NCBI GenBank assembly: GCA_902580765.1
Contig: CACHLW010000003.1
Coordinates: 8,168 to 72,167 of the forward strand
Direction of reading: 5' to 3'
Length of the DNA stretch: 64,000 bases
Origin: an uncultured Alphaproteobacteria bacterium
GTDB lineage: Bacteria > Pseudomonadota > Alphaproteobacteria > HIMB59 > GCA-002718135
This document shows positions 1 to 64,000 of the stretch, in pieces. The notes beneath the pieces were generated by a model. That model did no database searches. It was not told where the DNA came from and saw nothing but the letters and a program-made list of their open reading frames with translations. Both the position numbers and the translations under genes were made by a program. Positions within the stretch are counted from its first letter, which is position 1, and every line of letters begins with the position of its first letter.

Positions 1-284
1 CCTGCTGGTCCTTTAAGAATTTTATTTTCAACTCCAACATGCCATATAGAATAAAAGAGACCGTAAACTGAAGCTAATTGAATCAATAAATAAAACACAA
101 ATTTATTTAAATTTTTAATAATAATAATAAAAACTAAACTTACTAAAATTAAATAATATGGATGTCTTTGTTTTAAACACAACTCACATGGTTGAAGATT
201 AAAGAAGTACTCTGCAATTAAAGCGGATGATATCGAAATTAGGGAAATGATAAATAAAAGCAAAGTCCAATTACGAATGATCAT
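1..284 (-). CDS. DsbB-family disulfide bond formation protein (N-terminal part; gene runs off the window start)
   Basis: Hand translation of the minus strand from ATG at 284 gives MIIRNWTLLLFIISLISISSALIAEYFFNLQPCELCLKQRHPYYLILVS...SIWHVGVENKILKGPAG. A TM helix is followed by C-x-x-C and an HVGVE motif, as in DsbB/BdbC proteins. ATGA overlap with the stop of the upstream DedA gene. Absent from the ORF track because it is truncated. Confidence 0.6.
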   Translation of the reverse strand, partial: MIIRNWTLLLFIISLISISSALIAEYFFNLQPCELCLKQRHPYYLILVSLVFIIIIKNLNKFVFYLLIQLASVYGLFYSIWHVGVENKILKGPA

Positions 285-865
285 AAAAATCTAATTATAA
301 AAACACTTCCAACAAGTAAAATAAAAAATGTAATAGATAAGATATTAAAATATTTATCAATAAATAGTTTTATTTTTTCACCAAAAAAATACAACAATAT
401 TGCAATTAAATAAAATCTAAGACCTCTACCAATTATAGAAACTATAACAAATAGGTAAATATTTAATCCAAATACACCACTTGCAATTGTAATAAACTTA
501 TAAGGAAATGGAGTTATACCAGCGCCCAAAACAATCAAAATGCCAAATTCTTTATAATAATTTTCAAAAATACTAAACGAATTTTCTAAATGATAAAATT
601 CAACTATATACAAACCAATTGAATTGAAAAAAAAATATCCAATTGCATATCCAAAGATACCTCCTAGAACTGAAGACAAAGTACAGATAAAAGCATAAAA
701 TAAAGCTTTCGTTTTTGAAGCCAATGCCATTGGTATCAAAAGTATATCTGGTGGAATTGGAAAAAATGAACTCTCGGCAAATGATATTAAACTTAAATAC
801 CACTTTGCATTTTTATGTTGTGTTTTTTCTAAAGTCCAATTGTAAGTTCTTTTAAGAAAATTCAT
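281..865 (-). CDS. DedA/YqaA family inner membrane protein
   Basis: 194 aa, multi-TM. Contains the motif ISFAESSFFPIPPDILLIPMAL typical of the DedA (SNARE-associated) family. Confidence 0.75.
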   Translation of the reverse strand: MNFLKRTYNWTLEKTQHKNAKWYLSLISFAESSFFPIPPDILLIPMALASKTKALFYAFICTLSSVLGGIFGYAIGYFFFNSIGLYIVEFYHLENSFSIFENYYKEFGILIVLGAGITPFPYKFITIASGVFGLNIYLFVIVSIIGRGLRFYLIAILLYFFGEKIKLFIDKYFNILSITFFILLVGSVFIIRFL

Positions 866-941
866 TTTATTTATTTTTTTTAATAATTTTGATTTATACT
901 ATTAATGATTTTAAATCTAAATTATCATAAAAATTACCTAA

Positions 942-2099
942 ATGAAAAATATAGAGATTAAAGAATTAAAAACTGCATTTTATGCAACCTTTTCACAAGG
1001 GTTCTTTGCAACATTAACCTTCAGTATGTTCATGGTAAATTCACCAATTCTTTTTGATTTGATTGATATGACAAAAACAGAATTTTCTATAGGATTTATT
1101 ATTTTTGGTATTTGTAATGTAATTACAAACCAACTAACAACACGTTTTTTACTCCCAAAAATAGGAAGCACAAACTGTTTAATAATAGCAAGGTTATTGT
1201 ACGCATTTATTCCATTTTCTATTTTTTACTTCTCTTCTTATAATTTTTTTATTTTTGTATCTATGTTGTGGGGTATTTCTATTGGCATACAAGCACCAAA
1301 TATTTTTACACAAGTTGCGATAATAGAAGAGAAAACAAAAAAAATTCTTAATCCAATATTTAAATCATCCTTTAATTTTGGTTTTCTTATTGGGGCAGGA
1401 ATATCTAGTTTATGTCTTGGTTTAGAAATTGACCCTGTCTATACTACTTTTATTGTAGGTTTGTTTGTTTTTATATCAACTTTGACTATGCATTTCTTTG
1501 GATTGAATATAAAATATGATGTTGTTAATAAGAACCCAAGATTTTCAATTCCAAATTTTAAAATTATCATGTTTGCATCAATTAACATGTGTATTATTGC
1601 ATTTATGGGAATAATAATTCAATGGTCACCTTTATGGCTCGTTACTGATCTTTCTGCTCCAATTTTTTTAGTAGGCTCAATAGTTATTTTTTTTAATTTA
1701 GGTGAGATCATAAGTAATATATTTGCATCAAAACTAATTACAAAATTTGGTGAAGTAATTGTTGGTCCATGTTTTGCAATGATTGGTTCAATAATATTAG
1801 TGTTAAGTATTTTTACTCAAAATATTTTTATTATCTTTACAGCTATAACACTTTTTGGAATGTTAATTTCCAACGTTATGCCTATCGTATTTAGGCAGGC
1901 TGTTAAATATTCTCAAAATCCAATCCCAGTTACTATTTCTCATGTATCCAGCATTGCTTTTGTTGGCGCTATATTTGGGCCGGCTGTTGTTGGGATATCA
2001 GCTGAAACTTTTGGTTTAACGTTTAATATGTATGCTTTAGGATTTATAATGTTTTTAATTTCGTTATTAATGTTTTTTATTATGAATAAAAAAACATGA
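942..2099 (+). CDS. Polytopic membrane protein, MFS-like transporter
   Basis: 385 aa with about 12 hydrophobic segments in a two-halves arrangement. No clear MFS signature loop was seen, so the family call is tentative. Confidence 0.5.
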   Translation: MKNIEIKELKTAFYATFSQGFFATLTFSMFMVNSPILFDLIDMTKTEFSIGFIIFGICNVITNQLTTRFLLPKIGSTNCLIIARLLYAFIPFSIFYFSSYNFFIFVSMLWGISIGIQAPNIFTQVAIIEEKTKKILNPIFKSSFNFGFLIGAGISSLCLGLEIDPVYTTFIVGLFVFISTLTMHFFGLNIKYDVVNKNPRFSIPNFKIIMFASINMCIIAFMGIIIQWSPLWLVTDLSAPIFLVGSIVIFFNLGEIISNIFASKLITKFGEVIVGPCFAMIGSIILVLSIFTQNIFIIFTAITLFGMLISNVMPIVFRQAVKYSQNPIPVTISHVSSIAFVGAIFGPAVVGISAETFGLTFNMYALGFIMFLISLLMFFIMNKKT

Positions 2100-2192
2100 T
2101 CAGTAATGATTAGTATTAAACAATAAAATTAAATTAAATAAATTTCAAAATTTTAACTTGTTAAAAATTATTATTTTTATAAAAATACTTTA

Positions 2193-3170
2193 ATGGAATA
2201 TGTAAAGTGTAACTTCTGTAATTCGTCAAATTACAAAATAATTACCAATTCAAAAGATTTAATACACAATACATCAAATGAAATTTTTTCAATTGTAGAA
2301 TGTTTAAAATGTGGTTTAAATTTTACTAATCCTAGACCTCCAATTACTGAAATAGATAAATATTATTCATCTGATTATTCATTTTTTAAAGATGATAATA
2401 TTTTTAAGTCAATCTATCGGAAAATTTTTATTTGGATTTCAGAAAAAGATTTCCTTTGTTATATTTTTAATAAAGTACCTTGGTTTAGGAAAAAAATTAT
2501 ATTTCACCTAAAAACAAAGTCATTTAAATGCCCACAAAAAATTAAGCCAGACGATGTTTTTCTTGATATAGGTTCAGGTAGTGGTGTTGGCAATACTCAC
2601 TGGTGGGGACCACAGGAATCATTAAAGGAATATAATAAATGGAATAAGACAATATACGCTGTTGAACCTAATAAAAAAGCACATAAAATTTTAAAAAATT
2701 ATGTTTTAAAATCTTTCCACTCAATAGATGATATTGAAGAAAATATTTTTTTTGATAAAATTCGTTTAAATTGGTCTTTAGAACATGTTCACGATCCAGC
2801 AAAATATTTTAAATTTTTTTCAAAAAAATTAAAAAAAAATGGTGAGATTTTAATTTGTATTCCTAATTTTGATGGACACATTTATAGGATTGACCCATCA
2901 CTTTCAGAATTACCTATCCATTTGTACCACTTTAAATTAAAAAATATTCAAGATTATTGTAGCAAAAACAAATTAAAGATTTGCTACTTTAGAACTTTCT
3001 CTTATGTAAATATGTATTATTTCTCTTCATTAATATTTAAAAATGAATACTTTGATCAATTTAAAAATATTTCTATAAATTCATTAAAAAAATTTCAAAA
3101 ATATCTAGATAAGATTGATGATAAAAATTTAGGAAATGACATGATCTTAAAAATAACACATGATTGGTAA
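2193..3170 (+). CDS. Class I SAM-dependent methyltransferase with N-terminal Cys4 zinc ribbon
   Basis: CNFCNS...CLKCG zinc-ribbon pairs at the N-terminus, then motif I VFLDIGSGSG. Extremely Lys/Asn/Ile/Phe-rich. Confidence 0.6.
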   Translation: MEYVKCNFCNSSNYKIITNSKDLIHNTSNEIFSIVECLKCGLNFTNPRPPITEIDKYYSSDYSFFKDDNIFKSIYRKIFIWISEKDFLCYIFNKVPWFRKKIIFHLKTKSFKCPQKIKPDDVFLDIGSGSGVGNTHWWGPQESLKEYNKWNKTIYAVEPNKKAHKILKNYVLKSFHSIDDIEENIFFDKIRLNWSLEHVHDPAKYFKFFSKKLKKNGEILICIPNFDGHIYRIDPSLSELPIHLYHFKLKNIQDYCSKNKLKICYFRTFSYVNMYYFSSLIFKNEYFDQFKNISINSLKKFQKYLDKIDDKNLGNDMILKITHDW

Positions 3171-3174
3171 TTGT

Positions 3175-3259
3175 TGGTAGGAGTAGAGGGAATCGAACCC
3201 ACACCACCGAAGTGACCGGATTTTGAATCCGGCGCGTCTACCAGTTCCGCCATACTCCC
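3175..3259 (-). tRNA. tRNA-Leu(CAA), copy 1, CCA encoded
   Basis: Minus strand reads GGGAGTATGGCGGAACTGGTAGACGCGCCGGATTCAAAATCCGGTCACTTCGGTGGTGTGGGTTCGATTCCCTCTACTCCTACCA. It has a 7-bp acceptor stem, an anticodon stem CCGGA/TCCGG with loop TTCAAAA, a long variable arm (type II) and a GGTTCGATTCC T-arm. Confidence 0.9.
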
Positions 3260-3301
3260 AGTTTTTTTTTATCTACATTTGGTTTTTAGTTTTAAGTCTA
3301 T
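3175..3301. repeat. Direct repeat copy A (tRNA-Leu plus its upstream promoter-proximal region)
   Basis: The 85-nt tRNA is identical to 4631-4715. The flank ttggtttttagttttaagtctat (3279-3301) matches ttggtttttaactttaagtctat (4738-4760) at 21/23 positions, with weaker similarity for about 20 nt more. Confidence 0.85.
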
Positions 3302-3447
3302 TAGCTTTTTAAGCAAATTTAAAAAAAAGGTCAAAAAAGTGTCTCTAGAATTTAAAAAAAAAATCATTAATGATCTAAATATAAATTAAATGATTAAAAT
3401 TAAAAATTGTTAATTACTAGAAGATGATGGGCACTACTTAAATTATT

Positions 3448-4482
3448 ATGAGTCCAATTGACACTAAAGAATATTTAAATTTTGTAAATGCCTCATTAAA
3501 AAAAATGGACGAGGGTTTTTATGATGAATCATTGATTGATTTAAAGAAAGTAATATCTTCTAATTTCTTTAAAAAATTAAAAACCAATGATCAGCTTTTT
3601 ATTAGAAAAAGAATTAGCTGGATACAATTAACACTTGGTTATTATGATGAGGGTTGGAATAATTTTGTTTATAATTGGATAAAGGACTCTCATAAATTTA
3701 AGAAAATTTATGAGCAAAACAATTCAATTAAATATTTAATAAATTTTAATCAAATAAAAAAAAATGAAAAATTACTCATATGGAATGATGGTGGATTTGG
3801 TGATTATATATATCAGTTAAGATTTTTAGTACATTTAGTTAATAGAATAGATTTTAAAATTTATGATAGTAAAATGAGTCATTTATTAAAGGATAAAGAT
3901 TTAATAGTATCAAATTCCAAAAAATTTGATTGGCATTTACCAATGAATCAGCTTCCCAGAATATTGAACTACAACCCCACAAAATATTCTAGCTTCAACT
4001 ACAACTATTTGATCCAGCCTTTTAAAAAATATCAACAATTCAAAAATCATGTTGCTTTATGTTATAAAACTAATACGAGTAAGGCTAAATCGATAGATTA
4101 CGAGTTATTAGAAAAATTATTTTTTGAAAAAAAAAATATTAATTTTTTAATACTTTCTAAAGATTTTGATAAGAAAGAATTTTCATTTCTTTCGTCTTTC
4201 AAAAATATATCTTTTGTAAAAAATTTGGATAAGTCGAATCTTTTTATTGATACTTTTAATATTCTGAACTCTGTTAAATACGTTATTTCGGTAGATACGG
4301 CAGTAACCCATATTGCAGGTTATTTAGGTAAAAAAAACTATTTACTATTACGTAAACCAGGATCATTTTATTGGGGAGTAAAAGAAAAAAAAAGCCCAGA
4401 CTATCCAAATCATATTATTTTAAGACAAAAAACTGTTGGAAATTGGATCTCAGTAATTGATGATGTAATAAAATTAATTTAA
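3448..4482 (+). CDS. Hypothetical protein with glycosyltransferase family 9-like (heptosyltransferase-fold) features
   Basis: 344 aa. WNDGGFGDYIYQLRF and SVDTAVTHIAGYLGKK resemble the two conserved blocks of GT9-like/TPR-associated glycosyltransferases. Very AT-rich. Lies between the two tRNA-Leu copies. Confidence 0.45.
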   Translation: MSPIDTKEYLNFVNASLKKMDEGFYDESLIDLKKVISSNFFKKLKTNDQLFIRKRISWIQLTLGYYDEGWNNFVYNWIKDSHKFKKIYEQNNSIKYLINFNQIKKNEKLLIWNDGGFGDYIYQLRFLVHLVNRIDFKIYDSKMSHLLKDKDLIVSNSKKFDWHLPMNQLPRILNYNPTKYSSFNYNYLIQPFKKYQQFKNHVALCYKTNTSKAKSIDYELLEKLFFEKKNINFLILSKDFDKKEFSFLSSFKNISFVKNLDKSNLFIDTFNILNSVKYVISVDTAVTHIAGYLGKKNYLLLRKPGSFYWGVKEKKSPDYPNHIILRQKTVGNWISVIDDVIKLI

Positions 4483-4630
4483 AATATTATATAATTATGA
4501 ATTTCTTCTGAAATTTATTTTTAGCCACTATCAAGTAGGTTATAAAACATTAATTAAATCAAACTTAAAATGAAGAGTGTCATATGAGTGTCGCTACTTT
4601 ATTTTAAAAAGATGAAAGGTCAGTTTTTGA

Positions 4631-4715
4631 TGGTAGGAGTAGAGGGAATCGAACCCACACCACCGAAGTGACCGGATTTTGAATCCGGCGCGTCTACCAG
4701 TTCCGCCATACTCCC
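4631..4715 (-). tRNA. tRNA-Leu(CAA), copy 2, CCA encoded
   Basis: 85/85 nt identical to 3175-3259. Confidence 0.9.
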
Positions 4716-4760
4716 AAGAAATTTTTCTAAGTATTACTTGGTTTTTAACTTTAAGTCTAT
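4631..4760. repeat. Direct repeat copy B (tRNA-Leu plus upstream region)
   Basis: See copy A. The repeat period is 1456 bp. On the minus strand, TAGACT-N17-TAATAC upstream of the tRNA could be its promoter (weak call). Confidence 0.85.
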
Positions 4761-5039
4761 GGACTTATTTCAAGAAATTAATATCGTAGGGCAACAAAAG
4801 GGTAAAATTTCAATTGGAAATTTCTTATGATTATTTATGCTAAAACAAATAAAGATATTTAAAACCTTACTAATAAATTAATGAAAAAATATACAGAATT
4901 ATTAAATCTATAATTCAAAATGTTTATGCTGTAGGTCAACAATAATACTTAATCAACAAACTCTATATATTAACATTATAATTGTTGTTATTTATTAAAA
5001 ACCTCAATAAGGTCAATCTTTGTTTATCTAGGAGGGTTA

Positions 5040-5396
5040 ATGAAGAAATTAGGTGCAATATTACTACTAACACTTTTTGTCTTTTCATGTGCAAGTCAAC
5101 CTGATGACATTGGCGCCATATATGTTTCACCAGCTGCGTACTCAAGTTATGATTGTTCTCAAGTTGAAACTGCTCTGAGAACTAAAAATACTAGGTTATC
5201 TCAGCTATATAGTAAGTTAAAAGATGAAGCTGATGCTGATGCATGGCAGACAGGAGTAGGTTTATTTTTATTTTGGCCAACATTATTTTTCCTTGAAGGA
5301 AATGATGGACCTGAAGCCGAAGAGTATAGACGCTTGAAAGGTGAAGTTACTGCACTTCAAGAAGTTGCAACTCAAAAAAAATGTGGATTTGAATAA
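5040..5396 (+). CDS. Small lipoprotein of unknown function
   Basis: 118 aa. Signal peptide with lipobox LFVFSC-AS. Strong SD AGGAGGG 5 nt upstream. Confidence 0.6.
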   Translation: MKKLGAILLLTLFVFSCASQPDDIGAIYVSPAAYSSYDCSQVETALRTKNTRLSQLYSKLKDEADADAWQTGVGLFLFWPTLFFLEGNDGPEAEEYRRLKGEVTALQEVATQKKCGFE

Positions 5397-5413
5397 TCTA
5401 AAAATTCTAATAA

Positions 5414-5438
5414 ATGTGTCGGATAAAGTCCGACACAT
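5414..5438. terminator. Bidirectional hairpin terminator between convergent genes
   Basis: atgtgtcgga-taaag-tccgacacat forms a perfect 10-bp stem. It is A-rich upstream and T-rich downstream, and sits between 5040-5396(+) and 5459-6067(-). Confidence 0.6.
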
Positions 5439-5458
5439 ATTATTTAATCTTTAATTTC

Positions 5459-6067
5459 TTATTCGGGGCGCTTTAAATTAAATTTTGAAGATACTGTTGA
5501 ATATTCAGAATAACCCATTCTAGAAATATACCGCATTGATACACTGTCTATTCTTCCATTTTGTATAAACTTATTGTTAATATAAATTCCAACAACTTCA
5601 CCTATAACCATGGTAGAAAGTTTTTTAGTATTTGTTTTAAGTTTTAATGTTTTAAGTAACTTACACTCTAAATTAACTGGGCTATCATTAACCGATGGGG
5701 GTTTAACAAGTTTTGATTTTCTTTTTTTTAACTTTGCAAAAACAAATTCATCTTCATTAGGTTTGTAATTTGATGAACTTATATTCATCGCATCTCTTGT
5801 ATTTTTAGTGGCAAAATTAACAACAAATTCTTTTGTTGAAAGTATATTTGTAAGTGAATCCTTATAGCCACCATATGAAGATTCTCCATTTGAACAAAAC
5901 ATTACTTGCGGAGGTTCATCTGCAATGGCATTGAAATACGAGTAGGGAGCTACATTCGCAACTCCATTTTTACTTACAGAAGAAATCCAACCAATAGGTC
6001 TAGGAAAAATAAGAGCCTTGTATGGATCAATTTTAAATGGATGACCTTTTTTGGGTTCGTAAAACAT
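5459..6067 (-). CDS. Flavin reductase-like (FMN-binding split-barrel) domain protein
   Basis: 202 aa. PRPIGWISS...GVANVAPYSYFN is typical of the COG1853 flavin reductase family. Confidence 0.75.
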   Translation of the reverse strand: MFYEPKKGHPFKIDPYKALIFPRPIGWISSVSKNGVANVAPYSYFNAIADEPPQVMFCSNGESSYGGYKDSLTNILSTKEFVVNFATKNTRDAMNISSSNYKPNEDEFVFAKLKKRKSKLVKPPSVNDSPVNLECKLLKTLKLKTNTKKLSTMVIGEVVGIYINNKFIQNGRIDSVSMRYISRMGYSEYSTVSSKFNLKRPE

Positions 6068-6068
6068 T

Positions 6069-6488
6069 CTAATTCTTTGAGTATGATTTTGCGTACTCTT
6101 TTATTTTTTCTAGCATTGAATATACACCATTTCTTCTACCCGGTGTTAAGAGCGTATCTAATTCAAGAATATTTAGCATATTAAAATCAGAGTTTTTTAT
6201 CTCAACAGGATTTCTATCACCATAAATATCACATAAAATGGTTACCATTCCTTTTGATATAAAAGCATCAGAGTCATAATAAAAAGAAAGAATATTTTCA
6301 TTTAATTTCGGAACAAGCCATACCTGTGCTTGACACCCAGAGACTTTAAAAGTTTCATCTCTATATTCTTCTGGAAATTTTTTTGCTTTTTTTGCTTGGT
6401 CAATTAAAAATTTGTATTTATCCATTCCATCGTCGAACAAATCTAGGCTATTTTTGTAGTAATTTATTTTTTCTTCTATTGTTTTCAT
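6069..6488 (-). CDS. sufE: SufE-like cysteine desulfuration (sulfur acceptor) protein
   Basis: 139 aa. Contains the VSGCQAQVWL active-site Cys motif of SufE/CsdE. ATGA overlap with galT. Confidence 0.8.
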   Translation of the reverse strand: MKTIEEKINYYKNSLDLFDDGMDKYKFLIDQAKKAKKFPEEYRDETFKVSGCQAQVWLVPKLNENILSFYYDSDAFISKGMVTILCDIYGDRNPVEIKNSDFNMLNILELDTLLTPGRRNGVYSMLEKIKEYAKSYSKN

Positions 6489-7534
6489 GACATAAATTTT
6501 CTTAACACTTTAGCAGAATCTTCAGGCAATACATCCATTATAAAAACACCAGCCATTGACTCAGAACCTGCTAAAATTTTTGGTTTATCCCCGTGTCGTA
6601 ATGGTGGATAAAATTCTACATGAAAATGAAAGTCACTATCATTTAATTCAGGAGATGCGTGTAAACCCATTATGTATGGACATCTTTTATTAAGAAAATT
6701 ATCATATCCTTTAACGACTTGCTGAATACATTTAGAAAAATCTTCAATTTGGTCATCATTAAATTTCCATGGACCTTCAATTTGATTTCTTGGTATTATC
6801 CATACCTCATAAGCATATCTAGCAAAGGGTGGTACAGCAGCAACAAAATTGTCATTTTGATACACATAGTATTTCTCCTCTAGCTGCTTCATAATTTTAA
6901 TTAAAAAATTCTCTTTTTTAAATGCCCTTATTTCTTTTTCAATTGCAGGAGGAATAAAAGGATAAGCATAAATTTGACCATGTGGATGATGAAGAGTAAC
7001 ACCACATTCTTCCCCTCTATTTTCAAAAGGCAAAATATATTTAACATCAGGTTTTTTTTGCAACTCCGTATATCTATCAATCCAAACTTTAGTTAATAAT
7101 TCTACTCTCTCTAAAGGCATTTCAGAAATTGTATCAAGATGTGCTGGGGAATAGACAACAACTTCACATTCTCCTTTTGAAGGTTTACTAAAAATTTTTT
7201 CTAAAAATATATTTTCTCCATTGGGATTAAAGCTAGCCCAACGATTTGGAAAGACTGCAACTTCGAAGTTTGAAAATGGTATTTCTGTCGGATAATTTAA
7301 ATTTGCTCCTGGACAAAGTGGACAATATTCTTTTGGTGGAAATGAAGTTCTATCTTTTCTTCCTGCTGAGTAGGTAACCCATTCTTCTCTTGAAGGGTTC
7401 CATCTCATATGAGGTTTAGGAATTTCTGTTATCTCAAGTTCTTGGCTTGGGGACTCTATGTGTTCCTTATACCCATAAAGATAAAGTTCTTTTTTATCAT
7501 TTCTTATAAAAATTCTTTTATGTATCTGATTCAT
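6485..7534 (-). CDS. galT: Galactose-1-phosphate uridylyltransferase
   Basis: 349 aa. Zn motif CPLCPG and catalytic HHPHGQIYAYPF (H-x-H-x-Q) of the class I GalT/HIT superfamily. Confidence 0.85.
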   Translation of the reverse strand: MNQIHKRIFIRNDKKELYLYGYKEHIESPSQELEITEIPKPHMRWNPSREEWVTYSAGRKDRTSFPPKEYCPLCPGANLNYPTEIPFSNFEVAVFPNRWASFNPNGENIFLEKIFSKPSKGECEVVVYSPAHLDTISEMPLERVELLTKVWIDRYTELQKKPDVKYILPFENRGEECGVTLHHPHGQIYAYPFIPPAIEKEIRAFKKENFLIKIMKQLEEKYYVYQNDNFVAAVPPFARYAYEVWIIPRNQIEGPWKFNDDQIEDFSKCIQQVVKGYDNFLNKRCPYIMGLHASPELNDSDFHFHVEFYPPLRHGDKPKILAGSESMAGVFIMDVLPEDSAKVLRKFMS

Positions 7535-8501
7535 TAATTTTTTCTTCCCATCTAATTGAAGAATTTATAATTTCACTTAGATCATTATGTTTTGGTCTCC
7601 AATCAATATGTTTTAATATTTTTGATGTATCTGCAATTAATTTTTCAACATCTCCATCTCTTCTGTTTGAAAATTTATAATCAATTTTATCTTTTGAAAT
7701 TTTATTTGCAGTATTTATAACATCTAAAACACTAAAACCATTTCCATACCCACAATTAAATAAATTAGATTCTGAACTTTCTAATAAATATTTTGCAACT
7801 TCTAAGTGGATATCAGCAAGATCAGAGACATGAATATAGTCTCTGATAGCTGTTCCATCAGGCGTATTATAATCATTCCCAAATATTTCAATATGATCTC
7901 TTTTACCTACAACTACTTCAGATATAATTTTTATTAAATGTGTTGATCTTTTAGATATTTGACCTGATCTTAATTTTTTATCAGCACCAGCAACGTTAAA
8001 GTATCGTAATATAATAAATTTGTAGTCATCTTTATTTTCAAATAAAAAATTTTCTGTTTTTATTTTAGATTCAGCATATGGATTTTGAGGGTTTAAATTT
8101 GTATTTTCATCTATTAATTTATTTTCATTTACTGATCCATATGCAGCAGCTGTTGAAGAAAATACTATTTTATTTAATCCATTATTTTTACAAGTTTCAA
8201 ATAGTTTAGTTGCATTTTCAGTATTATTATCAAAATATTTCTGCGGATATTTTACAGATTCCTCAACTTGAATAAAACCAGCAAAGTGCATTAACAAATC
8301 AAGGCCATTAGATTTTATAAGCTCAGAAATTACTTTTTCATCATTAATATTACAATTTGTAAAAAATGCATTTTTAGGAATAAGACTTTCGTTACCAGTA
8401 GATAAATTATCAATAATATGAACATTATGACCAGCATCTAGAAGAGAAAGAGCGGCATGACTACCAATGTAGCCTGCCCCACCTGTTAAAAGAACATTCA
8501 T
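7518..8501 (-). CDS. galE: UDP-glucose 4-epimerase
   Basis: 327 aa. MNVLLTGGAGYIGSH Rossmann motif, a YAESK (Y-x-x-x-K) motif and extended-SDR length. Its 3' end overlaps the galT start by 17 nt. Confidence 0.85.
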   Translation of the reverse strand: MNVLLTGGAGYIGSHAALSLLDAGHNVHIIDNLSTGNESLIPKNAFFTNCNINDEKVISELIKSNGLDLLMHFAGFIQVEESVKYPQKYFDNNTENATKLFETCKNNGLNKIVFSSTAAAYGSVNENKLIDENTNLNPQNPYAESKIKTENFLFENKDDYKFIILRYFNVAGADKKLRSGQISKRSTHLIKIISEVVVGKRDHIEIFGNDYNTPDGTAIRDYIHVSDLADIHLEVAKYLLESSESNLFNCGYGNGFSVLDVINTANKISKDKIDYKFSNRRDGDVEKLIADTSKILKHIDWRPKHNDLSEIINSSIRWEEKINESDT

Positions 8502-8589
8502 TTCTTCATTTTAAATTATTATTAAACTATTTGAACATGTATTAACAAAAAATAGTTTTATACTAAAAAATATTGTGGTAAGTTCAATT

Positions 8590-9432
8590 ATGGAACTAAT
8601 AGATACTCACCAACATTTGATGTATCGAGATCAAGTTGGATACAGTTGGGCTAATGAATTTCCGCCAATTGATAAAGGAAATTTTACCATCGAAGATTAT
8701 AAAGAACTTACTAAAGATTTTGATATCAAAGGTACATTATTTATGGAAACGGGTGTCGATGATTCTGATTACAAAAAAGAAACTAAGTTTATAAAATCAA
8801 TAATGGATAAACCTAATAGCAATATTAAAGGTCTAATTGTTTCTATAAGACCAGAAGAAAAAAATGGTTTTGATGAATGGTTAGAAGAAACTATTTCAAT
8901 GAATGTTTCTGGTTATAGAAGAATCTTTCATACAATGCCTAATGAAACATCACAATCATCTCTTTGCAAAGAAAACGTAAAAAAAATAGGAGCTGCAGGA
9001 AAACCTTTTGATATTTGTTACCTGCCAACACAGCTTGGAATTGCAGCAGAATTTGCTAAAGCATGTGATCAGATGGATTTAGTTTTAAATCACTGTGGAG
9101 TTCCTCCAATTGCATCTGGTGAGATGGATGAATGGGGAAAAGGAATTAGAAATCTTTCAGAAATACCAAATGTAACATGCAAACTATCTGGTATAATGGC
9201 TTATTGCGCGCCGGGTACATCGTCTTACGAAACAATTAAGCCATACGTTGATCATGTGCTAGAATGTTTTGGTCCTGATAGGATGGTATGGGGAAGTGAC
9301 TGGCCCGTTGTCAATGCTGGAAAAGGGATACAAGAATGGATAAAAGTAACTCATACTATATTGGGTAATCTTTCAGACGACGAAGCAAAAAAAATTGCTA
9401 GTTCTAATGCTGAAAGAATTTACAAAATCTAA
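8590..9432 (+). CDS. Amidohydrolase-2 family metal-dependent hydrolase, candidate sugar (L-fucono/L-rhamnono) lactonase
   Basis: Has IDTHQHL at the N-terminus and VWGSDWPV near the C-terminus (Amidohydrolase_2). The ORF track starts at GTG 8575; ATG 8590 (MELIDTHQH) is the more typical start. Lactonase activity is inferred from context only. Confidence 0.65.
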   Translation: MELIDTHQHLMYRDQVGYSWANEFPPIDKGNFTIEDYKELTKDFDIKGTLFMETGVDDSDYKKETKFIKSIMDKPNSNIKGLIVSIRPEEKNGFDEWLEETISMNVSGYRRIFHTMPNETSQSSLCKENVKKIGAAGKPFDICYLPTQLGIAAEFAKACDQMDLVLNHCGVPPIASGEMDEWGKGIRNLSEIPNVTCKLSGIMAYCAPGTSSYETIKPYVDHVLECFGPDRMVWGSDWPVVNAGKGIQEWIKVTHTILGNLSDDEAKKIASSNAERIYKI

Positions 9433-10461
9433 TTATATTTTTTTTGCTGTTGAAACTAAAATCTTAATTTTATTTCTAACAATATCAATTGGTACATGAC
9501 CAAACCCACACTCACTTGTTAGTAAAATTTTTTCTTTTGGAAAATATTCTAATGCTGGCTTAATAGCATTAATAATGTCCTCCTCTGTTTCTGTATTATC
9601 AATCCTTTGATCGATTACTCCAAGTGAGACTTTACCATCAAACTTCCAATCATTAAAAACATCTAACATTGTATAATGTAAACTACAGTGCTCTAAATGA
9701 ATTTCATCAACTTTTAAAATTTTAAATGCTTCAATCATATCTGTATATTTTCCAAAAAAACCTCTTTTCCTGTGAGCATTTCCACCACATACATGCAAAT
9801 TAAAATCTACATTAGGAAATTTTTCAATAATTCCGTTTAGTATTTCAGCAGCCCATTTTGTTTCATTTACATTTTCTGTCCAAACGGGTTCATCAAATTG
9901 AATATAATCACATCCTTCATGAACAACTTCTTCTAGCTCTCTTGTTAATGCATTCGCATAAGCTTTTGCAAGAGCAATATCATCTGGATAAAGGTCAGGT
10001 CTTTCATTTACACTAAATCTTGCTAGCATATGAGGGCCAGTTATTGTTTGTTTCACTCTCACGTTTGAAGGAGTATTATCCCTCGCTACCCTCCATTTTT
10101 TGGCCAAACCAGTTTTCAAATTTTTAATTTCATCTTTTACAACTGCGCACTCAATTCCAAAACCTTTTGTTCCATGAGTCTTACTTAAATCCACACCTTT
10201 CATTGAACCACCAAGTGTGAAATCTTTACGAATTTTATTTATAGCATCTACCCCATCCAGTCGTAATTGGTAGAACCAATACATATTTTCTCTGTATCCT
10301 TCACCATCAGTAATTATATCTAGACCAAGATCAGACTGTTCTTTAACTGCCCATTTAATCATTTCAAAAGACTCTTCTTCAGAAACACTTGGTTTGCGAA
10401 GTGTATCTTTTTGTACTTCTTTCCTTGGATAACTACCTGTGACTGTTGTTGTGTAACTCAT
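9433..10461 (-). CDS. Single-barrel (core) MetE-like cobalamin-independent methyltransferase family protein
   Basis: 342 aa, about the size of the C-terminal catalytic barrel of MetE. Starts TTVTGSYPRK. Zn-ligand-like HVCGG and SECGFG motifs are retained. Confidence 0.7.
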   Translation of the reverse strand: MSYTTTVTGSYPRKEVQKDTLRKPSVSEEESFEMIKWAVKEQSDLGLDIITDGEGYRENMYWFYQLRLDGVDAINKIRKDFTLGGSMKGVDLSKTHGTKGFGIECAVVKDEIKNLKTGLAKKWRVARDNTPSNVRVKQTITGPHMLARFSVNERPDLYPDDIALAKAYANALTRELEEVVHEGCDYIQFDEPVWTENVNETKWAAEILNGIIEKFPNVDFNLHVCGGNAHRKRGFFGKYTDMIEAFKILKVDEIHLEHCSLHYTMLDVFNDWKFDGKVSLGVIDQRIDNTETEEDIINAIKPALEYFPKEKILLTSECGFGHVPIDIVRNKIKILVSTAKKI

Positions 10462-10464
10462 ATA

Positions 10465-11430
10465 TCAATTACTTTCTCTTACATCTTGTATAAGACTTTT
10501 AACACCTTCTTCAAAGGACCTTGGATTAAAATCTATTTCTTTTCGAATTCTTTCATCATTTTGATCATCAATTAGGGGTGTTGATTTTACATTTTCATCA
10601 AAATAGATTTCTGCATCTGGAATTATTTTTTTAACAGTTGCTTCTAATTGACTACCATCTAAAGTTTCAGCACCTGTATTAAAGCAAGAATAGTTTAGAG
10701 TTTCTTTTAATGCTAAACGAACAAGTTGCTCTGCACAATCATCTACATAAATCCAATTGTCTCTATTTTTTTTCGAAAATGGTAAATGTGCTGCTTGTCC
10801 CAAAGCAGGTTTAGCTGCAAAATCTTCAGCCCAGTTTATTGCAGTATTTTGCCTTCCATAACCAAAGACAACTGATGGTCTAGTATACGCAATACTACAT
10901 CCATGCTTCTTGATATATTTTTCAGCCATAAACTCATTAAGAAGTTTCATCACACCATATGTATAAAAGTGATTATTAATACCTGAGTAATCTTCTTCTG
11001 TAACGGCTCTGTTTCCAAAAAATTCTTGATGAGCACCATAAACAGTTTCGCTACTTGCGAATACTAATCGTCTAATATTATACTTCACAATCATTTCAAA
11101 TATTGAAGTAGTACCAACAATATTTATTTTACTTGCAAGTAATGGATTTTCTTCGCATATAGTTCCTATTCCATACGCTAAATTAATAACTGAATCTATT
11201 TTGTTATTTTGAAAAATATTTTCAATTTCTTTATAATTGGTAATATCTAATTTTTGATATTTTACTTTGTCTTTATTTTTCCCAATTTTTAATATGTTAC
11301 TTTCAAGTTTGTCTTTATTTTTTACAATATCTAGATCTGTCACTAAAACATCAATATCTTTTTTTAGTAATTGCAAAACAACCTTAGATCCAATAAATCC
11401 TAAACCACCTGTAACTAAAACAGTCATCAA
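10465..11430 (-). CDS. NAD-dependent epimerase/dehydratase (extended SDR)
   Basis: 321 aa. VLVTGGLGFIGS Rossmann motif and YTYGVMK (Y-x-x-x-K). Confidence 0.75.
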   Translation of the reverse strand: MMTVLVTGGLGFIGSKVVLQLLKKDIDVLVTDLDIVKNKDKLESNILKIGKNKDKVKYQKLDITNYKEIENIFQNNKIDSVINLAYGIGTICEENPLLASKINIVGTTSIFEMIVKYNIRRLVFASSETVYGAHQEFFGNRAVTEEDYSGINNHFYTYGVMKLLNEFMAEKYIKKHGCSIAYTRPSVVFGYGRQNTAINWAEDFAAKPALGQAAHLPFSKKNRDNWIYVDDCAEQLVRLALKETLNYSCFNTGAETLDGSQLEATVKKIIPDAEIYFDENVKSTPLIDDQNDERIRKEIDFNPRSFEEGVKSLIQDVRESN

Positions 11431-11760
11431 TTAATCCATAAAAAAAATTTGATCCATCATAACCCAGGATTCATTGTCATCATTATTTGGGAAAGGATTA
11501 AAGCAATCTATCATTAGTTTAGTCCATTTATCTACAATTGGTATTTGTTGCATCTTTCCCATATCGCCATCAAAATCATTCCCTGTGTATTCCAGATATC
11601 CAAACATAAAATCTTCTTTTAAGAAGATACTATAATTTTGAACATTAATTTTTTTTAACTCTTCTAAAACTTCAGGCCAAACATTTGCATGATTGTCAAT
11701 ATAATATTGTCTTTTCTCATCTTTTAGCCTGACAGCCATTCCATATCTTTGTATAGCCAT
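11431..11760 (-). CDS. rhaM: L-rhamnose mutarotase family protein
   Basis: 109 aa. RYGMAVRLKDEKRQYYIDNHANVWPEVLEEL...NYSIF is characteristic of the RhaM/DUF718 family. Confidence 0.8.
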   Translation of the reverse strand: MAIQRYGMAVRLKDEKRQYYIDNHANVWPEVLEELKKINVQNYSIFLKEDFMFGYLEYTGNDFDGDMGKMQQIPIVDKWTKLMIDCFNPFPNNDDNESWVMMDQIFFMD

Positions 11761-11908
11761 ACAACCTCCTTAAATTTTTATTAACTTAACACAGAACTTA
11801 CAATGAAATGAAACAAAATCATTAGTTATTCATAATTTTTTCTGATCTAAATTTTTATTACTGTATGATTTATTGCTTTTTTAAAAAATTTAGTTAGAAA
11901 TATTTCCT

Positions 11909-12994
11909 ATGGAAAAAATTAGTACTGATGATATTGCAAATTTAAATACTGTTTGGGAGCTTCCAAAAAATAAAAAACCAATTGTAATCATTGGTGCAGG
12001 TGGAATAGTAAGCGATGCTCATTTACCAGCTTATAAAAAAGCAAACTTTACTGTTAAGGGTATTTATGACCCTGATATAGAAAAAGCAAAAAAGTGTTCT
12101 GAAAATTATTCTATAGAAAAGATTTACTCTAGTGAAGAAGAAGCATTAGCAGAAAAAGATGTAGTATTTGATATTGCTGTTCCTCCTCAAGTACTTTTGA
12201 GTATAGTTGAAAAGATCCCAGCTGAGTCCGTCTGTCAATTACAAAAACCAATGGGTAATAGCATGGAGGAGGCTAAAAAAATAAGGGATATTATTCATGA
12301 AAAAAAAATTACTGCTTGCGTAAATCTTCAATTAAAATTCAGCCCTATGATGATTGCTTTAAAAGAAGCAATAGATAAAAAAATGTTAGGTAAACTAACT
12401 GAATTAGAAATAAGTTTAAGCGTTGGAACGCCTTGGCATCTATGGCCTTTTTTAGAAACATTAGATAACGTTGAAGTACCTCTTCATTCAATTCATTATT
12501 TGGATTGGATACGATCAGTTCTTGGGAATCCAACTAGTGTACATTGTAAATCAGTAAAACATCCTAATTTACCAAACTTAGCCGATGCTAGATCAAGTAT
12601 AATCCTACAATATGAAGACGACGTAAGATGTTGTTTATCTATAAATCATACACATGATAATTCTTCACATGGAATGAAACATTCACATGCGTATGCTAGG
12701 GTAGAGGGCTTAGATGGTGCAGCATATATAAAATTTGGATTACTTCTTAATTATCCAAACGGCGAACCGGAAGAGATTGAAATTTCTACAAAAGGTAATG
12801 ACTGGACTAAAGTAAAGAATGTAGGTACTTGGTTTCCGGACGCATTTATAGGCACTATGTCCAGCTTACAAAGATATGAATCAGGAGAAGAAGCTGAATT
12901 AATTCATTCAGTAGATAATGCTTATAATACAATGGCTTTAGTTTATGCCTGTCTTGAGTCTAATTCTCAACCTGGGACAATAGTTCACTATTAG
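11909..12994 (+). CDS. Gfo/Idh/MocA family oxidoreductase (candidate sugar 1-dehydrogenase)
   Basis: 361 aa. N-terminal VIIGAGGIVSDAHLPAY Rossmann region. First gene of the ABC operon. Confidence 0.7.
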   Translation: MEKISTDDIANLNTVWELPKNKKPIVIIGAGGIVSDAHLPAYKKANFTVKGIYDPDIEKAKKCSENYSIEKIYSSEEEALAEKDVVFDIAVPPQVLLSIVEKIPAESVCQLQKPMGNSMEEAKKIRDIIHEKKITACVNLQLKFSPMMIALKEAIDKKMLGKLTELEISLSVGTPWHLWPFLETLDNVEVPLHSIHYLDWIRSVLGNPTSVHCKSVKHPNLPNLADARSSIILQYEDDVRCCLSINHTHDNSSHGMKHSHAYARVEGLDGAAYIKFGLLLNYPNGEPEEIEISTKGNDWTKVKNVGTWFPDAFIGTMSSLQRYESGEEAELIHSVDNAYNTMALVYACLESNSQPGTIVHY

Positions 12995-13071
12995 TGTAAT
13001 TTTTTTCTAAAGTTATTGTATTTTTTTCAAATAATTGCATCATAGTCTCATAAATTAACAAATATGGAGGA

Positions 13072-14400
13072 ATGATGTTAAGATTATTTTTATCATTGAT
13101 TCTTGCCGTATCTTTCTTTGGTTCATTTTCAGCAAAAGCAGAAACTGAGTTATGGGGAGATTATTCTGGTGTAACTCTAAGAGTTAAACTTATCGGCGGA
13201 GGTCAATACGAAGGTTTATACAATGAAGTAATTCCATGGTGGGAAGAAAACACAGGCGGAAAAATTGAAATCGTAACACAAAAAAATCACTTTGAATTAG
13301 ATAAAGAGATTAAGAAAGATATTGCTTCAGGCAATTTAGATTTTTGTGTAGCTTCAAACCACACAAGTTTTGCATCTCAGTATGGCGATATTTACACAGA
13401 CTTGAATAATATTATGCCTGCATCTGTTTTAGCTGACTACACTCCATTAATATTAGAGCATTCTACTGTTAATGGAAGATTAGTTCAAATGCCTAGACAC
13501 AGTGATGTAAGTAATTTGTATTATCAAAAAAGTTTATATGAAGATGCTGATAACAAAGCTAATTTTAAAGCAAAGTACGGCTATGATTTAACACCGCCTG
13601 AAACTTGGGATCAAGTTAAGGATCAGGCTATCTTTTTCTCAAACCCACCTGATTTCTACGGAACTCAATATGTTGGTAAAGAAGAAGCGATAGCAGGTCG
13701 TTTCTATGAGCTAGTAATTGCAAATGGTGGAGCATTATTTGATGAAGATTATCGTCCAATATTCAATTCTCCTGCAGGTGTTGAAGCTCTTCAATGGTTC
13801 ATTGATTTGTATAATGCAAAAGCAGTTCCTGATGGTGTTTTAAACTATCTTTGGGATGACACTGGATTAGGTTTTGCAAGTGGAACAATTGCTATGAATC
13901 TTGACTGGGCAGGATGGGCAGGTTTCTTTAATGATCCAGAAAACTCAAAAGTTGCTGGAGATATTGGACTTGTACGTGCTCCAATGGGTTCTGGTGGTTT
14001 AAGAACTGGTTGGTCAGGATCACACTCTTTCTCAATGACTGAGTCATGTCCGGATAAAGAAGCAGCTGCATCTTTCTTATGGGCTTTAACAAGTAATAAA
14101 GCACAAATGATTGAAGCAAGAGGTGGACTATCACCAACTCGTCCAGCTATTTGGGATGCAATCATTGCTGAGAAGAAAGCTGAAGGTGATGAGTTTATGT
14201 TAATGGTATTTGAAACTTTTAAAATGTCATTAGCAGAAGATGCATTCACTCCACCACTAATTCCTGAGTGGATTGAATTTACTAACGCTCTATATCCAGA
14301 ACTTCAAGCAGCTATTCTTGGGGACAAATCTCCTGAAGATGCGCTAGCTACTGCTTCTAAGAAAGCAACTGAAATTATGGAAGACGCTGGTTACTTCTAA
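13072..14400 (+). CDS. CUT1-type ABC sugar substrate-binding protein (Sec signal)
   Basis: 442 aa. Signal peptide ends FSAKA-ETE. SBP_bac_1-like. Ala/Gly/Asp/Trp-rich composition unlike its neighbours. Confidence 0.85.
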   Translation: MMLRLFLSLILAVSFFGSFSAKAETELWGDYSGVTLRVKLIGGGQYEGLYNEVIPWWEENTGGKIEIVTQKNHFELDKEIKKDIASGNLDFCVASNHTSFASQYGDIYTDLNNIMPASVLADYTPLILEHSTVNGRLVQMPRHSDVSNLYYQKSLYEDADNKANFKAKYGYDLTPPETWDQVKDQAIFFSNPPDFYGTQYVGKEEAIAGRFYELVIANGGALFDEDYRPIFNSPAGVEALQWFIDLYNAKAVPDGVLNYLWDDTGLGFASGTIAMNLDWAGWAGFFNDPENSKVAGDIGLVRAPMGSGGLRTGWSGSHSFSMTESCPDKEAAASFLWALTSNKAQMIEARGGLSPTRPAIWDAIIAEKKAEGDEFMLMVFETFKMSLAEDAFTPPLIPEWIEFTNALYPELQAAILGDKSPEDALATASKKATEIMEDAGYF

Positions 14401-14413
14401 CAATTAATATAAT

Positions 14414-14440
14414 ACCTAGCTCTATCAATTAGAGCTAGGT
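14414..14440 (+). terminator. Intra-operon hairpin after SBP gene (attenuator/stabiliser)
   Basis: acctagctct-atcaatt-agagctaggt forms a perfect 10-bp stem, with only a short T tract after it. Confidence 0.4.
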
Positions 14441-14453
14441 TTCCAAATCTATC

Positions 14454-15341
14454 ATGAGAAAATTTTTAAACGGACCATGGGTTTTACTAATGCCCACTTT
14501 AATAATTCTTACTTGTGTTGTTTTATTACCTTTGCTCCTATCCTTATGGACAAGTTTTACACCTTTTAAGTTAACAAAACCCGATACTCTCTATCGTTTT
14601 GTTGGATTTAGAAATTACGAAAGACTAATTGGAGATCTTGATTTTTGGATAGCTTTTGGAAGAACAGTTTTATTTTTAGCTATTGCTCTTAATTTAGAAT
14701 TAGTCTTTGGTCTTGGAATAGCACTTTTAATAAATAAAATTACCTACGGACAAAGAACATTGAGAACACTAATGATGTTTCCAATGATGTTTTCTCCAAT
14801 TCTAGTAGGATTTCAATGGAAGTATATTTTTAATGACAATATTGGTTTAATGAATAATTTTTTGAGAGAGTTTGGAGTCATACAACCAATACCATGGCTT
14901 GTTGATGGAATTTTAGCAAACGTTTCAATAATGGCAGCTGAAATATGGTCAAGTACTTCAGTATTTGCTATTTTATTATTAGCAGGTTTATTGGGCATAC
15001 CTAAAGATCCGATTGAGGCTGCCAAAGTTGACGGGTGCAACTCATGGCAAGTATTTAAAAATATTACATTACCTTTTTTGATGCCATTTGTATTTATTGC
15101 GATGACGATTAGATCATTAGATGTTGCAAGAGCTTATGATATTGTTCAGATGATGACCGGTGGTGGTCCTGCCAAAAGAACAGAATTACTTTGGACTTTA
15201 ATTTCGAGAACTGGATACGTAGATGCTAAGATGGGAATGGCTAATGCAATGTCATATATTTCAATTTTTCTTTCAATTGCATTCACTTTTTTCTTTTTTT
15301 ATAAATTAGTAGAAGCAAGGCAGAGGTTAAGTTATGAATAA
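14454..15341 (+). CDS. CUT1 ABC permease (MalF/UgpA-like)
   Basis: 295 aa, 6 TM. EAA-loop region EAAKVDGCNSWQVFKNITLP. Confidence 0.85.
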   Translation: MRKFLNGPWVLLMPTLIILTCVVLLPLLLSLWTSFTPFKLTKPDTLYRFVGFRNYERLIGDLDFWIAFGRTVLFLAIALNLELVFGLGIALLINKITYGQRTLRTLMMFPMMFSPILVGFQWKYIFNDNIGLMNNFLREFGVIQPIPWLVDGILANVSIMAAEIWSSTSVFAILLLAGLLGIPKDPIEAAKVDGCNSWQVFKNITLPFLMPFVFIAMTIRSLDVARAYDIVQMMTGGGPAKRTELLWTLISRTGYVDAKMGMANAMSYISIFLSIAFTFFFFYKLVEARQRLSYE

Positions 15342-16194
15342 AAAACAAATCAATAATATTCTAATTTGGTTTTCTGCTATTATTTTAATAATTCTAATTA
15401 TGACTCCTGGTTTATGGGTAGTGCTTACAGCATTTAGACCTCAAGTAGATGTTATGGCAAAACCTGCTGTTTGGATACCGCGTAATTTAAACTTAATACA
15501 ATTTGAAACTATGCTCTTTGGTGGTTCCGAGGGATCAATGGGTAGAAGTCCTATACCTGTTCTAAGTTATTTACGAAATTCACTTATAATTTCTTTTACA
15601 AGTACATTTATAGCAGTCTTAGTGGGTACAATTGGAGGATATGGTTTTGCGAGACATAATTTTAAGCACAAAAATAAATATTTTTTATTAATCATGTTAA
15701 CTAGAACAATTCCTGGCATATCTTTAAGTTTACCAATCTTTATTATTTTTTCAAAAATTGGTTTAATCGATACGCATATTGGGATTATACTAGTTTTTGT
15801 TGCTTTAAATATTCCATTTACAATTTGGTTAACTGATGGTTTTTTTAGACAAATTCCAAGAGCTATGTCAGAAGTAGCGATGACTGATGGTTGTACTAAA
15901 CTACAAGCATTTTGGCATATTGAATTACCACTATCTAGATCAGGAATAGCATCTGCTGGTATTTTTGCATTTTTAATTTCATGGAATGAATATGCATTAG
16001 TTTCAAATCTAGCAAGAAGTACAGATTCAAAAACATTAACAGTTGGACTCATGGATTTCACTGCGCAATTTACAATAAATTGGCCTGGCATGTGCGCTCT
16101 CGCAGTCTTTATAATTATTCCAGCACTAATCTTAACCTTTATGGTTCAAAAGCATTTAGTAACAGGATTAACATTTGGAGGAGTAAAAGGATAA
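15334..16194 (+). CDS. CUT1 ABC permease (MalG/UgpE-like)
   Basis: 286 aa, 6 TM. EAA-like loop EVAMTDGCTKLQAFWHIELP. 8-nt overlap with the upstream permease. Confidence 0.85.
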   Translation: MNKKQINNILIWFSAIILIILIMTPGLWVVLTAFRPQVDVMAKPAVWIPRNLNLIQFETMLFGGSEGSMGRSPIPVLSYLRNSLIISFTSTFIAVLVGTIGGYGFARHNFKHKNKYFLLIMLTRTIPGISLSLPIFIIFSKIGLIDTHIGIILVFVALNIPFTIWLTDGFFRQIPRAMSEVAMTDGCTKLQAFWHIELPLSRSGIASAGIFAFLISWNEYALVSNLARSTDSKTLTVGLMDFTAQFTINWPGMCALAVFIIIPALILTFMVQKHLVTGLTFGGVKG

Positions 16195-17288
16195 TGGCAA
16201 AAGTAAGCTTACAAGGTGTCTCAAAATTTTACGGAAAAGTTCAAGCAGTAAAAAAAATTGATCTAGAAATTATTGATAAAGAATTCTTGGTTCTAGTTGG
16301 ACCATCGGGTTGTGGAAAATCATCTTCTCTAAGAATGATTGCAGGATTAGAGGAAATAGACGAGGGTGTTATTAAAATTGGTGACAAAGAAATGAATAAT
16401 CTAGAACCTAGAGAAAGAAATGTTTCGATGGTGTTTCAAAACTATGCTCTTTATCCTCATATGACAGTAGAAGAAAACTTAGGATTTTCATTAAAGATCG
16501 CAGGACTTGCTAAAAAAGAAATTGAAGAAAGAGTACATGAGGCTGCAGGAATTTTAGATATAACTGAATTTTTACAAAGAAAACCATCGCAATTATCAGG
16601 TGGTCAAAGACAAAGAGTTGCAATGGGAAGAGCAATTGTAAGAAGACCAGATGTTTTTTTATTTGATGAACCTCTATCTAATTTAGATGCAAAGTTAAGA
16701 AATCAAATGAGGACAGAAATTAAAAGATTACATCAAAAAGTATCAACAACAATTGTCTACGTTACGCACGATCAAGTTGAAGCAATGACTTTAGCTGATC
16801 GAATTGTAATTATGAAAGATGGTATAATAGAACAAATAGGAACACCATTAGATCTATTTGAGAGACCGGCTACAAAATTTGTAGCCACTTTTATTGGATC
16901 TCCTTCCATGAATATGATCAAAGCTTCAATAATAAAGCATAATGATCAACTATCTATGAAAACAAATGATGGAATTATAGTGCCAGTACCCAAAGATAAG
17001 CAAAATTCTATAAGTGAAGGTCAAAATATTTCTTTTGGATTTAGAGCTGAAGATATAGTGCCACTAAAATTTGGACAAAAACCATCTAGTGCTTGGGAAA
17101 TGCAATCATCGGTTAATCTAGCAGAACCACTTGGAACAGAAACTTTGATTTTTACAAACTTTGGCGAAATAGAAATAGTTAGTAGAATGTTTACACCCGA
17201 ACAAGTTAAATCAAATGATAATTTAAATTTTGCATTAAATTTAGATAGAACATATTTATTTGATGAGAAGAGTGGCTTAGCTATATGA
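16194..17288 (+). CDS. MalK/UgpC/MsiK-type ABC ATPase with C-terminal regulatory (TOBE-like) domain
   Basis: Walker A GPSGCGKSS, signature LSGGQRQR and Walker B FLFDEPLS. Start reassigned to the ATG in the TAATG overlap (MAKVSLQGV...) rather than the track start at 16080. Confidence 0.9.
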   Translation: MAKVSLQGVSKFYGKVQAVKKIDLEIIDKEFLVLVGPSGCGKSSSLRMIAGLEEIDEGVIKIGDKEMNNLEPRERNVSMVFQNYALYPHMTVEENLGFSLKIAGLAKKEIEERVHEAAGILDITEFLQRKPSQLSGGQRQRVAMGRAIVRRPDVFLFDEPLSNLDAKLRNQMRTEIKRLHQKVSTTIVYVTHDQVEAMTLADRIVIMKDGIIEQIGTPLDLFERPATKFVATFIGSPSMNMIKASIIKHNDQLSMKTNDGIIVPVPKDKQNSISEGQNISFGFRAEDIVPLKFGQKPSSAWEMQSSVNLAEPLGTETLIFTNFGEIEIVSRMFTPEQVKSNDNLNFALNLDRTYLFDEKSGLAI

Positions 17289-17941
17289 CAAGTTCTACCG
17301 AAATATCAGATAGATTATCAAAATGTTTTAGTAGTGTTATCCATGATGTCATGAGAGATGATGGATTTAAAAATTTTGTTTTAAATCCAAATATTAAACC
17401 TAATAAAGAAAAACACAAAATCGCAGGGCAAATTTTTACTATTGAAGGGGAATCAAATACTAGTTTCTCTCATCACGAAACACTCCTTGCTTGGACTGGT
17501 CTTTTATCTAAGGCTCCATCAGATAAAGTTCTCATCTGTCAACCAAATGATAATAATATAGCTTTAATGGGTGAGTTGAGTGCCGAAACTTTACAAAAGA
17601 AAAATATTAGAGGCTACATTGCTGATGGCGGGTGTAGAGATTTAGAATTTATAAACAAAATCGATTTTCCTGTTTGGTCAAAATTTTATACGCCTAAAGA
17701 TGTTGTTGCTTATTGGAAGCCTACTAAATTTGAAGAAATTATTAAAATTGGAGATGTGGAGATACATAACGGTGATTATGCAATGGCAGATATTGATGGT
17801 GTTGTTATTATTCCCCAAGATAAAGTAATAGATATTTTGGAAAAATCAGAAAAATTAATTAATACTGAAAGTCAAGTTAGAAAAGCTATAAGAGAAGGAA
17901 TGGATCCACAAGAAGCATATATTAAGTATAGCGTTTTTTAA
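17285..17941 (+). CDS. RraA-like / HMG-CHA aldolase family protein
   Basis: 218 aa. GELSAETLQKKNIRGYIADGGCRD matches the RraA/class II oxaloacetate decarboxylase-aldolase fold signature. ATGA overlap with the ATPase. Confidence 0.7.
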   Translation: MTSSTEISDRLSKCFSSVIHDVMRDDGFKNFVLNPNIKPNKEKHKIAGQIFTIEGESNTSFSHHETLLAWTGLLSKAPSDKVLICQPNDNNIALMGELSAETLQKKNIRGYIADGGCRDLEFINKIDFPVWSKFYTPKDVVAYWKPTKFEEIIKIGDVEIHNGDYAMADIDGVVIIPQDKVIDILEKSEKLINTESQVRKAIREGMDPQEAYIKYSVF

Positions 17942-18387
17942 GTAATTTTTCTTTCAACTAAAAGTATATGTTCAGAATAACAAACACATTTGTCATTTTG
18001 ATTTAAAATTTCACACGCCTCATTAACTTGTCCGTATTGAGGTCTTTTTGGATCATCTTTTTTTTCTTTAATTGTAACCTTAGTGTGAATTGTATCTCCA
18101 ATAAAAACTGGATTTGGAAAACGAAGTCTTTCAAATCCATAGGTGAAAGCTCGCTTATTAACTATTGAAGCTGTAAGTGCGATACCTATCGAAAAAGTAC
18201 AACTAAATTGTGCTATCCGTTGACCAAATGGACCCTTTTTAGCAAACTCTGCATCAGTATGATGGGGGTAAAAGTCACCAGAGTGCATAGCGTGCATTAC
18301 AATATCAGTTTCAGTGATGGTTCTACCAACAGTGACTCTTTCCGCACCTAGTTCATAGTCTTCGAAGAATTGTTCTATTTCTACCAT
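17938..18387 (-). CDS. MaoC-like (R)-hydratase/dehydratase hotdog protein
   Basis: 149 aa. Hotdog motif HTDAEFAK...[16 protein letters not shown]. Confidence 0.75.
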   Translation of the reverse strand: MVEIEQFFEDYELGAERVTVGRTITETDIVMHAMHSGDFYPHHTDAEFAKKGPFGQRIAQFSCTFSIGIALTASIVNKRAFTYGFERLRFPNPVFIGDTIHTKVTIKEKKDDPKRPQYGQVNEACEILNQNDKCVCYSEHILLVERKIT

Positions 18388-18435
18388 TTCTATTGAATAA
18401 ATATTTCTCTATAATAAGGTAGCACAATTGTAAAA

Positions 18436-18999
18436 ATGAATAAAGATAATAAATTTGAAAACACGGTTGGAATTGAGTCAACCTTTCCAAAAGATATGCC
18501 CAATGAACATGGAGAAATTCCAGTATGGAATTCTGAAAACTGGTTTTATGAAGATGTTATTGTCAGTCATAAAATTAGATCTCTTCGCCGAACAATATCT
18601 GAAGGAGAGGCCATGCAATTTAATTGTATGGTTTTAGATATGCATCCATATGTAGGCGACGAACATTTTGCCAAAAATGAAGGTATGTTCCAAAAAAGAT
18701 TAGTAGCAGGAGCAATGGTTTTTTCTTATGGGTTAGGTTTAGTTGCAACTAACTGTGTTAACTCTTTTAGTTATGGATATGACCGTTTAAGATTCATCAA
18801 ACCAGTTTTTATTGGAGATACAATTTATACAATCAGAACTAATATGGAAAAAAAACCAAAATATGAAAAAATGGGTTTAGTTAGAACCAGTTACGAAGTT
18901 TTTAAAGGTGAAGGCGAAATCGTTCTATATTGTGAGCACCTACATTCAGTTTTATATAAAAAACCAGAAGACTTTAAAGATAAATACGAAAAAAAATGA
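18436..18999 (+). CDS. MaoC-like hotdog protein (paralog of 17938-18387)
   Basis: 187 aa. [16 protein letters not shown] parallels the divergently encoded paralog. Confidence 0.7.
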
Positions 19000-20129
19000 T
19001 TAACTTAAAGGGGATGACCTGGGATCATTCTAGAGGTTTTGACCCAATGGTTGCTACATCTAAAAAATTTCAGGAAATTCATAATAATAAAGTATCAATT
19101 GAATGGGATAAAAGACCATTACAAGCATTTGCAGATAGACCTATAGAAGACATGACTGATGATTATGATTTAATAGTAATAGACTATCCTCATGTTGGTG
19201 AAGTAGCCCACAAAGGACTTTTACAAAACTTAAATCTCAATGAATATCAATCTCAATTAAACAATTTAAAAAAACAATCAGTTGGGAAATCGCATGAAAG
19301 TTATTTTATAGATAATAAACAATGGGCGCTTGCCATAGATGCTGCTTCACAGACCGCCTGTTACAGAGAAGATTTAGTAAGAGCACTTCCATCCAAATGG
19401 GATGATCTTCTTTCATTGGCAAAAGAGAGAAAAGTTCTTTGGCCTTTAAAGCCAGTTCATGCAATAAGTAGTTTTTATAGTATTTATAACAACATTACTG
19501 AAGAATTAATCCCAGAAGAAAAAAATTTTATTAATACAAATTCTGGCGTTAAAACTCTTACAATGATGAAAGCTGTATCCAAAGAAATAATCAATGATTG
19601 TTTAAGTATGGATCCAATTCAAACTGCTGAACTCATGACAGAGACTAATGATTTTTATTATTGCCCATACATTTATGGATTTTCAAATTACTCGAGAAAT
19701 AATTATAGAAAAAATATTTTGAAATATATTGATGTTTTAGATTTATCAGGCAAAGGTCCATCAGGAACACATTTAGGTGGCACTGGCATAGCAGTATCAA
19801 ATGTTAGTAAGAATAAAGATCTAGCAATTGAATATGCATTTTGGATAGCAGGTGCTGAATGTCAAAAGTCACTTTTCTACCAAAGTGGTGGACAGCCAGG
19901 AAATTCTGAAGCTTGGGAGGATGAAAGGATAAATCTAGAAACAAACGATTTTTTTAAAGCAACTCGAAAAACTCTTGATTTGGCATGGGTAAGACCAAGG
20001 CATAATGGTTATATGGAATTTCAGGACAAAAGTGGCGATCTCATTAATGAATATCTACAAACAGAAATTTCAGCTGAAAGTATTTGTGAAAAATTATCTG
20101 ATATGTACAATAAGAGTTTCAAAGAATAA
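18996..20129 (+). CDS. Leaderless periplasmic-binding-protein-fold protein (SBP_bac_1-like, predicted cytoplasmic)
   Basis: 377 aa. N-terminus [17 protein letters not shown] has no hydrophobic leader. The C-terminal block [30 protein letters not shown] is typical of family-1 SBPs. ATGA overlap with the MaoC gene. Confidence 0.55.
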
Positions 20130-20137
20130 ATTATTGT

Positions 20138-21286
20138 ATGACTAAACCATTAGAAGGATTAACTGTATTAGAATTTAGCCAGTTTTTATCAGGGCCATAT
20201 GCAGGCTTAAGACTTGCTGATTTAGGAGCAAGAGTAATTAAAATTGAAAGACCAGAAGTTGGAGATCTGTGTAGAAACTTATATATCAGTGATACCGATC
20301 TTGAAGGTGATAGTACTTTATTTCATGCAATTAATAGAAATAAGGAAAGCTTTGCAGCAAATTTAAAAGATGCCAAAGACATAGAGTTAGTAAAAAAATT
20401 AATTGAGAAGGCAGATATAATTACACAAAATTTTAGACCAGGAGTAATAGAACGTATTGGTTTGGATTATAAAAATGTAAAAAAAATAAATCCAAAAATA
20501 GTTTATGGAACTATTTCTGGTTACGGATCTGATGGACCTTGGAGTTCATTACCTGGACAAGATTTATTAGCGCAATCTAGAACAGGTTTAGTTTGGTTAA
20601 ATGGTAATGGAGGTGAAGCACCAACCCCAATGGGTTTGGCAGTTGCTGACATGTTGGCAGGACATACACTTGTTGAAGGTATACTTGCAGCGGTTATTAA
20701 AAGATTTCGAACGGATAATGGATCTCATGTAGAAACGAGTTTAGTTGAGGCCTTATTAGATTTTCAATTCGAAGTCCTTACAACATATTTTAATGATGGA
20801 AACAGAACGCCACAAAGAAGTTCGTATAATAATGCTCACGCATATCTTTCAGCTCCTTATGGAATTTATAAAACATCCAATGGATATATAGCAATTGCAA
20901 TGACACCACTCCCTCAACTTGGTGAATTACTTGATTTAAATTCAATAAAAGATTTGCATGATCAAAAAGAATGGTTCACAAAAAGAGATGAAATTAAAAA
21001 AGATATTGGCGACTGGATTGAAAAACAAACAACAGAACATTGGTTGAGTATTCTTGAGCCAGCAGATATATGGTGTGCTAAAGTACTTGATTGGGAGACA
21101 ATGGTTAAACACGAAGGATTCAAGATCCTCGATATGGTTCAGAGAATTAAAAGAGATGATGGACTTGATATTGAAACACTTCGTTGCCCAATAAAAATTG
21201 ATGGAGAGATTTTTAAATCAAGTAAGGCAGCTCCAAAAATTGGGAATGATAATAATAGTATTATGAAAGAATTTGGTATCTCATGA
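20138..21286 (+). CDS. Family III CoA-transferase (CaiB/BaiF)
   Basis: 382 aa. PLEGLTVLEFSQFLSGPYAGLRLADLGARVIKIERP is the canonical N-terminus of the family. Confidence 0.85.
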   Translation: MTKPLEGLTVLEFSQFLSGPYAGLRLADLGARVIKIERPEVGDLCRNLYISDTDLEGDSTLFHAINRNKESFAANLKDAKDIELVKKLIEKADIITQNFRPGVIERIGLDYKNVKKINPKIVYGTISGYGSDGPWSSLPGQDLLAQSRTGLVWLNGNGGEAPTPMGLAVADMLAGHTLVEGILAAVIKRFRTDNGSHVETSLVEALLDFQFEVLTTYFNDGNRTPQRSSYNNAHAYLSAPYGIYKTSNGYIAIAMTPLPQLGELLDLNSIKDLHDQKEWFTKRDEIKKDIGDWIEKQTTEHWLSILEPADIWCAKVLDWETMVKHEGFKILDMVQRIKRDDGLDIETLRCPIKIDGEIFKSSKAAPKIGNDNNSIMKEFGIS

Positions 21287-22389
21287 AAATTAAAGATATA
21301 GAAATTCGTATGTGTCGACACAAAGAGCCTGTCATGAAAGATTCAGAAATGAGAGATGGGAAAAAATCAGATTTAGAATTTTTAGTTATCACATTTCACA
21401 CGGATGAAGGTCTATCTAGCTCTACTTTTGGGTTTGCAGGGAGGGGTGCAGAAATGGCTGGTGAAATCGCAAATTCAATTTTTAAACCTTTTTTTATTGG
21501 CAGAGACCCACTTTATCGTGAGCAACATTGGCATGAATACAGAACCGCAGACAGATGGTGGAACCACGCACCAATATATAGTTACGGACCATTTGATATT
21601 AATTGTTGGCTTCTCTCATCTATGCAAGCAGAACAAGCACTTTATAAGTATTTAGGCGCTTATAGAGACAAGGTTCCAATTTATGGAAGTTCTCTTGTTT
21701 TAGATTCACCTGAGGCTTATGCAAAAGAAGCTTTGGAATATAAAAAGAGAGGTTTCAATGCTTATAAACTTCATCCTCCTGGAAAATATGATTTTGATTT
21801 GGAAGCTCATAAAAAAACACGTGAAGCAGTTGGTGATGAATTTAAGCTTATGAGTGATCCGGTTGCCCCTTATACTTTTGAACAAGCTCTACGTTTTGGA
21901 AGAGAGTTAGAAAAATTAAATTATTATTGGTACGAGGAACCTTTATTTGATGAAAATTTTCATAATCTAAGAGAATTAACTAGAATATTAGATATTCCTA
22001 TTATTGGAACAGAGGTTATAGCAAAACACCCTTACAGTGTTGCTGAATGTATCTCTACAAGGGTTGTTGATATGGTAAGAGCTGATGTTTCATGGAGTGG
22101 AGGCATTACAGCTACAATGAAAACAGCACACTTAGCAGAAAGTTTTGGTGTTCAGTGTGAAATTCATACAGCTATTTATCATCCTTTAGAACTTGTTAAC
22201 TTACATTGTTGTGCAGCTATAAAAAATTCTGAATTTTTTGAAGTACTGGTTCCTTATGAATATTTCAATTTTGGTTTAAAAGATTCTATCAAAGTCGAAA
22301 ACGGTTATGCTCATTTACCTTCTAAGCCAGGTCTTGGCATTGATTTAGATTGGGATTTTATAGATAATACAACATTCAAAAAAATTTAA
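21283..22389 (+). CDS. Enolase-superfamily (mandelate racemase/muconate lactonizing) enzyme, candidate acid-sugar dehydratase
   Basis: 368 aa. LMSDP, WYEEPL and MVRADVSWSGG blocks resemble the metal-ligand strands of the MR subgroup. Confidence 0.7.
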   Translation: MKIKDIEIRMCRHKEPVMKDSEMRDGKKSDLEFLVITFHTDEGLSSSTFGFAGRGAEMAGEIANSIFKPFFIGRDPLYREQHWHEYRTADRWWNHAPIYSYGPFDINCWLLSSMQAEQALYKYLGAYRDKVPIYGSSLVLDSPEAYAKEALEYKKRGFNAYKLHPPGKYDFDLEAHKKTREAVGDEFKLMSDPVAPYTFEQALRFGRELEKLNYYWYEEPLFDENFHNLRELTRILDIPIIGTEVIAKHPYSVAECISTRVVDMVRADVSWSGGITATMKTAHLAESFGVQCEIHTAIYHPLELVNLHCCAAIKNSEFFEVLVPYEYFNFGLKDSIKVENGYAHLPSKPGLGIDLDWDFIDNTTFKKI

Positions 22390-22392
22390 AAA

Positions 22393-23694
22393 ATGACAAA
22401 GATTACTAAATTTAGTGTTCAAGATGTAAGATTTCCTACTTCAAAAGATTTAACTGGATCTGATGCCATTCATACAGATCCTGATTATTCAGCAACGTAT
22501 GTGACGGCTTTTACTGATCAAGCAGAGTTAAAAGGATATGGTATTGCCTTCACGATTGGTAAAGGAAATGACATTGTTGCTGAATGTATAAAACATTTTT
22601 TTCCAATTTTTGAAAATATGGATTTAAATGATTTAGAAAATAACATTGGTAAGCTCTGGTTCAAGTGTGTTGATCATAGTCAGTTACGTTGGTTAGGTCC
22701 TGAAAAAGGAGTTGTTCATATGGCTGTATCAGCAATCTTTAATTGTTTATGGGATTTAATTGCTAAGAAGCACAAAAAACCTTTGTGGCAGTTTATTGTA
22801 GAAAGTGAACCTGAAAAAATAGTTAGCTGGTTAACATTTAAATATATTGAAGATGTTTTAACTCCAGAGGAAGCGTTAGCGATTTTGTCAAACAATCAAA
22901 ATGATAAACAAAAACGTATCGATACAGTATTGCAAGAAGGATATCCATCTTACACAACTGCTGCAGGATGGCTTGGCTATTCAGATGAAAAAATAATTCA
23001 ATTATGCAAAGAATATATGGCAAAAGGTTGGAAGCATTTTAAAATCAAGGTTGGTTTAGATCTAAATGCAGATGTAAAAAGACTTGAGTTAATTAGAAAA
23101 ACAATTGGTGATGATTGCTTTATTATGGTTGATGCAAACCAGCAATGGAACGTAGAACAATCGATTAAACATATTAATGCATACAAAAAATTTAATTTAT
23201 TTTTTGTAGAAGAACCTACAAGTCCAGATGATGTAATGGGTTTTGCCAAAATAAAAAAAGAAGTTGGAGATGTAAGACTTGCTACTGGAGAAGCATGTGG
23301 AGGTCGTATCATGTTTAAACAATTTCTCGAATCTGGGGCAATGAACATTTGTCAAATTGATAGCTGCAGATTGGGAAGTATTAACGAAATAATTACAGTA
23401 TTGTTAATGGCACATAAATTTAATGTTCCAGTCTTTCCACATGCTGGTGGTGTTGGTTTATGTGAATATGTTCAACACTTATGTATGATTGATTATATTT
23501 TAATTAATGGTTCTAAAAATGATAAAGTAGTAGAATATCAGGACAGTTTACATGAACACTTTATATATCCATGTAAAATTGAAAATGGAAATTACATGCC
23601 TCCACTTGATTATGGATATTCTATTGAAATGAAAGAAAAGTCTGTTAATGAGTTCTGTTTTCCTAACGGCGAGTATTGGAAGAATAATAAATGA
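22393..23694 (+). CDS. fucD: L-fuconate dehydratase (enolase superfamily, FucD/ENOSF1 type)
   Basis: 433 aa. The N-terminus VQDVRFPTSKDLTGSDAIHTDPDYSATYV is nearly the hallmark FucD sequence. Also has MVDANQQW, FVEEPT and CQID blocks. Confidence 0.8.
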   Translation: MTKITKFSVQDVRFPTSKDLTGSDAIHTDPDYSATYVTAFTDQAELKGYGIAFTIGKGNDIVAECIKHFFPIFENMDLNDLENNIGKLWFKCVDHSQLRWLGPEKGVVHMAVSAIFNCLWDLIAKKHKKPLWQFIVESEPEKIVSWLTFKYIEDVLTPEEALAILSNNQNDKQKRIDTVLQEGYPSYTTAAGWLGYSDEKIIQLCKEYMAKGWKHFKIKVGLDLNADVKRLELIRKTIGDDCFIMVDANQQWNVEQSIKHINAYKKFNLFFVEEPTSPDDVMGFAKIKKEVGDVRLATGEACGGRIMFKQFLESGAMNICQIDSCRLGSINEIITVLLMAHKFNVPVFPHAGGVGLCEYVQHLCMIDYILINGSKNDKVVEYQDSLHEHFIYPCKIENGNYMPPLDYGYSIEMKEKSVNEFCFPNGEYWKNNK

Positions 23695-24428
23695 GACTAA
23701 AAGATAAAAAAATAATTGTAACTGCTGCAGCACAAGGGATTGGTAGAGCAACTGCAATGATGTTTGCAAAAGAAGGAGCTTCTGTCATTGCAACTGATAT
23801 TAATGAAGAAAAACTGACTGAATTAAATAAAGAAAATAATTCTATCAAAACTCAAAAACTAGATGCTACAAACAAAAATGCAGTTGAAGATTTTTGTGCT
23901 AGCATTGACACCATTGATGTTCTCTTTCATGCTGTTGGTTTTGTTCATCATGGAACATTATTGGAATGTGATGATACAGAATTTCAACGATCTGTTAATG
24001 TAAATGTATATTCAGCCTATCTCATGAGTTATAATCTAGTACCTAAAATGTTAGATAAAGGAAAAGGGAATATAATTATTGTATCTTCTGCAGCTTCAAA
24101 TGTAAAAGGAGCTCCTAATAGATTTATTTATGGCACAACAAAAGCAGCACTAAATGGTTTTGTTAAAGCTCTTGCAGCAGATTATGTAAAAAATGGAATT
24201 CGTTGTAATGCAATACTTCCTGGAACAGTAGAAACCCCATCTTGGGAAGGTCGGGTGAATATGGCTGATGATCCAAAACAAGCTCGAAAGGATTTTATTG
24301 CTAGACAAGCTATGGGAAGATTAGCTCAACCAGAAGAAATTGCTTCACTTGCAACTTATTTAGCAAGTGATGAATCAGATTTTGTAACGGGAACACTAAA
24401 TTTAATTGATGGAGGGTGGACTTTATAA
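23691..24428 (+). CDS. Classical SDR, candidate 2-keto-3-deoxy-L-fuconate 4-dehydrogenase
   Basis: 245 aa. IVTAAAQGIGRA cofactor motif and YGTTK (Y-x-x-x-K). ATGA overlap with fucD. The specific function is inferred from its position between FucD and the FAH hydrolase. Confidence 0.7.
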   Translation: MRLKDKKIIVTAAAQGIGRATAMMFAKEGASVIATDINEEKLTELNKENNSIKTQKLDATNKNAVEDFCASIDTIDVLFHAVGFVHHGTLLECDDTEFQRSVNVNVYSAYLMSYNLVPKMLDKGKGNIIIVSSAASNVKGAPNRFIYGTTKAALNGFVKALAADYVKNGIRCNAILPGTVETPSWEGRVNMADDPKQARKDFIARQAMGRLAQPEEIASLATYLASDESDFVTGTLNLIDGGWTL

Positions 24429-25276
24429 TGAAAACTTTAAGATATAGAATTGGTCAAGATGTTAAACCAGGAATTTTGGACTCTGAAGAAAATATACGTG
24501 ATGCTTCTTCTTTAGTAAATGATTGGGATAACAAGAATGTAACTATTGAAAGACTAAATGAAGTAAAATTAGCTGATCTTAATTCATTACCTATTGTTGA
24601 AAATCATGACGGTATAGCACCATGTGTTTCTAAAGAAAGTATTGGTAAAATTATTTGTATAGGCCTTAATTATTCTGATCATGCAGAAGAAACGGGACAA
24701 AAGGTACCTCCTGAGCCTATTATTTTTGCAAAAGCAACTAGTTCAGTGATTGGACCAAATGATAATGTGGAGATTCCAAAAAAATCAGTTAAATCTGACT
24801 GGGAAGTTGAGTTAGGTGTTATTATTGGAAAAGAAGCAAAGTATATTAGTGAGAGTGAATCACAATCTCACATAGCTGGATACTGTGTAATTAACGATTT
24901 AAGCGAGAGGGAATTTCAGATTGAACACTCAGGACAGTGGGTAAAAGGTAAATCATGTGATACATTTGGACCAATTGGGCCTTATCTAGTAACAACAGAT
25001 GAAATACCTGATCCACAAAATCTTAAAATGTGGTTAGAAGTTAATGGTAAAAAAATGCAAGACGGCTCTACAAATACGATGGTCTATGGTGTTAATTTTC
25101 TTATTAGTTATTTAAGTCAATTTATGTCATTACAGCCAGGTGATATTATCTCTACTGGAACACCTCCAGGTGTTGGTATGGGAATGAACCCTCAAGTATT
25201 TTTAAAAGCTGGTGATGTAATGAAATTGGGAATTGAAGGCTTAGGAGAACAAACACAAAAAACAATTCAAGCTTAA
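24428..25276 (+). CDS. Fumarylacetoacetate hydrolase family protein, candidate 2,4-diketo-3-deoxy-L-fuconate hydrolase
   Basis: About 282 aa from the ATG in the TAATG overlap. FAH-domain blocks KIICIGLNYSDHAEE and GDIISTGTPPGVG. Confidence 0.75.
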   Translation: MKTLRYRIGQDVKPGILDSEENIRDASSLVNDWDNKNVTIERLNEVKLADLNSLPIVENHDGIAPCVSKESIGKIICIGLNYSDHAEETGQKVPPEPIIFAKATSSVIGPNDNVEIPKKSVKSDWEVELGVIIGKEAKYISESESQSHIAGYCVINDLSEREFQIEHSGQWVKGKSCDTFGPIGPYLVTTDEIPDPQNLKMWLEVNGKKMQDGSTNTMVYGVNFLISYLSQFMSLQPGDIISTGTPPGVGMGMNPQVFLKAGDVMKLGIEGLGEQTQKTIQA

Positions 25277-26430
25277 TGTTTGGAAGCATCAATAACTGTC
25301 ATAATGTAAAAGACTTTAGAAATTTAGCAAAAAAAAGACTTCCAAGTCCAATCTTCCATTATATTGATGGTGCTGCTGATGACGAAATAACTTATAAAAG
25401 AAATACCGATGCTTATGAGCAATGTGACTTGATTCCAAATGTTTTAAGTGGTGTCGATAAAGTAGATATGTCGACGACTGTAATGGGACAGAAACTAGAC
25501 ATGCCTTTATATTGCGCGCCAACTGCTCTTCAGAGATTATTTCATCATGAAGGTGAGATTGGAGTGGCAAAAGCTGCTGAAAAATTTGGAACTATGTTTG
25601 GAATTTCTTCACTAGGCACTGCAAGCATAGAAGAGATATCTAATTTAGTTAAAACACCAAAACTTTTTCAACTTTATGTTCATAAAGATAAAGGATTAAA
25701 CAAAGCCCTTATAGAAAGATGTAAAGAGTCAAATTTTGAAGCAATGGCGGTTACAGTTGATACTGCTGTTGGCGGAAATCGTGAAAGAGATTTGTATACT
25801 GGTTTTACTATTCCAATGAAACTGAAACTTAATAGTGTTTTAAGTTTTATGCTGCATCCAAAGTGGGCAGTCGATTATTTTACAAAACCTAAATGGGAAT
25901 TAAGTAATTTAAAAGATCACATTAATGAAGGCACAAAAGTAATGACAACTATAGGAGATTACTTCACAAAAATGCTTGATAATTCTATGAGTTGGAAAGA
26001 TGTGGAAAATATTAATAAAGAGTGGGGCCGTCAATTTGCTATTAAAGGTGTGATGTCTGTAGACGATGCAAAAAAAGCTGTAGATGTAGGTGCTTCAGCC
26101 ATAATGGTTTCAAATCATGGAGGTCGACAATTAGATGGCTCAAGATCACCATTTGATCAACTAGCTGAAATTGTTGATGCTGTGGGAGATAAAATAGATG
26201 TAATTTGTGAAGGAGGAATAAGAAGAGGTACTCATGTTTTAAAAGCACTGTCACTTGGTGCAAAAGCCTGTTCAGGTGGAAGAATGTATTTATATGCATT
26301 GGCAGCAGGAGGCCAAAAAGGTGTCGAAAAAAGTTTATCTAATTTACGCAATGAAATTGAACGAGATATGAAATTAATGGGAGTTTCTAACGTAAAAGAA
26401 CTCACAAGAAAAAATCTAAAATTCAGATAA
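25276..26430 (+). CDS. lldD: FMN-dependent L-lactate (alpha-hydroxy acid) dehydrogenase
   Basis: 384 aa. VSNHGGRQLD motif and overall LldD/glycolate oxidase family layout. TAATG overlap with the FAH gene. Confidence 0.8.
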   Translation: MFGSINNCHNVKDFRNLAKKRLPSPIFHYIDGAADDEITYKRNTDAYEQCDLIPNVLSGVDKVDMSTTVMGQKLDMPLYCAPTALQRLFHHEGEIGVAKAAEKFGTMFGISSLGTASIEEISNLVKTPKLFQLYVHKDKGLNKALIERCKESNFEAMAVTVDTAVGGNRERDLYTGFTIPMKLKLNSVLSFMLHPKWAVDYFTKPKWELSNLKDHINEGTKVMTTIGDYFTKMLDNSMSWKDVENINKEWGRQFAIKGVMSVDDAKKAVDVGASAIMVSNHGGRQLDGSRSPFDQLAEIVDAVGDKIDVICEGGIRRGTHVLKALSLGAKACSGGRMYLYALAAGGQKGVEKSLSNLRNEIERDMKLMGVSNVKELTRKNLKFR

Positions 26431-26490
26431 ATCAACAACTTTCTTAAAAAAAATATTTATTCTAATTCAATTTTATTTTACAAATTTTTT

Positions 26491-26811
26491 ATGAATGATG
26501 AAATAGAGCCAATCTTAATAGGTGAAGTTGACGATATTGATGTTGGCTCGGTTGAAAATTTTGAATACGACGATGTAAATTATGCAATTTATAGACTTGA
26601 GTCTGGCTTTTTTGCAACTGAAGGAAATTGCCCTTGTGCAGAAAAAACTTTATTAAGTGAATCTAGTATTGAAGGTGAAGAACTAGAGTGCCCAACATGC
26701 GGAAATAAATTTAGTATTGTATCTGGAGATTCTATCTCTGATTTAGAACAGACCCCATTAAAAATATTTGATGTTACAGAAGAAGATGGAAATCTTTACC
26801 TTAATATTTAA
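26491..26811 (+). CDS. Small Rieske-fold (NirD-like) protein with all-Cys C-x-C...C-x-x-C site
   Basis: 106 aa. The beta-rich pattern YAIYRLESGFFATEGNCPCAEKTLL...GEELECPTCGNKFSIVSGD mirrors Rieske ferredoxin topology, but both His ligand positions are Cys. Confidence 0.5.
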   Translation: MNDEIEPILIGEVDDIDVGSVENFEYDDVNYAIYRLESGFFATEGNCPCAEKTLLSESSIEGEELECPTCGNKFSIVSGDSISDLEQTPLKIFDVTEEDGNLYLNI

Positions 26812-27773
26812 TCAAAAATATTTAGATTTATAATATTACTTTTATTTAAGTTTTTACTTTTAGTTAAAAAATCAAAAACATTTTCACACGATTCCACTGA
26901 CATTCTTTTTCTACATTCTAAAGTTAAAGCAGCGTTATGAGGAGTTAACAAAGTATTCTTTAAAGAAAAAAGTTTATGATTTTCTATAGGTGGTTCTTTT
27001 TCAAATACATCAACACCAGCTCCAAAAATTTTTTTATTTTTTAAAGCTTCATATAAAGCATCTTCATTAATTATACCGCCTCTTGCTGTATTAATTAAAA
27101 TCAAATTTGATTTAAAGGTTTCAAATTGATCAAAAGAAATCAAATTTTTAGTTTCTTCATTTAAAGGTAAATGAATACTTATATAATCAGCAATTTTAAA
27201 TCCTTCTTCTTTATTAATTGGAATACATTTATAATTTTTTATTTCTTTATCCGAAAGAAATGGATCATGAACATAAATTTCCATTTCAAACCCACCACAT
27301 CTTTTTGCTAGCGCTTTTCCTATTCGACCAAAACCAAGAATTAAAATTTTTTTATTATAGAGTTCAAAGTAGTTGGGTAGATTACCTTTTTCTTGAAATT
27401 TACCTAATTTCACTAATCTGTCTGATTCAAAAATATTTTTTGTTAAACAAAGCATCATTGTCATTACATGTTCAGCTACGCTGGTCGCATTTGCTTTTCC
27501 AGTAATGGCCATAGCTATCTTATTATTATTTAAATATTCGGTATCTACATTGTCATAGCCAACACCATGTCTTGCAACAATTTTTAGGTTCTTTGCTTTA
27601 GAGAGTATATTTTTATTTATTTCTGCCGTTCTTACAACAATACCATCTACATCTCGTAATTTTTCTATTAGATGATCTTCATCAATATTATTAGTGACAA
27701 AGTATTCGATATTATTTTTATCAAATATCTCATATCCACTAGGATGAATTTCACCAACAATCCCAACTTTCAT
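26808..27773 (-). CDS. D-isomer-specific 2-hydroxyacid dehydrogenase (PGDH/GyaR-like)
   Basis: 321 aa. ILGFGRIGKALAKR NAD motif and the catalytic TPHNAA region. Confidence 0.8.
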   Translation of the reverse strand: MKVGIVGEIHPSGYEIFDKNNIEYFVTNNIDEDHLIEKLRDVDGIVVRTAEINKNILSKAKNLKIVARHGVGYDNVDTEYLNNNKIAMAITGKANATSVAEHVMTMMLCLTKNIFESDRLVKLGKFQEKGNLPNYFELYNKKILILGFGRIGKALAKRCGGFEMEIYVHDPFLSDKEIKNYKCIPINKEEGFKIADYISIHLPLNEETKNLISFDQFETFKSNLILINTARGGIINEDALYEALKNKKIFGAGVDVFEKEPPIENHKLFSLKNTLLTPHNAALTLECRKRMSVESCENVFDFLTKSKNLNKSNIINLNIFD

Positions 27774-27873
27774 GAATAATTTTATATTCTAAAATATTAG
27801 AAAAATAAATTGTTTAACTCTTTAAATTATTTTTTTATTATAATAGTATCTATTTTTTTTGGGAAAGGAACAC

Positions 27874-29718
27874 ATGAAAACAGTTAGAATGTCATGTTCA
27901 CATGCATTAATTAAATATTTAACTATGCAAAAAATTTTAATTAATGGAAAAAAAGAACCATTATTTCCAGGCGCTTTCGGTATTTATGGTCATGGTAATG
28001 TTGCTTGTATTGGACAAGCTATGGAAGAATATCAAAATGAACTTCCTGGATACAGAGGGCATCATGAACAAAATATGGCACTAACAGGTATTGCATATGC
28101 TCGTGCCAAAAGAAGACAACAAATATTTGTTGCAACTTCATCTGTTGGACCTGGTTCTACAAATATGGTTACAGCTGCTGCAGTTGCTTTAAGTAATAGA
28201 CTTCCAATTTTACTTTTACCAGGTGATACATTTTCTAGTCGTTTTCCAGATCCTGTTTTACAACAAGTAGAACATTTTAATTCTCCCTCAGAAACTCAAA
28301 ATGATTCATTTAAATCTGTATCACGATATTTTGATCGAATTACTAGACCTGAACAAATTTTAACATCTTTGCCTCAAGCAATTAATGTAATGCTTGATCC
28401 TGCAGACTGTGGCCCAGCAGTAATTTCTATGTCTCAAGATGTTCAAGGAGAAGCATATGATTATCCTGAAATCTTTTTTGAAGAAAAAATTCATGAAATT
28501 AGAAGAATTCATCCTGATCCAAATCAAATACAAAAGGCAGCTGACAAATTAAAACAATCTAAACAACCAATTATTATTTCAGGCGGAGGTGTTTTATATT
28601 CAGAAGCAGAAGAGGAGATTTCCGCTTTTGCAAAAAAACATAATATTCCTGTAACAGCAACTGTAATGGGTATTGGTTGTATGAATAAAGATGATCCTTA
28701 TTATATAAGTGCAATTGGATGCTTAGGAGAAGGCTCATCTAATAACCTTGCTACTGATACAGATTTAGCACTAGCTGTGGGAACAAAGTTAGGAGACTTT
28801 ACAACTGGCTCTTGGACAAATTTTGAAAATGAAAATTTTCAACTTGTATCAATAAATACTTCACGATTTGACACAACAAAACATCGCGCAACTCCTGTTG
28901 TCAGTGATGCAAAAATTGGACTTCAAGAATTATCAAACGCATTAGGAGATTGGAAAGCACCAGATAATTGGTACCAGCGTTCAATTGAGGAAAGAAATAA
29001 ATGGGATGAATATGTCGCTAAAGAAAGTGGACCAACAAATCAAGAATTACCATCTTATGCTCATGCTGTAGGTGCAGTCTATAGAAACTCAGACCCATCA
29101 GATATTGTGGTAACCGCAGCTGGAGGATTAGTTGGTGAAGTGGTTCAAATATGGAAACCAAAAGAGCTAAACACTTTTGAAACTGAATGGGGATTTAGTT
29201 GCATGAGTTATGAAATATCAGGCGCACTTGGAATCAAAATGGCAAAACCCAAACAAGATGTAATTGTATTTGTAGGCGATGGTTCATACCTCTTACAAAA
29301 TAGCGATATCTACAGTTCAGTTTTATATGATAAAAAATTAATTATAGTTGTTTGTGATAATGGTGGTCACATGGTTATTAATAGATTGCAACTAGCAAAA
29401 GGTGGAAATGAATATCTTTGCAATCTCAATGCTGCAAGAGCGACAAATGTACAGTTTGTAGATTTTGAAGCTCACGCAAAAAGTATGGGGGCAAATGGTG
29501 AGACTGTTAAATCTATTGCAGAGTTAGAGGCTGCTTTTAAAAGAGCAAAAGAATCAGACAAAACATACGTAATTTCTATGAAAACTGATGGATATGAATG
29601 GCTAGAAGGAACTGCTTTTTGGGAAAGCCCAACACTTGAAGTGGATAATACCGAAGGTAAGAAATCAGCTCTTAACGAATTTTTAGAAGGAAAAAATAAA
29701 CAACGTAAGGGAGTATAA
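27874..29718 (+). CDS. iolD: Thiamine-diphosphate enzyme IolD (3D-(3,5/4)-trihydroxycyclohexane-1,2-dione hydrolase) family
   Basis: Closely parallels B. subtilis IolD along its length (GHGNV..IGQA, STSVGPG..N, DPVLQQVEHF, SRYFDRITRPEQ, ISMSQDVQGEAYD). Start set at ATG 27874, which has AAAGGA upstream; the track start at 27859 is a TTG. Confidence 0.8.
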   Translation: MKTVRMSCSHALIKYLTMQKILINGKKEPLFPGAFGIYGHGNVACIGQAMEEYQNELPGYRGHHEQNMALTGIAYARAKRRQQIFVATSSVGPGSTNMVTAAAVALSNRLPILLLPGDTFSSRFPDPVLQQVEHFNSPSETQNDSFKSVSRYFDRITRPEQILTSLPQAINVMLDPADCGPAVISMSQDVQGEAYDYPEIFFEEKIHEIRRIHPDPNQIQKAADKLKQSKQPIIISGGGVLYSEAEEEISAFAKKHNIPVTATVMGIGCMNKDDPYYISAIGCLGEGSSNNLATDTDLALAVGTKLGDFTTGSWTNFENENFQLVSINTSRFDTTKHRATPVVSDAKIGLQELSNALGDWKAPDNWYQRSIEERNKWDEYVAKESGPTNQELPSYAHAVGAVYRNSDPSDIVVTAAGGLVGEVVQIWKPKELNTFETEWGFSCMSYEISGALGIKMAKPKQDVIVFVGDGSYLLQNSDIYSSVLYDKKLIIVVCDNGGHMVINRLQLAKGGNEYLCNLNAARATNVQFVDFEAHAKSMGANGETVKSIAELEAAFKRAKESDKTYVISMKTDGYEWLEGTAFWESPTLEVDNTEGKKSALNEFLEGKNKQRKGV

Positions 29719-29752
29719 AAATAAATTTTTTTTTCTAAAATTTAAAAATTGT

Positions 29753-30781
29753 ATGATTCAAAACAAGCCTGTAATTTTATTAGATCCATATCCTAGAACA
29801 ATGGACCTACTTTTTTCTAAAGAAAATTTAAAATACTTAAAAAATAATTTTAAACTTATTACTGCCCCGAATAAAAATAAAAATAATTTTTATGAAAAAA
29901 ATTTACCAAAGGCAGATTATATATTTGGGCAACCAAATTTACCTTTATCTTTAATTTCTAAATCCGCAAAACTTAAAGCAATATTTAATGTAGAGAGCAA
30001 TTTTATGGACAATATGGATTACGATTATTGTTTTAGAAAAGGAATACATGTTTTAGCAACATCGCCTGTGTTTGCTCAACCTGTTGCTGAAATGGCAATG
30101 GGCCTTACTTTATCGATAGCCAGAAGTATCCATATTGCTCACTCAGACTTTATTTCAAAAAAAGAAAAATATGGTGGTGCAATAAGTCAGAATAATTTTT
30201 TAATAAAAAATAAAACATTTGGTTTAATTGGATTTGGTGATTTAGCTAAATCACTTACTCCTATACTCAAAGCATTCTCTAATAACATCATTGCCTATGA
30301 TCCTTGGATTCCCAATAAAGAAATTGAAAAATTTGATGTTAATCCTACTAGTTTAAATTCTTTACTCAAAAATTCTGATATCATTTATGTATTAGCTTCC
30401 ATTACTTCCTCTAATGAATCTATGATTAATTCTTCTAAACTTAAATTAATAAAAGATGGATCAGTGTTTGTCTTAATGAGTAGAGCAGCTATAATAAATT
30501 TTGATGATTTTTTTAATTTTTTAAAAAATAGAAATGTGTTTGCTGCCATTGATGTTTTTCCACAAGAACCATTTCCTAAAAATCATAAATTAAGAAAACT
30601 TAAAAATGTAATTTTTTCTCCGCATAGGGCTGGCGCATTAGACAGTGCATTTAAAGAGATGGGAGAATTAGTAATTCAAGATTTAAAACTTATTTCAAAA
30701 GGCCTGCCGCCTAAATTATGTAAAAAAGCTGAAAGAGAAACTGTTAAATATTTACGTTCAAAACCAGTTGATATTAATTAA
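29753..30781 (+). CDS. D-2-hydroxyacid dehydrogenase family protein
   Basis: 342 aa. GLIGFGDLAKSL NAD motif and SPHRAG catalytic His region. Confidence 0.7.
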   Translation: MIQNKPVILLDPYPRTMDLLFSKENLKYLKNNFKLITAPNKNKNNFYEKNLPKADYIFGQPNLPLSLISKSAKLKAIFNVESNFMDNMDYDYCFRKGIHVLATSPVFAQPVAEMAMGLTLSIARSIHIAHSDFISKKEKYGGAISQNNFLIKNKTFGLIGFGDLAKSLTPILKAFSNNIIAYDPWIPNKEIEKFDVNPTSLNSLLKNSDIIYVLASITSSNESMINSSKLKLIKDGSVFVLMSRAAIINFDDFFNFLKNRNVFAAIDVFPQEPFPKNHKLRKLKNVIFSPHRAGALDSAFKEMGELVIQDLKLISKGLPPKLCKKAERETVKYLRSKPVDIN

Positions 30782-30801
30782 AATTTATTTAAAAACACAC
30801 T

Positions 30802-31548
30802 ATGTCAGATAACTTAGTACTGGAAGCTAAATCAGTTTCAAAATTTTTTGGTACTATTACTGCTCTTCAAAATGTAGATCTTCATTTAAATAAAGGCGAG
30901 GTTCTTGGTGTTGTCGGCGATAACGGCGCTGGGAAATCTACATTAATGAAAGTTTTATCAGGGTTATATAAGCCAAGTGAAGGGTCTCTTTTTTTTGATA
31001 AAGAAAAAGTAACTTTAAATAGTCCGAGAGACTCACAAAATTTGGGCTTAGAAATGGTATATCAAGATTTAGCGCTAGCTGGGAATCTTCCTATCGGTGA
31101 TAATATTTTTCTAGGAAGAGAACCAACAAGAAAAGTTGGCCCTTTCAATTTTTTAGATCATAAAAAAAGAAAACAGTTAACCGAAGAGCATCTTGCAAAA
31201 CTTAAAATAAACGTAAAGAGTGCTGATCAAAAGGTTGAAGAATTATCAGGTGGACAAAGACAAGCAGTTGCAATTGCTAGAGCTACAGCTTTTAATGCAA
31301 AAATTGTATTGATGGATGAACCAACAGCAGCACTTGCTGTTAAGGAAGTTGGGAAAGTTTTAGATTTAATTTTAAATCTTAAAAAATTGGGTGTTAGTGT
31401 AATAGTAATTAGCCATCGAATGGATGATATTTTTACTGTTTGTGATCGCGTAATGGCACTTTTTCAAGGGACAAACTTCGCTGAATCAGAATTAAAAAAC
31501 ACTTCAAGAGACGAAGTGATTGGATGGATCATGGGGAAAAAAGATTAA
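30802..31548 (+). CDS. CUT2-type sugar ABC ATPase, single NBD (FrcA-like)
   Basis: 248 aa. Walker A GDNGAGKST, signature LSGGQRQ and Walker B LMDEPTA. Confidence 0.85.
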   Translation: MSDNLVLEAKSVSKFFGTITALQNVDLHLNKGEVLGVVGDNGAGKSTLMKVLSGLYKPSEGSLFFDKEKVTLNSPRDSQNLGLEMVYQDLALAGNLPIGDNIFLGREPTRKVGPFNFLDHKKRKQLTEEHLAKLKINVKSADQKVEELSGGQRQAVAIARATAFNAKIVLMDEPTAALAVKEVGKVLDLILNLKKLGVSVIVISHRMDDIFTVCDRVMALFQGTNFAESELKNTSRDEVIGWIMGKKD

Positions 31549-32555
31549 TGGATAAGAATCAAGAATCTTTATTTGTCAGACTTATTCCTTTTTTTGAAAG
31601 ATATGGAATCTTATTACTTATCCTAATAATGATTGCTGTTTTGCATTTGTTGCAACCTGATGTTTTTTTATCATGGAGAAATGTAACAAATATTTTTAAA
31701 CAAGTGTCTTGGCAGTCTATGTTAGCACTTGGTGTTTTTATGGTAATTGTAACTGCAGGTATAGATTTATCAGTTGGTTCAATTATTATGTTATCATTAA
31801 TGGGGCTTGCTATTGCTTCAAAAGCAGGAATGCCTTGGTACGTGGTTATGTTAGTTGCACCGGCAATTGGATTTTTGTGCGGTATGTTTAATGGTATTGG
31901 AATTACCTTACTTCGAATGCCTCATCCATTCATCATGACATTGGGAACGCTGTATATATTTAGAGGAATTGGAAACCTTATTTCTGGAGGTGTGCCCATA
32001 ACAGGTTTTGCTGAACAGATAAGAGTTATTGGAAATGGTAAAATTAAACTGGATGTTTTTTTTGGAGAAGGGGCGCGAGAGTATATTCCTACAAGTTTAA
32101 TTTTAATGATTGTTATATTCTTTATCTTTTGGGTTTTTTTAAATCATACACGAATAGGTAAATGGATTTATGCGATTGGTGGTAACCCTGGCGCAGCAAG
32201 AGCAGCAGGTATAAATGTAGATCGTATTTTAATCGTAGTTTACACCCTTTGTGGTTTCTTGGCTGGTATTGGAGGTTTAATTTTAGCTGGAAGAACAAAC
32301 TCTGCTTATCCAAATGCTGGTTTACAATCTGAGCTAGATGCGATTGCAGCAGTCATTATAGGGGGAGCAAGCTTCTTCGGGGGCAGAGGAACGGTTTTAG
32401 GTGTGTTTGCTGGAGTCATGATTATGGGTATACTCCGAAATGGTCTAAATCTAATGAATGTTAGTGTTTTCTGGCAACAGGTTCTTATTGGGTCAATTAT
32501 TATTTTGGCCGTTTATATTGATGTTCTAAGAAGACAACTTGCGACCAGAACATAA
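31548..32555 (+). CDS. CUT2-type sugar ABC permease (RbsC/FrcC-like)
   Basis: About 335 aa from the ATG in the TAATG overlap. Around 10 TM. Contains the AIGGNPGAARAAGINV block. Confidence 0.85.
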   Translation: MDKNQESLFVRLIPFFERYGILLLILIMIAVLHLLQPDVFLSWRNVTNIFKQVSWQSMLALGVFMVIVTAGIDLSVGSIIMLSLMGLAIASKAGMPWYVVMLVAPAIGFLCGMFNGIGITLLRMPHPFIMTLGTLYIFRGIGNLISGGVPITGFAEQIRVIGNGKIKLDVFFGEGAREYIPTSLILMIVIFFIFWVFLNHTRIGKWIYAIGGNPGAARAAGINVDRILIVVYTLCGFLAGIGGLILAGRTNSAYPNAGLQSELDAIAAVIIGGASFFGGRGTVLGVFAGVMIMGILRNGLNLMNVSVFWQQVLIGSIIILAVYIDVLRRQLATRT

Positions 32556-32643
32556 TATTAAAAAATAATCGCTTTCTGACAAACAGTCACTTGATTAGAT
32601 TTTCATTTTTGATTAATGGTTAAAAAAAAATTTAGGAGGAAAA

Positions 32644-33561
32644 ATGAAATTTTTTATTTCTATAATTACTACTTCTGTATTGTTTTTTTCAGGTAGTCTT
32701 TTAGCAGGCTCACACGCAAAAACAATAATGCTAAGTACTAAAGGACCAGGTGCTGGAAATCCATTTTGGGCTTCAGTTGAAGCTGGTGCTAAAGATGCTG
32801 CTGAAGAGTTTGGTGTAAACCTAATCATACTTTCACCACCGCAAGAAAGTGATGTTATGGCTCAGGTAGCACAAATTGAAGACCAAATTGCAAAAGGTGT
32901 AGACGGTATTGCGATTGCACCAACTGACCCTAACGCAGTTGCACCAATTCTTGATGATGCAATGGCTTCAGGTGTTCCAGTTGTATACATTGATACTAAC
33001 GGAATTAATGAAGGTGTAACTTTCATTGGTACAAACAATATCAATGGTGCTGCTTTAGCTGCTCAATACATTTGTGATAATGTTCCAAGTGGTTCTGATG
33101 TTGCAATTCTTCAAGGAATGATCACGCAAACTACAGGTCAGCACAGAGCTGAAGGATCTAGCAAAGGTCTTAAAGCATGTGGTATGAACGTTGTTGCTGA
33201 ACTTCCAGCTAACTGGGATACTGCACAAGGTATGTCAGTAACGGAAGATATCATCACTGGTAACCCAAATCTAAAAGCAATCTTTGCTTCTAACGATAAT
33301 ATGGGTCTAGGTGCTATCCAAGCATTAAAAAATGCTGATATGCTAGATGATGTTGTCGTTGTTGGATTTGATGCTAACCCTGATGCTGCTGCAAGTGTAA
33401 TGGCTGGTGAAATGTCAGCAACTATTGCTCAATTCTCATACAACATGGGATATATGGGTGTAGAAAATGCACTTAAGTTAGCTAATGGTGAGAGCATTCC
33501 AGATAACATTGATACTGGAACTGTATTAGTTACTAAAGAAAACGCTTCAGACTTTATGTAA
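32644..33561 (+). CDS. Periplasmic sugar-binding protein (RbsB/PBP1 type)
   Basis: 305 aa with a Sec signal. Blocks NPFWASVEAGAKDAA and FASNDNMGLGAIQAL. Strong SD AGGAGGA. Confidence 0.85.
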   Translation: MKFFISIITTSVLFFSGSLLAGSHAKTIMLSTKGPGAGNPFWASVEAGAKDAAEEFGVNLIILSPPQESDVMAQVAQIEDQIAKGVDGIAIAPTDPNAVAPILDDAMASGVPVVYIDTNGINEGVTFIGTNNINGAALAAQYICDNVPSGSDVAILQGMITQTTGQHRAEGSSKGLKACGMNVVAELPANWDTAQGMSVTEDIITGNPNLKAIFASNDNMGLGAIQALKNADMLDDVVVVGFDANPDAAASVMAGEMSATIAQFSYNMGYMGVENALKLANGESIPDNIDTGTVLVTKENASDFM

Positions 33562-33581
33562 GTCAAAGCTAAATTATTTTT

Positions 33582-33614
33582 AAAGGGCCGTAATTTTTTA
33601 CGGCCTTTTTTTTT
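33582..33614 (+). terminator. Rho-independent terminator
   Basis: ggccgtaa-tttt-ttacggcc stem extended by A/T pairs, followed by a run of 9 T. Confidence 0.75.
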
Positions 33615-33653
33615 ACTATTCCATTTTTTACAATTGATTTATAGAAACAAGTT

Positions 33654-34805
33654 ATGAAAAATATTGGTCTAATTGGTTGTGGTAATATTGCAGAGACCTA
33701 TTTCCGGGCTCAGGAATATTTTAATAATATAAATTTTGTTGCTTGTGCTGATATTAATTTAGATGCCGCAAAAAAAACAGCTGATCAATATAATATTATT
33801 CCTTTATCAGTTGATGAGATTCTTAATGATAAGAATGTAGATATTATTCTTAATCTCACAATTCCCCAAGCTCATTATGATATATCTAAAAGAGCCCTTG
33901 AGTCTAATAAACATGTTTATTGTGAAAAACCAATGAGTGTTAAGTTTGATGAAGCAAAAGAATTATTAAATTTAGCAAAAAAAAATAGTCTCTACATTGG
34001 GAATGCACCCGATACTTTTTTAGGAGGAGGAGGACAGCTTACTAGAAATTTAATTGATAATAATGATATTGGACAAGTTCTTACCGGGAATTTTATTTTT
34101 GCTTTTCCAGGTGTTCAAGATTTTCATCCAAGTCCTGAGTCTTGGTTTCAAGAAGGAGGAGGACCTGTAATAGATATGGGTCCATATTTTTTCACCACAC
34201 TTGTTAATCTTCTAGGTCCCGTAAAAAATATACGAGGAAGAGGAGCTAAATTTTCTGATAAAAGAGAATACAAAGCTGGTCCAAAAAAAGGAGAAACTTT
34301 TAATGTTGAAATTCCAACTTCTTATATGTTTAATATTGAGTTTCAAAATAAAGCTATCATTCAAGGTTTTATTTCATTTGATGTTTTAAATCATAAACGT
34401 AATCATATGGAGCTTTATGGAACGAAAGGTTCAATAGTAGTTCCTGATCCAAATATGTTTGGTGGTCCAGTTTCCATATCTGGTGAGTTTGGATCTGAAT
34501 GGAGAGATATTAGCGTCGAAGATAAACCCCTTGGAAAAACAAATATTGTTAACCATAGTGGAAGAAGTAATGAGGCGCCTGAACAAGCAAACTACAGGGG
34601 TATTGGGTTAGCTGAAATGATTGACGCTATCGAAAATAATAGAATGCATAGGTGTAATGGAGAACTTGCTCTTCACATTTTAGATGTAATCGAGTGTGCT
34701 ATGATTTCTTCAATTTATAAAGTGGAAGTAGAGCTCCGTTCTTCGTGTGTAAAGCCTGAACCCATGCATGACGATTTCATAAGGCAAATCCTAAAAAAAA
34801 TATAA
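33654..34805 (+). CDS. Gfo/Idh/MocA family oxidoreductase
   Basis: 383 aa. IGLIGCGNIAETY Rossmann motif, EKP motif and GGGPVIDMGPYFFTTLVNLLGP. Clear paralog of 61287-62429. Confidence 0.75.
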   Translation: MKNIGLIGCGNIAETYFRAQEYFNNINFVACADINLDAAKKTADQYNIIPLSVDEILNDKNVDIILNLTIPQAHYDISKRALESNKHVYCEKPMSVKFDEAKELLNLAKKNSLYIGNAPDTFLGGGGQLTRNLIDNNDIGQVLTGNFIFAFPGVQDFHPSPESWFQEGGGPVIDMGPYFFTTLVNLLGPVKNIRGRGAKFSDKREYKAGPKKGETFNVEIPTSYMFNIEFQNKAIIQGFISFDVLNHKRNHMELYGTKGSIVVPDPNMFGGPVSISGEFGSEWRDISVEDKPLGKTNIVNHSGRSNEAPEQANYRGIGLAEMIDAIENNRMHRCNGELALHILDVIECAMISSIYKVEVELRSSCVKPEPMHDDFIRQILKKI

Positions 34806-34916
34806 AATTTGCTTAGCTATTGATTAGTGCGATAATTTTACAGACTAATTCCTGATATTTCTCCTTGTTTTACATACCCATTCTTGCTAGGAAAATATTA
34901 TTTATAGGAGGAATGC

Positions 34917-35882
34917 ATGAAAAAAATTGCTTCAATTATTCTTGCCTCTGTAGCGCTTTTTGCTACTTCAGCGAAGGCAGAATACAAATTTAACTTCGTA
35001 ATGCACAGTGATACGAACAATGCTTTCTGGGCAGCTGTTCACAAAGGTTTTAAAGATGCTTGTGCACAAATTAATGCTGATTGCCAAATGTTAACTCTTT
35101 CAGGTGATGGAGACCAACAAGAGCAATTACAAAACTTAGAGTCTTCAATAGCTCAAGGTGTTGATGGTATCGTAACTACAATTACTAACCCAACTATCTT
35201 TGATGCTGCAGTTGATGAAGCATTAGCTGCTGGTATTCCAGTAATTACAGCTAATACTGATGATCCAGAAGGTGCTGCTGGTAGTAACAGACTAGCATAT
35301 GTTGGACAAGACTTAGAAGCAGCTGGTTATGAATTAACAGCTAATCTTTCTGAAATGTTTCCTGATGGAGATATTCACGTTCTAATCGGTGTTGCAGACA
35401 TGAACCAATCATGGGCATACACTAGAGGAAACGGTATTGCACGTTTCATGGAAGATTACAAAGCAGCTAACCCTGATAGAAAAGTAACTTATGAGAAAAT
35501 CGAGTCAGGTCTAGATCTTTCAACTGTTGGAAACAGAGTGGCAGCTTATGTTCAAGCTAACCCAAATACAACTGCATATCTTGATGTAGGTTTCTGGGAA
35601 GCTGGTGCAGCTGCAGCAGTAAGAAACTTAGGTTACGGACCTGGTGAAATACTTCTTGCTGGTTTTGACTTAGTTGACGTAGTTTTCGAAGAAATGGACA
35701 AAGGTTATGTTCAACTAACAGTTGACCAACAACCATACTACCAAGGTTACATGTCAGTTCACCAATTATACTTAATGAACAAGTATGGTTTAAGTGCACT
35801 AGATATCAACACTGGTAAAGCTATGATTGGTCCTGATGATGTTGAAACAATCAGATCATTCAAAGGAATGTCAGTTAGATAA
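34917..35882 (+). CDS. Periplasmic sugar-binding protein (PBP1 type)
   Basis: 321 aa. Sec signal ends ATSAKA-EYK. Strong SD AGGAGGA. GC-richer codon usage. Confidence 0.85.
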   Translation: MKKIASIILASVALFATSAKAEYKFNFVMHSDTNNAFWAAVHKGFKDACAQINADCQMLTLSGDGDQQEQLQNLESSIAQGVDGIVTTITNPTIFDAAVDEALAAGIPVITANTDDPEGAAGSNRLAYVGQDLEAAGYELTANLSEMFPDGDIHVLIGVADMNQSWAYTRGNGIARFMEDYKAANPDRKVTYEKIESGLDLSTVGNRVAAYVQANPNTTAYLDVGFWEAGAAAAVRNLGYGPGEILLAGFDLVDVVFEEMDKGYVQLTVDQQPYYQGYMSVHQLYLMNKYGLSALDINTGKAMIGPDDVETIRSFKGMSVR

Positions 35883-35890
35883 ATATCTTA

Positions 35891-35924
35891 ACCAGGCTCT
35901 TTAAATAGAGCCTGGTTTTTTTTT
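35891..35924 (+). terminator. Hairpin plus T-tract between SBP and permease genes
   Basis: accaggctct-ttaaat-agagcctggt forms a perfect 10-bp stem, followed by 9 T. Confidence 0.7.
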
Positions 35925-35937
35925 AAAATAAAAAAAT

Positions 35938-36918
35938 ATGAGTAAAAATTTTAGTCTTAGAAGTTTATTAGTAAGACCAGAAGTAGCAACCTTCTTAATG
36001 TTCCTAGCAATAATGATTGGATTTTATATTGCTAATGAAAGATTTTTAGATGCAAGAAATATAAGAATAGTTATGGGTATTACACCCGAATATATTATTG
36101 TTGCTATTGGCATCGCAATATTAATGATCTCAGGTGAATTTGATTTATCTGTAGGCTCTGTTTTTGCATTAGTCCCAATGACTATTGTACAAATGGTGCA
36201 TCAAGGGATACCACCTTGGTTCGCTATTTTTCTAGGATTAATGATTGGTATTATTGTTGGTTTTGTTAATGGATTTATTACCTTAAGATTTGGAATCCCT
36301 TCTTTCATCGCAACTCTTGGAATGCTCTATATTGCTAGAAGTCTTACAACTGTAGCTACTGCAGGATTTCCACCACCATTTCCTCATATTTTACCAAATG
36401 AGTTATTCGTTTATCAATTTGAGTTATTTAGAGCTTCCTTGTACTGGGCTCTTTTAGTTGCCGTGGTTTTAGGTGTTATGCTTCACAGAAGTAATGTTGG
36501 TAACTGGATCTATGCAACTGGCGGAGATCAAAACGCAGCATCTTCAATGGGAATAAAGACTGGAAACGTTAAAATGTTTTGTTTCATCTTATGCGGTTTC
36601 TTAGCTGGCTTTGCTGGAATGATTCAAACATTTAGATTGGAAGCACCATTACCATCTCAAGGATACTTATTAGAACTAGAGTCAATTGCTGCAGCAGTTA
36701 TTGGCGGTGTCAGTTTATTTGGAGGTATCGGAACAGTTTTTGGTGCCGTTATTGGCGCAATACTAATTAGGTTTTTAGAAAGTGGAATCATTATGGCTAG
36801 AATAGATGCGGAATGGTTTAGAGCAGGTTTAGGTTCTTTAATTATCATAGCCGTAGTGTTTAATACTTATATAAGTAGAAGAGCGACACGAATTGGTCAA
36901 AACAAGGCAAAGGATTAA
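35938..36918 (+). CDS. CUT2-type sugar ABC permease
   Basis: 326 aa, multi-TM. Contains the ATGGDQNAASSMGIKT block. Confidence 0.85.
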   Translation: MSKNFSLRSLLVRPEVATFLMFLAIMIGFYIANERFLDARNIRIVMGITPEYIIVAIGIAILMISGEFDLSVGSVFALVPMTIVQMVHQGIPPWFAIFLGLMIGIIVGFVNGFITLRFGIPSFIATLGMLYIARSLTTVATAGFPPPFPHILPNELFVYQFELFRASLYWALLVAVVLGVMLHRSNVGNWIYATGGDQNAASSMGIKTGNVKMFCFILCGFLAGFAGMIQTFRLEAPLPSQGYLLELESIAAAVIGGVSLFGGIGTVFGAVIGAILIRFLESGIIMARIDAEWFRAGLGSLIIIAVVFNTYISRRATRIGQNKAKD

Positions 36919-36920
36919 AG

Positions 36921-37658
36921 ATGGAAGATATAATAGTTTGTGAGGGTCTAAACAAATACTATTCAGGAGTTCATGCTTTAAAAGATTTAAGCTTAAAGAT
37001 AAAAAAAGACTCTGTTGTTGGTCTTATTGGAGACAATGGTGCTGGTAAATCAACATTAATTAAAATCTTATCTGGCGCACATCAACCTGATTCAGGTCAT
37101 ATATATTTTGAAGGTAATAAGGTTAAATTTAAATCTACAAAAGAAGCAATGAATTTAGGTATTGAAACAATTTATCAGTATTCGGCTTTGATCCCTGAAA
37201 TGTCTATTGCAAGAAATATTTTTATTGGACGTGAACAAACTCAATATAATGTTGGCAATTTTGGTTTAATGAAAACTAAAACCATGCAGGACGATGCGAT
37301 GAAAGCATTAACAGATGTTGAACTGCATCTTCGATCTCCAGATACACCAGTTAACCAATTGTCTGGAGGAGAAAGACAAGGTGTTGTGATTGCAAGAGCA
37401 ATGTATTTTAAATCAAAAGTTTTAATATTAGACGAACCAACAAACCACTTATCAGTAAAAGAAACAAATAAAGTACTAAGGTTTGTAGAAGGATTAAAAA
37501 GCCAAGGCGTGACATCAATATTTATTACTCACAACTTGAGTCATGTATATCCAATTGCTGATCATTTATGTGTAATGGCAAGAGGTGAAAAAATTGCTGA
37601 TTTGGATAAAAAAGACACAACAATAGATCATCTAACTGATTTATTAGTGAATGGATAA
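36921..37658 (+). CDS. CUT2-type sugar ABC ATPase, single NBD
   Basis: 245 aa. Walker A GDNGAGKST, signature LSGGERQ and Walker B ILDEPTN. Confidence 0.85.
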   Translation: MEDIIVCEGLNKYYSGVHALKDLSLKIKKDSVVGLIGDNGAGKSTLIKILSGAHQPDSGHIYFEGNKVKFKSTKEAMNLGIETIYQYSALIPEMSIARNIFIGREQTQYNVGNFGLMKTKTMQDDAMKALTDVELHLRSPDTPVNQLSGGERQGVVIARAMYFKSKVLILDEPTNHLSVKETNKVLRFVEGLKSQGVTSIFITHNLSHVYPIADHLCVMARGEKIADLDKKDTTIDHLTDLLVNG

Positions 37659-37672
37659 TTTTGGGAGGAATT

Positions 37673-38608
37673 ATGATTAGTGATGCGCAAATAAAACAAT
37701 ATAACGAAGAAGGTTATACGATCGTTGAAAATGTTTTTAGTATGGATGATTTAAATCCAATATTAAATGAATTTGAAGAAATTGTTGATGATTTTGCAGA
37801 AAAAGCTTTTCAAGCTGGAAAAATTACAAACAAACATGATGATAAAGATGTCTTTAAAAGACTAGCTGCTCTCGAAAGAGATTTTAAAGGTTCTTCCGTA
37901 TTAATACATCATAGAGGGGAATTAAAACCAGCTCTTGCAAATCTTTGGGGATCAAAAAAACTTTTAGATATGGTTGAAAATTGGGTTGGCAAAGATATTT
38001 CTGGTCATCCAGTTTGGAATATTAGATCTAAAACACCTCAGACAGCTAGGATGACAGTTCCATGGCACCAAGACTCTGCTTATTTAAAAGATGGAGCAGA
38101 AAAAACCACTCAGCCTGCTGCGTGGATTCCATTTCTAGATGTAAATAAAAATAATGGATGCATGCAGGTTGTTCCTGGAGGACATAGACCTGAAAGAGTT
38201 TTGAATCATAAATTAGAAAAGAAAGATGGTTCAGTAAAAGATTCTTGGTATTTATTTATTGAAGACAAAGATATTCCAGAGGAGAAAGTCGTTACTTGTG
38301 AAATGAAGGCTGGCTCAGTTCTATTTTTACATCAATTAGTTCCTCATCGATCACTTGAAAATTTATCTGAGGATGTAAGGTGGAGCGTTGACCTAAGATT
38401 TCAAAATCCAAAAGATGAAGCTGGTTTTCACACTGGTTTGGTTGATCCAATCATAATGAGAAAATCAGAAGACCCAAGTTATACAGCTGATTGGGACTCT
38501 TGGTTTAAAGGTTATGAAGAACAACACACTAAATTTAGAGGGACTTCAAAAAAAGACCAATTTGACTCCACAGTTGATGGGTCATGGTTAGATCGTTGGG
38601 ATAATTAA
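37673..38608 (+). CDS. PhyH-family Fe(II)/2-oxoglutarate dioxygenase (paralog 1)
   Basis: Has VPWHQDSAY (H-x-D) and a distal LVPHRS His. N-terminal QYNEEGYTIVENVF is typical of PhyH. Start set at ATG 37673 behind GGGAGGA; the track start at 37661 is a TTG. Confidence 0.75.
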   Translation: MISDAQIKQYNEEGYTIVENVFSMDDLNPILNEFEEIVDDFAEKAFQAGKITNKHDDKDVFKRLAALERDFKGSSVLIHHRGELKPALANLWGSKKLLDMVENWVGKDISGHPVWNIRSKTPQTARMTVPWHQDSAYLKDGAEKTTQPAAWIPFLDVNKNNGCMQVVPGGHRPERVLNHKLEKKDGSVKDSWYLFIEDKDIPEEKVVTCEMKAGSVLFLHQLVPHRSLENLSEDVRWSVDLRFQNPKDEAGFHTGLVDPIIMRKSEDPSYTADWDSWFKGYEEQHTKFRGTSKKDQFDSTVDGSWLDRWDN

Positions 38609-38622
38609 TTTAATTATCAAGC

Positions 38623-39606
38623 ATGGAAGTTAATCTCGATGATTGGTACAGACCAGAAGTCGACAGAAAAAAATTAAAAGCCTTAAGTAAAAGAAGAGAT
38701 CTACCTGGACTAATCCATTTCTTCTTTTATTTTTTATCTTTATTTATTTCAGGATATTTAGCATACATTACTTTAGGTACGTGGTGGACATATCTATTCT
38801 TTTTTATTTATGGTACGATTTATGCGTTCAGTGTAGCGAACTGGCATGAAACTGTTCATCGAACTGCATTCAAGACTCGTTGGATAAATGAATTTTTTTA
38901 TCATATCAGTTCTTTCATGTGTGACTTTGAAGGTTTTAGATGGCGTTGGAGCCATACTTTCCATCATTCAAAGACATTACAAACAGAAGATGATTATGAT
39001 CACGAAATACAAGTATCAAGACCGATAGAATTATTTGCATTCTTTTTGAATTTTATACCTCTTACAGATTTATTATACCCACATAAATTAATTAAGTTTG
39101 AAGTTCTAAAACATGCTTTTGGAAAATTCACTCCAGTTATTGATATAACAGCGCCTAAAGAAGAAAAGAAAAAAATTCTTTGGAACTCAAGATTATATGT
39201 TTTTATTTGGTTAACAGTTATTGCATATTCTTTTTACTTAGGTTCTTTCTTACCAATAATTTATATTATTTTACCAACTTATATTGGGAAGCCAATTTGG
39301 TTTGCCGTAAATGTGACTCAACACCTAGCTGCTAAAGTTGACACAAAAGATCACCGCTTAAGCACTTACTCTGTTAGAATAAATCCAATATTAAGTTTTT
39401 TATATTGGCATATGGAATATCATTTAGAGCATCATATGTTTCCTATGGTGCCTTCATACAATTTAAAAAAATTACGAAAAGAAATTGATAAAGAATTACC
39501 ACAACCGTTCACGAGTCTTTTTGATTTTTATAAAAAAGTTTTGCCAGCTGTTATATCTTTGGCTACTGATCAAAATAAATATTATAAAGTTAAATTAAAT
39601 AATTAA
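38623..39606 (+). CDS. Membrane fatty-acid-desaturase-family di-iron enzyme
   Basis: 327 aa. Three His boxes (HETVHR, HTFHHS, HLEHHMFP) separated by TM segments. Confidence 0.75.
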   Translation: MEVNLDDWYRPEVDRKKLKALSKRRDLPGLIHFFFYFLSLFISGYLAYITLGTWWTYLFFFIYGTIYAFSVANWHETVHRTAFKTRWINEFFYHISSFMCDFEGFRWRWSHTFHHSKTLQTEDDYDHEIQVSRPIELFAFFLNFIPLTDLLYPHKLIKFEVLKHAFGKFTPVIDITAPKEEKKKILWNSRLYVFIWLTVIAYSFYLGSFLPIIYIILPTYIGKPIWFAVNVTQHLAAKVDTKDHRLSTYSVRINPILSFLYWHMEYHLEHHMFPMVPSYNLKKLRKEIDKELPQPFTSLFDFYKKVLPAVISLATDQNKYYKVKLNN

Positions 39607-39607
39607 A

Positions 39608-40033
39608 CTACCAAGAACCAGAATTTTCCATAGACTTCCATGGTTCTTGTTCAGGTAAAGATTCCCCTTCTTGTAAGATCTCAATGGAAATTCCATCGGG
39701 AGAGCGAACAAAAGCCATATGTCCATCACGAGGTGGTCTATTAATTGTGACGCCGTTGTTCATTAATTTTTCACACACTTCATAAATATTGTTAACACTG
39801 TAAGCTAGATGACCAAAGTTTCTTCCTCCAGTATATTTTTCCGGATCCCAATTATATGTTAGTTCAAGAAGACCTGTTCTTTCATCGCTATTTTCAGCAG
39901 CTAAAAATATTAGGGTAAAACGACCTTTTTCATTGTCAACTCGTCGCACCTCTTTTAATCCAAGTTTGTTACAGTAAAAATCTAGAGAAGTATCAATGTT
40001 CTCAACCCTCACCATTGTGTGTAAATATTTCAT
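39608..40033 (-). CDS. gloA: Lactoylglutathione lyase (glyoxalase I)
   Basis: 141 aa. Collinear with E. coli GloA (LHTMVRV...LELTYNW...YGHLAY...PDG..IEILQ). Confidence 0.85.
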   Translation of the reverse strand: MKYLHTMVRVENIDTSLDFYCNKLGLKEVRRVDNEKGRFTLIFLAAENSDERTGLLELTYNWDPEKYTGGRNFGHLAYSVNNIYEVCEKLMNNGVTINRPPRDGHMAFVRSPDGISIEILQEGESLPEQEPWKSMENSGSW

Positions 40034-40126
40034 AAAAACTAATAAATATTAACACAATTTTAAATTTATTTTCAATTGTTATTTTGCTTAATTCACGTAA
40101 AATAAAATTCAAATAGGGAGGAATTA

Positions 40127-41659
40127 ATGAAGAAGAAAAAAGAATTAAAAATCTCTAGACGTACAGTTATGAAAGGAGCTCTTGCTGCGGGTGCAATGAT
40201 GTCAGCAGGATCTATACCTTCAAAACTATTTGCTGGAGAATTTAATATTCCTGATCCACTAAAACCATTACCAACAACTGGTGGTAATATGCGATGGATT
40301 GATAGTGGTGACATGAAAGGTGTCTTTTGGAAAAAATTATTTCCAGAATATGCAGCTTCAAGAGGTATCACTATTGAATATGATGGTTTGCCATGGAAAG
40401 AAATAAATAAAATTGTTCCAATTGCTATAAGAAATGGAACTGTTCATGATGTATTCCAATTACCGATAGGAATGGATCCGGGTGTTGCAGTATCTGAAGG
40501 TTGGGTGCAACCATGGGATGACTACATTGAAAACATCGACGAATGGTTAGGTGCGTTTCCTAGTGGTGTTTATCTTCCTGGTGTCAACCAATTCAATGGA
40601 AAGACCTATGGAACATGTTTAACAGCAAATAAGAGAACGGGAACTTGTCTTCTGTATAGTGAAAAATATATGAGTGAAGCTGGTTATGATCCTCAAGCTG
40701 GTCGTATGACATATTCTGAAATCAGAGATGCTGCTAAAAAAATTACTAAAAATGGTAATGGTCAGTATTATGGTTGGATCATTGGTGGAAACCAAGTTAA
40801 TCGATGGGAAGATGTTGTCCATACATTTGGACAAGTAGGTGGAGCACATAGTGGAAGAGGTGGTTTTACAAATAGACACATTAACTTCCAAAATGGTAAA
40901 TTCCAAATTGCATCTGATCAATATATGGAAGCAGTTGAATTACTTCTTCAATTAAAATCAGATGGAAGCGCTTTCCCAGGAGTTATGAGTATGAATGCTC
41001 CTCAAGCTAGAGCTTTGATGCCACAAGGTGCAGCAGGAATGATATTCCAAGGTCCTTGGTGTATTGGAGTTTGGGGAAGAGATGCTCCAGATTGGAAATA
41101 TGGTATTGCAAGTGAACCAGTTCCAGATGGAAAAGAAGCACAACCACTTTACATTGCAGAAGGTGGATCAAATACTTTTTGGTTAAGTGCTAATAGTACA
41201 ATGGGACCATTTGCTGGTGACCTGATTAGATTTATGGGAACTGAGCAAGGTCAAATTTACTGGGCTCAAACTGTTGGTGCCGCAGATCCAGCTGTTAATC
41301 CAGATGCAGTTGCTAAAGCTGGTTTAACCGGACCATCAGCACAAGCTTTAGCTATGTTTGCTGAAAACATACTTGTTGGACCTAATCCAATTGTAAGAAA
41401 TAAAGATGTTGGTATTGTAGCTGCAAAGTCTAGAGTACCAGATCCTTCTTTGGCTCTAGTTATTCAAGGGTTGTATACTGGACAACTTAAAGGTGTGGAA
41501 GCACAGCTTAAAGATTGTAATCAAAGGTATGAAGATGCTCTTGATAAAGCTGTTGAAGAGGCAAGAGCAGACGGTGCTAATGTAACTCGTGATGATTGGG
41601 TCTTCCCTAATTGGGATGTATACTCAAATTACGGTGCTGAAAAGTATCAAGAACTTTAA
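40127..41659 (+). CDS. Large CUT1-type substrate-binding protein with twin-arginine (TAT) signal
   Basis: 510 aa. N-terminus MKKKKELKISRRTVMKGALAAGAMMSAGS carries an S-R-R-x-V-x-K TAT motif. SD GGGAGGA. Confidence 0.8.
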   Translation: MKKKKELKISRRTVMKGALAAGAMMSAGSIPSKLFAGEFNIPDPLKPLPTTGGNMRWIDSGDMKGVFWKKLFPEYAASRGITIEYDGLPWKEINKIVPIAIRNGTVHDVFQLPIGMDPGVAVSEGWVQPWDDYIENIDEWLGAFPSGVYLPGVNQFNGKTYGTCLTANKRTGTCLLYSEKYMSEAGYDPQAGRMTYSEIRDAAKKITKNGNGQYYGWIIGGNQVNRWEDVVHTFGQVGGAHSGRGGFTNRHINFQNGKFQIASDQYMEAVELLLQLKSDGSAFPGVMSMNAPQARALMPQGAAGMIFQGPWCIGVWGRDAPDWKYGIASEPVPDGKEAQPLYIAEGGSNTFWLSANSTMGPFAGDLIRFMGTEQGQIYWAQTVGAADPAVNPDAVAKAGLTGPSAQALAMFAENILVGPNPIVRNKDVGIVAAKSRVPDPSLALVIQGLYTGQLKGVEAQLKDCNQRYEDALDKAVEEARADGANVTRDDWVFPNWDVYSNYGAEKYQEL

Positions 41660-41670
41660 ACAAAATATCT

Positions 41671-41701
41671 AAAGGCGAATTTTTTAAATTCGCCTTTTTT
41701 T
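41671..41701 (+). terminator. Hairpin plus T-tract between SBP and permease genes
   Basis: aggcgaattt-ttta-aaattcgcct stem followed by 7 T. It ends 4 nt before the permease ATG. Confidence 0.65.
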
Positions 41702-41704
41702 ACT

Positions 41705-42619
41705 ATGCACAAAAAACCTCTATCTAAACAAATATATGATGCAAGATGGTGTTACCTATTTGTTTTACCATGCTCAATTCTTACAGGAATGTTTGTCATT
41801 TATCCTATTGGAATGTCTTGGTATTTTTCTTTATTAGATTGGAGTGGTTTTACAAAAGAAGCAAAATTCATTGGCCTTCAAAATTATTATGAAGCTGTTA
41901 ATGATGAATTCTTTTGGGATGCATTCATTCGTTCTTTTATTTTTATGTTTGGAACAGTTCCAGTAAAAATTGTTTTAGGATTTATAATTGCAGTATTTTT
42001 AAATAATCAAGTTTTGAAACTTGCTCCTTTCTTTCGTACTGTAATCTTTATGCCTGTAGTTACTGCAATTGCTATCATTGGTATTGTAATGACTTTTGTA
42101 TTTAGCCCTTTTAATGGACCTGCTAATAAATTTTTAATGTCTACTAATTTAACTTCTGCTCCAATTGATTTTCTTGGAAACCCAGATACGGTGCTTCCAA
42201 CTGTAATGGGAGTGTATGTTTGGAAATGGCTAGGGATAACTATGATGTATTGGCTTGCTGCTTTACAAACAGTCCCACAAGATGTTTACGATGCCGCAAA
42301 AATTGATGGTGCTGAAGGATATAGATTATGGATCCATATTATTTTACCTATTGTACTACCTTTTGCTATTGTCATTATTCTTGTGGAGGCAGTTGGAGCA
42401 CTAAATGTTTTTCCTTTAATTGAAACTATGACTGCTGGAGGACCATTCTTTAGTAGTGAAGTTATGGAAATATATATTTTTAGAACAGCTTTTGTAACTG
42501 ATTCTGGAACAATGCCTAGGCTTGGATACGCTTGTGCTGCAGGAGTATTTTGGGGTGTTGCTGTTTTATTTATTACAGTTCTTCAGGGATTATGGATGAG
42601 GAGAACTCGAAGAATATGA
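41705..42619 (+). CDS. CUT1 ABC permease (MalF-like)
   Basis: 304 aa, 6 TM. EAA loop DAAKIDGAEGYRLWIHIILP. Confidence 0.85.
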   Translation: MHKKPLSKQIYDARWCYLFVLPCSILTGMFVIYPIGMSWYFSLLDWSGFTKEAKFIGLQNYYEAVNDEFFWDAFIRSFIFMFGTVPVKIVLGFIIAVFLNNQVLKLAPFFRTVIFMPVVTAIAIIGIVMTFVFSPFNGPANKFLMSTNLTSAPIDFLGNPDTVLPTVMGVYVWKWLGITMMYWLAALQTVPQDVYDAAKIDGAEGYRLWIHIILPIVLPFAIVIILVEAVGALNVFPLIETMTAGGPFFSSEVMEIYIFRTAFVTDSGTMPRLGYACAAGVFWGVAVLFITVLQGLWMRRTRRI

Positions 42620-43467
42620 GTAGATACTTAAATTTTATTGCTGAAAAAAACCAAGTTAAATATTTAATTATAACTATAGCTTTTATTATTTTCTCTTTCT
42701 TTTGGATCTATCCATTACTGTGGGTACTTTCAGCCTCTTTCAAAACAGATTTTGAAATTTGGGGAGGCTTAGGTTTAATCCCTGACCGGCTTGTTTGGGA
42801 AAATTTTGAAAGAGCATGGTTTGGTGCAAACATGGGTAGGTATTTTTTTAACACACTGATTATTACAGTTGTTTCTGTAATTATAGTTGTCGTAACAACT
42901 GGTATGTTTGGTTATGTAATTGGAAGATATTCTTTTCCAGGAAAAAAAATACTTATTGGAATTTTAATTAGTACAATTTTTATTCCTCAAGGTTACACAA
43001 TTATTCCTGTTTTTGATTTATTAAATAATTTAAATATTTCTAAAAACTTAATTGGACTAACACTCGCAACGGCAGGACACACCCCTGTAATTTATATTTT
43101 ATTATTTGCAGGATATTTTTCAAGAGTTCCTGTGGAGCTTGAAGAAGCAGCTAAAATGGATGGAGCGGGTTTTGTTCGAACATTTATTTCAATCATGTTA
43201 CCTTTAACAAAACCAGTAGTAGCTACAGTTTCTATTCTACAAGTTTTACATGCATGGAATGACTTTTTATTACCAGTCGTTATCACTCTAGGTAATCCTG
43301 ATATACGAACACTATCCGTAGGTGTGTACGCTTTTAAAGGCGAATACTTTGTCGATTGGTCTGGTATGGCAGCTGCATCTGTTATAACTATTTTGCCTAT
43401 AATTATATTGTTTTTGTTTATGCAAAAATATTTCGTTGAAGGTGTTCAAGGAGCTGTAAAAGGGTAA
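42616..43467 (+). CDS. CUT1 ABC permease (MalG-like)
   Basis: Start moved to the ATGA overlap (MSRYLNF...). EAA loop EAAKMDGAGFVRTFISIMLP. Confidence 0.85.
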   Translation: MSRYLNFIAEKNQVKYLIITIAFIIFSFFWIYPLLWVLSASFKTDFEIWGGLGLIPDRLVWENFERAWFGANMGRYFFNTLIITVVSVIIVVVTTGMFGYVIGRYSFPGKKILIGILISTIFIPQGYTIIPVFDLLNNLNISKNLIGLTLATAGHTPVIYILLFAGYFSRVPVELEEAAKMDGAGFVRTFISIMLPLTKPVVATVSILQVLHAWNDFLLPVVITLGNPDIRTLSVGVYAFKGEYFVDWSGMAAASVITILPIIILFLFMQKYFVEGVQGAVKG

Positions 43468-43469
43468 AG

Positions 43470-45011
43470 ATGAAAAGACCAAATATTTTATTAATAACTT
43501 CCGATCAACAGCATCACGATACCATTGGAAAATTTAATTCAAAAATACAAACACCGTATTTAGATAAGCTTTGTAATGAAGGAATGAATTTTACAAGAGC
43601 TTATTGTCCATCACCAGTTTGCACACCATCAAGAGCAAGTATTATTACTGGACAATATCCGTCTTCTCATGGAGCTTGGACAATTGGTGTTAAATTAGAT
43701 GAAGAAGTAGAAACTATTGGAGAACTGTTATACAAAAATGGTTACTCTACTGGTTTAATTGGTAAAGCGCATTTCCAGCCATTAACTTCAGTTCCAGGTC
43801 AGGAATCTATAGAAGGACAACCAACGTTAAGAGATTTAGAATTTTGGAAAAATTTTAAAGGACCTTGGTATGGCTTTGAACATATTGAGCTAGCACGTAA
43901 TCATGCAGATGAAAGCCATGTAGGTCAACATTATGCAATTTGGATGGAACAAAACGGTCTTAGTGATTGGAAAGAATATTTTCAACCAGTGCCTGGTGAA
44001 ACTTCTAAATATGCTCCTCCAATTGCTCGTGAATATGACTACTGGGCAAGACCGGATAGAATTTGGAAGTTAGACGAAAAACATCATTACACAAATTGGA
44101 CAGCCGAAAGATCAATTGAATTTTTAGATCAACAAAAAGATGACAAGCCATTTTTTCTTTGGACAAGCTTTCAGGATCCACATCCACCATATGTATTAAG
44201 TGAACCATGGGCATCAATGTATAATCCAGAAGACATGTCACCTGGAACGTTAAAAGAAGGTGAACACGAATTAAATCCACCACATTTTGGCAAAACACAA
44301 ACGACAAATCCTGATTTCGAGAATTGGCATTCACCATTTAATGCTCATGGATGCATGAGTCATCTGTATCCTATGGAAGAATTAAAAAAAGACATGGCAA
44401 TTTATTATGGCATGGTTAGTTTTATGGATAAGAATATTGGAAAAATTATTAATAAGTTAGATCAAATGGGTGAACTTGATAATACCATAATTATTTTTAC
44501 TACTGATCATGGTCACTTTATAGGACAGCATGGTTTAATTGCTAAAGGACCTTTCCACTATGAAGATATGCTCCGTTTACCTTTTATTGTTAGATGGCCA
44601 GATAAAGTTCCTCAAAATTCATCATCTTCATCTTTATTGAGTTTAGTTGATCTTGCGCCAACATTTTTAAAAGTCGCGGGCATTGATATACCAACCCAAA
44701 TGCAAGGAGTGGATCAAACGGATGTATTTTATGGCAACAAGGACAGTATCCGTTCACATATATTTGTTGAAAACAGACATAATCCAAGAATGCCACATTT
44801 AAAAACTTACATAAATGATAATTATAAAATTTCTATTTACCGAGAAGCTAACTACGGTGAACTTTTTGATTTAGAAAATGATCCAAACGAATATAATAAT
44901 TTATGGGATAATACAAACGCACAAACATTAAAAAAAGATTTATTATTTAAGTTTGCGCAAGCCACATTAAAAGATGAAACATCAAAAATGAAAAGAGTTT
45001 CAGGCGCTTAA
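43470..45011 (+). CDS. Cys-type sulfatase (S1 family), no signal peptide
   Basis: 513 aa. ILLITSDQQHHD metal site and CTPSRASIITG fGly motif (Cys codon at 43620). GKAHF and TTDHGH blocks. N-terminus MKRPNILL has no leader. Confidence 0.85.
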   Translation: MKRPNILLITSDQQHHDTIGKFNSKIQTPYLDKLCNEGMNFTRAYCPSPVCTPSRASIITGQYPSSHGAWTIGVKLDEEVETIGELLYKNGYSTGLIGKAHFQPLTSVPGQESIEGQPTLRDLEFWKNFKGPWYGFEHIELARNHADESHVGQHYAIWMEQNGLSDWKEYFQPVPGETSKYAPPIAREYDYWARPDRIWKLDEKHHYTNWTAERSIEFLDQQKDDKPFFLWTSFQDPHPPYVLSEPWASMYNPEDMSPGTLKEGEHELNPPHFGKTQTTNPDFENWHSPFNAHGCMSHLYPMEELKKDMAIYYGMVSFMDKNIGKIINKLDQMGELDNTIIIFTTDHGHFIGQHGLIAKGPFHYEDMLRLPFIVRWPDKVPQNSSSSSLLSLVDLAPTFLKVAGIDIPTQMQGVDQTDVFYGNKDSIRSHIFVENRHNPRMPHLKTYINDNYKISIYREANYGELFDLENDPNEYNNLWDNTNAQTLKKDLLFKFAQATLKDETSKMKRVSGA

Positions 45012-45027
45012 TTAAGAAAGGATAAAG

Positions 45028-46527
45028 ATGAGAATTTTATACGTAGACATAGACTCTTTAAGACCTGATCATTTAGGATGCTATGGTTATCATAGAAACA
45101 CATCTCCTACGATTGACTCAATAGCAAAAGAAGGAGTCAAGTTTACAAATTTTTATTCAACAGACACACCGTGCTTACCTAGTAGAACTGCTTTGTTCGG
45201 TGGCAATTTTGGTTTCAAAACTGGAGTCGTTAATCATGGCGGTGAATTCTCTGATATTGCTCCTAGAAAAAATATTTGGAATAGAGAATTTAAAGGCGGT
45301 TTAAGAGGAGAATATGCTTTTACATCTCTTGGTAAAGTTCTTCGAGATGCAGGATATTATACAGCAAGTATTAGTCCTTTTCCTGAAAGACATACAGCTT
45401 ATCAAGTTTGGTTTGGTTTTACCGAAACGTATGACACTGGAAAAGGTGGTTTAGAAAATGCTGATGAAGTCTACCCTGTTATAAAAAAGTGGTTAGAAAA
45501 TAATGGAGAAAAAGAAAATTGGTTCTTACATGTAAATATGTGGGATCCTCATACTCCGTATGATACGCCTGAAGACTTTGGAAATCCTTTTAAAGATGAA
45601 CCTATTGAAGATTGGGTGACAGAAGAATTAATTAAAAAACAAAGGAATAGTTTTGGACCGCATAGCGCCAGAGAAGTTCCAGGATTTGATGAAGATCTTG
45701 GAGGAAAGTATACAATGGGGGTGGGCGAAATTAAAAATACTTCTGATGCTAAAGAGCAAATTGATGCATATGATACTGGAATTAAGTACGCTGATTTTTA
45801 TTTAAATAAAGTTTTTGAAGACTTAAAAAAAATGAACCTTTGGGATGATACAGCAATAATTATTTCAGCAGACCATGGAGAGAATCAAGGCGAGTTAAAT
45901 GTATGGGGAGATCACCAAACAGCTGATCATATAACTAATAGAGTTCCATTAATAATTAGATGGCCGGGGATAACAGATACAAATACAGGAAGTACTGTAG
46001 AAAATAAATTTTATAATTTAGATTTAACTTCAACTATTTCTCAAATTACTTCATCTTCACAACCTGATAGATGGGATGGTATTAATTTCACTGAAAATTT
46101 AACTAATAGTAAATCATCAAATGGAAGGGATTATTTAGTTATTAGTCATGGTGCTTGGAGTTGTCAAAGATCCGTAAGATGGGATAATTGGTTACTGATA
46201 AGAACGTACGACACTGGTTTAAAAGATTTTCCAAAATATATGCTTTTTGATATTGAAAAGGATCCTCATGAGTTGAATAACCTAGCAGATCAGCATAAAG
46301 ATCTCGTAGCACATGGAATGTTTTTAATCGATGAGTGGATTGAAGAAAATATGTATGAGGCTGATAGAGGAGATCCACTTCAAGGTGTAATTAGAGAAGG
46401 CGGTCCTCATCATGCAAATATTTATTCAAAAGTCTGGAATACATATGTTGAGCGTCTTGAAAAAACAGATAGAAAAAAACACGCTGACAATCTTAGGAAA
46501 TATAAAGGAAAACCTTTTAGTAAATAA
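45028..46527 (+). CDS. Cys-type sulfatase (S1 family), no signal peptide
   Basis: 499 aa. YVDIDSLRPD, CLPSRTALFGG (Cys codon at 45172) and SADHGE. No leader. Confidence 0.8.
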   Translation: MRILYVDIDSLRPDHLGCYGYHRNTSPTIDSIAKEGVKFTNFYSTDTPCLPSRTALFGGNFGFKTGVVNHGGEFSDIAPRKNIWNREFKGGLRGEYAFTSLGKVLRDAGYYTASISPFPERHTAYQVWFGFTETYDTGKGGLENADEVYPVIKKWLENNGEKENWFLHVNMWDPHTPYDTPEDFGNPFKDEPIEDWVTEELIKKQRNSFGPHSAREVPGFDEDLGGKYTMGVGEIKNTSDAKEQIDAYDTGIKYADFYLNKVFEDLKKMNLWDDTAIIISADHGENQGELNVWGDHQTADHITNRVPLIIRWPGITDTNTGSTVENKFYNLDLTSTISQITSSSQPDRWDGINFTENLTNSKSSNGRDYLVISHGAWSCQRSVRWDNWLLIRTYDTGLKDFPKYMLFDIEKDPHELNNLADQHKDLVAHGMFLIDEWIEENMYEADRGDPLQGVIREGGPHHANIYSKVWNTYVERLEKTDRKKHADNLRKYKGKPFSK

Positions 46528-46539
46528 ATCTAAATCATA

Positions 46540-47907
46540 ATGAATATTAAATCTAAACCAAATATTATTGTATTTTTTACTGATCAACAACGTTGGGATA
46601 CTTCTGGTTTACATGGCAATCCATTATCCTTGATGGAGAACTTTGATCATTATGCAGTTGAAGGTACACATCTTTATAATTCATTTACATGTCAACCAGT
46701 TTGCGGGCCTGCAAGAGCTTCATTACAATCAGGAATGTATGCAACAAAAACTGGATGTTTTAAAAATAGAATACCTTTAAAAAAAAATATTAAAACTCTT
46801 GCAAAATATCTATCAAAAGAAGGTTATGCCACTGGATATATTGGAAAATGGCATCTAGGCTCTTCTGAACCAGTTAAAAAAGAGGATAGAGGTGGTTATG
46901 ATTATTGGTTGGGATCAAATCTATTAGAATTTACTTCTGATGCTTATGAAACATATGTTTATGATGGACAAAATAAAAAAGTATTTCTTCCAGGATATAG
47001 AGTTGATGCAATAACTGATGCAGCTATAAATTTTATAAAACTAAATCAAAAAAAACCATTTTTTCTTTTTATTTCTCTTATTGAGCCACATCATCAAAAT
47101 AATACAGATGATTATCCACCACCTATTGGATACAGAGAAAAATATACAGGCAAGTGGTCTCCTCCAGATCTTTCATCTCTGGTTGGATCTTCTCCTCGCC
47201 ATTTAGGAGGTTATTATGGAATGGTGAAGAGAATAGATGAAGCTTATGGCAGAATGATTGATGTTATTAAAAGTTTAAAATTATTTGATGATAGTGCCAT
47301 TATTTTTACATCAGATCATGGAAATAATTTTAAAACACGAAATAGAGAATATAAACGTTCATGTCATGAAAGTTCAATACGGGTTCCTACATCTTTGATT
47401 GGAAATGTCTTTCAGCAAGGTGGACGTATAAAAGAACTAACTAACATTCTAGATATTCATGCAACAATATTAGATTTGGCAAATGTCAAAAATACCTCTC
47501 ATTGTGATGGTAGATCAGTATTGCCTTTAGTGAATAAAACTTCCAAAAAATGGGAAAACGAAATTTTTATCCAAATTAGTGAAAGTCAATTAGCTAGAAG
47601 TTTAAGAACTGAAAAATGGAAATATTGTATTGCTGATCATGATTCTAATGGGAGTGATAAACCTTCATCTGATCAATACACGGAAACAAATTTATATGAT
47701 CTCGATGCTGATCCGTATGAATTAAATAACTTAATTGGTATTAGTACTTATGATGAAATAGTAACATCCTTAAGAAAAAAGATTAAAAGTAAAATTAAAA
47801 AAGTTGAAAATATAACAACTAAAATTACAAAAGCTAAAAATGTAATTAATCCTGGTCAAATGGGATTAAATCCTGATTCTTTTCACAGATTAAAGAAAAA
47901 ACTTTAA
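46540..47907 (+). CDS. Cys-type sulfatase (S1 family), no signal peptide
   Basis: 455 aa. FFTDQQRWD, CGPARASLQSG (Cys codon at 46702), GKWHLG and TSDHGN. No leader. Confidence 0.85.
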   Translation: MNIKSKPNIIVFFTDQQRWDTSGLHGNPLSLMENFDHYAVEGTHLYNSFTCQPVCGPARASLQSGMYATKTGCFKNRIPLKKNIKTLAKYLSKEGYATGYIGKWHLGSSEPVKKEDRGGYDYWLGSNLLEFTSDAYETYVYDGQNKKVFLPGYRVDAITDAAINFIKLNQKKPFFLFISLIEPHHQNNTDDYPPPIGYREKYTGKWSPPDLSSLVGSSPRHLGGYYGMVKRIDEAYGRMIDVIKSLKLFDDSAIIFTSDHGNNFKTRNREYKRSCHESSIRVPTSLIGNVFQQGGRIKELTNILDIHATILDLANVKNTSHCDGRSVLPLVNKTSKKWENEIFIQISESQLARSLRTEKWKYCIADHDSNGSDKPSSDQYTETNLYDLDADPYELNNLIGISTYDEIVTSLRKKIKSKIKKVENITTKITKAKNVINPGQMGLNPDSFHRLKKKL

Positions 47908-47938
47908 TAATTTTTTTTTTCGTATTAATCTAATTTTT

Positions 47939-49447
47939 ATGAAAACGGTTTTCCTTTTGTTTGATTCATTAAATAAAAGAATGTTAAATTCTTATGGTGG
48001 TAAATATATTGAAACACCAAATTTTAACCGATTAGCAGAAAAATCAGTTCAATTTAATAATCATTATATTGGAAGTATGCCATGTATGCCTGCAAGACGT
48101 GATATGCATTCAGGACGATTAAGTTTTTTGCACCGTGCATGGGGTCCCTTAGAACCATTTGATAATTCATTTCCAGAAATCTTAAGACTTAATAATACAT
48201 ATACTCATCTTGTGACTGATCATTATCATTACTTCGAAGATGGTGGCGCAACGTATCATAATAGATTTAATTCTTGGGATTTTATTAGAGGACAAGAGAG
48301 TGACCCATGGAAAGCTATGGTTCAACCGCCTCTTGAAAAACTGAGAGAAAAATATCATCAATCTCAATTAAATCTAACTGATAGGGAAACAGGTTATTAT
48401 CGTTATGCAATCAATAGTGAGTTTATTAAAGAAGAAAAAGATTTTCCTTCCGTCAAATGCTTTCAATCTGGATTAGATTTTATTAATATCAATAAAGATG
48501 CAGATAACTGGTTCCTTCAATTGGAAACTTTTGATCCCCATGAACCTTTCTTTGCACCTGAGCGCTTTAGAGAAAAATTAAAAACTAATTACAAAGGTCC
48601 AAGATTAGACTGGCCTCAATATGACCGGGTTAAAGAAACGGATGATGAAGTTGCCGAATTAAAAGCTAATTACATTGCTCTAATTGGTTTATGTGATTAC
48701 TTGCTTGGCACTGTCTTAGATTATTTTGATGAAAATAATTTATGGGATGACACCGCATTGATTTTAACTACTGACCATGGTTTCATGCTCGGTGAACATG
48801 ATTGGTGGGCTAAAAATAGAATGCCTTTGTATAATGAAATTGCAAACATACCTTTTTATTTTTATCACCCTGAATACAAACAATACTCAGGCAAGCAAAG
48901 AAATGTTGTAACGCAAAATATTGATTTAATGCCAACATTCATGACAATGCATGGTCACAATCTTCCTAAAGAGGTTAAAGGTAAATCTATATTAAACTTT
49001 CTGGACAAAGACAGTGAAAATGAGCATTTTGCTTTGTATGGATATTGGGGCGGAGGAATAAATATATCCGATGGAAATTATACATATTTTCATTTCCCAG
49101 AAAATTTTGATCAATATGACAGAAGTAGATTTCAATATACATTGATGCCAACTAATATGAGGCAATTTTTTTCATACGAAGAGTTACAAACTGCAACTAT
49201 GCATGAACCTTTTGATTTTACGAAAAACATACCAGTAATGAAAGTAAACAAAATTCTTAGAAAAACTGATCCTCATAAATCTTTGGTAGATACTGAAAGT
49301 GCACTCTATGATTTAAAAAAAGATCCAGGTCAATTAAGTCCACTTAATGATATTTCTTTAATGACAAAATATAAAAATATTATGTTGGAAGAAATTAAAA
49401 ATTACGATCCTCCAGAAGAACTATTAAAAAATTATTTTAATATATAA
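47939..49447 (+). CDS. Cys-type sulfatase (S1 family), no signal peptide
   Basis: 502 aa. LLFDSLN, CMPARRDMHSGR (Cys codon at 48083) and TTDHGF. No leader. Confidence 0.8.
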   Translation: MKTVFLLFDSLNKRMLNSYGGKYIETPNFNRLAEKSVQFNNHYIGSMPCMPARRDMHSGRLSFLHRAWGPLEPFDNSFPEILRLNNTYTHLVTDHYHYFEDGGATYHNRFNSWDFIRGQESDPWKAMVQPPLEKLREKYHQSQLNLTDRETGYYRYAINSEFIKEEKDFPSVKCFQSGLDFININKDADNWFLQLETFDPHEPFFAPERFREKLKTNYKGPRLDWPQYDRVKETDDEVAELKANYIALIGLCDYLLGTVLDYFDENNLWDDTALILTTDHGFMLGEHDWWAKNRMPLYNEIANIPFYFYHPEYKQYSGKQRNVVTQNIDLMPTFMTMHGHNLPKEVKGKSILNFLDKDSENEHFALYGYWGGGINISDGNYTYFHFPENFDQYDRSRFQYTLMPTNMRQFFSYEELQTATMHEPFDFTKNIPVMKVNKILRKTDPHKSLVDTESALYDLKKDPGQLSPLNDISLMTKYKNIMLEEIKNYDPPEELLKNYFNI

Positions 49448-49450
49448 GTT

Positions 49451-51511
49451 TTAATATTCTAAAACTATTGCTTCATGTATTTGGAATTTATCAATTTTAA
49501 TATTTATTACCTTAGTATCATTAATCTCAATTTTCTTATCTATATTTAAAATAAATATTTTTTTTATTTTCTTCTCTAAATTAATAGAAAGTTCAACATT
49601 ATGAATTTCAGGAACATCTTCAATTATTAAACATCTTCCTCTTTGTAATGGAGGAGCATACAAGAGATGAACAACATATCGATTTTTACTTTCTTGATGA
49701 AGCAATGTTATTCTCCCAGAACTTGGCAGACCCTTAGTTTCGATTAATAGATTTTTGTTTAAGTGCCTAATTGTATTTCCAAATAGCTGACGATGAACTT
49801 TTGATCCATTTTCTGCATAAATCCTATCTAAATCATGAGCAAAAAAAACTGTGTTCTTATATTGTAGTACAGCCGGATAATTTTCTTTATCAAGTTTGTT
49901 TGGTGCATATAAGTGTCCATTATATTTTTCTAACGTTCGACTAAAATATGGAACTTTAATATCTGCCAGAATATTACTATCCTCAAAAACTTCTGATTTA
50001 ATACCTGGCAAATAAGTTATAAAGGGAGAGGAAACTAAATTATTTGATAACTCTTTCCTTACTTGTACATAATCCATATCATAATCAGAGGGTCCAATAT
50101 ATTTTGCTCCAACATCAAATATAAATTTATCCTTTTTATTATTAAGTGCTCCTTTCCCAATCACAACTAACGTTCCGCCTTTATTCTGAAAATCTTTGAG
50201 TTTATTTATCTCTTCTTCTGATAGAGTATTTGATGATGGGATAATGATTAATTCAAACTCGTTAATTCTTTCTTGAGAAGCGTTAATACTTACGACTTCG
50301 TATTCAATATGCTCTTCCAATAACATTCTAGCAACACCATCATCTGCATTGTAAGAACCTGTCAAATAAAGAGCAACATTTGAAAAAGGTTTGCCACCAA
50401 TTCCATAATCTTCAATTTTTTTTATATATTCAAAAGCAACACCGACGTTTTTATATGTATCCAAATCCATTTCTCCACTTGGATGAAGATGATCACCAAA
50501 ATTACATCGTGCACCGTGGGAGATCATAGCAGCTGCTTCGTATTTTAGTGCTTCAGGATATTTAAAACCTCCAAATTCTCCCCATGAAGTATGAAATTTA
50601 CCACTCATACCAATGATAGGTTTATTTGCATAATTATGAAAATATCTAGATTGAGTAGCTATCTTGTCATAACCACCCCAAGTTGTTGGTAAATCTTCTA
50701 AATCATTTTTAGTTGAGTTTTCGTGAACGCGGTAAAGTAAATTTTCTTTTCTCTCAAGAACAGTTAAACCATTATAAAATATACTTGCATCTAGTTTCAA
50801 AGACTGAATATGAGTAGTCATATTTTTAGTAAAATTTTTTAAAATAATTTCATTCCAATGAGCATTTACTTCTTCAGGATTATTAATATCATATCCAGTT
50901 TCCTTCATAGATTGCTTACAATTATCACAGTAACATTTTAGTTTTGTAAAATGTATATCAAAGAAATAACCATCTACTTGATAATTTGAACACAATTCAG
51001 TTACCATATTTGAAATTAATTCTTCATAATATCCTGTAGGACACATAAATTTCCAATTTCCATAGGGTTTAAAATTTTTATCTTTATATCGTATTTCTTT
51101 ATCACTATGCTGACCAGTGCTAGTAATCTCTTCAATTCCATTTCCTAATTTTTTATTGTGTTCAATTATACTGCCATCTATGTTTCTTGCGCACCACTCT
51201 GGATGAATTTCTGCATCATGTGCTGACCATCCAACTGTTAAATATATTGGTGCTTTTACATTAATTTCGTGACAAGCTTCAATTTGTTGACCAAGTAAAT
51301 CAAAATTTAAATTTGGATGAATTTTCGCATGCTTTACTTTTGTTGGATAATAACACCAACTATGATGACATTTTCCAAAAATATTAATTTGATTAATATG
51401 TCCAATTTGTAGAGCTTCTTTAAATTGTTCTTTTGAAAAATATTTTCCAACATCAGGGATATGCTCTGAAGTGTGAAAATCTAAATGTATTTGCCTTGAT
51501 GGTTCATTCAT
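49451..51511 (-). CDS. Leaderless GH42-like/GHL6-like putative glycoside hydrolase with trimerisation-type middle domain
   Basis: 686 aa. N-terminal IHLDFHTSEH TIM-barrel start. The Cys cluster MCPTG...KCYCDNC resembles the Zn site of GH42 beta-galactosidases. The family call is from memory of motif patterns only. Confidence 0.5.
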   Translation of the reverse strand: MNEPSRQIHLDFHTSEHIPDVGKYFSKEQFKEALQIGHINQINIFGKCHHSWCYYPTKVKHAKIHPNLNFDLLGQQIEACHEINVKAPIYLTVGWSAHDAEIHPEWCARNIDGSIIEHNKKLGNGIEEITSTGQHSDKEIRYKDKNFKPYGNWKFMCPTGYYEELISNMVTELCSNYQVDGYFFDIHFTKLKCYCDNCKQSMKETGYDINNPEEVNAHWNEIILKNFTKNMTTHIQSLKLDASIFYNGLTVLERKENLLYRVHENSTKNDLEDLPTTWGGYDKIATQSRYFHNYANKPIIGMSGKFHTSWGEFGGFKYPEALKYEAAAMISHGARCNFGDHLHPSGEMDLDTYKNVGVAFEYIKKIEDYGIGGKPFSNVALYLTGSYNADDGVARMLLEEHIEYEVVSINASQERINEFELIIIPSSNTLSEEEINKLKDFQNKGGTLVVIGKGALNNKKDKFIFDVGAKYIGPSDYDMDYVQVRKELSNNLVSSPFITYLPGIKSEVFEDSNILADIKVPYFSRTLEKYNGHLYAPNKLDKENYPAVLQYKNTVFFAHDLDRIYAENGSKVHRQLFGNTIRHLNKNLLIETKGLPSSGRITLLHQESKNRYVVHLLYAPPLQRGRCLIIEDVPEIHNVELSINLEKKIKKIFILNIDKKIEINDTKVINIKIDKFQIHEAIVLEY

Positions 51512-51702
51512 TTGAACAGCTTATTTTATAAATTATTAAATTTAAATAATTTTTTGAAAAAAATTTAAAATAAAAAATTAAGTAATTCTCTAATTTTTTC
51601 TATATTCTTAAACTGATTGTAACATACAAAAACATTCAAAAAGTATTTATTTTTGGCTCTTTTATGCTAATTTCTCCTTATCTTAATAAGGAGGAATGTA
51701 AG

Positions 51703-52986
51703 ATGAAATATTATTTTAGTCGAATATGGGCTGGTATATTAATTACTTTACTTTCTTTTTCATTCACTAGTAGCTCTTATGCAATTGATATTAAACTTTG
51801 GGATCTTTCTGCAAGACAAGGTCAAGATGAGTTCTATGAATTATTAAAGAAAGAAGTTAAAAAATATAATCCAGATATTAATGTTATTGTAACCGAGTGG
51901 GAAGGTGAGGCATATAAAACTCAAATTCAACTTGCTCTTAATGGTGACGATGGACCTGATGTCTTCTTTAACTGGTTTGGTGAAGATAGTGCAAGACTAG
52001 CAAGAGCTGGTTTAGCACTCGATCTTACACCTTACGCTGATATGGAAGGTGGATATGGAAACTTCATAAGTAAAGGTTGGCAAGATGCTGGTGCAGTAGA
52101 TGGAAAAATTTATGGTATTGCTAATAAAGCAGTTTCAAAATACTTCTATTACGATCCTGCATTCTTTGATCAACATAACTTATCTGTTCCTACAACATTT
52201 GGAGAGTTAATTGATACTTGTAAAAGTATAAAAGCAATAGACCCTTCAATCGTTCCATGGCCAATGGGTAATTCTGAGAGATGGAAATTAAACCATGTTA
52301 TTACCATGCTTAATCAAAGAGTAGTAGGAGCAGAAAATACAAAAGCAGATTATGCGTTAACTGCACCCGATGATGAATTATTCACAAATCCTAAATATGT
52401 TGAAGCTTGGGAAAAAGTTGTTGAACTAAATGAAAATTGTTTCAATGATGCACCAAATGCAACTAATCCAGAATTAACGAGATCTATGTTTGCAGCTCAA
52501 ATTTCACCTATGATGTATTGTGGAACTTGGTGTGGAGGTATTTTCGCTTCTGAAGGTTTCACAGATTTTAAAATGTTTAGATTTCCACGTGTTGAAGGTG
52601 GAGCTGATGATGGAACTGTAGGCTTTCTAGTTGCAGAAGGAATGCAAGTATCAGCAAAAACTAAACATCCAGAAGCAGCAGCTTTGGTAGCATCAATTAA
52701 TGTATCTGATACTATGGCTTTAGCTGATGCTGAGTTGAGAGGTAGTTTGATATCAAATGCAACTTTAATTGATCAACTGGAAGATGCTCCTCATTGGTTT
52801 ACATTTTATGTCAATGATATTGCTGACAAAAGTGGACATGTAAATGTTTTAGATGTTCTTTTAGAAGCAAATGTATCTAATGCTTATCTTGATATGGGAA
52901 CTGAAGTTCTTAATGGAACAAAATCTCCTCAAGAAGCAATGGATTTCATTAGAAAAGTTGCTTTAGAAGCTAAAGCAGCAATGTAA
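51703..52986 (+). CDS. CUT1-type substrate-binding protein (Sec signal)
   Basis: Start set at ATG 51703 behind AAGGAGGA (MKYYFSRIWAGILITLLSFSFTSSSYA-IDIK). SBP_bac_1-like. Confidence 0.8.
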   Translation: MKYYFSRIWAGILITLLSFSFTSSSYAIDIKLWDLSARQGQDEFYELLKKEVKKYNPDINVIVTEWEGEAYKTQIQLALNGDDGPDVFFNWFGEDSARLARAGLALDLTPYADMEGGYGNFISKGWQDAGAVDGKIYGIANKAVSKYFYYDPAFFDQHNLSVPTTFGELIDTCKSIKAIDPSIVPWPMGNSERWKLNHVITMLNQRVVGAENTKADYALTAPDDELFTNPKYVEAWEKVVELNENCFNDAPNATNPELTRSMFAAQISPMMYCGTWCGGIFASEGFTDFKMFRFPRVEGGADDGTVGFLVAEGMQVSAKTKHPEAAALVASINVSDTMALADAELRGSLISNATLIDQLEDAPHWFTFYVNDIADKSGHVNVLDVLLEANVSNAYLDMGTEVLNGTKSPQEAMDFIRKVALEAKAAM

Positions 52987-52992
52987 TAAAAA

Positions 52993-53025
52993 AATTTCGG
53001 CTATTAAAAATTAATAGCCGAAATT
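52993..53025 (+). terminator. Intra-operon hairpin after SBP gene
   Basis: aatttcggctattaa-aaa-ttaatagccgaaatt forms a 15-bp stem with a weak T tract. It ends 6 nt before the permease ATG. Confidence 0.5.
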
Positions 53026-53030
53026 ATCAT

Positions 53031-53936
53031 ATGAATAAAACTCAAACAAACTCAATTGGTTTTTCTTTATCAAGTGATAGGGTATCCGTTATTATTCTCT
53101 TAATTCCAGCTCTAATATTTTGTACAATATTTATATTTATTCCAGCATTTTGGGCCATAGTTGGATCCTTTTATAGTTATGGGATGACTTCTCTTAATGA
53201 TTGGAAATGGGTTGGCTTTGATAATTATATTAAAGCATCCCAGGATGAATTTTTTTGGATTGCATTAAAGAATAACTTTATAATTGTTTTTGCGTCAATC
53301 GTTCTTCAAGTAGGTGTAGGGACAATACTAGCAGCAATCCTAGATCGAGGAATAAAATATGGAAAAGTAATTTTTCGAACTATTATATTTACACCAATGG
53401 TCATTTCATCTGTTGCAGTAAGTATAATTTGGTTACTAATTTATGATCCAAATTTTGGAATTTTAAACAACATATTAATAGCAATAGGTTTGCCCACACC
53501 TTCAATGGGATGGTTGGGAGATCCTGATATATCTATTTGGATGATTATGATTGTTGCGGGCTGGCAAAATACTGGATTTATGATGGTTTTAATCTTAGCT
53601 GGTTTACAAGGAGTTTCTAAAGAAGTTTATGATGCAGCAGAGATAGATGGTGCAACGGGTGTAAAAGCATTTTGGTATATTACTCTTCCAATGATTAGAA
53701 ATATTATAATTGTTGCAATTTTGATAACAACTATTGGTGCATTTAAAGTATTTGAATTTGTTTATGTCTTAACCCAAGGTGGTCCATCGAATGCAACACA
53801 AGTATTAGGAACATATATTTATTTACAAGCATTTAATTTATTGCATATGGGTTATGCCAATGCTTTGTCAGTTGTACTATTAGTTATTGCTTTAATTTTA
53901 GGTTGGTTTCAACTTAAAGCAAGTAGGAGAGCATAG
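53031..53936 (+). CDS. CUT1 ABC permease (MalF-like)
   Basis: 301 aa. EAA loop DAAEIDGATGVKAFWYITLP. Confidence 0.85.
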   Translation: MNKTQTNSIGFSLSSDRVSVIILLIPALIFCTIFIFIPAFWAIVGSFYSYGMTSLNDWKWVGFDNYIKASQDEFFWIALKNNFIIVFASIVLQVGVGTILAAILDRGIKYGKVIFRTIIFTPMVISSVAVSIIWLLIYDPNFGILNNILIAIGLPTPSMGWLGDPDISIWMIMIVAGWQNTGFMMVLILAGLQGVSKEVYDAAEIDGATGVKAFWYITLPMIRNIIIVAILITTIGAFKVFEFVYVLTQGGPSNATQVLGTYIYLQAFNLLHMGYANALSVVLLVIALILGWFQLKASRRA

Positions 53937-54754
53937 TGAGTAAATTTAAGTTAGCTAATATATTTGCTTACGGCTTTGTAACACTCTTTAGTATCTATGT
54001 ACTATTACCAATAATAGTGATGATACTGACAACTTTTAAAACAAGAAGAGAAATTTTTTTAGAACCACTTGGGTTACCAGGTCAATTTAATTTTTCTTCT
54101 TTTGAAAAGGCATTATCTATTGGCCTTGGAGGTTTCATCTTCAATTCTTTCTTGGTTTCATTATTTTCAGTTATTTTAATAGTAATAATTGCAGGGATGG
54201 CTGCCTATGTTCTAGCAAGAATTGATTTTAGAATAAATAGATATGTCTATTTATTAATTGTTGCAGGTTTCGCAATACCTCCAGCAGCTGTGCTTGTACC
54301 ACTTTATGTAACAGTATCAAATTTAGGATTATTAAATAGTATATATGGTGTAGTAATGCCGTTAACTGCATTTGGTATTCCCTTCACCGTTATTTTATTT
54401 TATGCTTTTTTTTTAGATTTTCCAAGAGAAGTTGAGGAAGCAGCCACTATTGATGGTTGTAGTAAAATGCAGATTTTTTTTAGAATTATTATTCCATTAT
54501 CTGGTCCAGCTATTGCTAGTGCAGCAATTTTTCAAACTGTGTGGATCTGGAATGAATTCCTACTAGCCCTAATTATGTTGACATCTGATGAAGTAAAAAC
54601 TTTGCCATTAGGATTAATGAAGCTGAGAGGAGAATGGTCATCTGATTGGCCATCAATTATGGCTGGACTAACTATAGCAATCTTACCAGTTCTTATAGTA
54701 TTCTTGATTTTCCAAAAATACTTTGTAAGATCTTTGGCAGGTTTAGGAAAATAA
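53936..54754 (+). CDS. CUT1 ABC permease (MalG-like)
   Basis: 272 aa. GTG start overlapping the upstream TAG. EAA loop EAATIDGCSKMQIFFRIIIP. Confidence 0.8.
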   Translation: MSKFKLANIFAYGFVTLFSIYVLLPIIVMILTTFKTRREIFLEPLGLPGQFNFSSFEKALSIGLGGFIFNSFLVSLFSVILIVIIAGMAAYVLARIDFRINRYVYLLIVAGFAIPPAAVLVPLYVTVSNLGLLNSIYGVVMPLTAFGIPFTVILFYAFFLDFPREVEEAATIDGCSKMQIFFRIIIPLSGPAIASAAIFQTVWIWNEFLLALIMLTSDEVKTLPLGLMKLRGEWSSDWPSIMAGLTIAILPVLIVFLIFQKYFVRSLAGLGK

Positions 54755-54759
54755 ATAAC

Positions 54760-55038
54760 ATGGCCAAAAGACAAAAAGTTTTAGTTCTCTATTTAAAGTT
54801 ACCAAGCTTAGAAGGAGAAGTAATTTCTTGGGCAACCTTTGATGGCACAGGAAAAAAACTGCATATGACAGGTGATAGTGATGAGCCTCCTTATCCTACA
54901 GGTTTGGATGCCTTGTTAGATGGCTGGAGATTATTCCAAGCAAGTCAAGCCATTCCAGAACATCCAGGTCAAGAATTCAGAACATCGTATTTAAAGCATG
55001 AATTTTTTTTTGAAAAATTAGAAGAAGGAGATTTTTAA
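54760..55038 (+). CDS. Small (92 aa) soluble protein of unknown function
   Basis: Track ORF 54646-55038 trimmed to the ATG 5 nt after the permease stop (MAKRQKVLVLYLKLPSLEGE...). Gly/Pro/Glu/Trp-rich composition, atypical for non-coding AT-rich DNA. Tightly packed (1 nt) before the PhyH-like gene. Confidence 0.5.
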   Translation: MAKRQKVLVLYLKLPSLEGEVISWATFDGTGKKLHMTGDSDEPPYPTGLDALLDGWRLFQASQAIPEHPGQEFRTSYLKHEFFFEKLEEGDF

Positions 55039-55039
55039 T

Positions 55040-55960
55040 ATGGCTAAGTTATTGACAACAGAACAAATGGCTGAATTTGCAAATAGTGGATGTTTATTTT
55101 TTGATGAGTTAATCGATCAACAAACTAATCAGGAATTTTTAGATGATATTGGTCATACAGACATTGATGAAGTTGATAGTGTACAGGATTATTATAGAAA
55201 TATAAAAGCAACTAGCAGTATTCCAAGAATACCAGCAGGAACAAAACTTAAAGATGCTTATCCAAAAGGCTCCCCTTTAGAAAAAATTTTTTCACATGAA
55301 GTTGTCGATGGTGCTATTAAAAGTTTAGTCGGTAGTAACACAATCATTGATCACCAGTTTCTTCATATAACGTTTCCTACCAAATATTTTAAACAAGCAA
55401 ATCAACGCCAGATGTCTCAACAAAATCATCAAGATAGTACAATTGATCCAAGAAGTACTTTTGATGTACAATTATTTTATTTTCCAACAGAGGTAACAAA
55501 AGCAATGGGAGGAACAAGATATCACCCTGGTACGCATTTACGTATTGTTAATGAATTTGGAATTGCAAAATACCAAAATATTTTAGGCCAAAAGAGTATA
55601 GTATGTAAACCTGGTACAATTGGTATTTTTCATAGTGGATTATGGCATGGAGCAGGTGTAAATTTTTCAGAAAATATTCGCTATATGTTTAAAGTGAGGC
55701 TTCAACCCACAGAGAAACAGGAATTACTATGGGATCCTGAAAAAAAATATCAACCTTTGCCAAACCGCGCTCTTTATTGGACTGATGAAAGAAAAGATAA
55801 AACAATAAATGATATTTTAATGAGATCCTATCCTTGGCAAGAAGCAGATACAAATAGATTGGATAAAATAAACGTTGTTAAGTTTTGGAGATTATTGACC
55901 GGTCATAAAAAAATGGATGTTGATTATTGGCTTACTCGGATTGAAAACGAACTATATTAG
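55040..55960 (+). CDS. PhyH-like Fe(II)/2-oxoglutarate dioxygenase (paralog 2, divergent)
   Basis: 306 aa. N-terminal LTTEQMAEFANSGCLFFDELI, NHQDS (H-x-D) and a distal GLWHGAG His. Confidence 0.6.
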   Translation: MAKLLTTEQMAEFANSGCLFFDELIDQQTNQEFLDDIGHTDIDEVDSVQDYYRNIKATSSIPRIPAGTKLKDAYPKGSPLEKIFSHEVVDGAIKSLVGSNTIIDHQFLHITFPTKYFKQANQRQMSQQNHQDSTIDPRSTFDVQLFYFPTEVTKAMGGTRYHPGTHLRIVNEFGIAKYQNILGQKSIVCKPGTIGIFHSGLWHGAGVNFSENIRYMFKVRLQPTEKQELLWDPEKKYQPLPNRALYWTDERKDKTINDILMRSYPWQEADTNRLDKINVVKFWRLLTGHKKMDVDYWLTRIENELY

Positions 55961-57466
55961 TTAAAAATTTCTTTCATCACCTTTTAATGGAACAACATCA
56001 CAAGTTTCTTGGTACCAAGAAAGCATTTTTTCTTTCAAGTTTTTAAGCTCTGATGCATATTGCTGATCATCAATAACATTATTTATCTCTCCTGGATCAT
56101 CAATTAAGTTATAAAGTTCATCTCTTTCGTATGCTCTTTTTATATATTTAAATTTCTTATTTCTGCACATAGTGGCTTTAGTGTGCATCAAAATTTCATC
56201 TTCTTTACCTTGTAAGCTTACTCTTGGGTAATATAAGCCATGAGGTAAATTTAAACTTTGACTTTCACTTGCTTGTCTCTCTAATCTAAGTCTGCCACCT
56301 TCAGTAAATACTTCTTCTCTATGATTATCAGTTTTCTGTTCAATAAAATTTTTTATACTTTTGCCAAAATGCCAATATGAAGGATCGATATTACTGTAAT
56401 CATATATGGTTCCAGCGATATCAATTAACTCAATCATTGTATCACTTACACCATTTAATGTATTTTCACTTTTTGGCGGCTTAATAATAAGAGGAACATT
56501 CGTAAGACAATCTTGAAAAGTATTTTGCGTTTTTTCAACTAAATTATAATCACCTGTAAAGTCACCATGATCAGATAAAAAAATTATTAAAGTATCATCA
56601 TATAAATTATTATCTTTAAGTTGATTGACCAGAAGTCCAAATTGATAATCTACCCTTGCACACATACCAAGATATACCGCTCTTAATTCATTCCAGCGTT
56701 CATCAGTCCAATCTTGCATTCTTTGTCCATCCATTATTCCTTTTAAAAGACTTGGCTTGTCTTCCCAAGTTTTATATTGATATCTATTAGGTATTACGCT
56801 TCGATCAATTGAAGAGAACCATGGATCCTCTACACAGTAAGGAGGATGCGGATAACCAAGTGGTAGAAATAAACAGAATGGTTTATCTTCTTTATAATCT
56901 TTTACAAAATCTAATGCTCCATAAACCATGGACCAATCGTCATCGAAATAAATATCTTTATCTTTTTTATCTAATTTTCCTTTGAAGAAACTATAATAAT
57001 TATCTCCATCTTCAGGCCCTCGCCATAATAGATCTCCCCCATGTGTGCCTGGTTGTTGAGTATAGCCCCATTTTTGATAATCACTATCCGTTGGTTCAAA
57101 GTAAATATCACAATGATTACGGTATCCTTCTTGACCTGCTATTAAATCATTTTTTCCACCCCACCAAATAAAGTAATCTTTATCTTTTAGTTCTGATAAA
57201 ATACTAGAGTCACCTTGATCTGTATGTAACATATAATGCATTGTTCTATGACCATGAACATGTGGATACCAACCAGTCATAAATGAACACCGACTTGGTG
57301 TACAAACTGTTGCTTGGCAAAAAGCATTCTTAAATGCAATTGCATCTTCTTTAATAATATTATCTAAGTTAGGAGTTTGTGCACCAGGATACCCTAGATA
57401 TCCCAGCATATCTCCTCTCCACTGATCAGGGTTAAAAATAACAATATTTGGTTTTTTCTGGATCAT
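55961..57466 (-). CDS. Cys-type sulfatase (S1 family), no signal peptide
   Basis: 501 aa. IFNPDQWRGD, CTPSRCSFMTG (Cys codon 57304-57302) and LSDHGD. No leader. Its stop abuts the stop of 55040-55960 with a 0-nt gap. Confidence 0.85.
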   Translation of the reverse strand: MIQKKPNIVIFNPDQWRGDMLGYLGYPGAQTPNLDNIIKEDAIAFKNAFCQATVCTPSRCSFMTGWYPHVHGHRTMHYMLHTDQGDSSILSELKDKDYFIWWGGKNDLIAGQEGYRNHCDIYFEPTDSDYQKWGYTQQPGTHGGDLLWRGPEDGDNYYSFFKGKLDKKDKDIYFDDDWSMVYGALDFVKDYKEDKPFCLFLPLGYPHPPYCVEDPWFSSIDRSVIPNRYQYKTWEDKPSLLKGIMDGQRMQDWTDERWNELRAVYLGMCARVDYQFGLLVNQLKDNNLYDDTLIIFLSDHGDFTGDYNLVEKTQNTFQDCLTNVPLIIKPPKSENTLNGVSDTMIELIDIAGTIYDYSNIDPSYWHFGKSIKNFIEQKTDNHREEVFTEGGRLRLERQASESQSLNLPHGLYYPRVSLQGKEDEILMHTKATMCRNKKFKYIKRAYERDELYNLIDDPGEINNVIDDQQYASELKNLKEKMLSWYQETCDVVPLKGDERNF

Positions 57467-57546
57467 ATATTACTAAAATTAAGTTGACAATTTACCAGAA
57501 AAATTCATGTTAAAACAATAATATTAACAAATTTCTGGGAGGAAAA

Positions 57547-58797
57547 ATGAGATTAATAAAATTATTTTTAAGTGTCATTTTTTTGTTAGGAATATCATTT
57601 AATGCCAATGCAGTAACAATCAAATGGCTTGGATTGGCACAAGATGACTCTGCGCATAAAGAAGACATCGATGCAGCAATTGCTGATTGGGAAGCAAAAA
57701 CTGGCCATGAAGTTAAGTGGCAGTATATGGCTGGTCCAGACTTAAAACTGAAATTACCTACAATGTTACAAAGTGACGATGCTCCTCATTTATTTTATAG
57801 TTGGGGTGGAGGAGTTATGTTTGATCAAGCAGATGCTGGATTTTTACAAGACATTTCTGCTATGGTTCCAGATAGTTATTTAGAAAATTTAAGTCCTGCA
57901 GCAGCAGACGCTTTTACATACAAAGGTGAAAGAGTTGGTCTTCCAAATTTATTTAACCAAGTAGTATTTTGGTACAATAAAGATTTAACTGAAAAAGCAG
58001 GAGTAGATCCCTCAAAGGTTGTTATGTGGAACGATCTTTTAGAAGTAGTAAAAGATATAAAAGATGCTGGAATAACACCAATTTGTGTTGGTGGTAAAAA
58101 TAAATGGCCTATTCATTTCTATTGGACACTACTCCATGTAAGAAACGGAGGCAAAGCAGCTTTCTTTGACGCTTTAGAAAATGGCGGATGGGATAGAGAA
58201 GAATACATTAAATCTGGATATGAATTCCAACAGCTTGTTGACCTTGAACCTTTTCAAGATGGTTTCATGGCAGTTGAATATGGTGATGCTTCAGCAGCAT
58301 TTGGTAACGGAGAATGTGCACTTCACCTAATGGGAAGTTGGGATTACAATGGTGCTAAAAGAAGAAGTACTTCTGGGGAAGGAATTCCTGATGATAGAAT
58401 GGGAACATTCCAATTTCCAATGACAGAAAATGGAAAAGGAAATCCTTCAGATACACTTGGTGGAATTAATGGATGGTTAGTTTCTAAAAATGCACCAAAA
58501 GAAGCAGTTGATTTCTTAATGCATTATATTTCAATGAAATATCAATCAATGGGAGCAAAAAGTGGAGCGTATATGCCTATTTACAAAGGAGCTGAAACAG
58601 AAATGGGTAACAGATTCTTTAAGCAACAGGCGCTTAACGTTGCAAACTCAACCTTCCATTCTATTTTCTGGGATCAATATCTCGGAAGAGATATTGGTGA
58701 GGTTGTAAATGATGTTTCAGTTGAACTAGCAACTAAAGACATCACTCCAGAAGAAGCTTGTCAAAGAGTACAAGAGGCTTGGGAGTTTAATCAATAA
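57547..58797 (+). CDS. CUT1-type substrate-binding protein (Sec signal)
   Basis: 416 aa. Signal ends ISFNANA-VTIK. SD GGGAGGA. SBP_bac_1-like. Confidence 0.8.
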   Translation: MRLIKLFLSVIFLLGISFNANAVTIKWLGLAQDDSAHKEDIDAAIADWEAKTGHEVKWQYMAGPDLKLKLPTMLQSDDAPHLFYSWGGGVMFDQADAGFLQDISAMVPDSYLENLSPAAADAFTYKGERVGLPNLFNQVVFWYNKDLTEKAGVDPSKVVMWNDLLEVVKDIKDAGITPICVGGKNKWPIHFYWTLLHVRNGGKAAFFDALENGGWDREEYIKSGYEFQQLVDLEPFQDGFMAVEYGDASAAFGNGECALHLMGSWDYNGAKRRSTSGEGIPDDRMGTFQFPMTENGKGNPSDTLGGINGWLVSKNAPKEAVDFLMHYISMKYQSMGAKSGAYMPIYKGAETEMGNRFFKQQALNVANSTFHSIFWDQYLGRDIGEVVNDVSVELATKDITPEEACQRVQEAWEFNQ

Positions 58798-58806
58798 ATA
58801 TTAAAT

Positions 58807-58832
58807 AGAGGGGCAAATAATTTTGCCCCTCT
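58807..58832 (+). terminator. Intra-operon hairpin after SBP gene
   Basis: agaggggcaaa-taat-tttgcccctct forms a perfect 11-bp GC-rich stem. The T-run lies about 13 nt downstream. Confidence 0.55.
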
Positions 58833-58853
58833 GTATAAAAGTTATTTTTTTGA

Positions 58854-59750
58854 ATGATAAAGAAAAACATCACATCTGCATTTGTTGAAAAATATTCCAC
58901 AATAATAATTTTTTTAGTTCCAGCATTAACTTTATTTACTGTTTTCGTTGTTATGCCAATTTTTGAAGCAGCTTATTTTAGTTTTTATCGATGGAACGGA
59001 ATGGGAGCACCAGAAAAATATGTTGGATTTAAAAATTACGCTTTTTTATTTAAGAACGGTATTTTTTTAAATGCTCTGAAAAATAATTTTTGGATTATAT
59101 TTGTTTCACTTTTTATTCAATTACCTTTTGCATTATTTCTCGCACTTTTTTTAGCCAATAATTTTAGAGGAGCTGCTGTTTTTAGAAGTTTGTTTTTTTT
59201 ACCATATATTTTAGCAGAAATTGTTGCGAGTTTGATTTGGGTTTATATTTATAAAGGAGATTATGGATTAGTTGGTGCTATTTGGGGTTTGTTTGGAGCT
59301 GACGCACCTTGGATTACTGCAGACAAAGAGTGGGCATTGACCGCCATACTAATAGTTGTTGTTTGGAAATATTTTGGAATACATATGATGATTATGATCT
59401 CAGGTCTTCAAGGAATATCAAAAGAAGTAATAGAGGCTGCAAAAATTGATGGAGCCGGTCCAGTAACTACTGCTTTAAGAATTAAAATACCAATTTTATG
59501 GCCAACAATTACTTTATCTATTTTCCTTTCTACGCTTGGAAGTTTACAACTATTTGATTTAATTATGCCTCTAACAATGGGAGGTCCATCAAATGTTACT
59601 CACTCAATGGTTACTTACTTGTATGATTTTGGTGTTGGAAGAATGAGACTTGGTTTTGGAAGTGCTATTAGTGTAGTAATTTTTATAATTTGTTTTGTCG
59701 TTGCTTTAATTTATCAAACAACAATTTTAAAAGATAAAGGATATAACTAA
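58854..59750 (+). CDS. CUT1 ABC permease (MalF-like)
   Basis: 298 aa. EAA loop EAAKIDGAGPVTTALRIKIP. Confidence 0.85.
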   Translation: MIKKNITSAFVEKYSTIIIFLVPALTLFTVFVVMPIFEAAYFSFYRWNGMGAPEKYVGFKNYAFLFKNGIFLNALKNNFWIIFVSLFIQLPFALFLALFLANNFRGAAVFRSLFFLPYILAEIVASLIWVYIYKGDYGLVGAIWGLFGADAPWITADKEWALTAILIVVVWKYFGIHMMIMISGLQGISKEVIEAAKIDGAGPVTTALRIKIPILWPTITLSIFLSTLGSLQLFDLIMPLTMGGPSNVTHSMVTYLYDFGVGRMRLGFGSAISVVIFIICFVVALIYQTTILKDKGYN

Positions 59751-60574
59751 TGCAATCAAAATTATCAAAATTTTATATGTACCTTTTCTTATCTTTTTTA
59801 GCAGGAATAATTTTAGTACCTTTATACTTAACTTTTATAAGTAGCTTTAAAACATTAGGTGATTTAAGTTCAAATGTCATTGGATTACCAAGAGAGTGGA
59901 TTTTTTCAAATTATACAGATGTTTTTGGTATGGAATATTTTTGGTCATTTGCCTGGAATTCACTTGTATATGGAGTCTTAACGACAGTGTTAACTTTAAT
60001 TTGTGCATCTATGGCAGCATTTGTATTCGCTCATATTAGATTTTTTGGAAATAGATTTTTATTTAATTATTTGTTGATTGGATTAATGTTTCCTTTTGCT
60101 TCAGCAATCATTCCTTTATTTCTAAAGGTAAGAGATTTTGGATTACTTGGAACTTATTGGGCAGTTGTTTTACCTCAAATCGCTTTTGGTCTTGGATTTG
60201 CTATTTTACTTTTTAGAGGTTTTTTCAAACAAATACCGCCGGAATTATTTGATGCTGCATACGTTGATGGTTGTAATTATTCAAATTTCTTTTTCCGAAT
60301 AACGATCCCACTATCTGTTCCAATATTTTCTACTGTGGCAGTTGTAACTTTTGTAACAAGCTGGAATAATTATCTACTTCCATTAATTATGGTTAGTAAT
60401 GAGGAGTTATACCCTTGGCCTATGGGTATAATGTTTTTTAGAGGTGAGTATGACACAGATTGGTCAATGGTTCTAACTTACGTTTCTTTAACATTAATAC
60501 CTGCGATAGTATTTTTTCTCTTAGCTCAAAAATACATCATTGCTGGACTTACTGGTGGAGCAGTAAAAGAGTAA
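59750..60574 (+). CDS. CUT1 ABC permease (MalG-like)
   Basis: 274 aa. EAA-like loop DAAYVDGCNYSNFFFRITIP. TAATG overlap. Confidence 0.85.
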   Translation: MQSKLSKFYMYLFLSFLAGIILVPLYLTFISSFKTLGDLSSNVIGLPREWIFSNYTDVFGMEYFWSFAWNSLVYGVLTTVLTLICASMAAFVFAHIRFFGNRFLFNYLLIGLMFPFASAIIPLFLKVRDFGLLGTYWAVVLPQIAFGLGFAILLFRGFFKQIPPELFDAAYVDGCNYSNFFFRITIPLSVPIFSTVAVVTFVTSWNNYLLPLIMVSNEELYPWPMGIMFFRGEYDTDWSMVLTYVSLTLIPAIVFFLLAQKYIIAGLTGGAVKE

Positions 60575-61287
60575 TGCTGAAAGAAAATGAAGTAAAATTC
60601 TATAATCAAAATGGTTATTTAATTTTAAAGGATAAATTGGACAAGAAGACATTGTCAGATTTGAAAAATTCAACAACTCAACTGATAGAGGAGTTTAAAA
60701 AAAATCAATCAACTTTTATAAGAGATAAAAATAGAAATATATCTAAGCATGGTAAAATGTTTTTATCCAATCGTTGTGAAGATTTTCCTCTGATGGAAAA
60801 ATTCACTAAAGGTAATTTTGTTAAATCTATTTGTAGGTCAATTTTAGGTGAAAAAATTTACTTATTTAATGAACAGGTAGTTAATAAGGAGCCACAAACT
60901 GAAAGTAAATTTGCGTGGCATCAAGATTCTGGTTATGTAGGCCATGATCATAAGGCATATCTATCTATTTGGATTGCCTTATGTGACACAAATGAAAATA
61001 ATGGAGCATTAAGAATATTGCCAATAAATCTAGAAAGAGAAGCTAAAATTGAAGAACATGTTTGGTCCGAACAATCATCAGATTTAAGTATGAAAGTTCA
61101 GGAAGAGAAGTCAATTTCGTGTACAATTGAGGAAGGTGGATTAGTTTTATTTTCTAGTAGAACACCCCATGCTTCTTTTCCAAATAAATCAAACAAAAAC
61201 AGACCAGCATATTTATGCCAATACTCATCTGAGCCAATTATACCTCCGCCTGGTTCAAATAAAAAATTTAGAGCAGAGTTAATTTAA
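60574..61287 (+). CDS. PhyH-family Fe(II)/2-oxoglutarate dioxygenase (paralog 3)
   Basis: Start set at the TAATG overlap (MLKENEVKFYNQNGYLILKD). AWHQDSGY (H-x-D) and a distal RTPHAS His. Confidence 0.7.
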   Translation: MLKENEVKFYNQNGYLILKDKLDKKTLSDLKNSTTQLIEEFKKNQSTFIRDKNRNISKHGKMFLSNRCEDFPLMEKFTKGNFVKSICRSILGEKIYLFNEQVVNKEPQTESKFAWHQDSGYVGHDHKAYLSIWIALCDTNENNGALRILPINLEREAKIEEHVWSEQSSDLSMKVQEEKSISCTIEEGGLVLFSSRTPHASFPNKSNKNRPAYLCQYSSEPIIPPPGSNKKFRAELI

Positions 61288-62429
61288 TGAAAGTTGGGAT
61301 TGTAGGATGTGGAAATATAGCAGATATATATTTTAAAAATTCTCAAAAATATTTTAATAATTTTGACATCATTGCATGTGCAGATATTAATGAAGATGCT
61401 TCTGTTCATTATTCAAAACTTTATGGAGTGGAAAATTTATCAGTGGATAAATTATTAAATCATAGTGAAATAGAATTAATTATTAATTTAACAATTCCTG
61501 ACGTCCACTTTGAAGTCTCGCAATCAATTCTTCAAGCTGGAAAGCATTCATACTCTGAAAAACCTCTTTCAATTGAATTTAACCACGGAAAGCAATTGTT
61601 AGATTTATCGAAAGAGAAAAATTTGTATTTAGGTTGTGCGCCCGATACATTTCTGGGGGCAGGTATTCAAGAATCAAAGAAAATTTTAGAAAATAATATA
61701 ATTGGAAATATTAATATGGGTAGTATTGCGATGGGTGTTGCGGGTCACGAAATATGGCATCCTAATCCAGATTTTTATTATAAGTATGGTGGAGGACCAG
61801 TATTGGATATGGGTCCTTACTATTTTACAGCATTAGTCAACTTATTAGGTCCTGCAAAATCTGTCTATTCTCAATCTAGAACAGTTTATAATAAAAGAAT
61901 TATAGGAAGTGGTAGCAGAAAAGATGAAGAAGTAATTGTAGATATTCCAACAACTCTAGTTTCTCAAATTGAGTTTGACAATGGCGCGCTTATAGACTCT
62001 TTTTTCTCTTTTGATACATGGAAACATAATAAAAACCATATTGAGCTTTATGGAGATAAAGGATCAATAAATATTCCAGATCCTAATACTTTTGGTGGTT
62101 CAATAAATATTTGTACATCAAAAAATGGAGAATGGGAAACTATAGCAACTGATAAAAATAATTTAGGAAAGATCAATATCCATAATAGTAAAAAAACAAA
62201 TGAAAATCCTGGCATTGCCAATTATAGAGGAATTGGTGTTAGTGAGATGGTTGATTCTATAAATAACAAAAGATTAAACAGGTGTAGTGGTGAATTAAGT
62301 TTACATGTTTTAGATATATTAGATACAATTATTAAATCTTCTGAAAATGATAAAAAATTACAATTAAGAAGCTCTATCAATGAAGTTAGTTATTTTGGTG
62401 AGGATGAAATAAGTAAATTATTAAACTGA
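61287..62429 (+). CDS. Gfo/Idh/MocA family oxidoreductase (ThuB-like position)
   Basis: 380 aa. VGIVGCGNIADIY Rossmann motif, SEKP and GGGPVLDMGPYYFTALVNLLGP. Paralog of 33654-34805. TAATG overlap with the PhyH gene. Confidence 0.75.
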   Translation: MKVGIVGCGNIADIYFKNSQKYFNNFDIIACADINEDASVHYSKLYGVENLSVDKLLNHSEIELIINLTIPDVHFEVSQSILQAGKHSYSEKPLSIEFNHGKQLLDLSKEKNLYLGCAPDTFLGAGIQESKKILENNIIGNINMGSIAMGVAGHEIWHPNPDFYYKYGGGPVLDMGPYYFTALVNLLGPAKSVYSQSRTVYNKRIIGSGSRKDEEVIVDIPTTLVSQIEFDNGALIDSFFSFDTWKHNKNHIELYGDKGSINIPDPNTFGGSINICTSKNGEWETIATDKNNLGKINIHNSKKTNENPGIANYRGIGVSEMVDSINNKRLNRCSGELSLHVLDILDTIIKSSENDKKLQLRSSINEVSYFGEDEISKLLN

Positions 62430-62440
62430 AAGGAAAATGA

Positions 62441-63154
62441 ATGAAAAAAGCTCTTATAGTTTATGGTGGTTGGCCTGGCCATGAGCCAGAGAAATGTACT
62501 GAAATAATTAAAGGTATGCTTGAGCCTGAAGGATACGAAGTTAGAGCTGAATATCAAACTTCAGCATTTGCACAGGATTATGTTCACGAAATGGATTTGT
62601 TAATACCCATAGTCACCATGGCTTTTCATTTTGATCCTCGAGGAGAAATAAAAAAAACTGCTGTTAACAATGTTATCAAAGCTGTTCATAATGGTTGTGG
62701 CCTTGCCGGTCACCACGGTGGAATGTGTGATGCATTTAGACAGTCAATTGATTGGCAGTTTTTAACAGGAGGTCAATGGGTAAGTCACCCAAATGGTATT
62801 CATGATTATAAAGTAAATATAACAAAAAAAGATGATCCAATTATGGAAGGTATTGAAGATTTTGATTATCATTCAGAGCAATATTATATGCATGTTGATC
62901 CATTAAATGAAGTTTTGGCAACTACAACTTTTAAAGGTAATGAAGTTTGGAAGCTTGAACAAGAACCTGGTTCATCAAGTGGTGACGCATATACAACAGA
63001 ATGGTTAAAAGGTGTAGAAATGCCAGTTGCTTGGAAAAGACGAATTGGGAAAGGAAAAATTTTTTATATCTCTCTTGGTCATTTTGCACATGAATTAAAC
63101 CATCCACAAATGAACAAAATTTATAAACGTGGTTTACTTTGGGCATCAAGATAG
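62441..63154 (+). CDS. ThuA-like (trehalose-utilisation, class I glutamine-amidotransferase-like fold) protein
   Basis: 237 aa. N-terminal KKALIVYGGWPGHEPEK and C-terminal FYISLGH resemble ThuA-domain proteins. Confidence 0.6.
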   Translation: MKKALIVYGGWPGHEPEKCTEIIKGMLEPEGYEVRAEYQTSAFAQDYVHEMDLLIPIVTMAFHFDPRGEIKKTAVNNVIKAVHNGCGLAGHHGGMCDAFRQSIDWQFLTGGQWVSHPNGIHDYKVNITKKDDPIMEGIEDFDYHSEQYYMHVDPLNEVLATTTFKGNEVWKLEQEPGSSSGDAYTTEWLKGVEMPVAWKRRIGKGKIFYISLGHFAHELNHPQMNKIYKRGLLWASR

Positions 63155-63177
63155 AGTAATATAATACAGGAAATCAT

Positions 63178-64000
63178 ATGACTGAATACTTTAGTAAAAT
63201 ACCAGAGATTAAATTTGAGGGCGAAGAAAGCACAAATGCGTTTGCTTTTAAGTTTTACGATGAAAATAAAAAAGTTTTAGGCAAGTCTATGAAAGAACAT
63301 TTAAGGTTTGCTACTTGTTATTGGCATACATTTACTTGGCCTGGCTTGGATCCATTTGGTGGTCAAACATTTGATAGACCGTGGATGCAAGCAGGTGATG
63401 AAATGAAAATGGCTGAAATGAAACTTGATGCTGCATTTGATTTTTTCACTAAAATAAAAACACCTTTTTTCTGCTTTCACGATAGAGATATTTCACCTGA
63501 AGGTTCAAATTATGCTGAGACACAAAAAAATTTCTTTCATATTATAGATTTAATGGAACAAAAAATTAATGACTCAGGAATGAAATTACTTTGGGGAACA
63601 GCAAATGCTTTTTCTCATAAAAGATATATGAGTGGTGCTTCTACTAATCCAGACCCAGAAGTTTTTGCATATAAAGCTGCACAAGTAAAAGATTGTATGG
63701 ATGCAACGATGAGATTGGGCGGTCAAAACTACGTTCTTTGGGGTGGAAGAGAAGGATACGAAACTATTCTGAATACTGATATGACTAAGGAAACAGCTAA
63801 TCTTCAAAGATTTTTAGAATTAGTTGTTAATTATAAACACAAGATAGGATTTAAAGGTCAAATTTTATTGGAACCAAAACCTCATGAACCAACTAAACAT
63901 CAATATGACTTTGATTCTGCAACTTGCTTAGCGTTTTTACGAAAGGCAGGTTTAGAAAATGAGATTAAACTAAATGTTGAAGTTAATCATGCAACTTTGT
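63178..64000 (+). CDS. xylA: Xylose isomerase (N-terminal about 274 aa; runs off the window end)
   Basis: Hand translation gives [52 protein letters not shown]...LLWGTANAF...[18 protein letters not shown]...[17 protein letters not shown]...[10 protein letters not shown], collinear with E. coli XylA. Absent from the ORF track because it is truncated. Confidence 0.85.

Follow-up and report, generated by a model that had tools for sequence, protein, structure and literature searches.

A CUT1 importer with five leaderless sulfatases in an AEGEAN-169/HIMB59 genome: a candidate scavenging module for small sulfated carbohydrates

We analyzed a 64-kb stretch of DNA (hereafter, the window) from AEGEAN-169/HIMB59, genus AG-337-I02 ('Ca. 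Indicimonas'), an open-ocean bacterium with a tiny genome, in which a solute-binding protein (SBP) gene, two CUT1 permease genes and four sulfatase genes follow one another, with a fifth sulfatase gene located beyond them (Table 1). On the sequence evidence, the most likely role of this cassette is to take up small sulfated sugars and to remove the sulfate inside the cell, and we assign a probability of about 0.6 to the proposal that it scavenges low-molecular-weight sulfated carbohydrates. Uptake of sulfated oligosaccharides with desulfation in the cytoplasm is the best reading because the cassette is conserved within its lineage, recurs as a module across phyla, and is accompanied in the window by a GH151 gene and an L-fuconate dehydratase pathway. 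The design is real, widespread and uncharacterised, and departs from the norm less than the initial annotation supposed: rather than being a unique reversal of the usual arrangement, the module recurs widely among Alphaproteobacteria, Deinococcota, Chloroflexota and Actinomycetota, and import-then-desulfation has precedents. Those precedents were already known, as was the sulfatase count for this lineage, about five per 'Ca. Indicimonas' genome (PMC11366302).

In the proposed mechanism, SBP1 would be exported by the Tat pathway and, once in the periplasm, bind a sulfated sugar (oligo- or monosaccharide), and the intact substrate would enter through the two CUT1 permeases, energized by a MalK-type ATPase encoded elsewhere, for which the window holds one candidate (Table 1). 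In the cytoplasm its sulfate esters would then be cleaved by the five formylglycine sulfatases, which presumably differ from one another in the position or the sugar that they recognise. In a minority of genomes, a cytoplasmic GH151 exo-alpha-L-fucosidase would next free L-fucose, which could enter the L-fuconate dehydratase pathway of the same window.

Locus layout and the five sulfatases

Table 1. Coordinates of the features discussed, in positions of the window.
Feature	Position	Strand	Description
SBP1	40127-41659	+	510-aa CUT1 solute-binding protein, predicted to be Tat-exported
CUT1 permease A (MalF/UgpA-like)	41705-42619	+	BPD_transp_1
CUT1 permease B (MalG/UgpE-like)	42616-43467	+	BPD_transp_1
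S1	43470-45011	+	S1-type sulfatase, CTPSR; PF00884 3e-55
S2	45028-46527	+	S1-type sulfatase, CLPSR; PF00884 5e-40; PMH/arylsulfatase-like type
S3	46540-47907	+	S1-type sulfatase, CGPAR; PF00884 1e-47
S4	47939-49447	+	S1-type sulfatase, CMPAR; PF00884 1.5e-28
GH151 alpha-L-fucosidase (predicted)	49451-51511	-	Pfam GHL6 and GH42-like middle domain; accessory gene of the locus
Second CUT1 operon	51664-55960	+	SBP2 (Sec leader), two permeases, 92-aa ORF, PhyH-family dioxygenase PhyH2 (Pfam)
S5	55961-57466	-	S1-type sulfatase, CTPSR; PF00884 3e-34
MalK-type ABC ATPase	16197-17288	+	ABC_tran and OB_MalK
Non-phosphorylative L-fucose route	22393-26430	+	L-fuconate dehydratase, SDR, diketo-deoxy-sugar-acid hydrolase, FMN L-lactate dehydrogenase

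The open reading frames lie where the initial annotation had placed them, with S1-S4 in tandem behind the Tat-signal SBP and both permeases, and the gaps from permease B to S4, re-measured as 2, 16, 12 and 31 nt, agree with its range of 2-31 nt. The longest open reading frame of permease B begins with a TTG at 42532; its start is most likely the ATG at 42616, which shares 4 nt (ATGA) with the end of permease A, as judged from the window translation and from a related contig (L001), where the product is called as 283 aa with the same 4-nt overlap. The second CUT1 operon is divergent from the GH151 gene.

All five sulfatases match the Pfam Sulfatase family (PF00884, E = 1.5e-28 to 3.1e-55), and reading of the translations recovered in each the Cys-type formylglycine motif C-x-P-x-R that had been annotated, beside a DHG metal motif. 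Pairwise identities of 21-26% bear out their description as mutually divergent, S4 being the most divergent. S1 has 6660 homologues, the top full-length ones being about 510 aa long, the same as S1. The closest solved relatives of the set are distant (E = 1e-23 to 4e-47) and of mixed specificities: carbohydrate sulfatases for S1 and S3 (for S3 the GlcNAc-6-sulfatase 5G2V, 2e-32), and promiscuous arylsulfatase/phosphonate-monoester-hydrolase (PMH) enzymes for S2, S4 and S5, with 7OZ8, annotated as a choline sulfatase, and 4UPL best for S2, and the PMH-type 4UPK and 2W8S, as well as 2VQR, for S4. In the profile search none of the five (0/5) scored above the NCBIfam thresholds that define choline sulfatase, arylsulfatase and PehA. 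No gene for an FGE or an anSME maturase turned up in the 64-kb window, nor, in the single-cell genome loci of relatives, within 10 kb of the SBP.

The nearest in-frame stop lies 1-15 codons upstream of each sulfatase start codon, the N-termini align with the point at which the mature catalytic domain begins in sulfatases of known structure, and the maximum hydrophobicity over 12 residues remains below 0.9, compared with 1.4-2.8 for the binding proteins. These observations agree in that S1-S5 lack an N-terminal leader, as had been claimed, and leave no room for an export signal hidden by a misplaced start codon; they support a predicted cytoplasmic location. The gene at 49451-51511 is likewise leaderless, with an upstream stop three codons away. 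The companion claim that every SBP in the window has a leader fails, because an SBP-like protein at 18996-20129 has none.

Conservation within the lineage and across phyla

About 35 related AG-337-I02 single-cell genome loci were recovered, and the order SBP1-permA-permB-S1-S2-S3-S4 is invariant in every one long enough to judge. The dN/dS values over the cassette comparisons were 0.02-0.10 (0.02-0.03 for S1, about 0.07 for SBP1, and for S4 about 0.04 in most comparisons with related loci but 0.10 with L001), and the cassette is under purifying selection. Some relatives carry an extra gene between S2 and S3, for a GMC oxidoreductase, the family to which BetA belongs. In marine metagenomes, clusters at 96-98% identity contain 590-788 member sequences.

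Beyond the lineage, a Trueperaceae locus (L068) carries orthologues of S1-S5 at 51-68% identity, against 21-26% among S1-S5 themselves, and these flank orthologues of SBP1 (52%), permease A (61%) and permease B (67%), in the company of LacI and GH4. Across the orthologous modules of other phyla, permease A is 53-61% identical to its counterparts, and S1 is the most conserved partner of SBP1, with orthologues 60-68% identical in Oceanicola, Martelella, Granulosicoccus and Trueperaceae. S2 is 60-62% identical to the gene following S1 in Trueperaceae-type loci, S3 has orthologues (53-57%) in Trueperaceae and Thermomicrobiales modules, and S4 is 51% identical to a partial gene of L068. Orthologues of S5 (50-52%) stand beside SBP1-type transporters in L068, in Thermomicrobiales (L046) and in an actinomycete MAG (L058), and comparative genomics places S5 with the SBP1 module as a predicted functional member.

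Smaller versions of the module occur in Rhodobacterales, Rhizobiales, the gammaproteobacterium Granulosicoccus, Chloroflexota and Actinomycetota. The minimal form, in Granulosicoccus, reads LysR-SBP-permease-permease-S1, with one sulfatase and no glycosidase, and Martelella, Thermomicrobiales and Actinomycetota have similarly reduced modules. An FGE gene is adjacent in Oceanicola, together with a GHL6 protein, and on a Phaeobacter inhibens plasmid, together with GH4 and an enolase, SDR and FAA-hydrolase set; LysR-type regulators lie beside many of the modules. The twin arginines are kept in all examined SBP orthologues, and all examined partner sulfatases, from four other lineages, are leaderless. 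The most frequent families among the 95 flanking ORFs of non-AEGEAN loci are LacI, GH4, xylose-isomerase-like TIM barrels, FGGY kinases and GH51. Carbohydrate-related genes thus surround the module across phyla (LacI, GH4, GH51, sugar kinases, GH151), also in soil and plant-associated bacteria, where sugar regulators and glycosidases accompany the module. The cassette is horizontally shared, its transporter being co-inherited with the same sulfatase orthologues across phyla.

Transporter, fucosidase and fucose route

SBP1 matches SBP_bac_1 and SBP_bac_8 in Pfam and has the Tat motif SRRTVMKG, whose arginines R11 and R12 do not vary across an alignment of 42 family sequences; its match to TAT_signal, 21.6 bits, is under the Pfam cut-off of 22.7. 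By sequence it has no close solved relative (best 5e-8), and its AlphaFold2 model (pLDDT 85.8) retrieves oligosaccharide-binding MalE-like SBPs as best Foldseek matches, so that SBP1 models as an oligosaccharide-type, MalE-like protein; we presume that it is the receptor for the sulfated substrate. The coupling to an ABC importer proposed earlier holds insofar as a CUT1 SBP and two permeases directly precede S1-S4, and falls short in that the cassette lacks an ATPase gene; nor does it include a regulator. An ATPase is missing from the SBP2 and SBP3 operons of the window as well, and the only CUT1/MalK-type ATPase in the window is probably common to its four CUT1 systems. SBP2 resembles the xylo-oligosaccharide SBP 4G68 (7e-31), and SBP3, by its similarity to 8XBA (3e-96), is a predicted xylo-oligosaccharide binder, not an obvious receptor for sulfated sugars.

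The product of the gene annotated as "glycosidase-like" has full-length homology to ALfuk2 of Paenibacillus thiaminolyticus (6TVK, 2.5e-111) and to Mfuc3, with the nucleophile, acid/base and complementing His conserved (D154, E235 and H503 of ALfuk2 align with D, E and H), and is thus identified, from its sequence, as a GH151 alpha-L-fucosidase. The activities described for GH151 enzymes are on aryl-fucosides and on small fucosyl disaccharides; that of the window is a predicted enzyme. Behind S4 the gene is confined to three loci, those of the window, L009 and L015; in L065 it adjoins the same SBP2 operon as in the window.

The dehydratase of the L-fucose route matches FucD (2HXT/1YEY) at 1e-138 and ENOSF1 at 1.5e-145, the other three genes match SDR, FAA_hydrolase and FMN_dh, and the hydrolase scores 376 bits to NF053535. 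A fuconate-dehydratase operon has been described for this genus (PMC11366302). Among the sugar routes previously attributed to the window, that for fucose stands and that for rhamnose stays putative. The L-fucose route is a possible sink for released fucose. Fucose-containing substrates are plausible and no more than that, because GH151 is present in few genomes, and the sugar need not be fucose, since GH151 accompanies the cassette in three loci only and the module is paired with GH4 in other phyla. The idea of intact import and cytoplasmic desulfation keeps its leaderless sulfatases, CUT1 importer and carbohydrate context, and its link to fucoidan or ulvan becomes tentative, orthologous modules elsewhere having GH4 or no glycosidase.

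Known systems and competing explanations

Pseudomonas AtsRBC with AtsA, and Sinorhizobium BetC (PDB 6FNY, 6G5Z), provide a precedent in which a sulfate ester is imported by an ABC transporter and then hydrolysed by a leaderless cytoplasmic Cys-type S1 sulfatase. These systems differ from the cassette in transporter family, in their non-carbohydrate substrates and in serving sulfur or osmolyte metabolism, and the window sulfatases score far under the family cut-offs of AtsA/BetC-type enzymes. That the cassette nevertheless handles small non-carbohydrate esters of this kind (choline-O-sulfate; aryl, alkyl or metabolite sulfates), its sugar-type transporter annotation being misleading, is unlikely. 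Such a role would fit the sub-threshold matches of all five sulfatases to choline-sulfatase and arylsulfatase models, the annotation of the structure nearest to S2, the BetA-family insertion in some relatives and the Granulosicoccus module with its single sulfatase. The scores, however, are 96-197 bits against a choline sulfatase cut-off of 433, the importer is of the CUT1 type with an SBP modelled as an oligosaccharide binder, the genes found next to it in the various phyla encode LacI, GH4, GH51, GH151 and sugar kinases, and five distinct co-inherited sulfatases are hard to square with a single small ester. Hydrolysis of phosphonate monoesters or phosphodiesters by some or all of the enzymes, as PMH/PehA-type scavengers of phosphorus in a P-poor gyre with a Ugp-like organophosphate importer, is quite improbable. 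The Alphaproteobacteria arylsulfatase/PMH structures (4UPH, 4UPI, 4UPL, 4UPK, 2VQR, 2W8S), which are leaderless formylglycine enzymes too, rank first or close to first among solved relatives for S2, S4 and S5, but are distant (1e-18 to 3e-33); no natural substrate or importer link is known for them. PehA is also the best NCBIfam match of S4, UgpA and UgpE are among those of the permeases, and phosphonate use has been reported for AEGEAN-169 (PMC11366302). The PehA score nonetheless reaches 127 bits where the cut-off is 900, and the Ugp scores lie near 100, with cut-offs of 300-335; S1 and S3 are nearest to carbohydrate sulfatases, and in soil and plant-associated bacteria the module sits beside sugar regulators and glycosidases.

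We consider it very improbable that the sulfatases act outside the cytoplasm, either hitch-hiking on the Tat-signal SBP or from mis-called starts. The Tat pathway can transport folded complexes, the signal of SBP1 is invariant, and characterised carbohydrate sulfatases are mostly exported; yet the upstream stops and the leaderless orthologues of four other lineages speak against export, five different hitch-hikers on one SBP would be without precedent, and an importer directly upstream makes external desulfation unnecessary. Hardly credible, too, is a module for sulfur acquisition, with the freed sulfate as sulfur source, as for the sulfate-starvation-induced Ats genes. Its logic would parallel AtsRBC-AtsA, and many orthologous modules are flanked by LysR-type regulators, but seawater contains about 28 mM sulfate, the transporter is CUT1 and not of the sulfonate/nitrate type, the genes around it belong to carbon catabolism, and five sulfatases are excessive for sulfur supply.

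For a scavenger of sulfated sugars, two further comparisons apply. Sulfated algal glycans are taken apart by the fucoidan, carrageenan and ulvan PULs of Bacteroidota and by the sulfatase-rich Verrucomicrobiota and Planctomycetota, in which S1 sulfatases of several distinct subfamilies work together with exo-glycosidases, as proposed here, whereas their sulfatases are exported and they use SusC/D or TonB uptake and endo-enzymes; as previously noted, no TonB-dependent receptor, SusD, lyase or endo-hydrolase was found among the window ORFs scanned. Bifidobacterium breve UCC2003 reportedly imports GlcNAc-6-sulfate intact and desulfates it with an intracellular sulfatase, cross-feeding on other degraders. 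The cassette would share with it the uptake of an intact sulfated sugar, intracellular desulfation and a cross-feeding lifestyle; in B. breve, a Gram-positive gut anaerobe, the ats2 cluster encodes a single sulfatase along with an anaerobic maturase, in contrast to the five distinct Cys-type sulfatases, Tat-SBP CUT1 importer and maturase-free locus of an aerobic marine oligotroph. This ats2 glycosulfatase cluster is credited to Egan et al. (2016; PMC5086555) in PMC8966484.

A leaderless sulfatase cassette behind a CUT1 importer

The ORF map agrees with the gene layout and the tight tandem spacing proposed in the initial annotation, and places a binding protein (SBP1), two permeases and four sulfatase genes (S1 to S4) in a single row, followed by a convergent gene for a 686-aa protein, a second CUT1 operon, a fifth sulfatase gene (S5) and a third CUT1 operon. 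From permease B to S4, the intergenic gaps are 2, 16, 12 and 31 nt. The start of permease B is most likely an ATG that overlaps the permease A stop by 4 nt, a choice based on the translation and on the 283-aa product called in L001, a locus from another genome; the longest ORF runs from a TTG at 42532.

Genes of the cassette and its surroundings in the window, and GH4 genes in loci from other genomes (positions within each locus)
Feature	Coordinates	Strand	Source
SBP1 (510 aa)	40127-41659	+	ORF map
Permease A	41705-42619	+	ORF map
Permease B	42616-43467	+	ORF map, inferred start
S1	43470-45011	+	ORF map
S2	45028-46527	+	ORF map
S3	46540-47907	+	ORF map
S4	47939-49447	+	ORF map
Convergent 686-aa gene (predicted GH151)	49451-51511	-	ORF map
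SBP2 CUT1 operon	51664-55960	+	ORF map
S5	55961-57466	-	ORF map
SBP3 CUT1 operon	from 57547	+	ORF map
GH4, L068	8661-9977
GH4, L039	9438-10913
GH4, L043	4333-5694
GH4, L071	14783-16138

All five sulfatases matched the Pfam Sulfatase domain (PF00884) at 1.5e-28 to 3.1e-55, carried the SGSH_C C-terminal subdomain, and kept the formylglycine motif C-x-P-x-R as CTPSR (S1), CLPSR (S2), CGPAR (S3), CMPAR (S4) and CTPSR (S5), which bears out their description as Cys-type members of family S1. Their translations also contain the metal-binding DHG in all five cases, together with an N-terminal DQ or DS. As had been proposed, they are mutually divergent, with pairwise identities of 21-26%; recent duplication was rejected, given 51-68% identity to cross-phylum orthologs. 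An in-frame stop precedes each start codon by 1-15 codons, and the hydrophilic N-termini line up with the point where the mature domain of solved sulfatases begins; on these translated sequences, S1 to S5 are predicted to have no leader peptides, in line with the initial annotation.

The nearest solved relatives, which serve as a rough proxy for SulfAtlas subfamily, are all distant and too remote to assign specificity: they fall in S1_30 and S1_11 for gene S1, in S1_11 for gene S3, and among enzymes of arylsulfatase/PMH type for S2, S4 and S5. S1_30 has been characterized as a carrageenan 2-O-sulfatase subfamily, to which gene S1 is only remotely related. Proteins of equal length (~510 aa) make up the large family that includes gene S1, and an exact-sequence look-up of S3 returned no record.

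The importer is of the CUT1 type, combining an SBP_bac_1 protein that carries a twin-arginine export signal (SBP1) with two BPD_transp_1 permeases. By sequence, SBP1 has no close solved relative; its AlphaFold2 model (pLDDT 85.8) resembles oligosaccharide-binding MalE-like proteins, and a fold search for a binding protein with a sulfated ligand returned generic oligosaccharide binders only. No MalK/MsiK-type ATPase lies within the cassette. We infer that the sole MalK-type ATPase of the window (16197-17288) may be shared with it; in Oceanicola and Martelella, the orthologous module includes such an ATPase. The binding proteins of the two further CUT1 operons matched xylo-oligosaccharide binders, SBP2 at 7e-31 and SBP3 at 3e-96 (8XBA, a beta-1,3/1,4-xylo-oligosaccharide binder). 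Further genes of the SBP3 operon (57547-63154) encode PhyH, a GFO/IDH/MocA oxidoreductase and ThuA, a combination suggestive of an oxidative (3-keto) route for glycosides.

Conservation within the lineage and across phyla

A genome scan with SBP1 recovered ~35 loci from related single-cell genomes at 88-100% identity, which the supplement of PMC11366302 places in genus AG-337-I02 ('Ca. Indicimonas') of order HIMB59 (AEGEAN-169), with genomes of 1.3-1.65 Mb and 27-30% GC. That study reports a mean of five sulfatases per genome (range 2-8) together with a fucose operon, and concludes that the use of polymeric fucoidan is unlikely; its analysis covers sulfatase counts, and localization and the link to a transporter lie outside it. 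In a synteny search by tblastn, of the kind that the initial annotation had proposed, the order from SBP1 through both permeases to S4 was kept in every related locus long enough to display it. What follows S4 varies, and may be the GH151 gene (only in the window, L009 and L015), the dioxygenase gene PhyH2 with S5, an SBP2-like gene, or S5 directly. One locus (L065) is missing SBP1 through S3 and retains S4, GH151, the SBP2 operon and S5. Values of dN/dS for SBP1, permease A and S1 to S4 range from 0.02 to 0.10, which led us to reject pseudogenization and indicates functional genes within a region that is modular and undergoes recombination.

Several variations were also observed among the relatives. 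Between S2 and S3, L001/L002 (13067-14738), L030 and L034 have an insert of ~2.6 kb that encodes a 556-aa GMC oxidoreductase; upstream of SBP1, these relatives also possess a LysR regulator, which is absent from the window. Over window positions 40127-45011, L029 is 83% identical to the window in SBP1 and 96% identical in the adjacent S1 at the nucleotide level, within the same genome pair; this mosaic divergence indicates recombination within the module.

Orthologs also occur outside this lineage, in several phyla. A Trueperaceae MAG (L068) encodes orthologs of S1 (68%), S2 (61%), S3 (57%), S5 (52%) and S4 (51%), which surround the SBP1 and permease orthologs together with LacI and GH4. Thermomicrobiales have an SBP-permease-permease-S5-S3 module, Granulosicoccus has LysR-SBP-permease-permease with S1 only, and the modules of Martelella and Oceanicola include extra sulfatases, with an FGE and a GHL6 protein in addition in Oceanicola. 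On a Phaeobacter inhibens plasmid, LysR, FGE, SBP, permeases, an S1-like sulfatase and GH4 occur together, with an enolase, SDR and FAA-hydrolase set upstream. The twin arginines are kept in every SBP ortholog examined (invariant in 42 sequences), and all partner sulfatases examined are leaderless. Among 95 flanking ORFs from non-AEGEAN loci, the leading Pfam families are LacI, GH4, xylose-isomerase-like barrels, FGGY kinases and GH51. From this cross-phylum orthology, with its carbohydrate-related neighbors, we conclude that the five sulfatases form an ancient set that has been transferred together and is linked to a single importer. An NAD-dependent GH4 glycosidase recurs beside S1 orthologs in Trueperaceae-type loci and on the P. 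inhibens plasmid, and hints that the ancestral substrate was a glycoside other than a fucoside.

Glycosidase, sulfatase maturation and the proposed substrate

The 686-aa protein is a full-length homolog of GH151, matching 6TVK at 2.5e-111 (query 6-686 against chain 33-687), and combines Pfam GHL6 with a GH42-type middle domain in the expected three-domain architecture. In ALfuk2, the nucleophile is D154, the acid/base E235 and the complementing residue H503 (PMC10154630); with a constant tag offset of 29, these are D, E and H at 6TVK chain positions 183, 264 and 532, and the window protein has D, E and H at the aligned positions. The product is therefore predicted to be a GH151 alpha-L-fucosidase. 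The functionally screened fucosidase Mfuc3 has the same GHL6 architecture, and the dbCAN table of PMC11366302 lists GH151 in a few genomes. A potential sink for fucose is also encoded in the window, namely an L-fuconate dehydratase (1e-138 to 2HXT) followed downstream by an SDR, a diketo-hydrolase and an FMN L-lactate dehydrogenase. The locus does not have the form of a Bacteroidota-type PUL: its enzymes are leaderless and, as had been stated before, the scanned window ORFs include no Pfam match to SusC/SusD or a TonB-dependent receptor.

We consider it moderately probable (about 60%) that the cassette serves the import of small sulfated saccharides, whose sulfates would then be removed stepwise in the cytoplasm; where a genome carries GH151, the exo-fucosidase would act next and the fucose would be catabolized. 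Of the fucoidan- or ulvan-type substrates suggested in the initial annotation, a specific link to fucoidan is less well supported, since GH151 is an accessory gene and the module is paired with GH4 in other phyla. Uptake with subsequent desulfation inside the cell is already known from Pseudomonas AtsRBC-AtsA and BetC, and reportedly from the GlcNAc-6-sulfate cluster of B. breve.

Other substrates or locations appear less likely. Non-carbohydrate sulfate esters, or phosphonates and phosphodiesters hydrolyzed by PMH-like members, would suit the arylsulfatase/PMH-type relatives of S2, S4 and S5; S1 to S5 nevertheless score 96-197 bits against the choline-O-sulfatase BetC model (TIGR03417; cut-off 433) and 97-191 bits against the phosphonate monoester hydrolase PehA model (NF045661; cut-off 900), and the choline sulfatase, PehA and arylsulfatase equivalogs were all rejected for scores under the curated cut-offs. 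The transporter type and genomic context likewise count against these substrates and against a role in sulfur scavenging, while cryptic export of the sulfatases is disfavored by the stops that lie in frame ahead of every start codon.

The maturation of the Cys-type sites was also considered. A tblastn search with the Oceanicola FGE found no match in the window or in related single-cell genome loci within 10 kb of the SBP, and over the window and all fetched loci it matched solely in Oceanicola; in Oceanicola and Phaeobacter, FGE adjoins the module. No Pfam match to FGE or to the radical-SAM anSME occurred among the scanned window ORFs. Conserved PhyH-family genes flank the cassette, PhyH1 upstream and PhyH2 abutting S5. 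It is improbable, in our estimate, that all of the following hold together: 'Ca. Indicimonas' has neither FGE nor anSME, S1 to S5 are matured by a different O2-dependent system for which the PhyH Fe/2OG dioxygenases are candidates, the cassette is a cross-phylum pathway, and free-living oligotrophs thereby consume sulfated glycan fragments.

Fucoidans and other sulfated glycans of algae are regarded as carbon of slow turnover, degraded by specialists among the Bacteroidota, Verrucomicrobiota and Planctomycetota that export their sulfatases. In the present case, the importer and five cytoplasmic sulfatases, which are under strong purifying selection, take up ~10 kb of a ~1.5 Mb genome, which suggests that an abundant, streamlined, free-living alphaproteobacterium belongs to a scavenger guild feeding on sulfated fragments freed by the specialists. 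Our literature search for a cytoplasmic sulfatase combined with an ABC transporter returned nothing, and a conserved module that couples a Tat-SBP CUT1 importer to a fixed complement of at most five leaderless sulfatases, distributed over several phyla and abundant in one streamlined oligotroph, appears undescribed. Since the cultivable Phaeobacter inhibens, Oceanicola granulosus, Martelella and Granulosicoccus share the module, its substrate and the five specificities are directly testable; if confirmed, the SBP1 family would be a new receptor class for sulfated sugars.

Other features of the window

Three PhyH-family Fe/2OG dioxygenases (37661-38608, 55040-55960 and 60571-61287) each close a sugar ABC operon at its 3' end, and in most related single-cell genome loci PhyH2 and S5 are likewise tail-to-tail neighbors. 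Upstream of the cassette, 27859-37658 contains IolD (above the NCBIfam cut-off), two CUT2 (Peripla_BP_4) ABC systems and GFO/IDH/MocA dehydrogenases, which suggests an inositol catabolic block. A leaderless SBP_bac_8 protein (18996-20129), which seems to be an SBP-like protein of the cytoplasm, is encoded in a deoxy-sugar-acid cluster beside MaoC dehydratases and a family III CoA-transferase. Two copies of tRNA-Leu(CAA), at 3171-3260 and 4627-4716, form a 90-nt direct repeat that is 99% identical and 1456 nt apart; the pair may reflect a tRNA-targeted insertion or a local duplication, and the ORF between them (3448-4482, 344 aa) has no Pfam match.

What the first reader, a model, noticed from the sequence alone, without database searches (positions are those of the whole stretch)
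60574..63154. Translationally coupled PhyH dioxygenase - Gfo/Idh/MocA oxidoreductase - ThuA-like triad at the end of a CUT1 sugar importer operon
Seen: the order is permease, then PhyH (TAATG overlap at 60574), then oxidoreductase (TAATG overlap at 61287), then a ThuA-like gene (11-nt gap), then xylA.

Established: ThuA/ThuB pairs (ThuB being Gfo/Idh/MocA) oxidise a glycoside to its 3-keto form. AtsK of Pseudomonas putida shows that an Fe(II)/2-oxoglutarate dioxygenase can release sulfate from an ester by hydroxylating the ester carbon.

Inference: a PhyH-type enzyme could hydroxylate the C-H of a secondary sugar sulfate, which would collapse to a keto-sugar plus sulfate. The adjacent oxidoreductase and ThuA pair could then process the keto-sugar. 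This would be an oxygenolytic sugar-desulfation route complementary to the hydrolytic sulfatases next door. I am not aware of a described PhyH-family member with this role.
Basis: inference. Interest (0 to 1): 0.7.

Follow-up and report, generated by a model that had tools for sequence, protein, structure and literature searches.

The report
Sugar-operon iron oxygenase linked to sulfosugars
A marine bacterium has inserted an iron/2-oxoglutarate oxygenase into an old xylose-oligosaccharide import operon, and relatives of this enzyme sit beside sulfatases and sulfosugar genes in several phyla, so it may remove sulfur groups from sugars using oxygen; this has not been tested.

Summary
Three results change the picture.

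- **Transporter.** Its binding protein is a close homologue (326 bits) of XylC, the beta-1,3-xylo-oligosaccharide binding protein of Vibrio sp. EA2. All four residues essential for binding are conserved. Xylose isomerase follows the triad, and in relatives xylulokinase does too.
- **Core module.** Transporter, Gfo/Idh/MocA oxidoreductase and ThuA form an old module. Rhizobial megaplasmids carry it with no PhyH and no sulfatase, so PhyH is a marine addition.
- **PhyH clade.** PhyH belongs to a distinct clade of about 200 clusters (50% identity) with a conserved active-site signature. Members usually sit next to a keto-reductase-type enzyme (Gfo, SDR or SmoB-like AKR). They recur beside sulfatases in Chloroflexota, Trueperaceae and pelagic Alphaproteobacteria. 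They also sit inside sulfoquinovose monooxygenase (SmoC/SmoB) clusters of sphingomonads and Rhodobacterales.

This fits an [quoted passage not shown] logic acting on sulfated or sulfonated sugars.

Against it, 73%-identical triads lack a nearby sulfatase. Only about a fifth of clade clusters have sulfur-related neighbours. PhyH-family genes also occur in sulfatase-free beta-1,3-xylan loci. The reaction itself remains untested.

The parts
55961..57466 (-). Cytoplasmic Cys-type (CTPSR) formylglycine sulfatase, transcribed divergently from the binding-protein gene
   Evidence: Pfam Sulfatase 119 bits. CxPxR motif and no signal peptide. The same divergent position is kept in L092, L099 and L102. 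Nearest solved relatives are promiscuous alphaproteobacterial sulfatases/phosphonate monoester hydrolases and an exo-2S-iota-carrageenan sulfatase.
57547..58797 (+). Solute-binding protein of a CUT1 ABC importer; close homologue of XylC, the beta-1,3-xylo-oligosaccharide binding protein
   Evidence: phmmer against PDB 8XBA/8XBB/8XBC: E 2.8e-96, 326 bits, full length. W91, W191, W271 and D382 of XylC are conserved. The identity of those PDB entries and the essential residues come from PMC12125979.
58807..58832 (.). Palindromic G+C-rich hairpin (11-bp stem) between the binding-protein gene and the first permease gene
   Evidence: This is a typical position for a hairpin that stabilises the mRNA and raises binding-protein output (inference).
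58854..59750 (+). ABC permease 1
   Evidence: Pfam BPD_transp_1. 49% identical to the permease of the rhizobial module.
59750..60574 (+). ABC permease 2; its stop overlaps the PhyH start
   Evidence: Pfam BPD_transp_1. 57% identical to the rhizobial permease. TAATG junction.
60574..61287 (+). Fe(II)/2-oxoglutarate oxygenase of the PhyH family, member of a distinct clade (signature NEQ, WHQDSGY, H126, H162, FSS, QYS.E)
   Evidence: Pfam PF05721 96.8 bits. Invariant residues. AF2 model pLDDT 88.9. Foldseek and PDB profile hits are to PhyH-type enzymes. About 202 clusters (50% identity) at E<=1e-30.
61287..62429 (+). Gfo/Idh/MocA NAD(P)-dependent sugar oxidoreductase, paralogue of the gene at 33654-34805 (46% identity)
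   Evidence: Pfam. Nearest solved or curated relatives are the C-glycoside 3-oxidase DgpA, IolG, levoglucosan dehydrogenase and sugar 3-ketoreductase, all below family cut-offs. 38% identical to the rhizobial partner of ThuA. Paralogy.
62441..63154 (+). ThuA-domain protein (class I glutamine-amidotransferase-like fold)
   Evidence: Pfam PF06283 145 bits. 51-54% identical to ThuA-domain proteins that follow a Gfo gene on rhizobial megaplasmids. No solved relative by sequence.
63178..64000 (+). Xylose isomerase xylA (5' part; runs off the window)
   Evidence: Translation and Pfam AP_endonuc_2. The full-length gene at this position in L001 has the XylA2_C domain. In L107 an FGGY kinase (xylulokinase type) lies between ThuA and xylA.

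Best explanation
The operon 57547-63154 plus xylA is a cytoplasmic route that turns an imported, probably sulfated, xylose oligomer or xyloside into xylose for xylose isomerase.

**Shown**
- The binding protein is a close XylC homologue.
- Transporter, Gfo oxidoreductase and ThuA form an old module that exists without PhyH in rhizobia.
- PhyH has a complete Fe(II)/2-oxoglutarate site and belongs to a coherent clade.

**Inferred**
- The Gfo-ThuA pair does NAD-dependent oxidation of a sugar hydroxyl. Precedents are ThuAB 3-keto-glycoside formation and the GH109/GH188 oxidise-eliminate-hydrate-reduce glycosidases, which share the Gfo fold. This takes the place of a xylosidase, which the operon lacks.
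- PhyH is the marine addition. It hydroxylates the sugar carbon that carries a sulfur substituent, most likely a sulfate ester. The gem-hydroxy ester collapses to an oxo-sugar plus sulfate.
- A nicotinamide-dependent reductase (the Gfo enzyme here, a SmoB-like AKR or an SDR elsewhere) restores the alcohol.
- This would work alongside the cytoplasmic hydrolytic sulfatase encoded next to the transporter.
For: **Xylose side**
- XylC homology with all four essential binding residues conserved.
- xylA, or xylB-xylA, directly follows the triad in every close relative with enough sequence: window, L001, L099, L107.

**Module history**
- The rhizobial module is CUT1 + ROK regulator + Gfo + ThuA. Identities to the window are 37-39% (binding protein), 49% and 57% (permeases), 38% (Gfo) and 51-53% (ThuA). 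It has no PhyH and no glycoside hydrolase.
- Gfo-fold enzymes can act as NAD-dependent glycosidases (PMC10755693).
- ThuAB forms 3-keto-disaccharides (PMC8121099).

**Triad conservation**
- PhyH, Gfo and ThuA stay together in three different gene orders at 45-50% PhyH identity: L089-91 and L010; L008-L012; and the window type.

**Reductase pairing**
- Gfo lies within 2 kb in 11 of 80 loci from at least five lineages, including Caldilineaceae, where the order is permease-permease-PhyH-Gfo.
- SDR-PhyH in L049.
- SmoB-like AKR in L056, L057, L096, L097.

**Sulfur link**
- A sulfatase lies within 500 bp in 21 of 80 loci and within 10 kb in 27 of 80.
- Sulfatase + CUT1 + Gfo + ThuA surround the 45%-identity PhyH.
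- Sphingobium cluster: SmoB-like AKR - SmoC-like monooxygenase (369 bits to PDB 7OH2) - PhyH - MFS - sulfatase - TonB receptor, with a sulfate exporter nearby.
- TRAP (anion) transporters sit directly upstream of PhyH in seven loci.
- The clade signature residues, including two invariant histidines not needed for Fe or 2OG binding, are conserved across all these contexts. They are absent from the two other PhyH genes in the window.

**Chemical precedents**
- AtsK and Rv3406 alkyl-sulfate dioxygenases (PMC3675115, PMC5066984).
- SqoD plus the reductase SquF (PMC10507154).
- KanJ dioxygenase plus the KanK reductase acting on a sugar ring carbon (reference cited in PMC4700567).
Against: - There is no biochemical evidence for any member of the clade.
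- The clade is not related to AtsK, TauD or SqoD beyond the general fold.
- Triads with 73% PhyH identity (L107, L108) have an EamA transporter upstream. No sulfatase is in the fetched DNA, including 10 kb upstream in L108.
- At the level of 80%-identity clusters, only 10 of 45 have a sulfur-related neighbour and 22 of 45 have none of the scored neighbours. The 21 sulfatase-adjacent loci fall into 4 clusters and are mostly one Chloroflexota lineage.
- PhyH-family genes occur in seven published beta-1,3-xylan loci that list no sulfatase. Whether they belong to this clade was not tested.
- A hydrolytic sulfatase is already present, so an oxygenolytic route looks redundant unless the two differ in position specificity.
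- These genomes are rich in Gfo genes (four in this window), so some Gfo adjacency could be background.
Confidence: 0.35

Rival explanations
1. PhyH acts on the xylose glycan itself, not on a sulfur group. Options include oxidative cleavage of a glycosidic or ether bond, where hydroxylation next to the bridging oxygen gives an oxo-sugar or lactone. Another option is removal or hydroxylation of another decoration such as an O-methyl group. In this reading PhyH is part of a non-hydrolytic xylo-oligosaccharide pathway with Gfo and ThuA.
For: - XylC-like binding protein and xylA/xylB adjacency.
- No xylosidase in the operon.
- Triads without a nearby sulfatase in L107 and L108.
- The 50%-identity relative lies in an MFS - GH2 - PhyH arrangement with GH51 and no sulfatase within the 15 kb of contig available.
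- Seven published beta-1,3-xylan loci (Flammeovirga, Aquimarina) carry dehydrogenase - GH2-like - PhyH and no sulfatase.
- The closest solved relative by sequence, EvdO2, oxidises sugar C-H bonds next to glycosidic oxygens in oligosaccharide antibiotics (its function is from my own knowledge).
Against: - This does not explain the recurrent sulfatase adjacency, the SmoC/SmoB clusters or the TRAP transporters.
- The rhizobial module works without PhyH, so PhyH is not needed for the basic oligosaccharide route.
- Clade membership of the Bacteroidota PhyH genes is untested. None appeared among the best 80 genome hits.
Confidence: 0.3
2. PhyH is a sulfonate (C-S) dioxygenase for sulfoquinovose or a related sulfosugar. 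It would be a PhyH-family counterpart of the TauD-family SqoD, giving 6-oxo-glucose and sulfite. The oxo-sugar is then reduced, and the glucose is isomerised by XylA, which also accepts glucose.
For: - PhyH sits inside SmoC/SmoB clusters in Sphingobium, Novosphingobium, Mameliella and a Paracoccaceae MAG.
- SqoD plus SquF is a precedent.
Against: - In the window the binding protein is XylC-like. The sulfoquinovosyl-glycerol binding protein was not among its 60 best PDB matches.
- The neighbours are sulfate-ester hydrolases, not sulfite exporters or dehydrogenases.
- In the SmoC clusters the function would duplicate SmoC.
Confidence: 0.1
3. PhyH has a role unrelated to the sugar imported by this operon, for example hydroxylation of an amino acid, osmolyte or lipid. 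Its position is then an accident of a gene-dense sugar island in a streamlined genome that carries many PhyH genes.
For: - There are three PhyH-family genes in 64 kb, each at the end of a sugar ABC operon.
- The best structural matches include amino-acid and ectoine hydroxylases.
- 22 of 45 clade clusters show none of the scored neighbours.
Against: - The start and stop codons overlap on both sides.
- The position is conserved at 73-100% identity, and PhyH, Gfo and ThuA stay together after rearrangement at 45-50%.
- Nearly all annotated neighbours across phyla are sugar transporters, sugar kinases, glycosidases or sugar oxidoreductases.
Confidence: 0.12
4. PhyH is a KanJ-like oxidative deaminase that converts an amino sugar carbon to a ketone, which the Gfo enzyme then reduces.
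For: - KanJ/KanK is a precedent for a dioxygenase-plus-reductase pair acting on a sugar ring.
- A GHL6/GlmA-like putative glycosidase lies 9 kb upstream.
Against: - KanJ was not among the sequence or profile hits to solved structures.
- No amino-sugar genes (deacetylase, deaminase, kinase) are in the operon.
- This does not explain the sulfatase, SmoC or TRAP contexts.
Confidence: 0.05
5. PhyH matures the neighbouring sulfatases by oxidising the active-site cysteine to formylglycine. It would then be a third type of formylglycine-generating enzyme.
For: - No FGE or radical-SAM maturase gene is among the window ORFs of 150 aa or more.
- Chloroflexota show a one-to-one sulfatase-PhyH pairing.
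- All the sulfatases are Cys-type.
Against: - Many clade members have no sulfatase within 10 kb but do have a reductase, a TRAP or CUT1 transporter, or a sugar kinase.
- Pairing with a reductase makes no sense for a protein-modifying enzyme.
- The nearest solved relatives act on small molecules.
Confidence: 0.03

Closest known systems
XylCDEF beta-1,3-xylo-oligosaccharide ABC importer of the Vibrio sp. EA2 xul locus (Sun et al., ISME J 2025, PMC12125979)
   Same: The binding protein matches XylC (PDB 8XBA/B/C) over its full length at 326 bits, with W91, W191, W271 and D382 conserved. Two CUT1 permeases are present, and xylose isomerase is in the same locus.
   Different: - The window has no GH26 xylanase and no GH3 or GH43 xylosidase.
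- No ATPase gene is in the operon.
- PhyH, Gfo and ThuA stand where the Vibrio locus has hydrolases.
- A cytoplasmic sulfatase is encoded next to the binding-protein gene.
- Ligand specificity (1,3 versus 1,4 linkage, sulfated or not) is untested.
ThuAB of the thuEFGKAB operon (Sinorhizobium/Agrobacterium), forming 3-keto-disaccharides
   Same: A CUT1 importer is followed by a ThuA-domain protein and a Gfo/Idh/MocA oxidoreductase.
   Different: - The gene order is Gfo then ThuA.
- The binding protein is XylC-like rather than trehalose/sucrose type.
- The true orthologues in rhizobia (51-54% for ThuA) sit in a different cluster with a ROK regulator.
- Identity to S. meliloti ThuA/ThuB was not measured.
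Fe(II)/2-oxoglutarate sulfate-ester dioxygenases AtsK (Pseudomonas putida) and Rv3406 (SulfAtlas family S2)
   Same: This is the chemistry proposed for PhyH: hydroxylation of the ester carbon, then collapse to a carbonyl plus sulfate. The Sphingobium cluster, like the P. putida ats/sft region (my own knowledge), combines the oxygenase with a TonB-dependent receptor and sulfur-scavenging genes.
   Different: - AtsK and Rv3406 belong to the TauD family (PF02668) and act on alkyl sulfates.
- The window protein is PhyH family (PF05721).
- No AtsK or TauD chain appears in sequence or profile searches of solved structures.
SqoD + SquF (sulfo-ASDO) and SmoC + SmoB (sulfo-ASMO) pathways for sulfoquinovose
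   Same: An oxygenase removes the sulfur group from a sugar to give an oxo-sugar, and a nicotinamide-dependent reductase regenerates the sugar. Clade members lie inside SmoC/SmoB clusters.
   Different: - SqoD is TauD family and SmoC is a flavin-dependent luciferase-like monooxygenase.
- Both cleave a C-S bond at C6 of glucose.
- The window operon has no SmoC or SmoB and points to xylose.
KanJ/KanK of kanamycin biosynthesis; EvdO2, SnoK and SnoN
   Same: These are 2-oxoglutarate oxygenases that abstract hydrogen from sugar ring carbons. KanJ gives a keto-sugar that KanK reduces. EvdO2 and SnoK are among the closest solved relatives (profile E 1e-18 and 3e-16).
   Different: - They are biosynthetic enzymes acting on antibiotic-bound sugars in actinomycetes.
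- Sequence identity is about 20%.
- KanJ itself was not detected by sequence.
GH109 and GH188 (SqgA) NAD-dependent glycosidases
   Same: They have a Gfo/Idh/MocA-like fold and cleave glycosides by transient C3 oxidation. This offers a way for the Gfo enzyme to replace the missing xylosidase.
   Different: No SqgA or GH109 chain was among the PDB sequence hits of the window oxidoreductase. The catalytic residues were not compared.

Membership tests
PhyH family of Fe(II)/2-oxoglutarate oxygenases (Pfam PF05721) | Profile match above the curated cut-off | tested here: met
   96.8 bits against a cut-off of 22, covering profile positions 1-213.
PhyH family of Fe(II)/2-oxoglutarate oxygenases (Pfam PF05721) | HxD...H iron triad and the 2-oxoglutarate-binding Arg, Lys, Trp and Ser of human PhyH | tested here: met
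   H116, D118, H199, R210, K105 and W133 are invariant and S201 nearly invariant in 66 sequences. In the HMMER alignment H116, W133, K105 and H199 stand opposite H, W, K and H of human PhyH; the human residue numbers (H175, D177, H264, R275, K120, W193, S266) are from my own knowledge.
PhyH family of Fe(II)/2-oxoglutarate oxygenases (Pfam PF05721) | Double-stranded beta-helix fold resembling solved PhyH-type enzymes | tested here: met
   AF2 model pLDDT 88.9. Foldseek TM 0.70-0.78 to proline hydroxylase H11, MysH, EvdO2, GriE, SnoK/SnoN, EctD and PHYHD1.
Type II sulfatases (SulfAtlas S2; AtsK, Rv3406) | Membership of the TauD/TfdA family (PF02668) | tested here: not met
   No PF02668 hit. No AtsK or TauD chain in phmmer or profile searches of PDB up to E = 10.
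Type II sulfatases (SulfAtlas S2; AtsK, Rv3406) | 2-Oxoglutarate-dependent release of sulfate from a sulfate ester | not testable with these tools
   This needs an enzyme assay.
ThuAB glycoside 3-dehydrogenase (thuEFGKAB) | A ThuA-domain protein encoded next to a Gfo/Idh/MocA oxidoreductase and after a CUT1 importer | tested here: met
ThuAB glycoside 3-dehydrogenase (thuEFGKAB) | Orthology to S. meliloti / A. tumefaciens ThuA and ThuB, and to the ThuE binding protein | tested here: inconclusive
   The best rhizobial matches (51-54% for ThuA) lie in a ROK - Gfo - ThuA cluster whose gene order differs from thuEFGKAB. The binding protein is XylC-like. The named ThuA/ThuB sequences were not compared.
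ThuAB glycoside 3-dehydrogenase (thuEFGKAB) | Formation of a 3-keto-glycoside | not testable with these tools
   This needs an enzyme assay.
XylCDEF-type xylo-oligosaccharide importer | Binding protein homologous to XylC with the four residues whose mutation abolishes binding | tested here: met
   326 bits. W91, W191, W271 and D382 are conserved.
XylCDEF-type xylo-oligosaccharide importer | The other 12 pocket residues that give the L-shaped, 1,3-selective site | not tested
   The paper text retrieved here did not list these residues.
Sulfo-ASMO / sulfo-ASDO sulfoquinovose clusters | Presence of SmoC/SquD or SqoD together with SmoB/SquF | tested here: not met
   No homologue of the Sphingobium or Novosphingobium SmoC-like or SmoB-like genes was found in the window at E<=1e-8. 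They are present next to clade members in L056, L057, L096 and L097 only.

The most novel reading that the evidence does not exclude
The PhyH clade defined by the NEQ / WHQDSGY / H126 / H162 / FSS / QYS.E signature is a new, oxygen-dependent family of sugar desulfurising enzymes, with sulfate-ester and perhaps sulfonate dioxygenase activity. It would be unrelated to AtsK, TauD and SqoD, would work with interchangeable keto-reductases (Gfo, SDR, AKR), and has spread by horizontal transfer among marine, sponge-associated and soil bacteria of at least five phyla. If so, it adds a non-hydrolytic, formylglycine-independent route for removing sulfate from algal glycans inside the cell. It would also assign a function to the unassigned PhyH gene in Rhodobacterales and sphingomonad sulfoquinovose clusters.
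Probability: 0.3. Interest if true: 0.8.

Novelty: new variant of a known kind. Interest (0 to 1): 0.62.

Why it matters
Sulfated algal glycans and sulfoquinovose are large carbon and sulfur pools in the ocean. Their desulfation is currently attributed almost entirely to formylglycine sulfatases. Sulfoquinovose cleavage is attributed to SmoC or SqoD.

- **If the enzyme family is real.** A PhyH-type oxygenase that removes sulfur groups from sugars would be a fifth kind of sulfatase-like enzyme. It would explain an unassigned conserved gene in published sulfoquinovose clusters. It would also show that streamlined pelagic Alphaproteobacteria import sulfated oligosaccharides and finish them in the cytoplasm with oxygen-dependent chemistry.
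- **If the sulfur link is wrong.** The locus still shows a xylo-oligosaccharide route without a xylosidase, built on a Gfo-ThuA pair shared with rhizobia. PhyH/dehydrogenase modules also sit unexplained in published beta-1,3-xylan loci.
- **Testability.** Several clade members are in cultured, tractable strains (Mameliella sediminis, Sphingobium yanoikuyae, Novosphingobium, Paraburkholderia), so the question can be tested directly.

Tried and rejected
1. **PhyH as a formylglycine maturase.** Considered because the window has five Cys-type sulfatases and no FGE or anSME gene. Rejected because the clade pairs with reductases and transporters in many loci without sulfatases.
2. **A shared unknown partner.** I tested whether the roughly 500-aa genes without Pfam hits next to PhyH in Chloroflexota (L002, L087) and in L089 are homologous. 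They are not.
3. **SqoD as a PhyH enzyme.** The paper shows it is TauD family.
4. **Literature.** Searches for PhyH with sulfatase, ThuA or polysaccharide utilisation, for AtsK-type desulfation of polysaccharides, and for ThuA/ThuB found no description of such an enzyme. The Roseobacter sulfoquinovose paper (PMC9938184) is not held, so I could not check whether the PhyH gene is induced by sulfoquinovose.
6. **Promoter and terminator scan of 55-64 kb.** It gave fewer sites than shuffled sequence and is uninformative in this 32% G+C DNA, apart from one hairpin.
7. **Search of plasmid records with PhyH.** It did not reach Flammeovirga or Aquimarina, so clade membership of the PhyH genes in beta-1,3-xylan loci stays open.
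8. **NCBIfam.** It gives only sub-threshold hits for PhyH (ectoine hydroxylase, chlorinating enzyme, methylphosphonate hydroxylase) and none for ThuA.

Full report
**1. The observation**

The window (32% G+C) is 98% identical at the PhyH protein to a contig of the single-cell genome AG-892-A10, an uncultured marine alphaproteobacterium.

- Binding protein, 57547-58797.
- Permeases, 58854-59750 and 59750-60574.
- PhyH, 60574-61287, with TAATG overlaps at both ends.
- Gfo/Idh/MocA oxidoreductase, 61287-62429.
- An 11-nt gap with an AGGA motif, then ThuA, 62441-63154.
- A 23-nt gap, then xylA from 63178.

Pfam assigns all of them well above the curated cut-offs. The window also holds five Cys-type sulfatases without signal peptides. 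One (55961-57466) is transcribed divergently from the binding-protein gene, and four lie in tandem at 43470-49447. No ABC ATPase is in the operon; a MalK-type ATPase lies at 16080-17288.

**2. What the transporter says**

The binding protein matches PDB 8XBA/8XBB/8XBC at E = 2.8e-96 (326 bits) over its whole length. These entries are XylC, the binding protein of the beta-1,3-xylo-oligosaccharide importer XylCDEF of Vibrio sp. EA2 (PMC12125979).

In XylC, mutation of any of four residues (Trp91, Trp191, Trp271, Asp382) abolishes binding. All four are conserved in the window protein (read from the alignment). The next best matches are beta-1,4-xylo-oligosaccharide binding proteins.

With xylA directly downstream, the imported molecule is most likely a xylose oligomer or xyloside. 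Unlike the Vibrio locus, the operon has no GH3 or GH43 xylosidase.

**3. The Gfo-ThuA pair and the transporter are an old unit**

The window ThuA is 51-54% identical to ThuA-domain proteins on rhizobial megaplasmids. In Rhizobium tumorigenes and Sinorhizobium sp. B11 these lie in a cluster made of:
- a CUT1 binding protein, two permeases and UgpC, transcribed divergently;
- then a ROK regulator, Gfo/Idh/MocA and ThuA.

Every component is the best match of its window counterpart: binding protein 37-39%, permeases 49% and 57%, Gfo 38%, ThuA 51-53%. These clusters contain no PhyH, no sulfatase and no glycoside hydrolase.

So the Gfo-ThuA pair is not merely a helper of PhyH. It is the resident catabolic machinery of this importer, and PhyH was added in the marine lineage.

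Several precedents suggest what the pair could do:
- ThuAB forms 3-keto-disaccharides (PMC8121099).
- Gfo-fold proteins of GH109 and GH188 cleave glycosides through transient C3 oxidation (PMC10755693).
- The nearest solved relatives of the window oxidoreductase are the C-glycoside 3-oxidase DgpA, inositol dehydrogenases and a sugar 3-ketoreductase.

**4. PhyH itself**

An alignment of 66 homologues shows an intact iron triad (H116, D118, H199) and the 2-oxoglutarate-binding residues of human PhyH (R210, K105, W133, S201). The AlphaFold model is confident (pLDDT 88.9).

By fold and by profile, the closest solved proteins are human PhyH, EvdO2, SnoK/SnoN, proline hydroxylase H11, MysH, GriE and EctD. 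AtsK and TauD do not appear. Several of these relatives abstract hydrogen from sugar ring carbons (EvdO2, SnoK, SnoN; my own knowledge).

The protein belongs to a coherent clade:
- It comprises about 202 clusters at 50% identity at E<=1e-30, out of 14,651 PhyH-like clusters at E<=0.001.
- Its signature is N99-E100-Q101, F113, W115, S119, Y121, H126, W133, H162, S194-S195, Q216-Y217 and E220.
- Most of these positions are unchanged, and the rest vary in only one or two members, in Alphaproteobacteria, Chloroflexota, Trueperaceae, sphingomonads and Rhodobacterales.
- Most of it is missing from the two other PhyH genes of the window, at 55040-55960 and 37661-38608.

**5. Neighbourhoods of close relatives**

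*PhyH 73-100% identical*
- L001, L007, L092, L099 and L102 keep the order binding protein - permeases - PhyH - Gfo (- ThuA - xylA).
- Wherever upstream sequence exists, the divergent sulfatase is also kept (L092, L099, L102).
- L107 and L108 (73%) have instead EamA transporter - PhyH - Gfo - ThuA - FGGY kinase - xylA - ribF - ileS.
- L108 has no sulfatase in the 10 kb upstream.
- So the triad and its link to xylose genes are the constant part. The XylC-type importer and the sulfatase are variable.

*PhyH 45-50% identical*

The three families stay together in other orders:
- Gfo (minus strand) | PhyH | Gfo-ThuA-MFS (minus strand), with CUT1 - sulfatase - unknown - Gfo upstream (L089-91, L010, L012).
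- PhyH - PanB-like - CUT1 | Gfo-ThuA (L008-L012).

The ThuA and Gfo genes there are only family-level relatives of the window genes.

**6. Neighbourhoods across the clade**

I scored the 80 best loci from one genome per species. The numbers of loci with each neighbour are:

| Neighbour | Loci (of 80) |
|---|---|
| Sulfatase within 500 bp | 21 |
| Sulfatase within 10 kb | 27 |
| Gfo gene within 2 kb | 11 |
| TRAP transporter within 2.5 kb | 7 |

- The Gfo-adjacent loci include Caldilineaceae (permease-permease-PhyH-Gfo), Geminicoccaceae and Betaproteobacteria.
- Most sulfatase-adjacent loci are one conserved divergent pair in Anaerolineae-type Chloroflexota. Trueperaceae, Gemmatimonadota and unclassified genomes add independent cases.

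Collapsing to 45 clusters at 80% identity gives these counts:
- 10 clusters have a sulfur-related neighbour (4 of them a directly adjacent sulfatase).
- 8 have a nearby Gfo.
- 5 have a TRAP transporter.
- 11 have a CUT1 transporter.
- 22 have none of these.

Sampling the unexplained loci gave more sugar-related neighbours:
- SDR - PhyH - enolase-type dehydratase.
- AraC | PhyH - GH29 fucosidase.
- AraC | PhyH | a CitMHS / sodium:sulfate-symporter-type transporter.
- FGGY kinase | PhyH.

**7. The sulfoquinovose connection**

*Sphingomonads.* Two plasmid records carry clade members (30-33% identity to the window protein).
- In Sphingobium yanoikuyae pKN1 the order is aldo-keto reductase - luciferase-like monooxygenase - PhyH - MFS - sulfatase - TonB receptor. 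A sulfate exporter and serine acetyltransferase are nearby.
- In Novosphingobium the order is PhyH - AKR - monooxygenase.
- The Sphingobium monooxygenase matches SmoC (PDB 7OH2/7OLF) at 369 bits, and its AKR matches SmoB (7BBY-7BC1) at 161 bits.
- These are the sulfoquinovose monooxygenase and the 6-oxo-glucose reductase of the sulfo-ASMO pathway.

*Rhodobacterales.* Mameliella sediminis and a Paracoccaceae genome have Gfo (minus strand) | SmoC-like - SmoB-like - TRAP - PhyH - MauG-like.

Neither of the two sulfoquinovose papers I searched for the term mentions a PhyH gene in these clusters.

**8. Putting it together**

The most economical reading of points 4-7 is this. The clade makes a carbonyl on a sugar, which a nicotinamide-dependent reductase then reduces. 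That would explain why the partner is a Gfo, an SDR or an AKR depending on lineage. It is the logic of three known pairs:
- KanJ/KanK.
- SqoD/SquF.
- SmoC/SmoB.

The leaving group is not shown. Three observations point to a sulfur-containing anion: the sulfatase neighbours, the SmoC/SmoB clusters and the anion-type transporters. AtsK and Rv3406 show that the chemistry works for sulfate esters.

In the window this gives a model with four steps:
1. A sulfated xylose oligomer is imported.
2. It is desulfated hydrolytically by the sulfatase, and oxygenolytically by PhyH at positions the sulfatase cannot serve.
3. It is cleaved by the Gfo-ThuA redox pair.
4. The xylose goes to XylA.

Only the identities of the parts and their conservation are shown. 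Every catalytic step is inference. I put 0.35 on this specific reading.

**9. What argues against it**

- L107 and L108 lack a nearby sulfatase.
- Four-fifths of clade clusters show no sulfur gene within 10 kb.
- The 50%-identity relatives in L004-L006 sit in an MFS - GH2 - PhyH arrangement with GH51 and no sulfatase within the 15 kb of contig available.
- Table S8 of Sun et al. lists PhyH-family genes in seven beta-1,3-xylan loci (Flammeovirga, Aquimarina). They always lie next to a dehydrogenase, with a GH2-like gene or an unannotated gene between them, and no sulfatase is listed. Whether those genes carry the clade signature could not be tested.

The main rival (0.3) is therefore that PhyH acts on the xylose glycan itself, by oxidative cleavage next to a glycosidic oxygen or by removal of another decoration. 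Smaller rivals are a sulfonate dioxygenase, an unrelated function, KanJ-like deamination and sulfatase maturation.

**10. Novelty and verdict**

- The substrate skeleton is probably xylose-based.
- The Gfo-ThuA pair has its own older role.
- The enzyme is not an AtsK relative.

I found no description of this clade or of a PhyH-type sugar desulfurising enzyme. If confirmed, it would be a new variant of a known kind of chemistry in a new family. Cultured hosts are available for testing.

Noticed in passing
window 37661-39606: A third PhyH-family gene (37661-38608, Pfam 105 bits, a different clade) ends a CUT2 sugar ABC operon and is followed by a fatty-acid-desaturase-family membrane di-iron gene (38623-39606). 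That desaturase-like gene is 48% identical to the one transcribed divergently from the PhyH-clade gene in L008 and L012. So a PhyH/desaturase-like pairing recurs with different PhyH clades.
   Followed up: partly
window 54760-55960: A second PhyH-family gene (55040-55960, 306 aa, weak Pfam match of 42.6 bits, unrelated clade) follows the second CUT1 operon. A 92-aa ORF with no Pfam hit (54760-55038) precedes it, ending two bases before its start. The PhyH gene converges on the sulfatase at 55961-57466. The same arrangement is present in L007.
   Followed up: partly
window 40127-49447: A CUT1 importer whose binding protein has a weak, sub-threshold match to the TAT signal profile (21.6 bits against a cut-off of 22.7) is followed by four tandem Cys-type sulfatases without signal peptides. 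This implies import of sulfated oligosaccharides and cytoplasmic desulfation in a pelagic alphaproteobacterium.
   Followed up: partly
window 49451-51511 (minus strand): A 686-aa GHL6 / GlmA-like putative glycosidase with a weak ThuA-like middle domain. It is similar in size to the unassigned 678-aa HypA of the Vibrio EA2 beta-1,3-xylan locus. Homology was not tested.
   Followed up: no
L056, L057, L096, L097: Sulfoquinovose monooxygenase (SmoC/SmoB-type) clusters of Mameliella, a Paracoccaceae MAG, Sphingobium and Novosphingobium contain a conserved PhyH gene. The two sulfoquinovose papers searched for the term do not mention it.
   Followed up: partly
Table S8 of PMC12125979 (Flammeovirga pacifica, F. 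sp. MY04, F. yaeyamensis, Aquimarina latercula, A. spongiae and others): Seven published beta-1,3-xylan utilisation loci list a PhyH-family dioxygenase next to a dehydrogenase, with a GH2-like or unannotated gene between them. One Colwellia locus lists 'Type 1 glutamine amidotransferase + predicted dehydrogenase + MFS'. The Vibrio XY-214 locus has gatA and alrA. None of these genes is assigned a role in the paper.
   Followed up: partly
L015-L059 (genome loci): Single-linkage clustering at 60% identity joins 47 PhyH genes from Chloroflexota, Trueperaceae and other or unclassified bacteria, many from sponge or marine metagenomes. This suggests recent horizontal spread of the gene.
   Followed up: no
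L108 1-8599: In a relative, a CUT2 sugar ABC operon is followed by another PhyH gene, a Gfo gene 72% identical to the window gene at 33654-34805, and a Gig2-like (PF07350) protein with a weak PhyH match. Several oxygenase-family genes thus cluster in sugar loci of these bacteria.
   Followed up: no
window 58807-58832: A perfect 11-bp G+C-rich palindromic hairpin lies in the 56-nt spacer between the binding-protein gene and the first permease gene. It stands out in 32% G+C DNA.
   Followed up: no
window 26808-37658: Upstream is an inositol-catabolism-like region. It has an IolD-like TPP enzyme at 27859-29718, two 2-hydroxyacid dehydrogenases, a Gfo gene at 33654-34805, and ribose-type (CUT2) ABC transporter genes with three binding-protein genes.
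   Followed up: no
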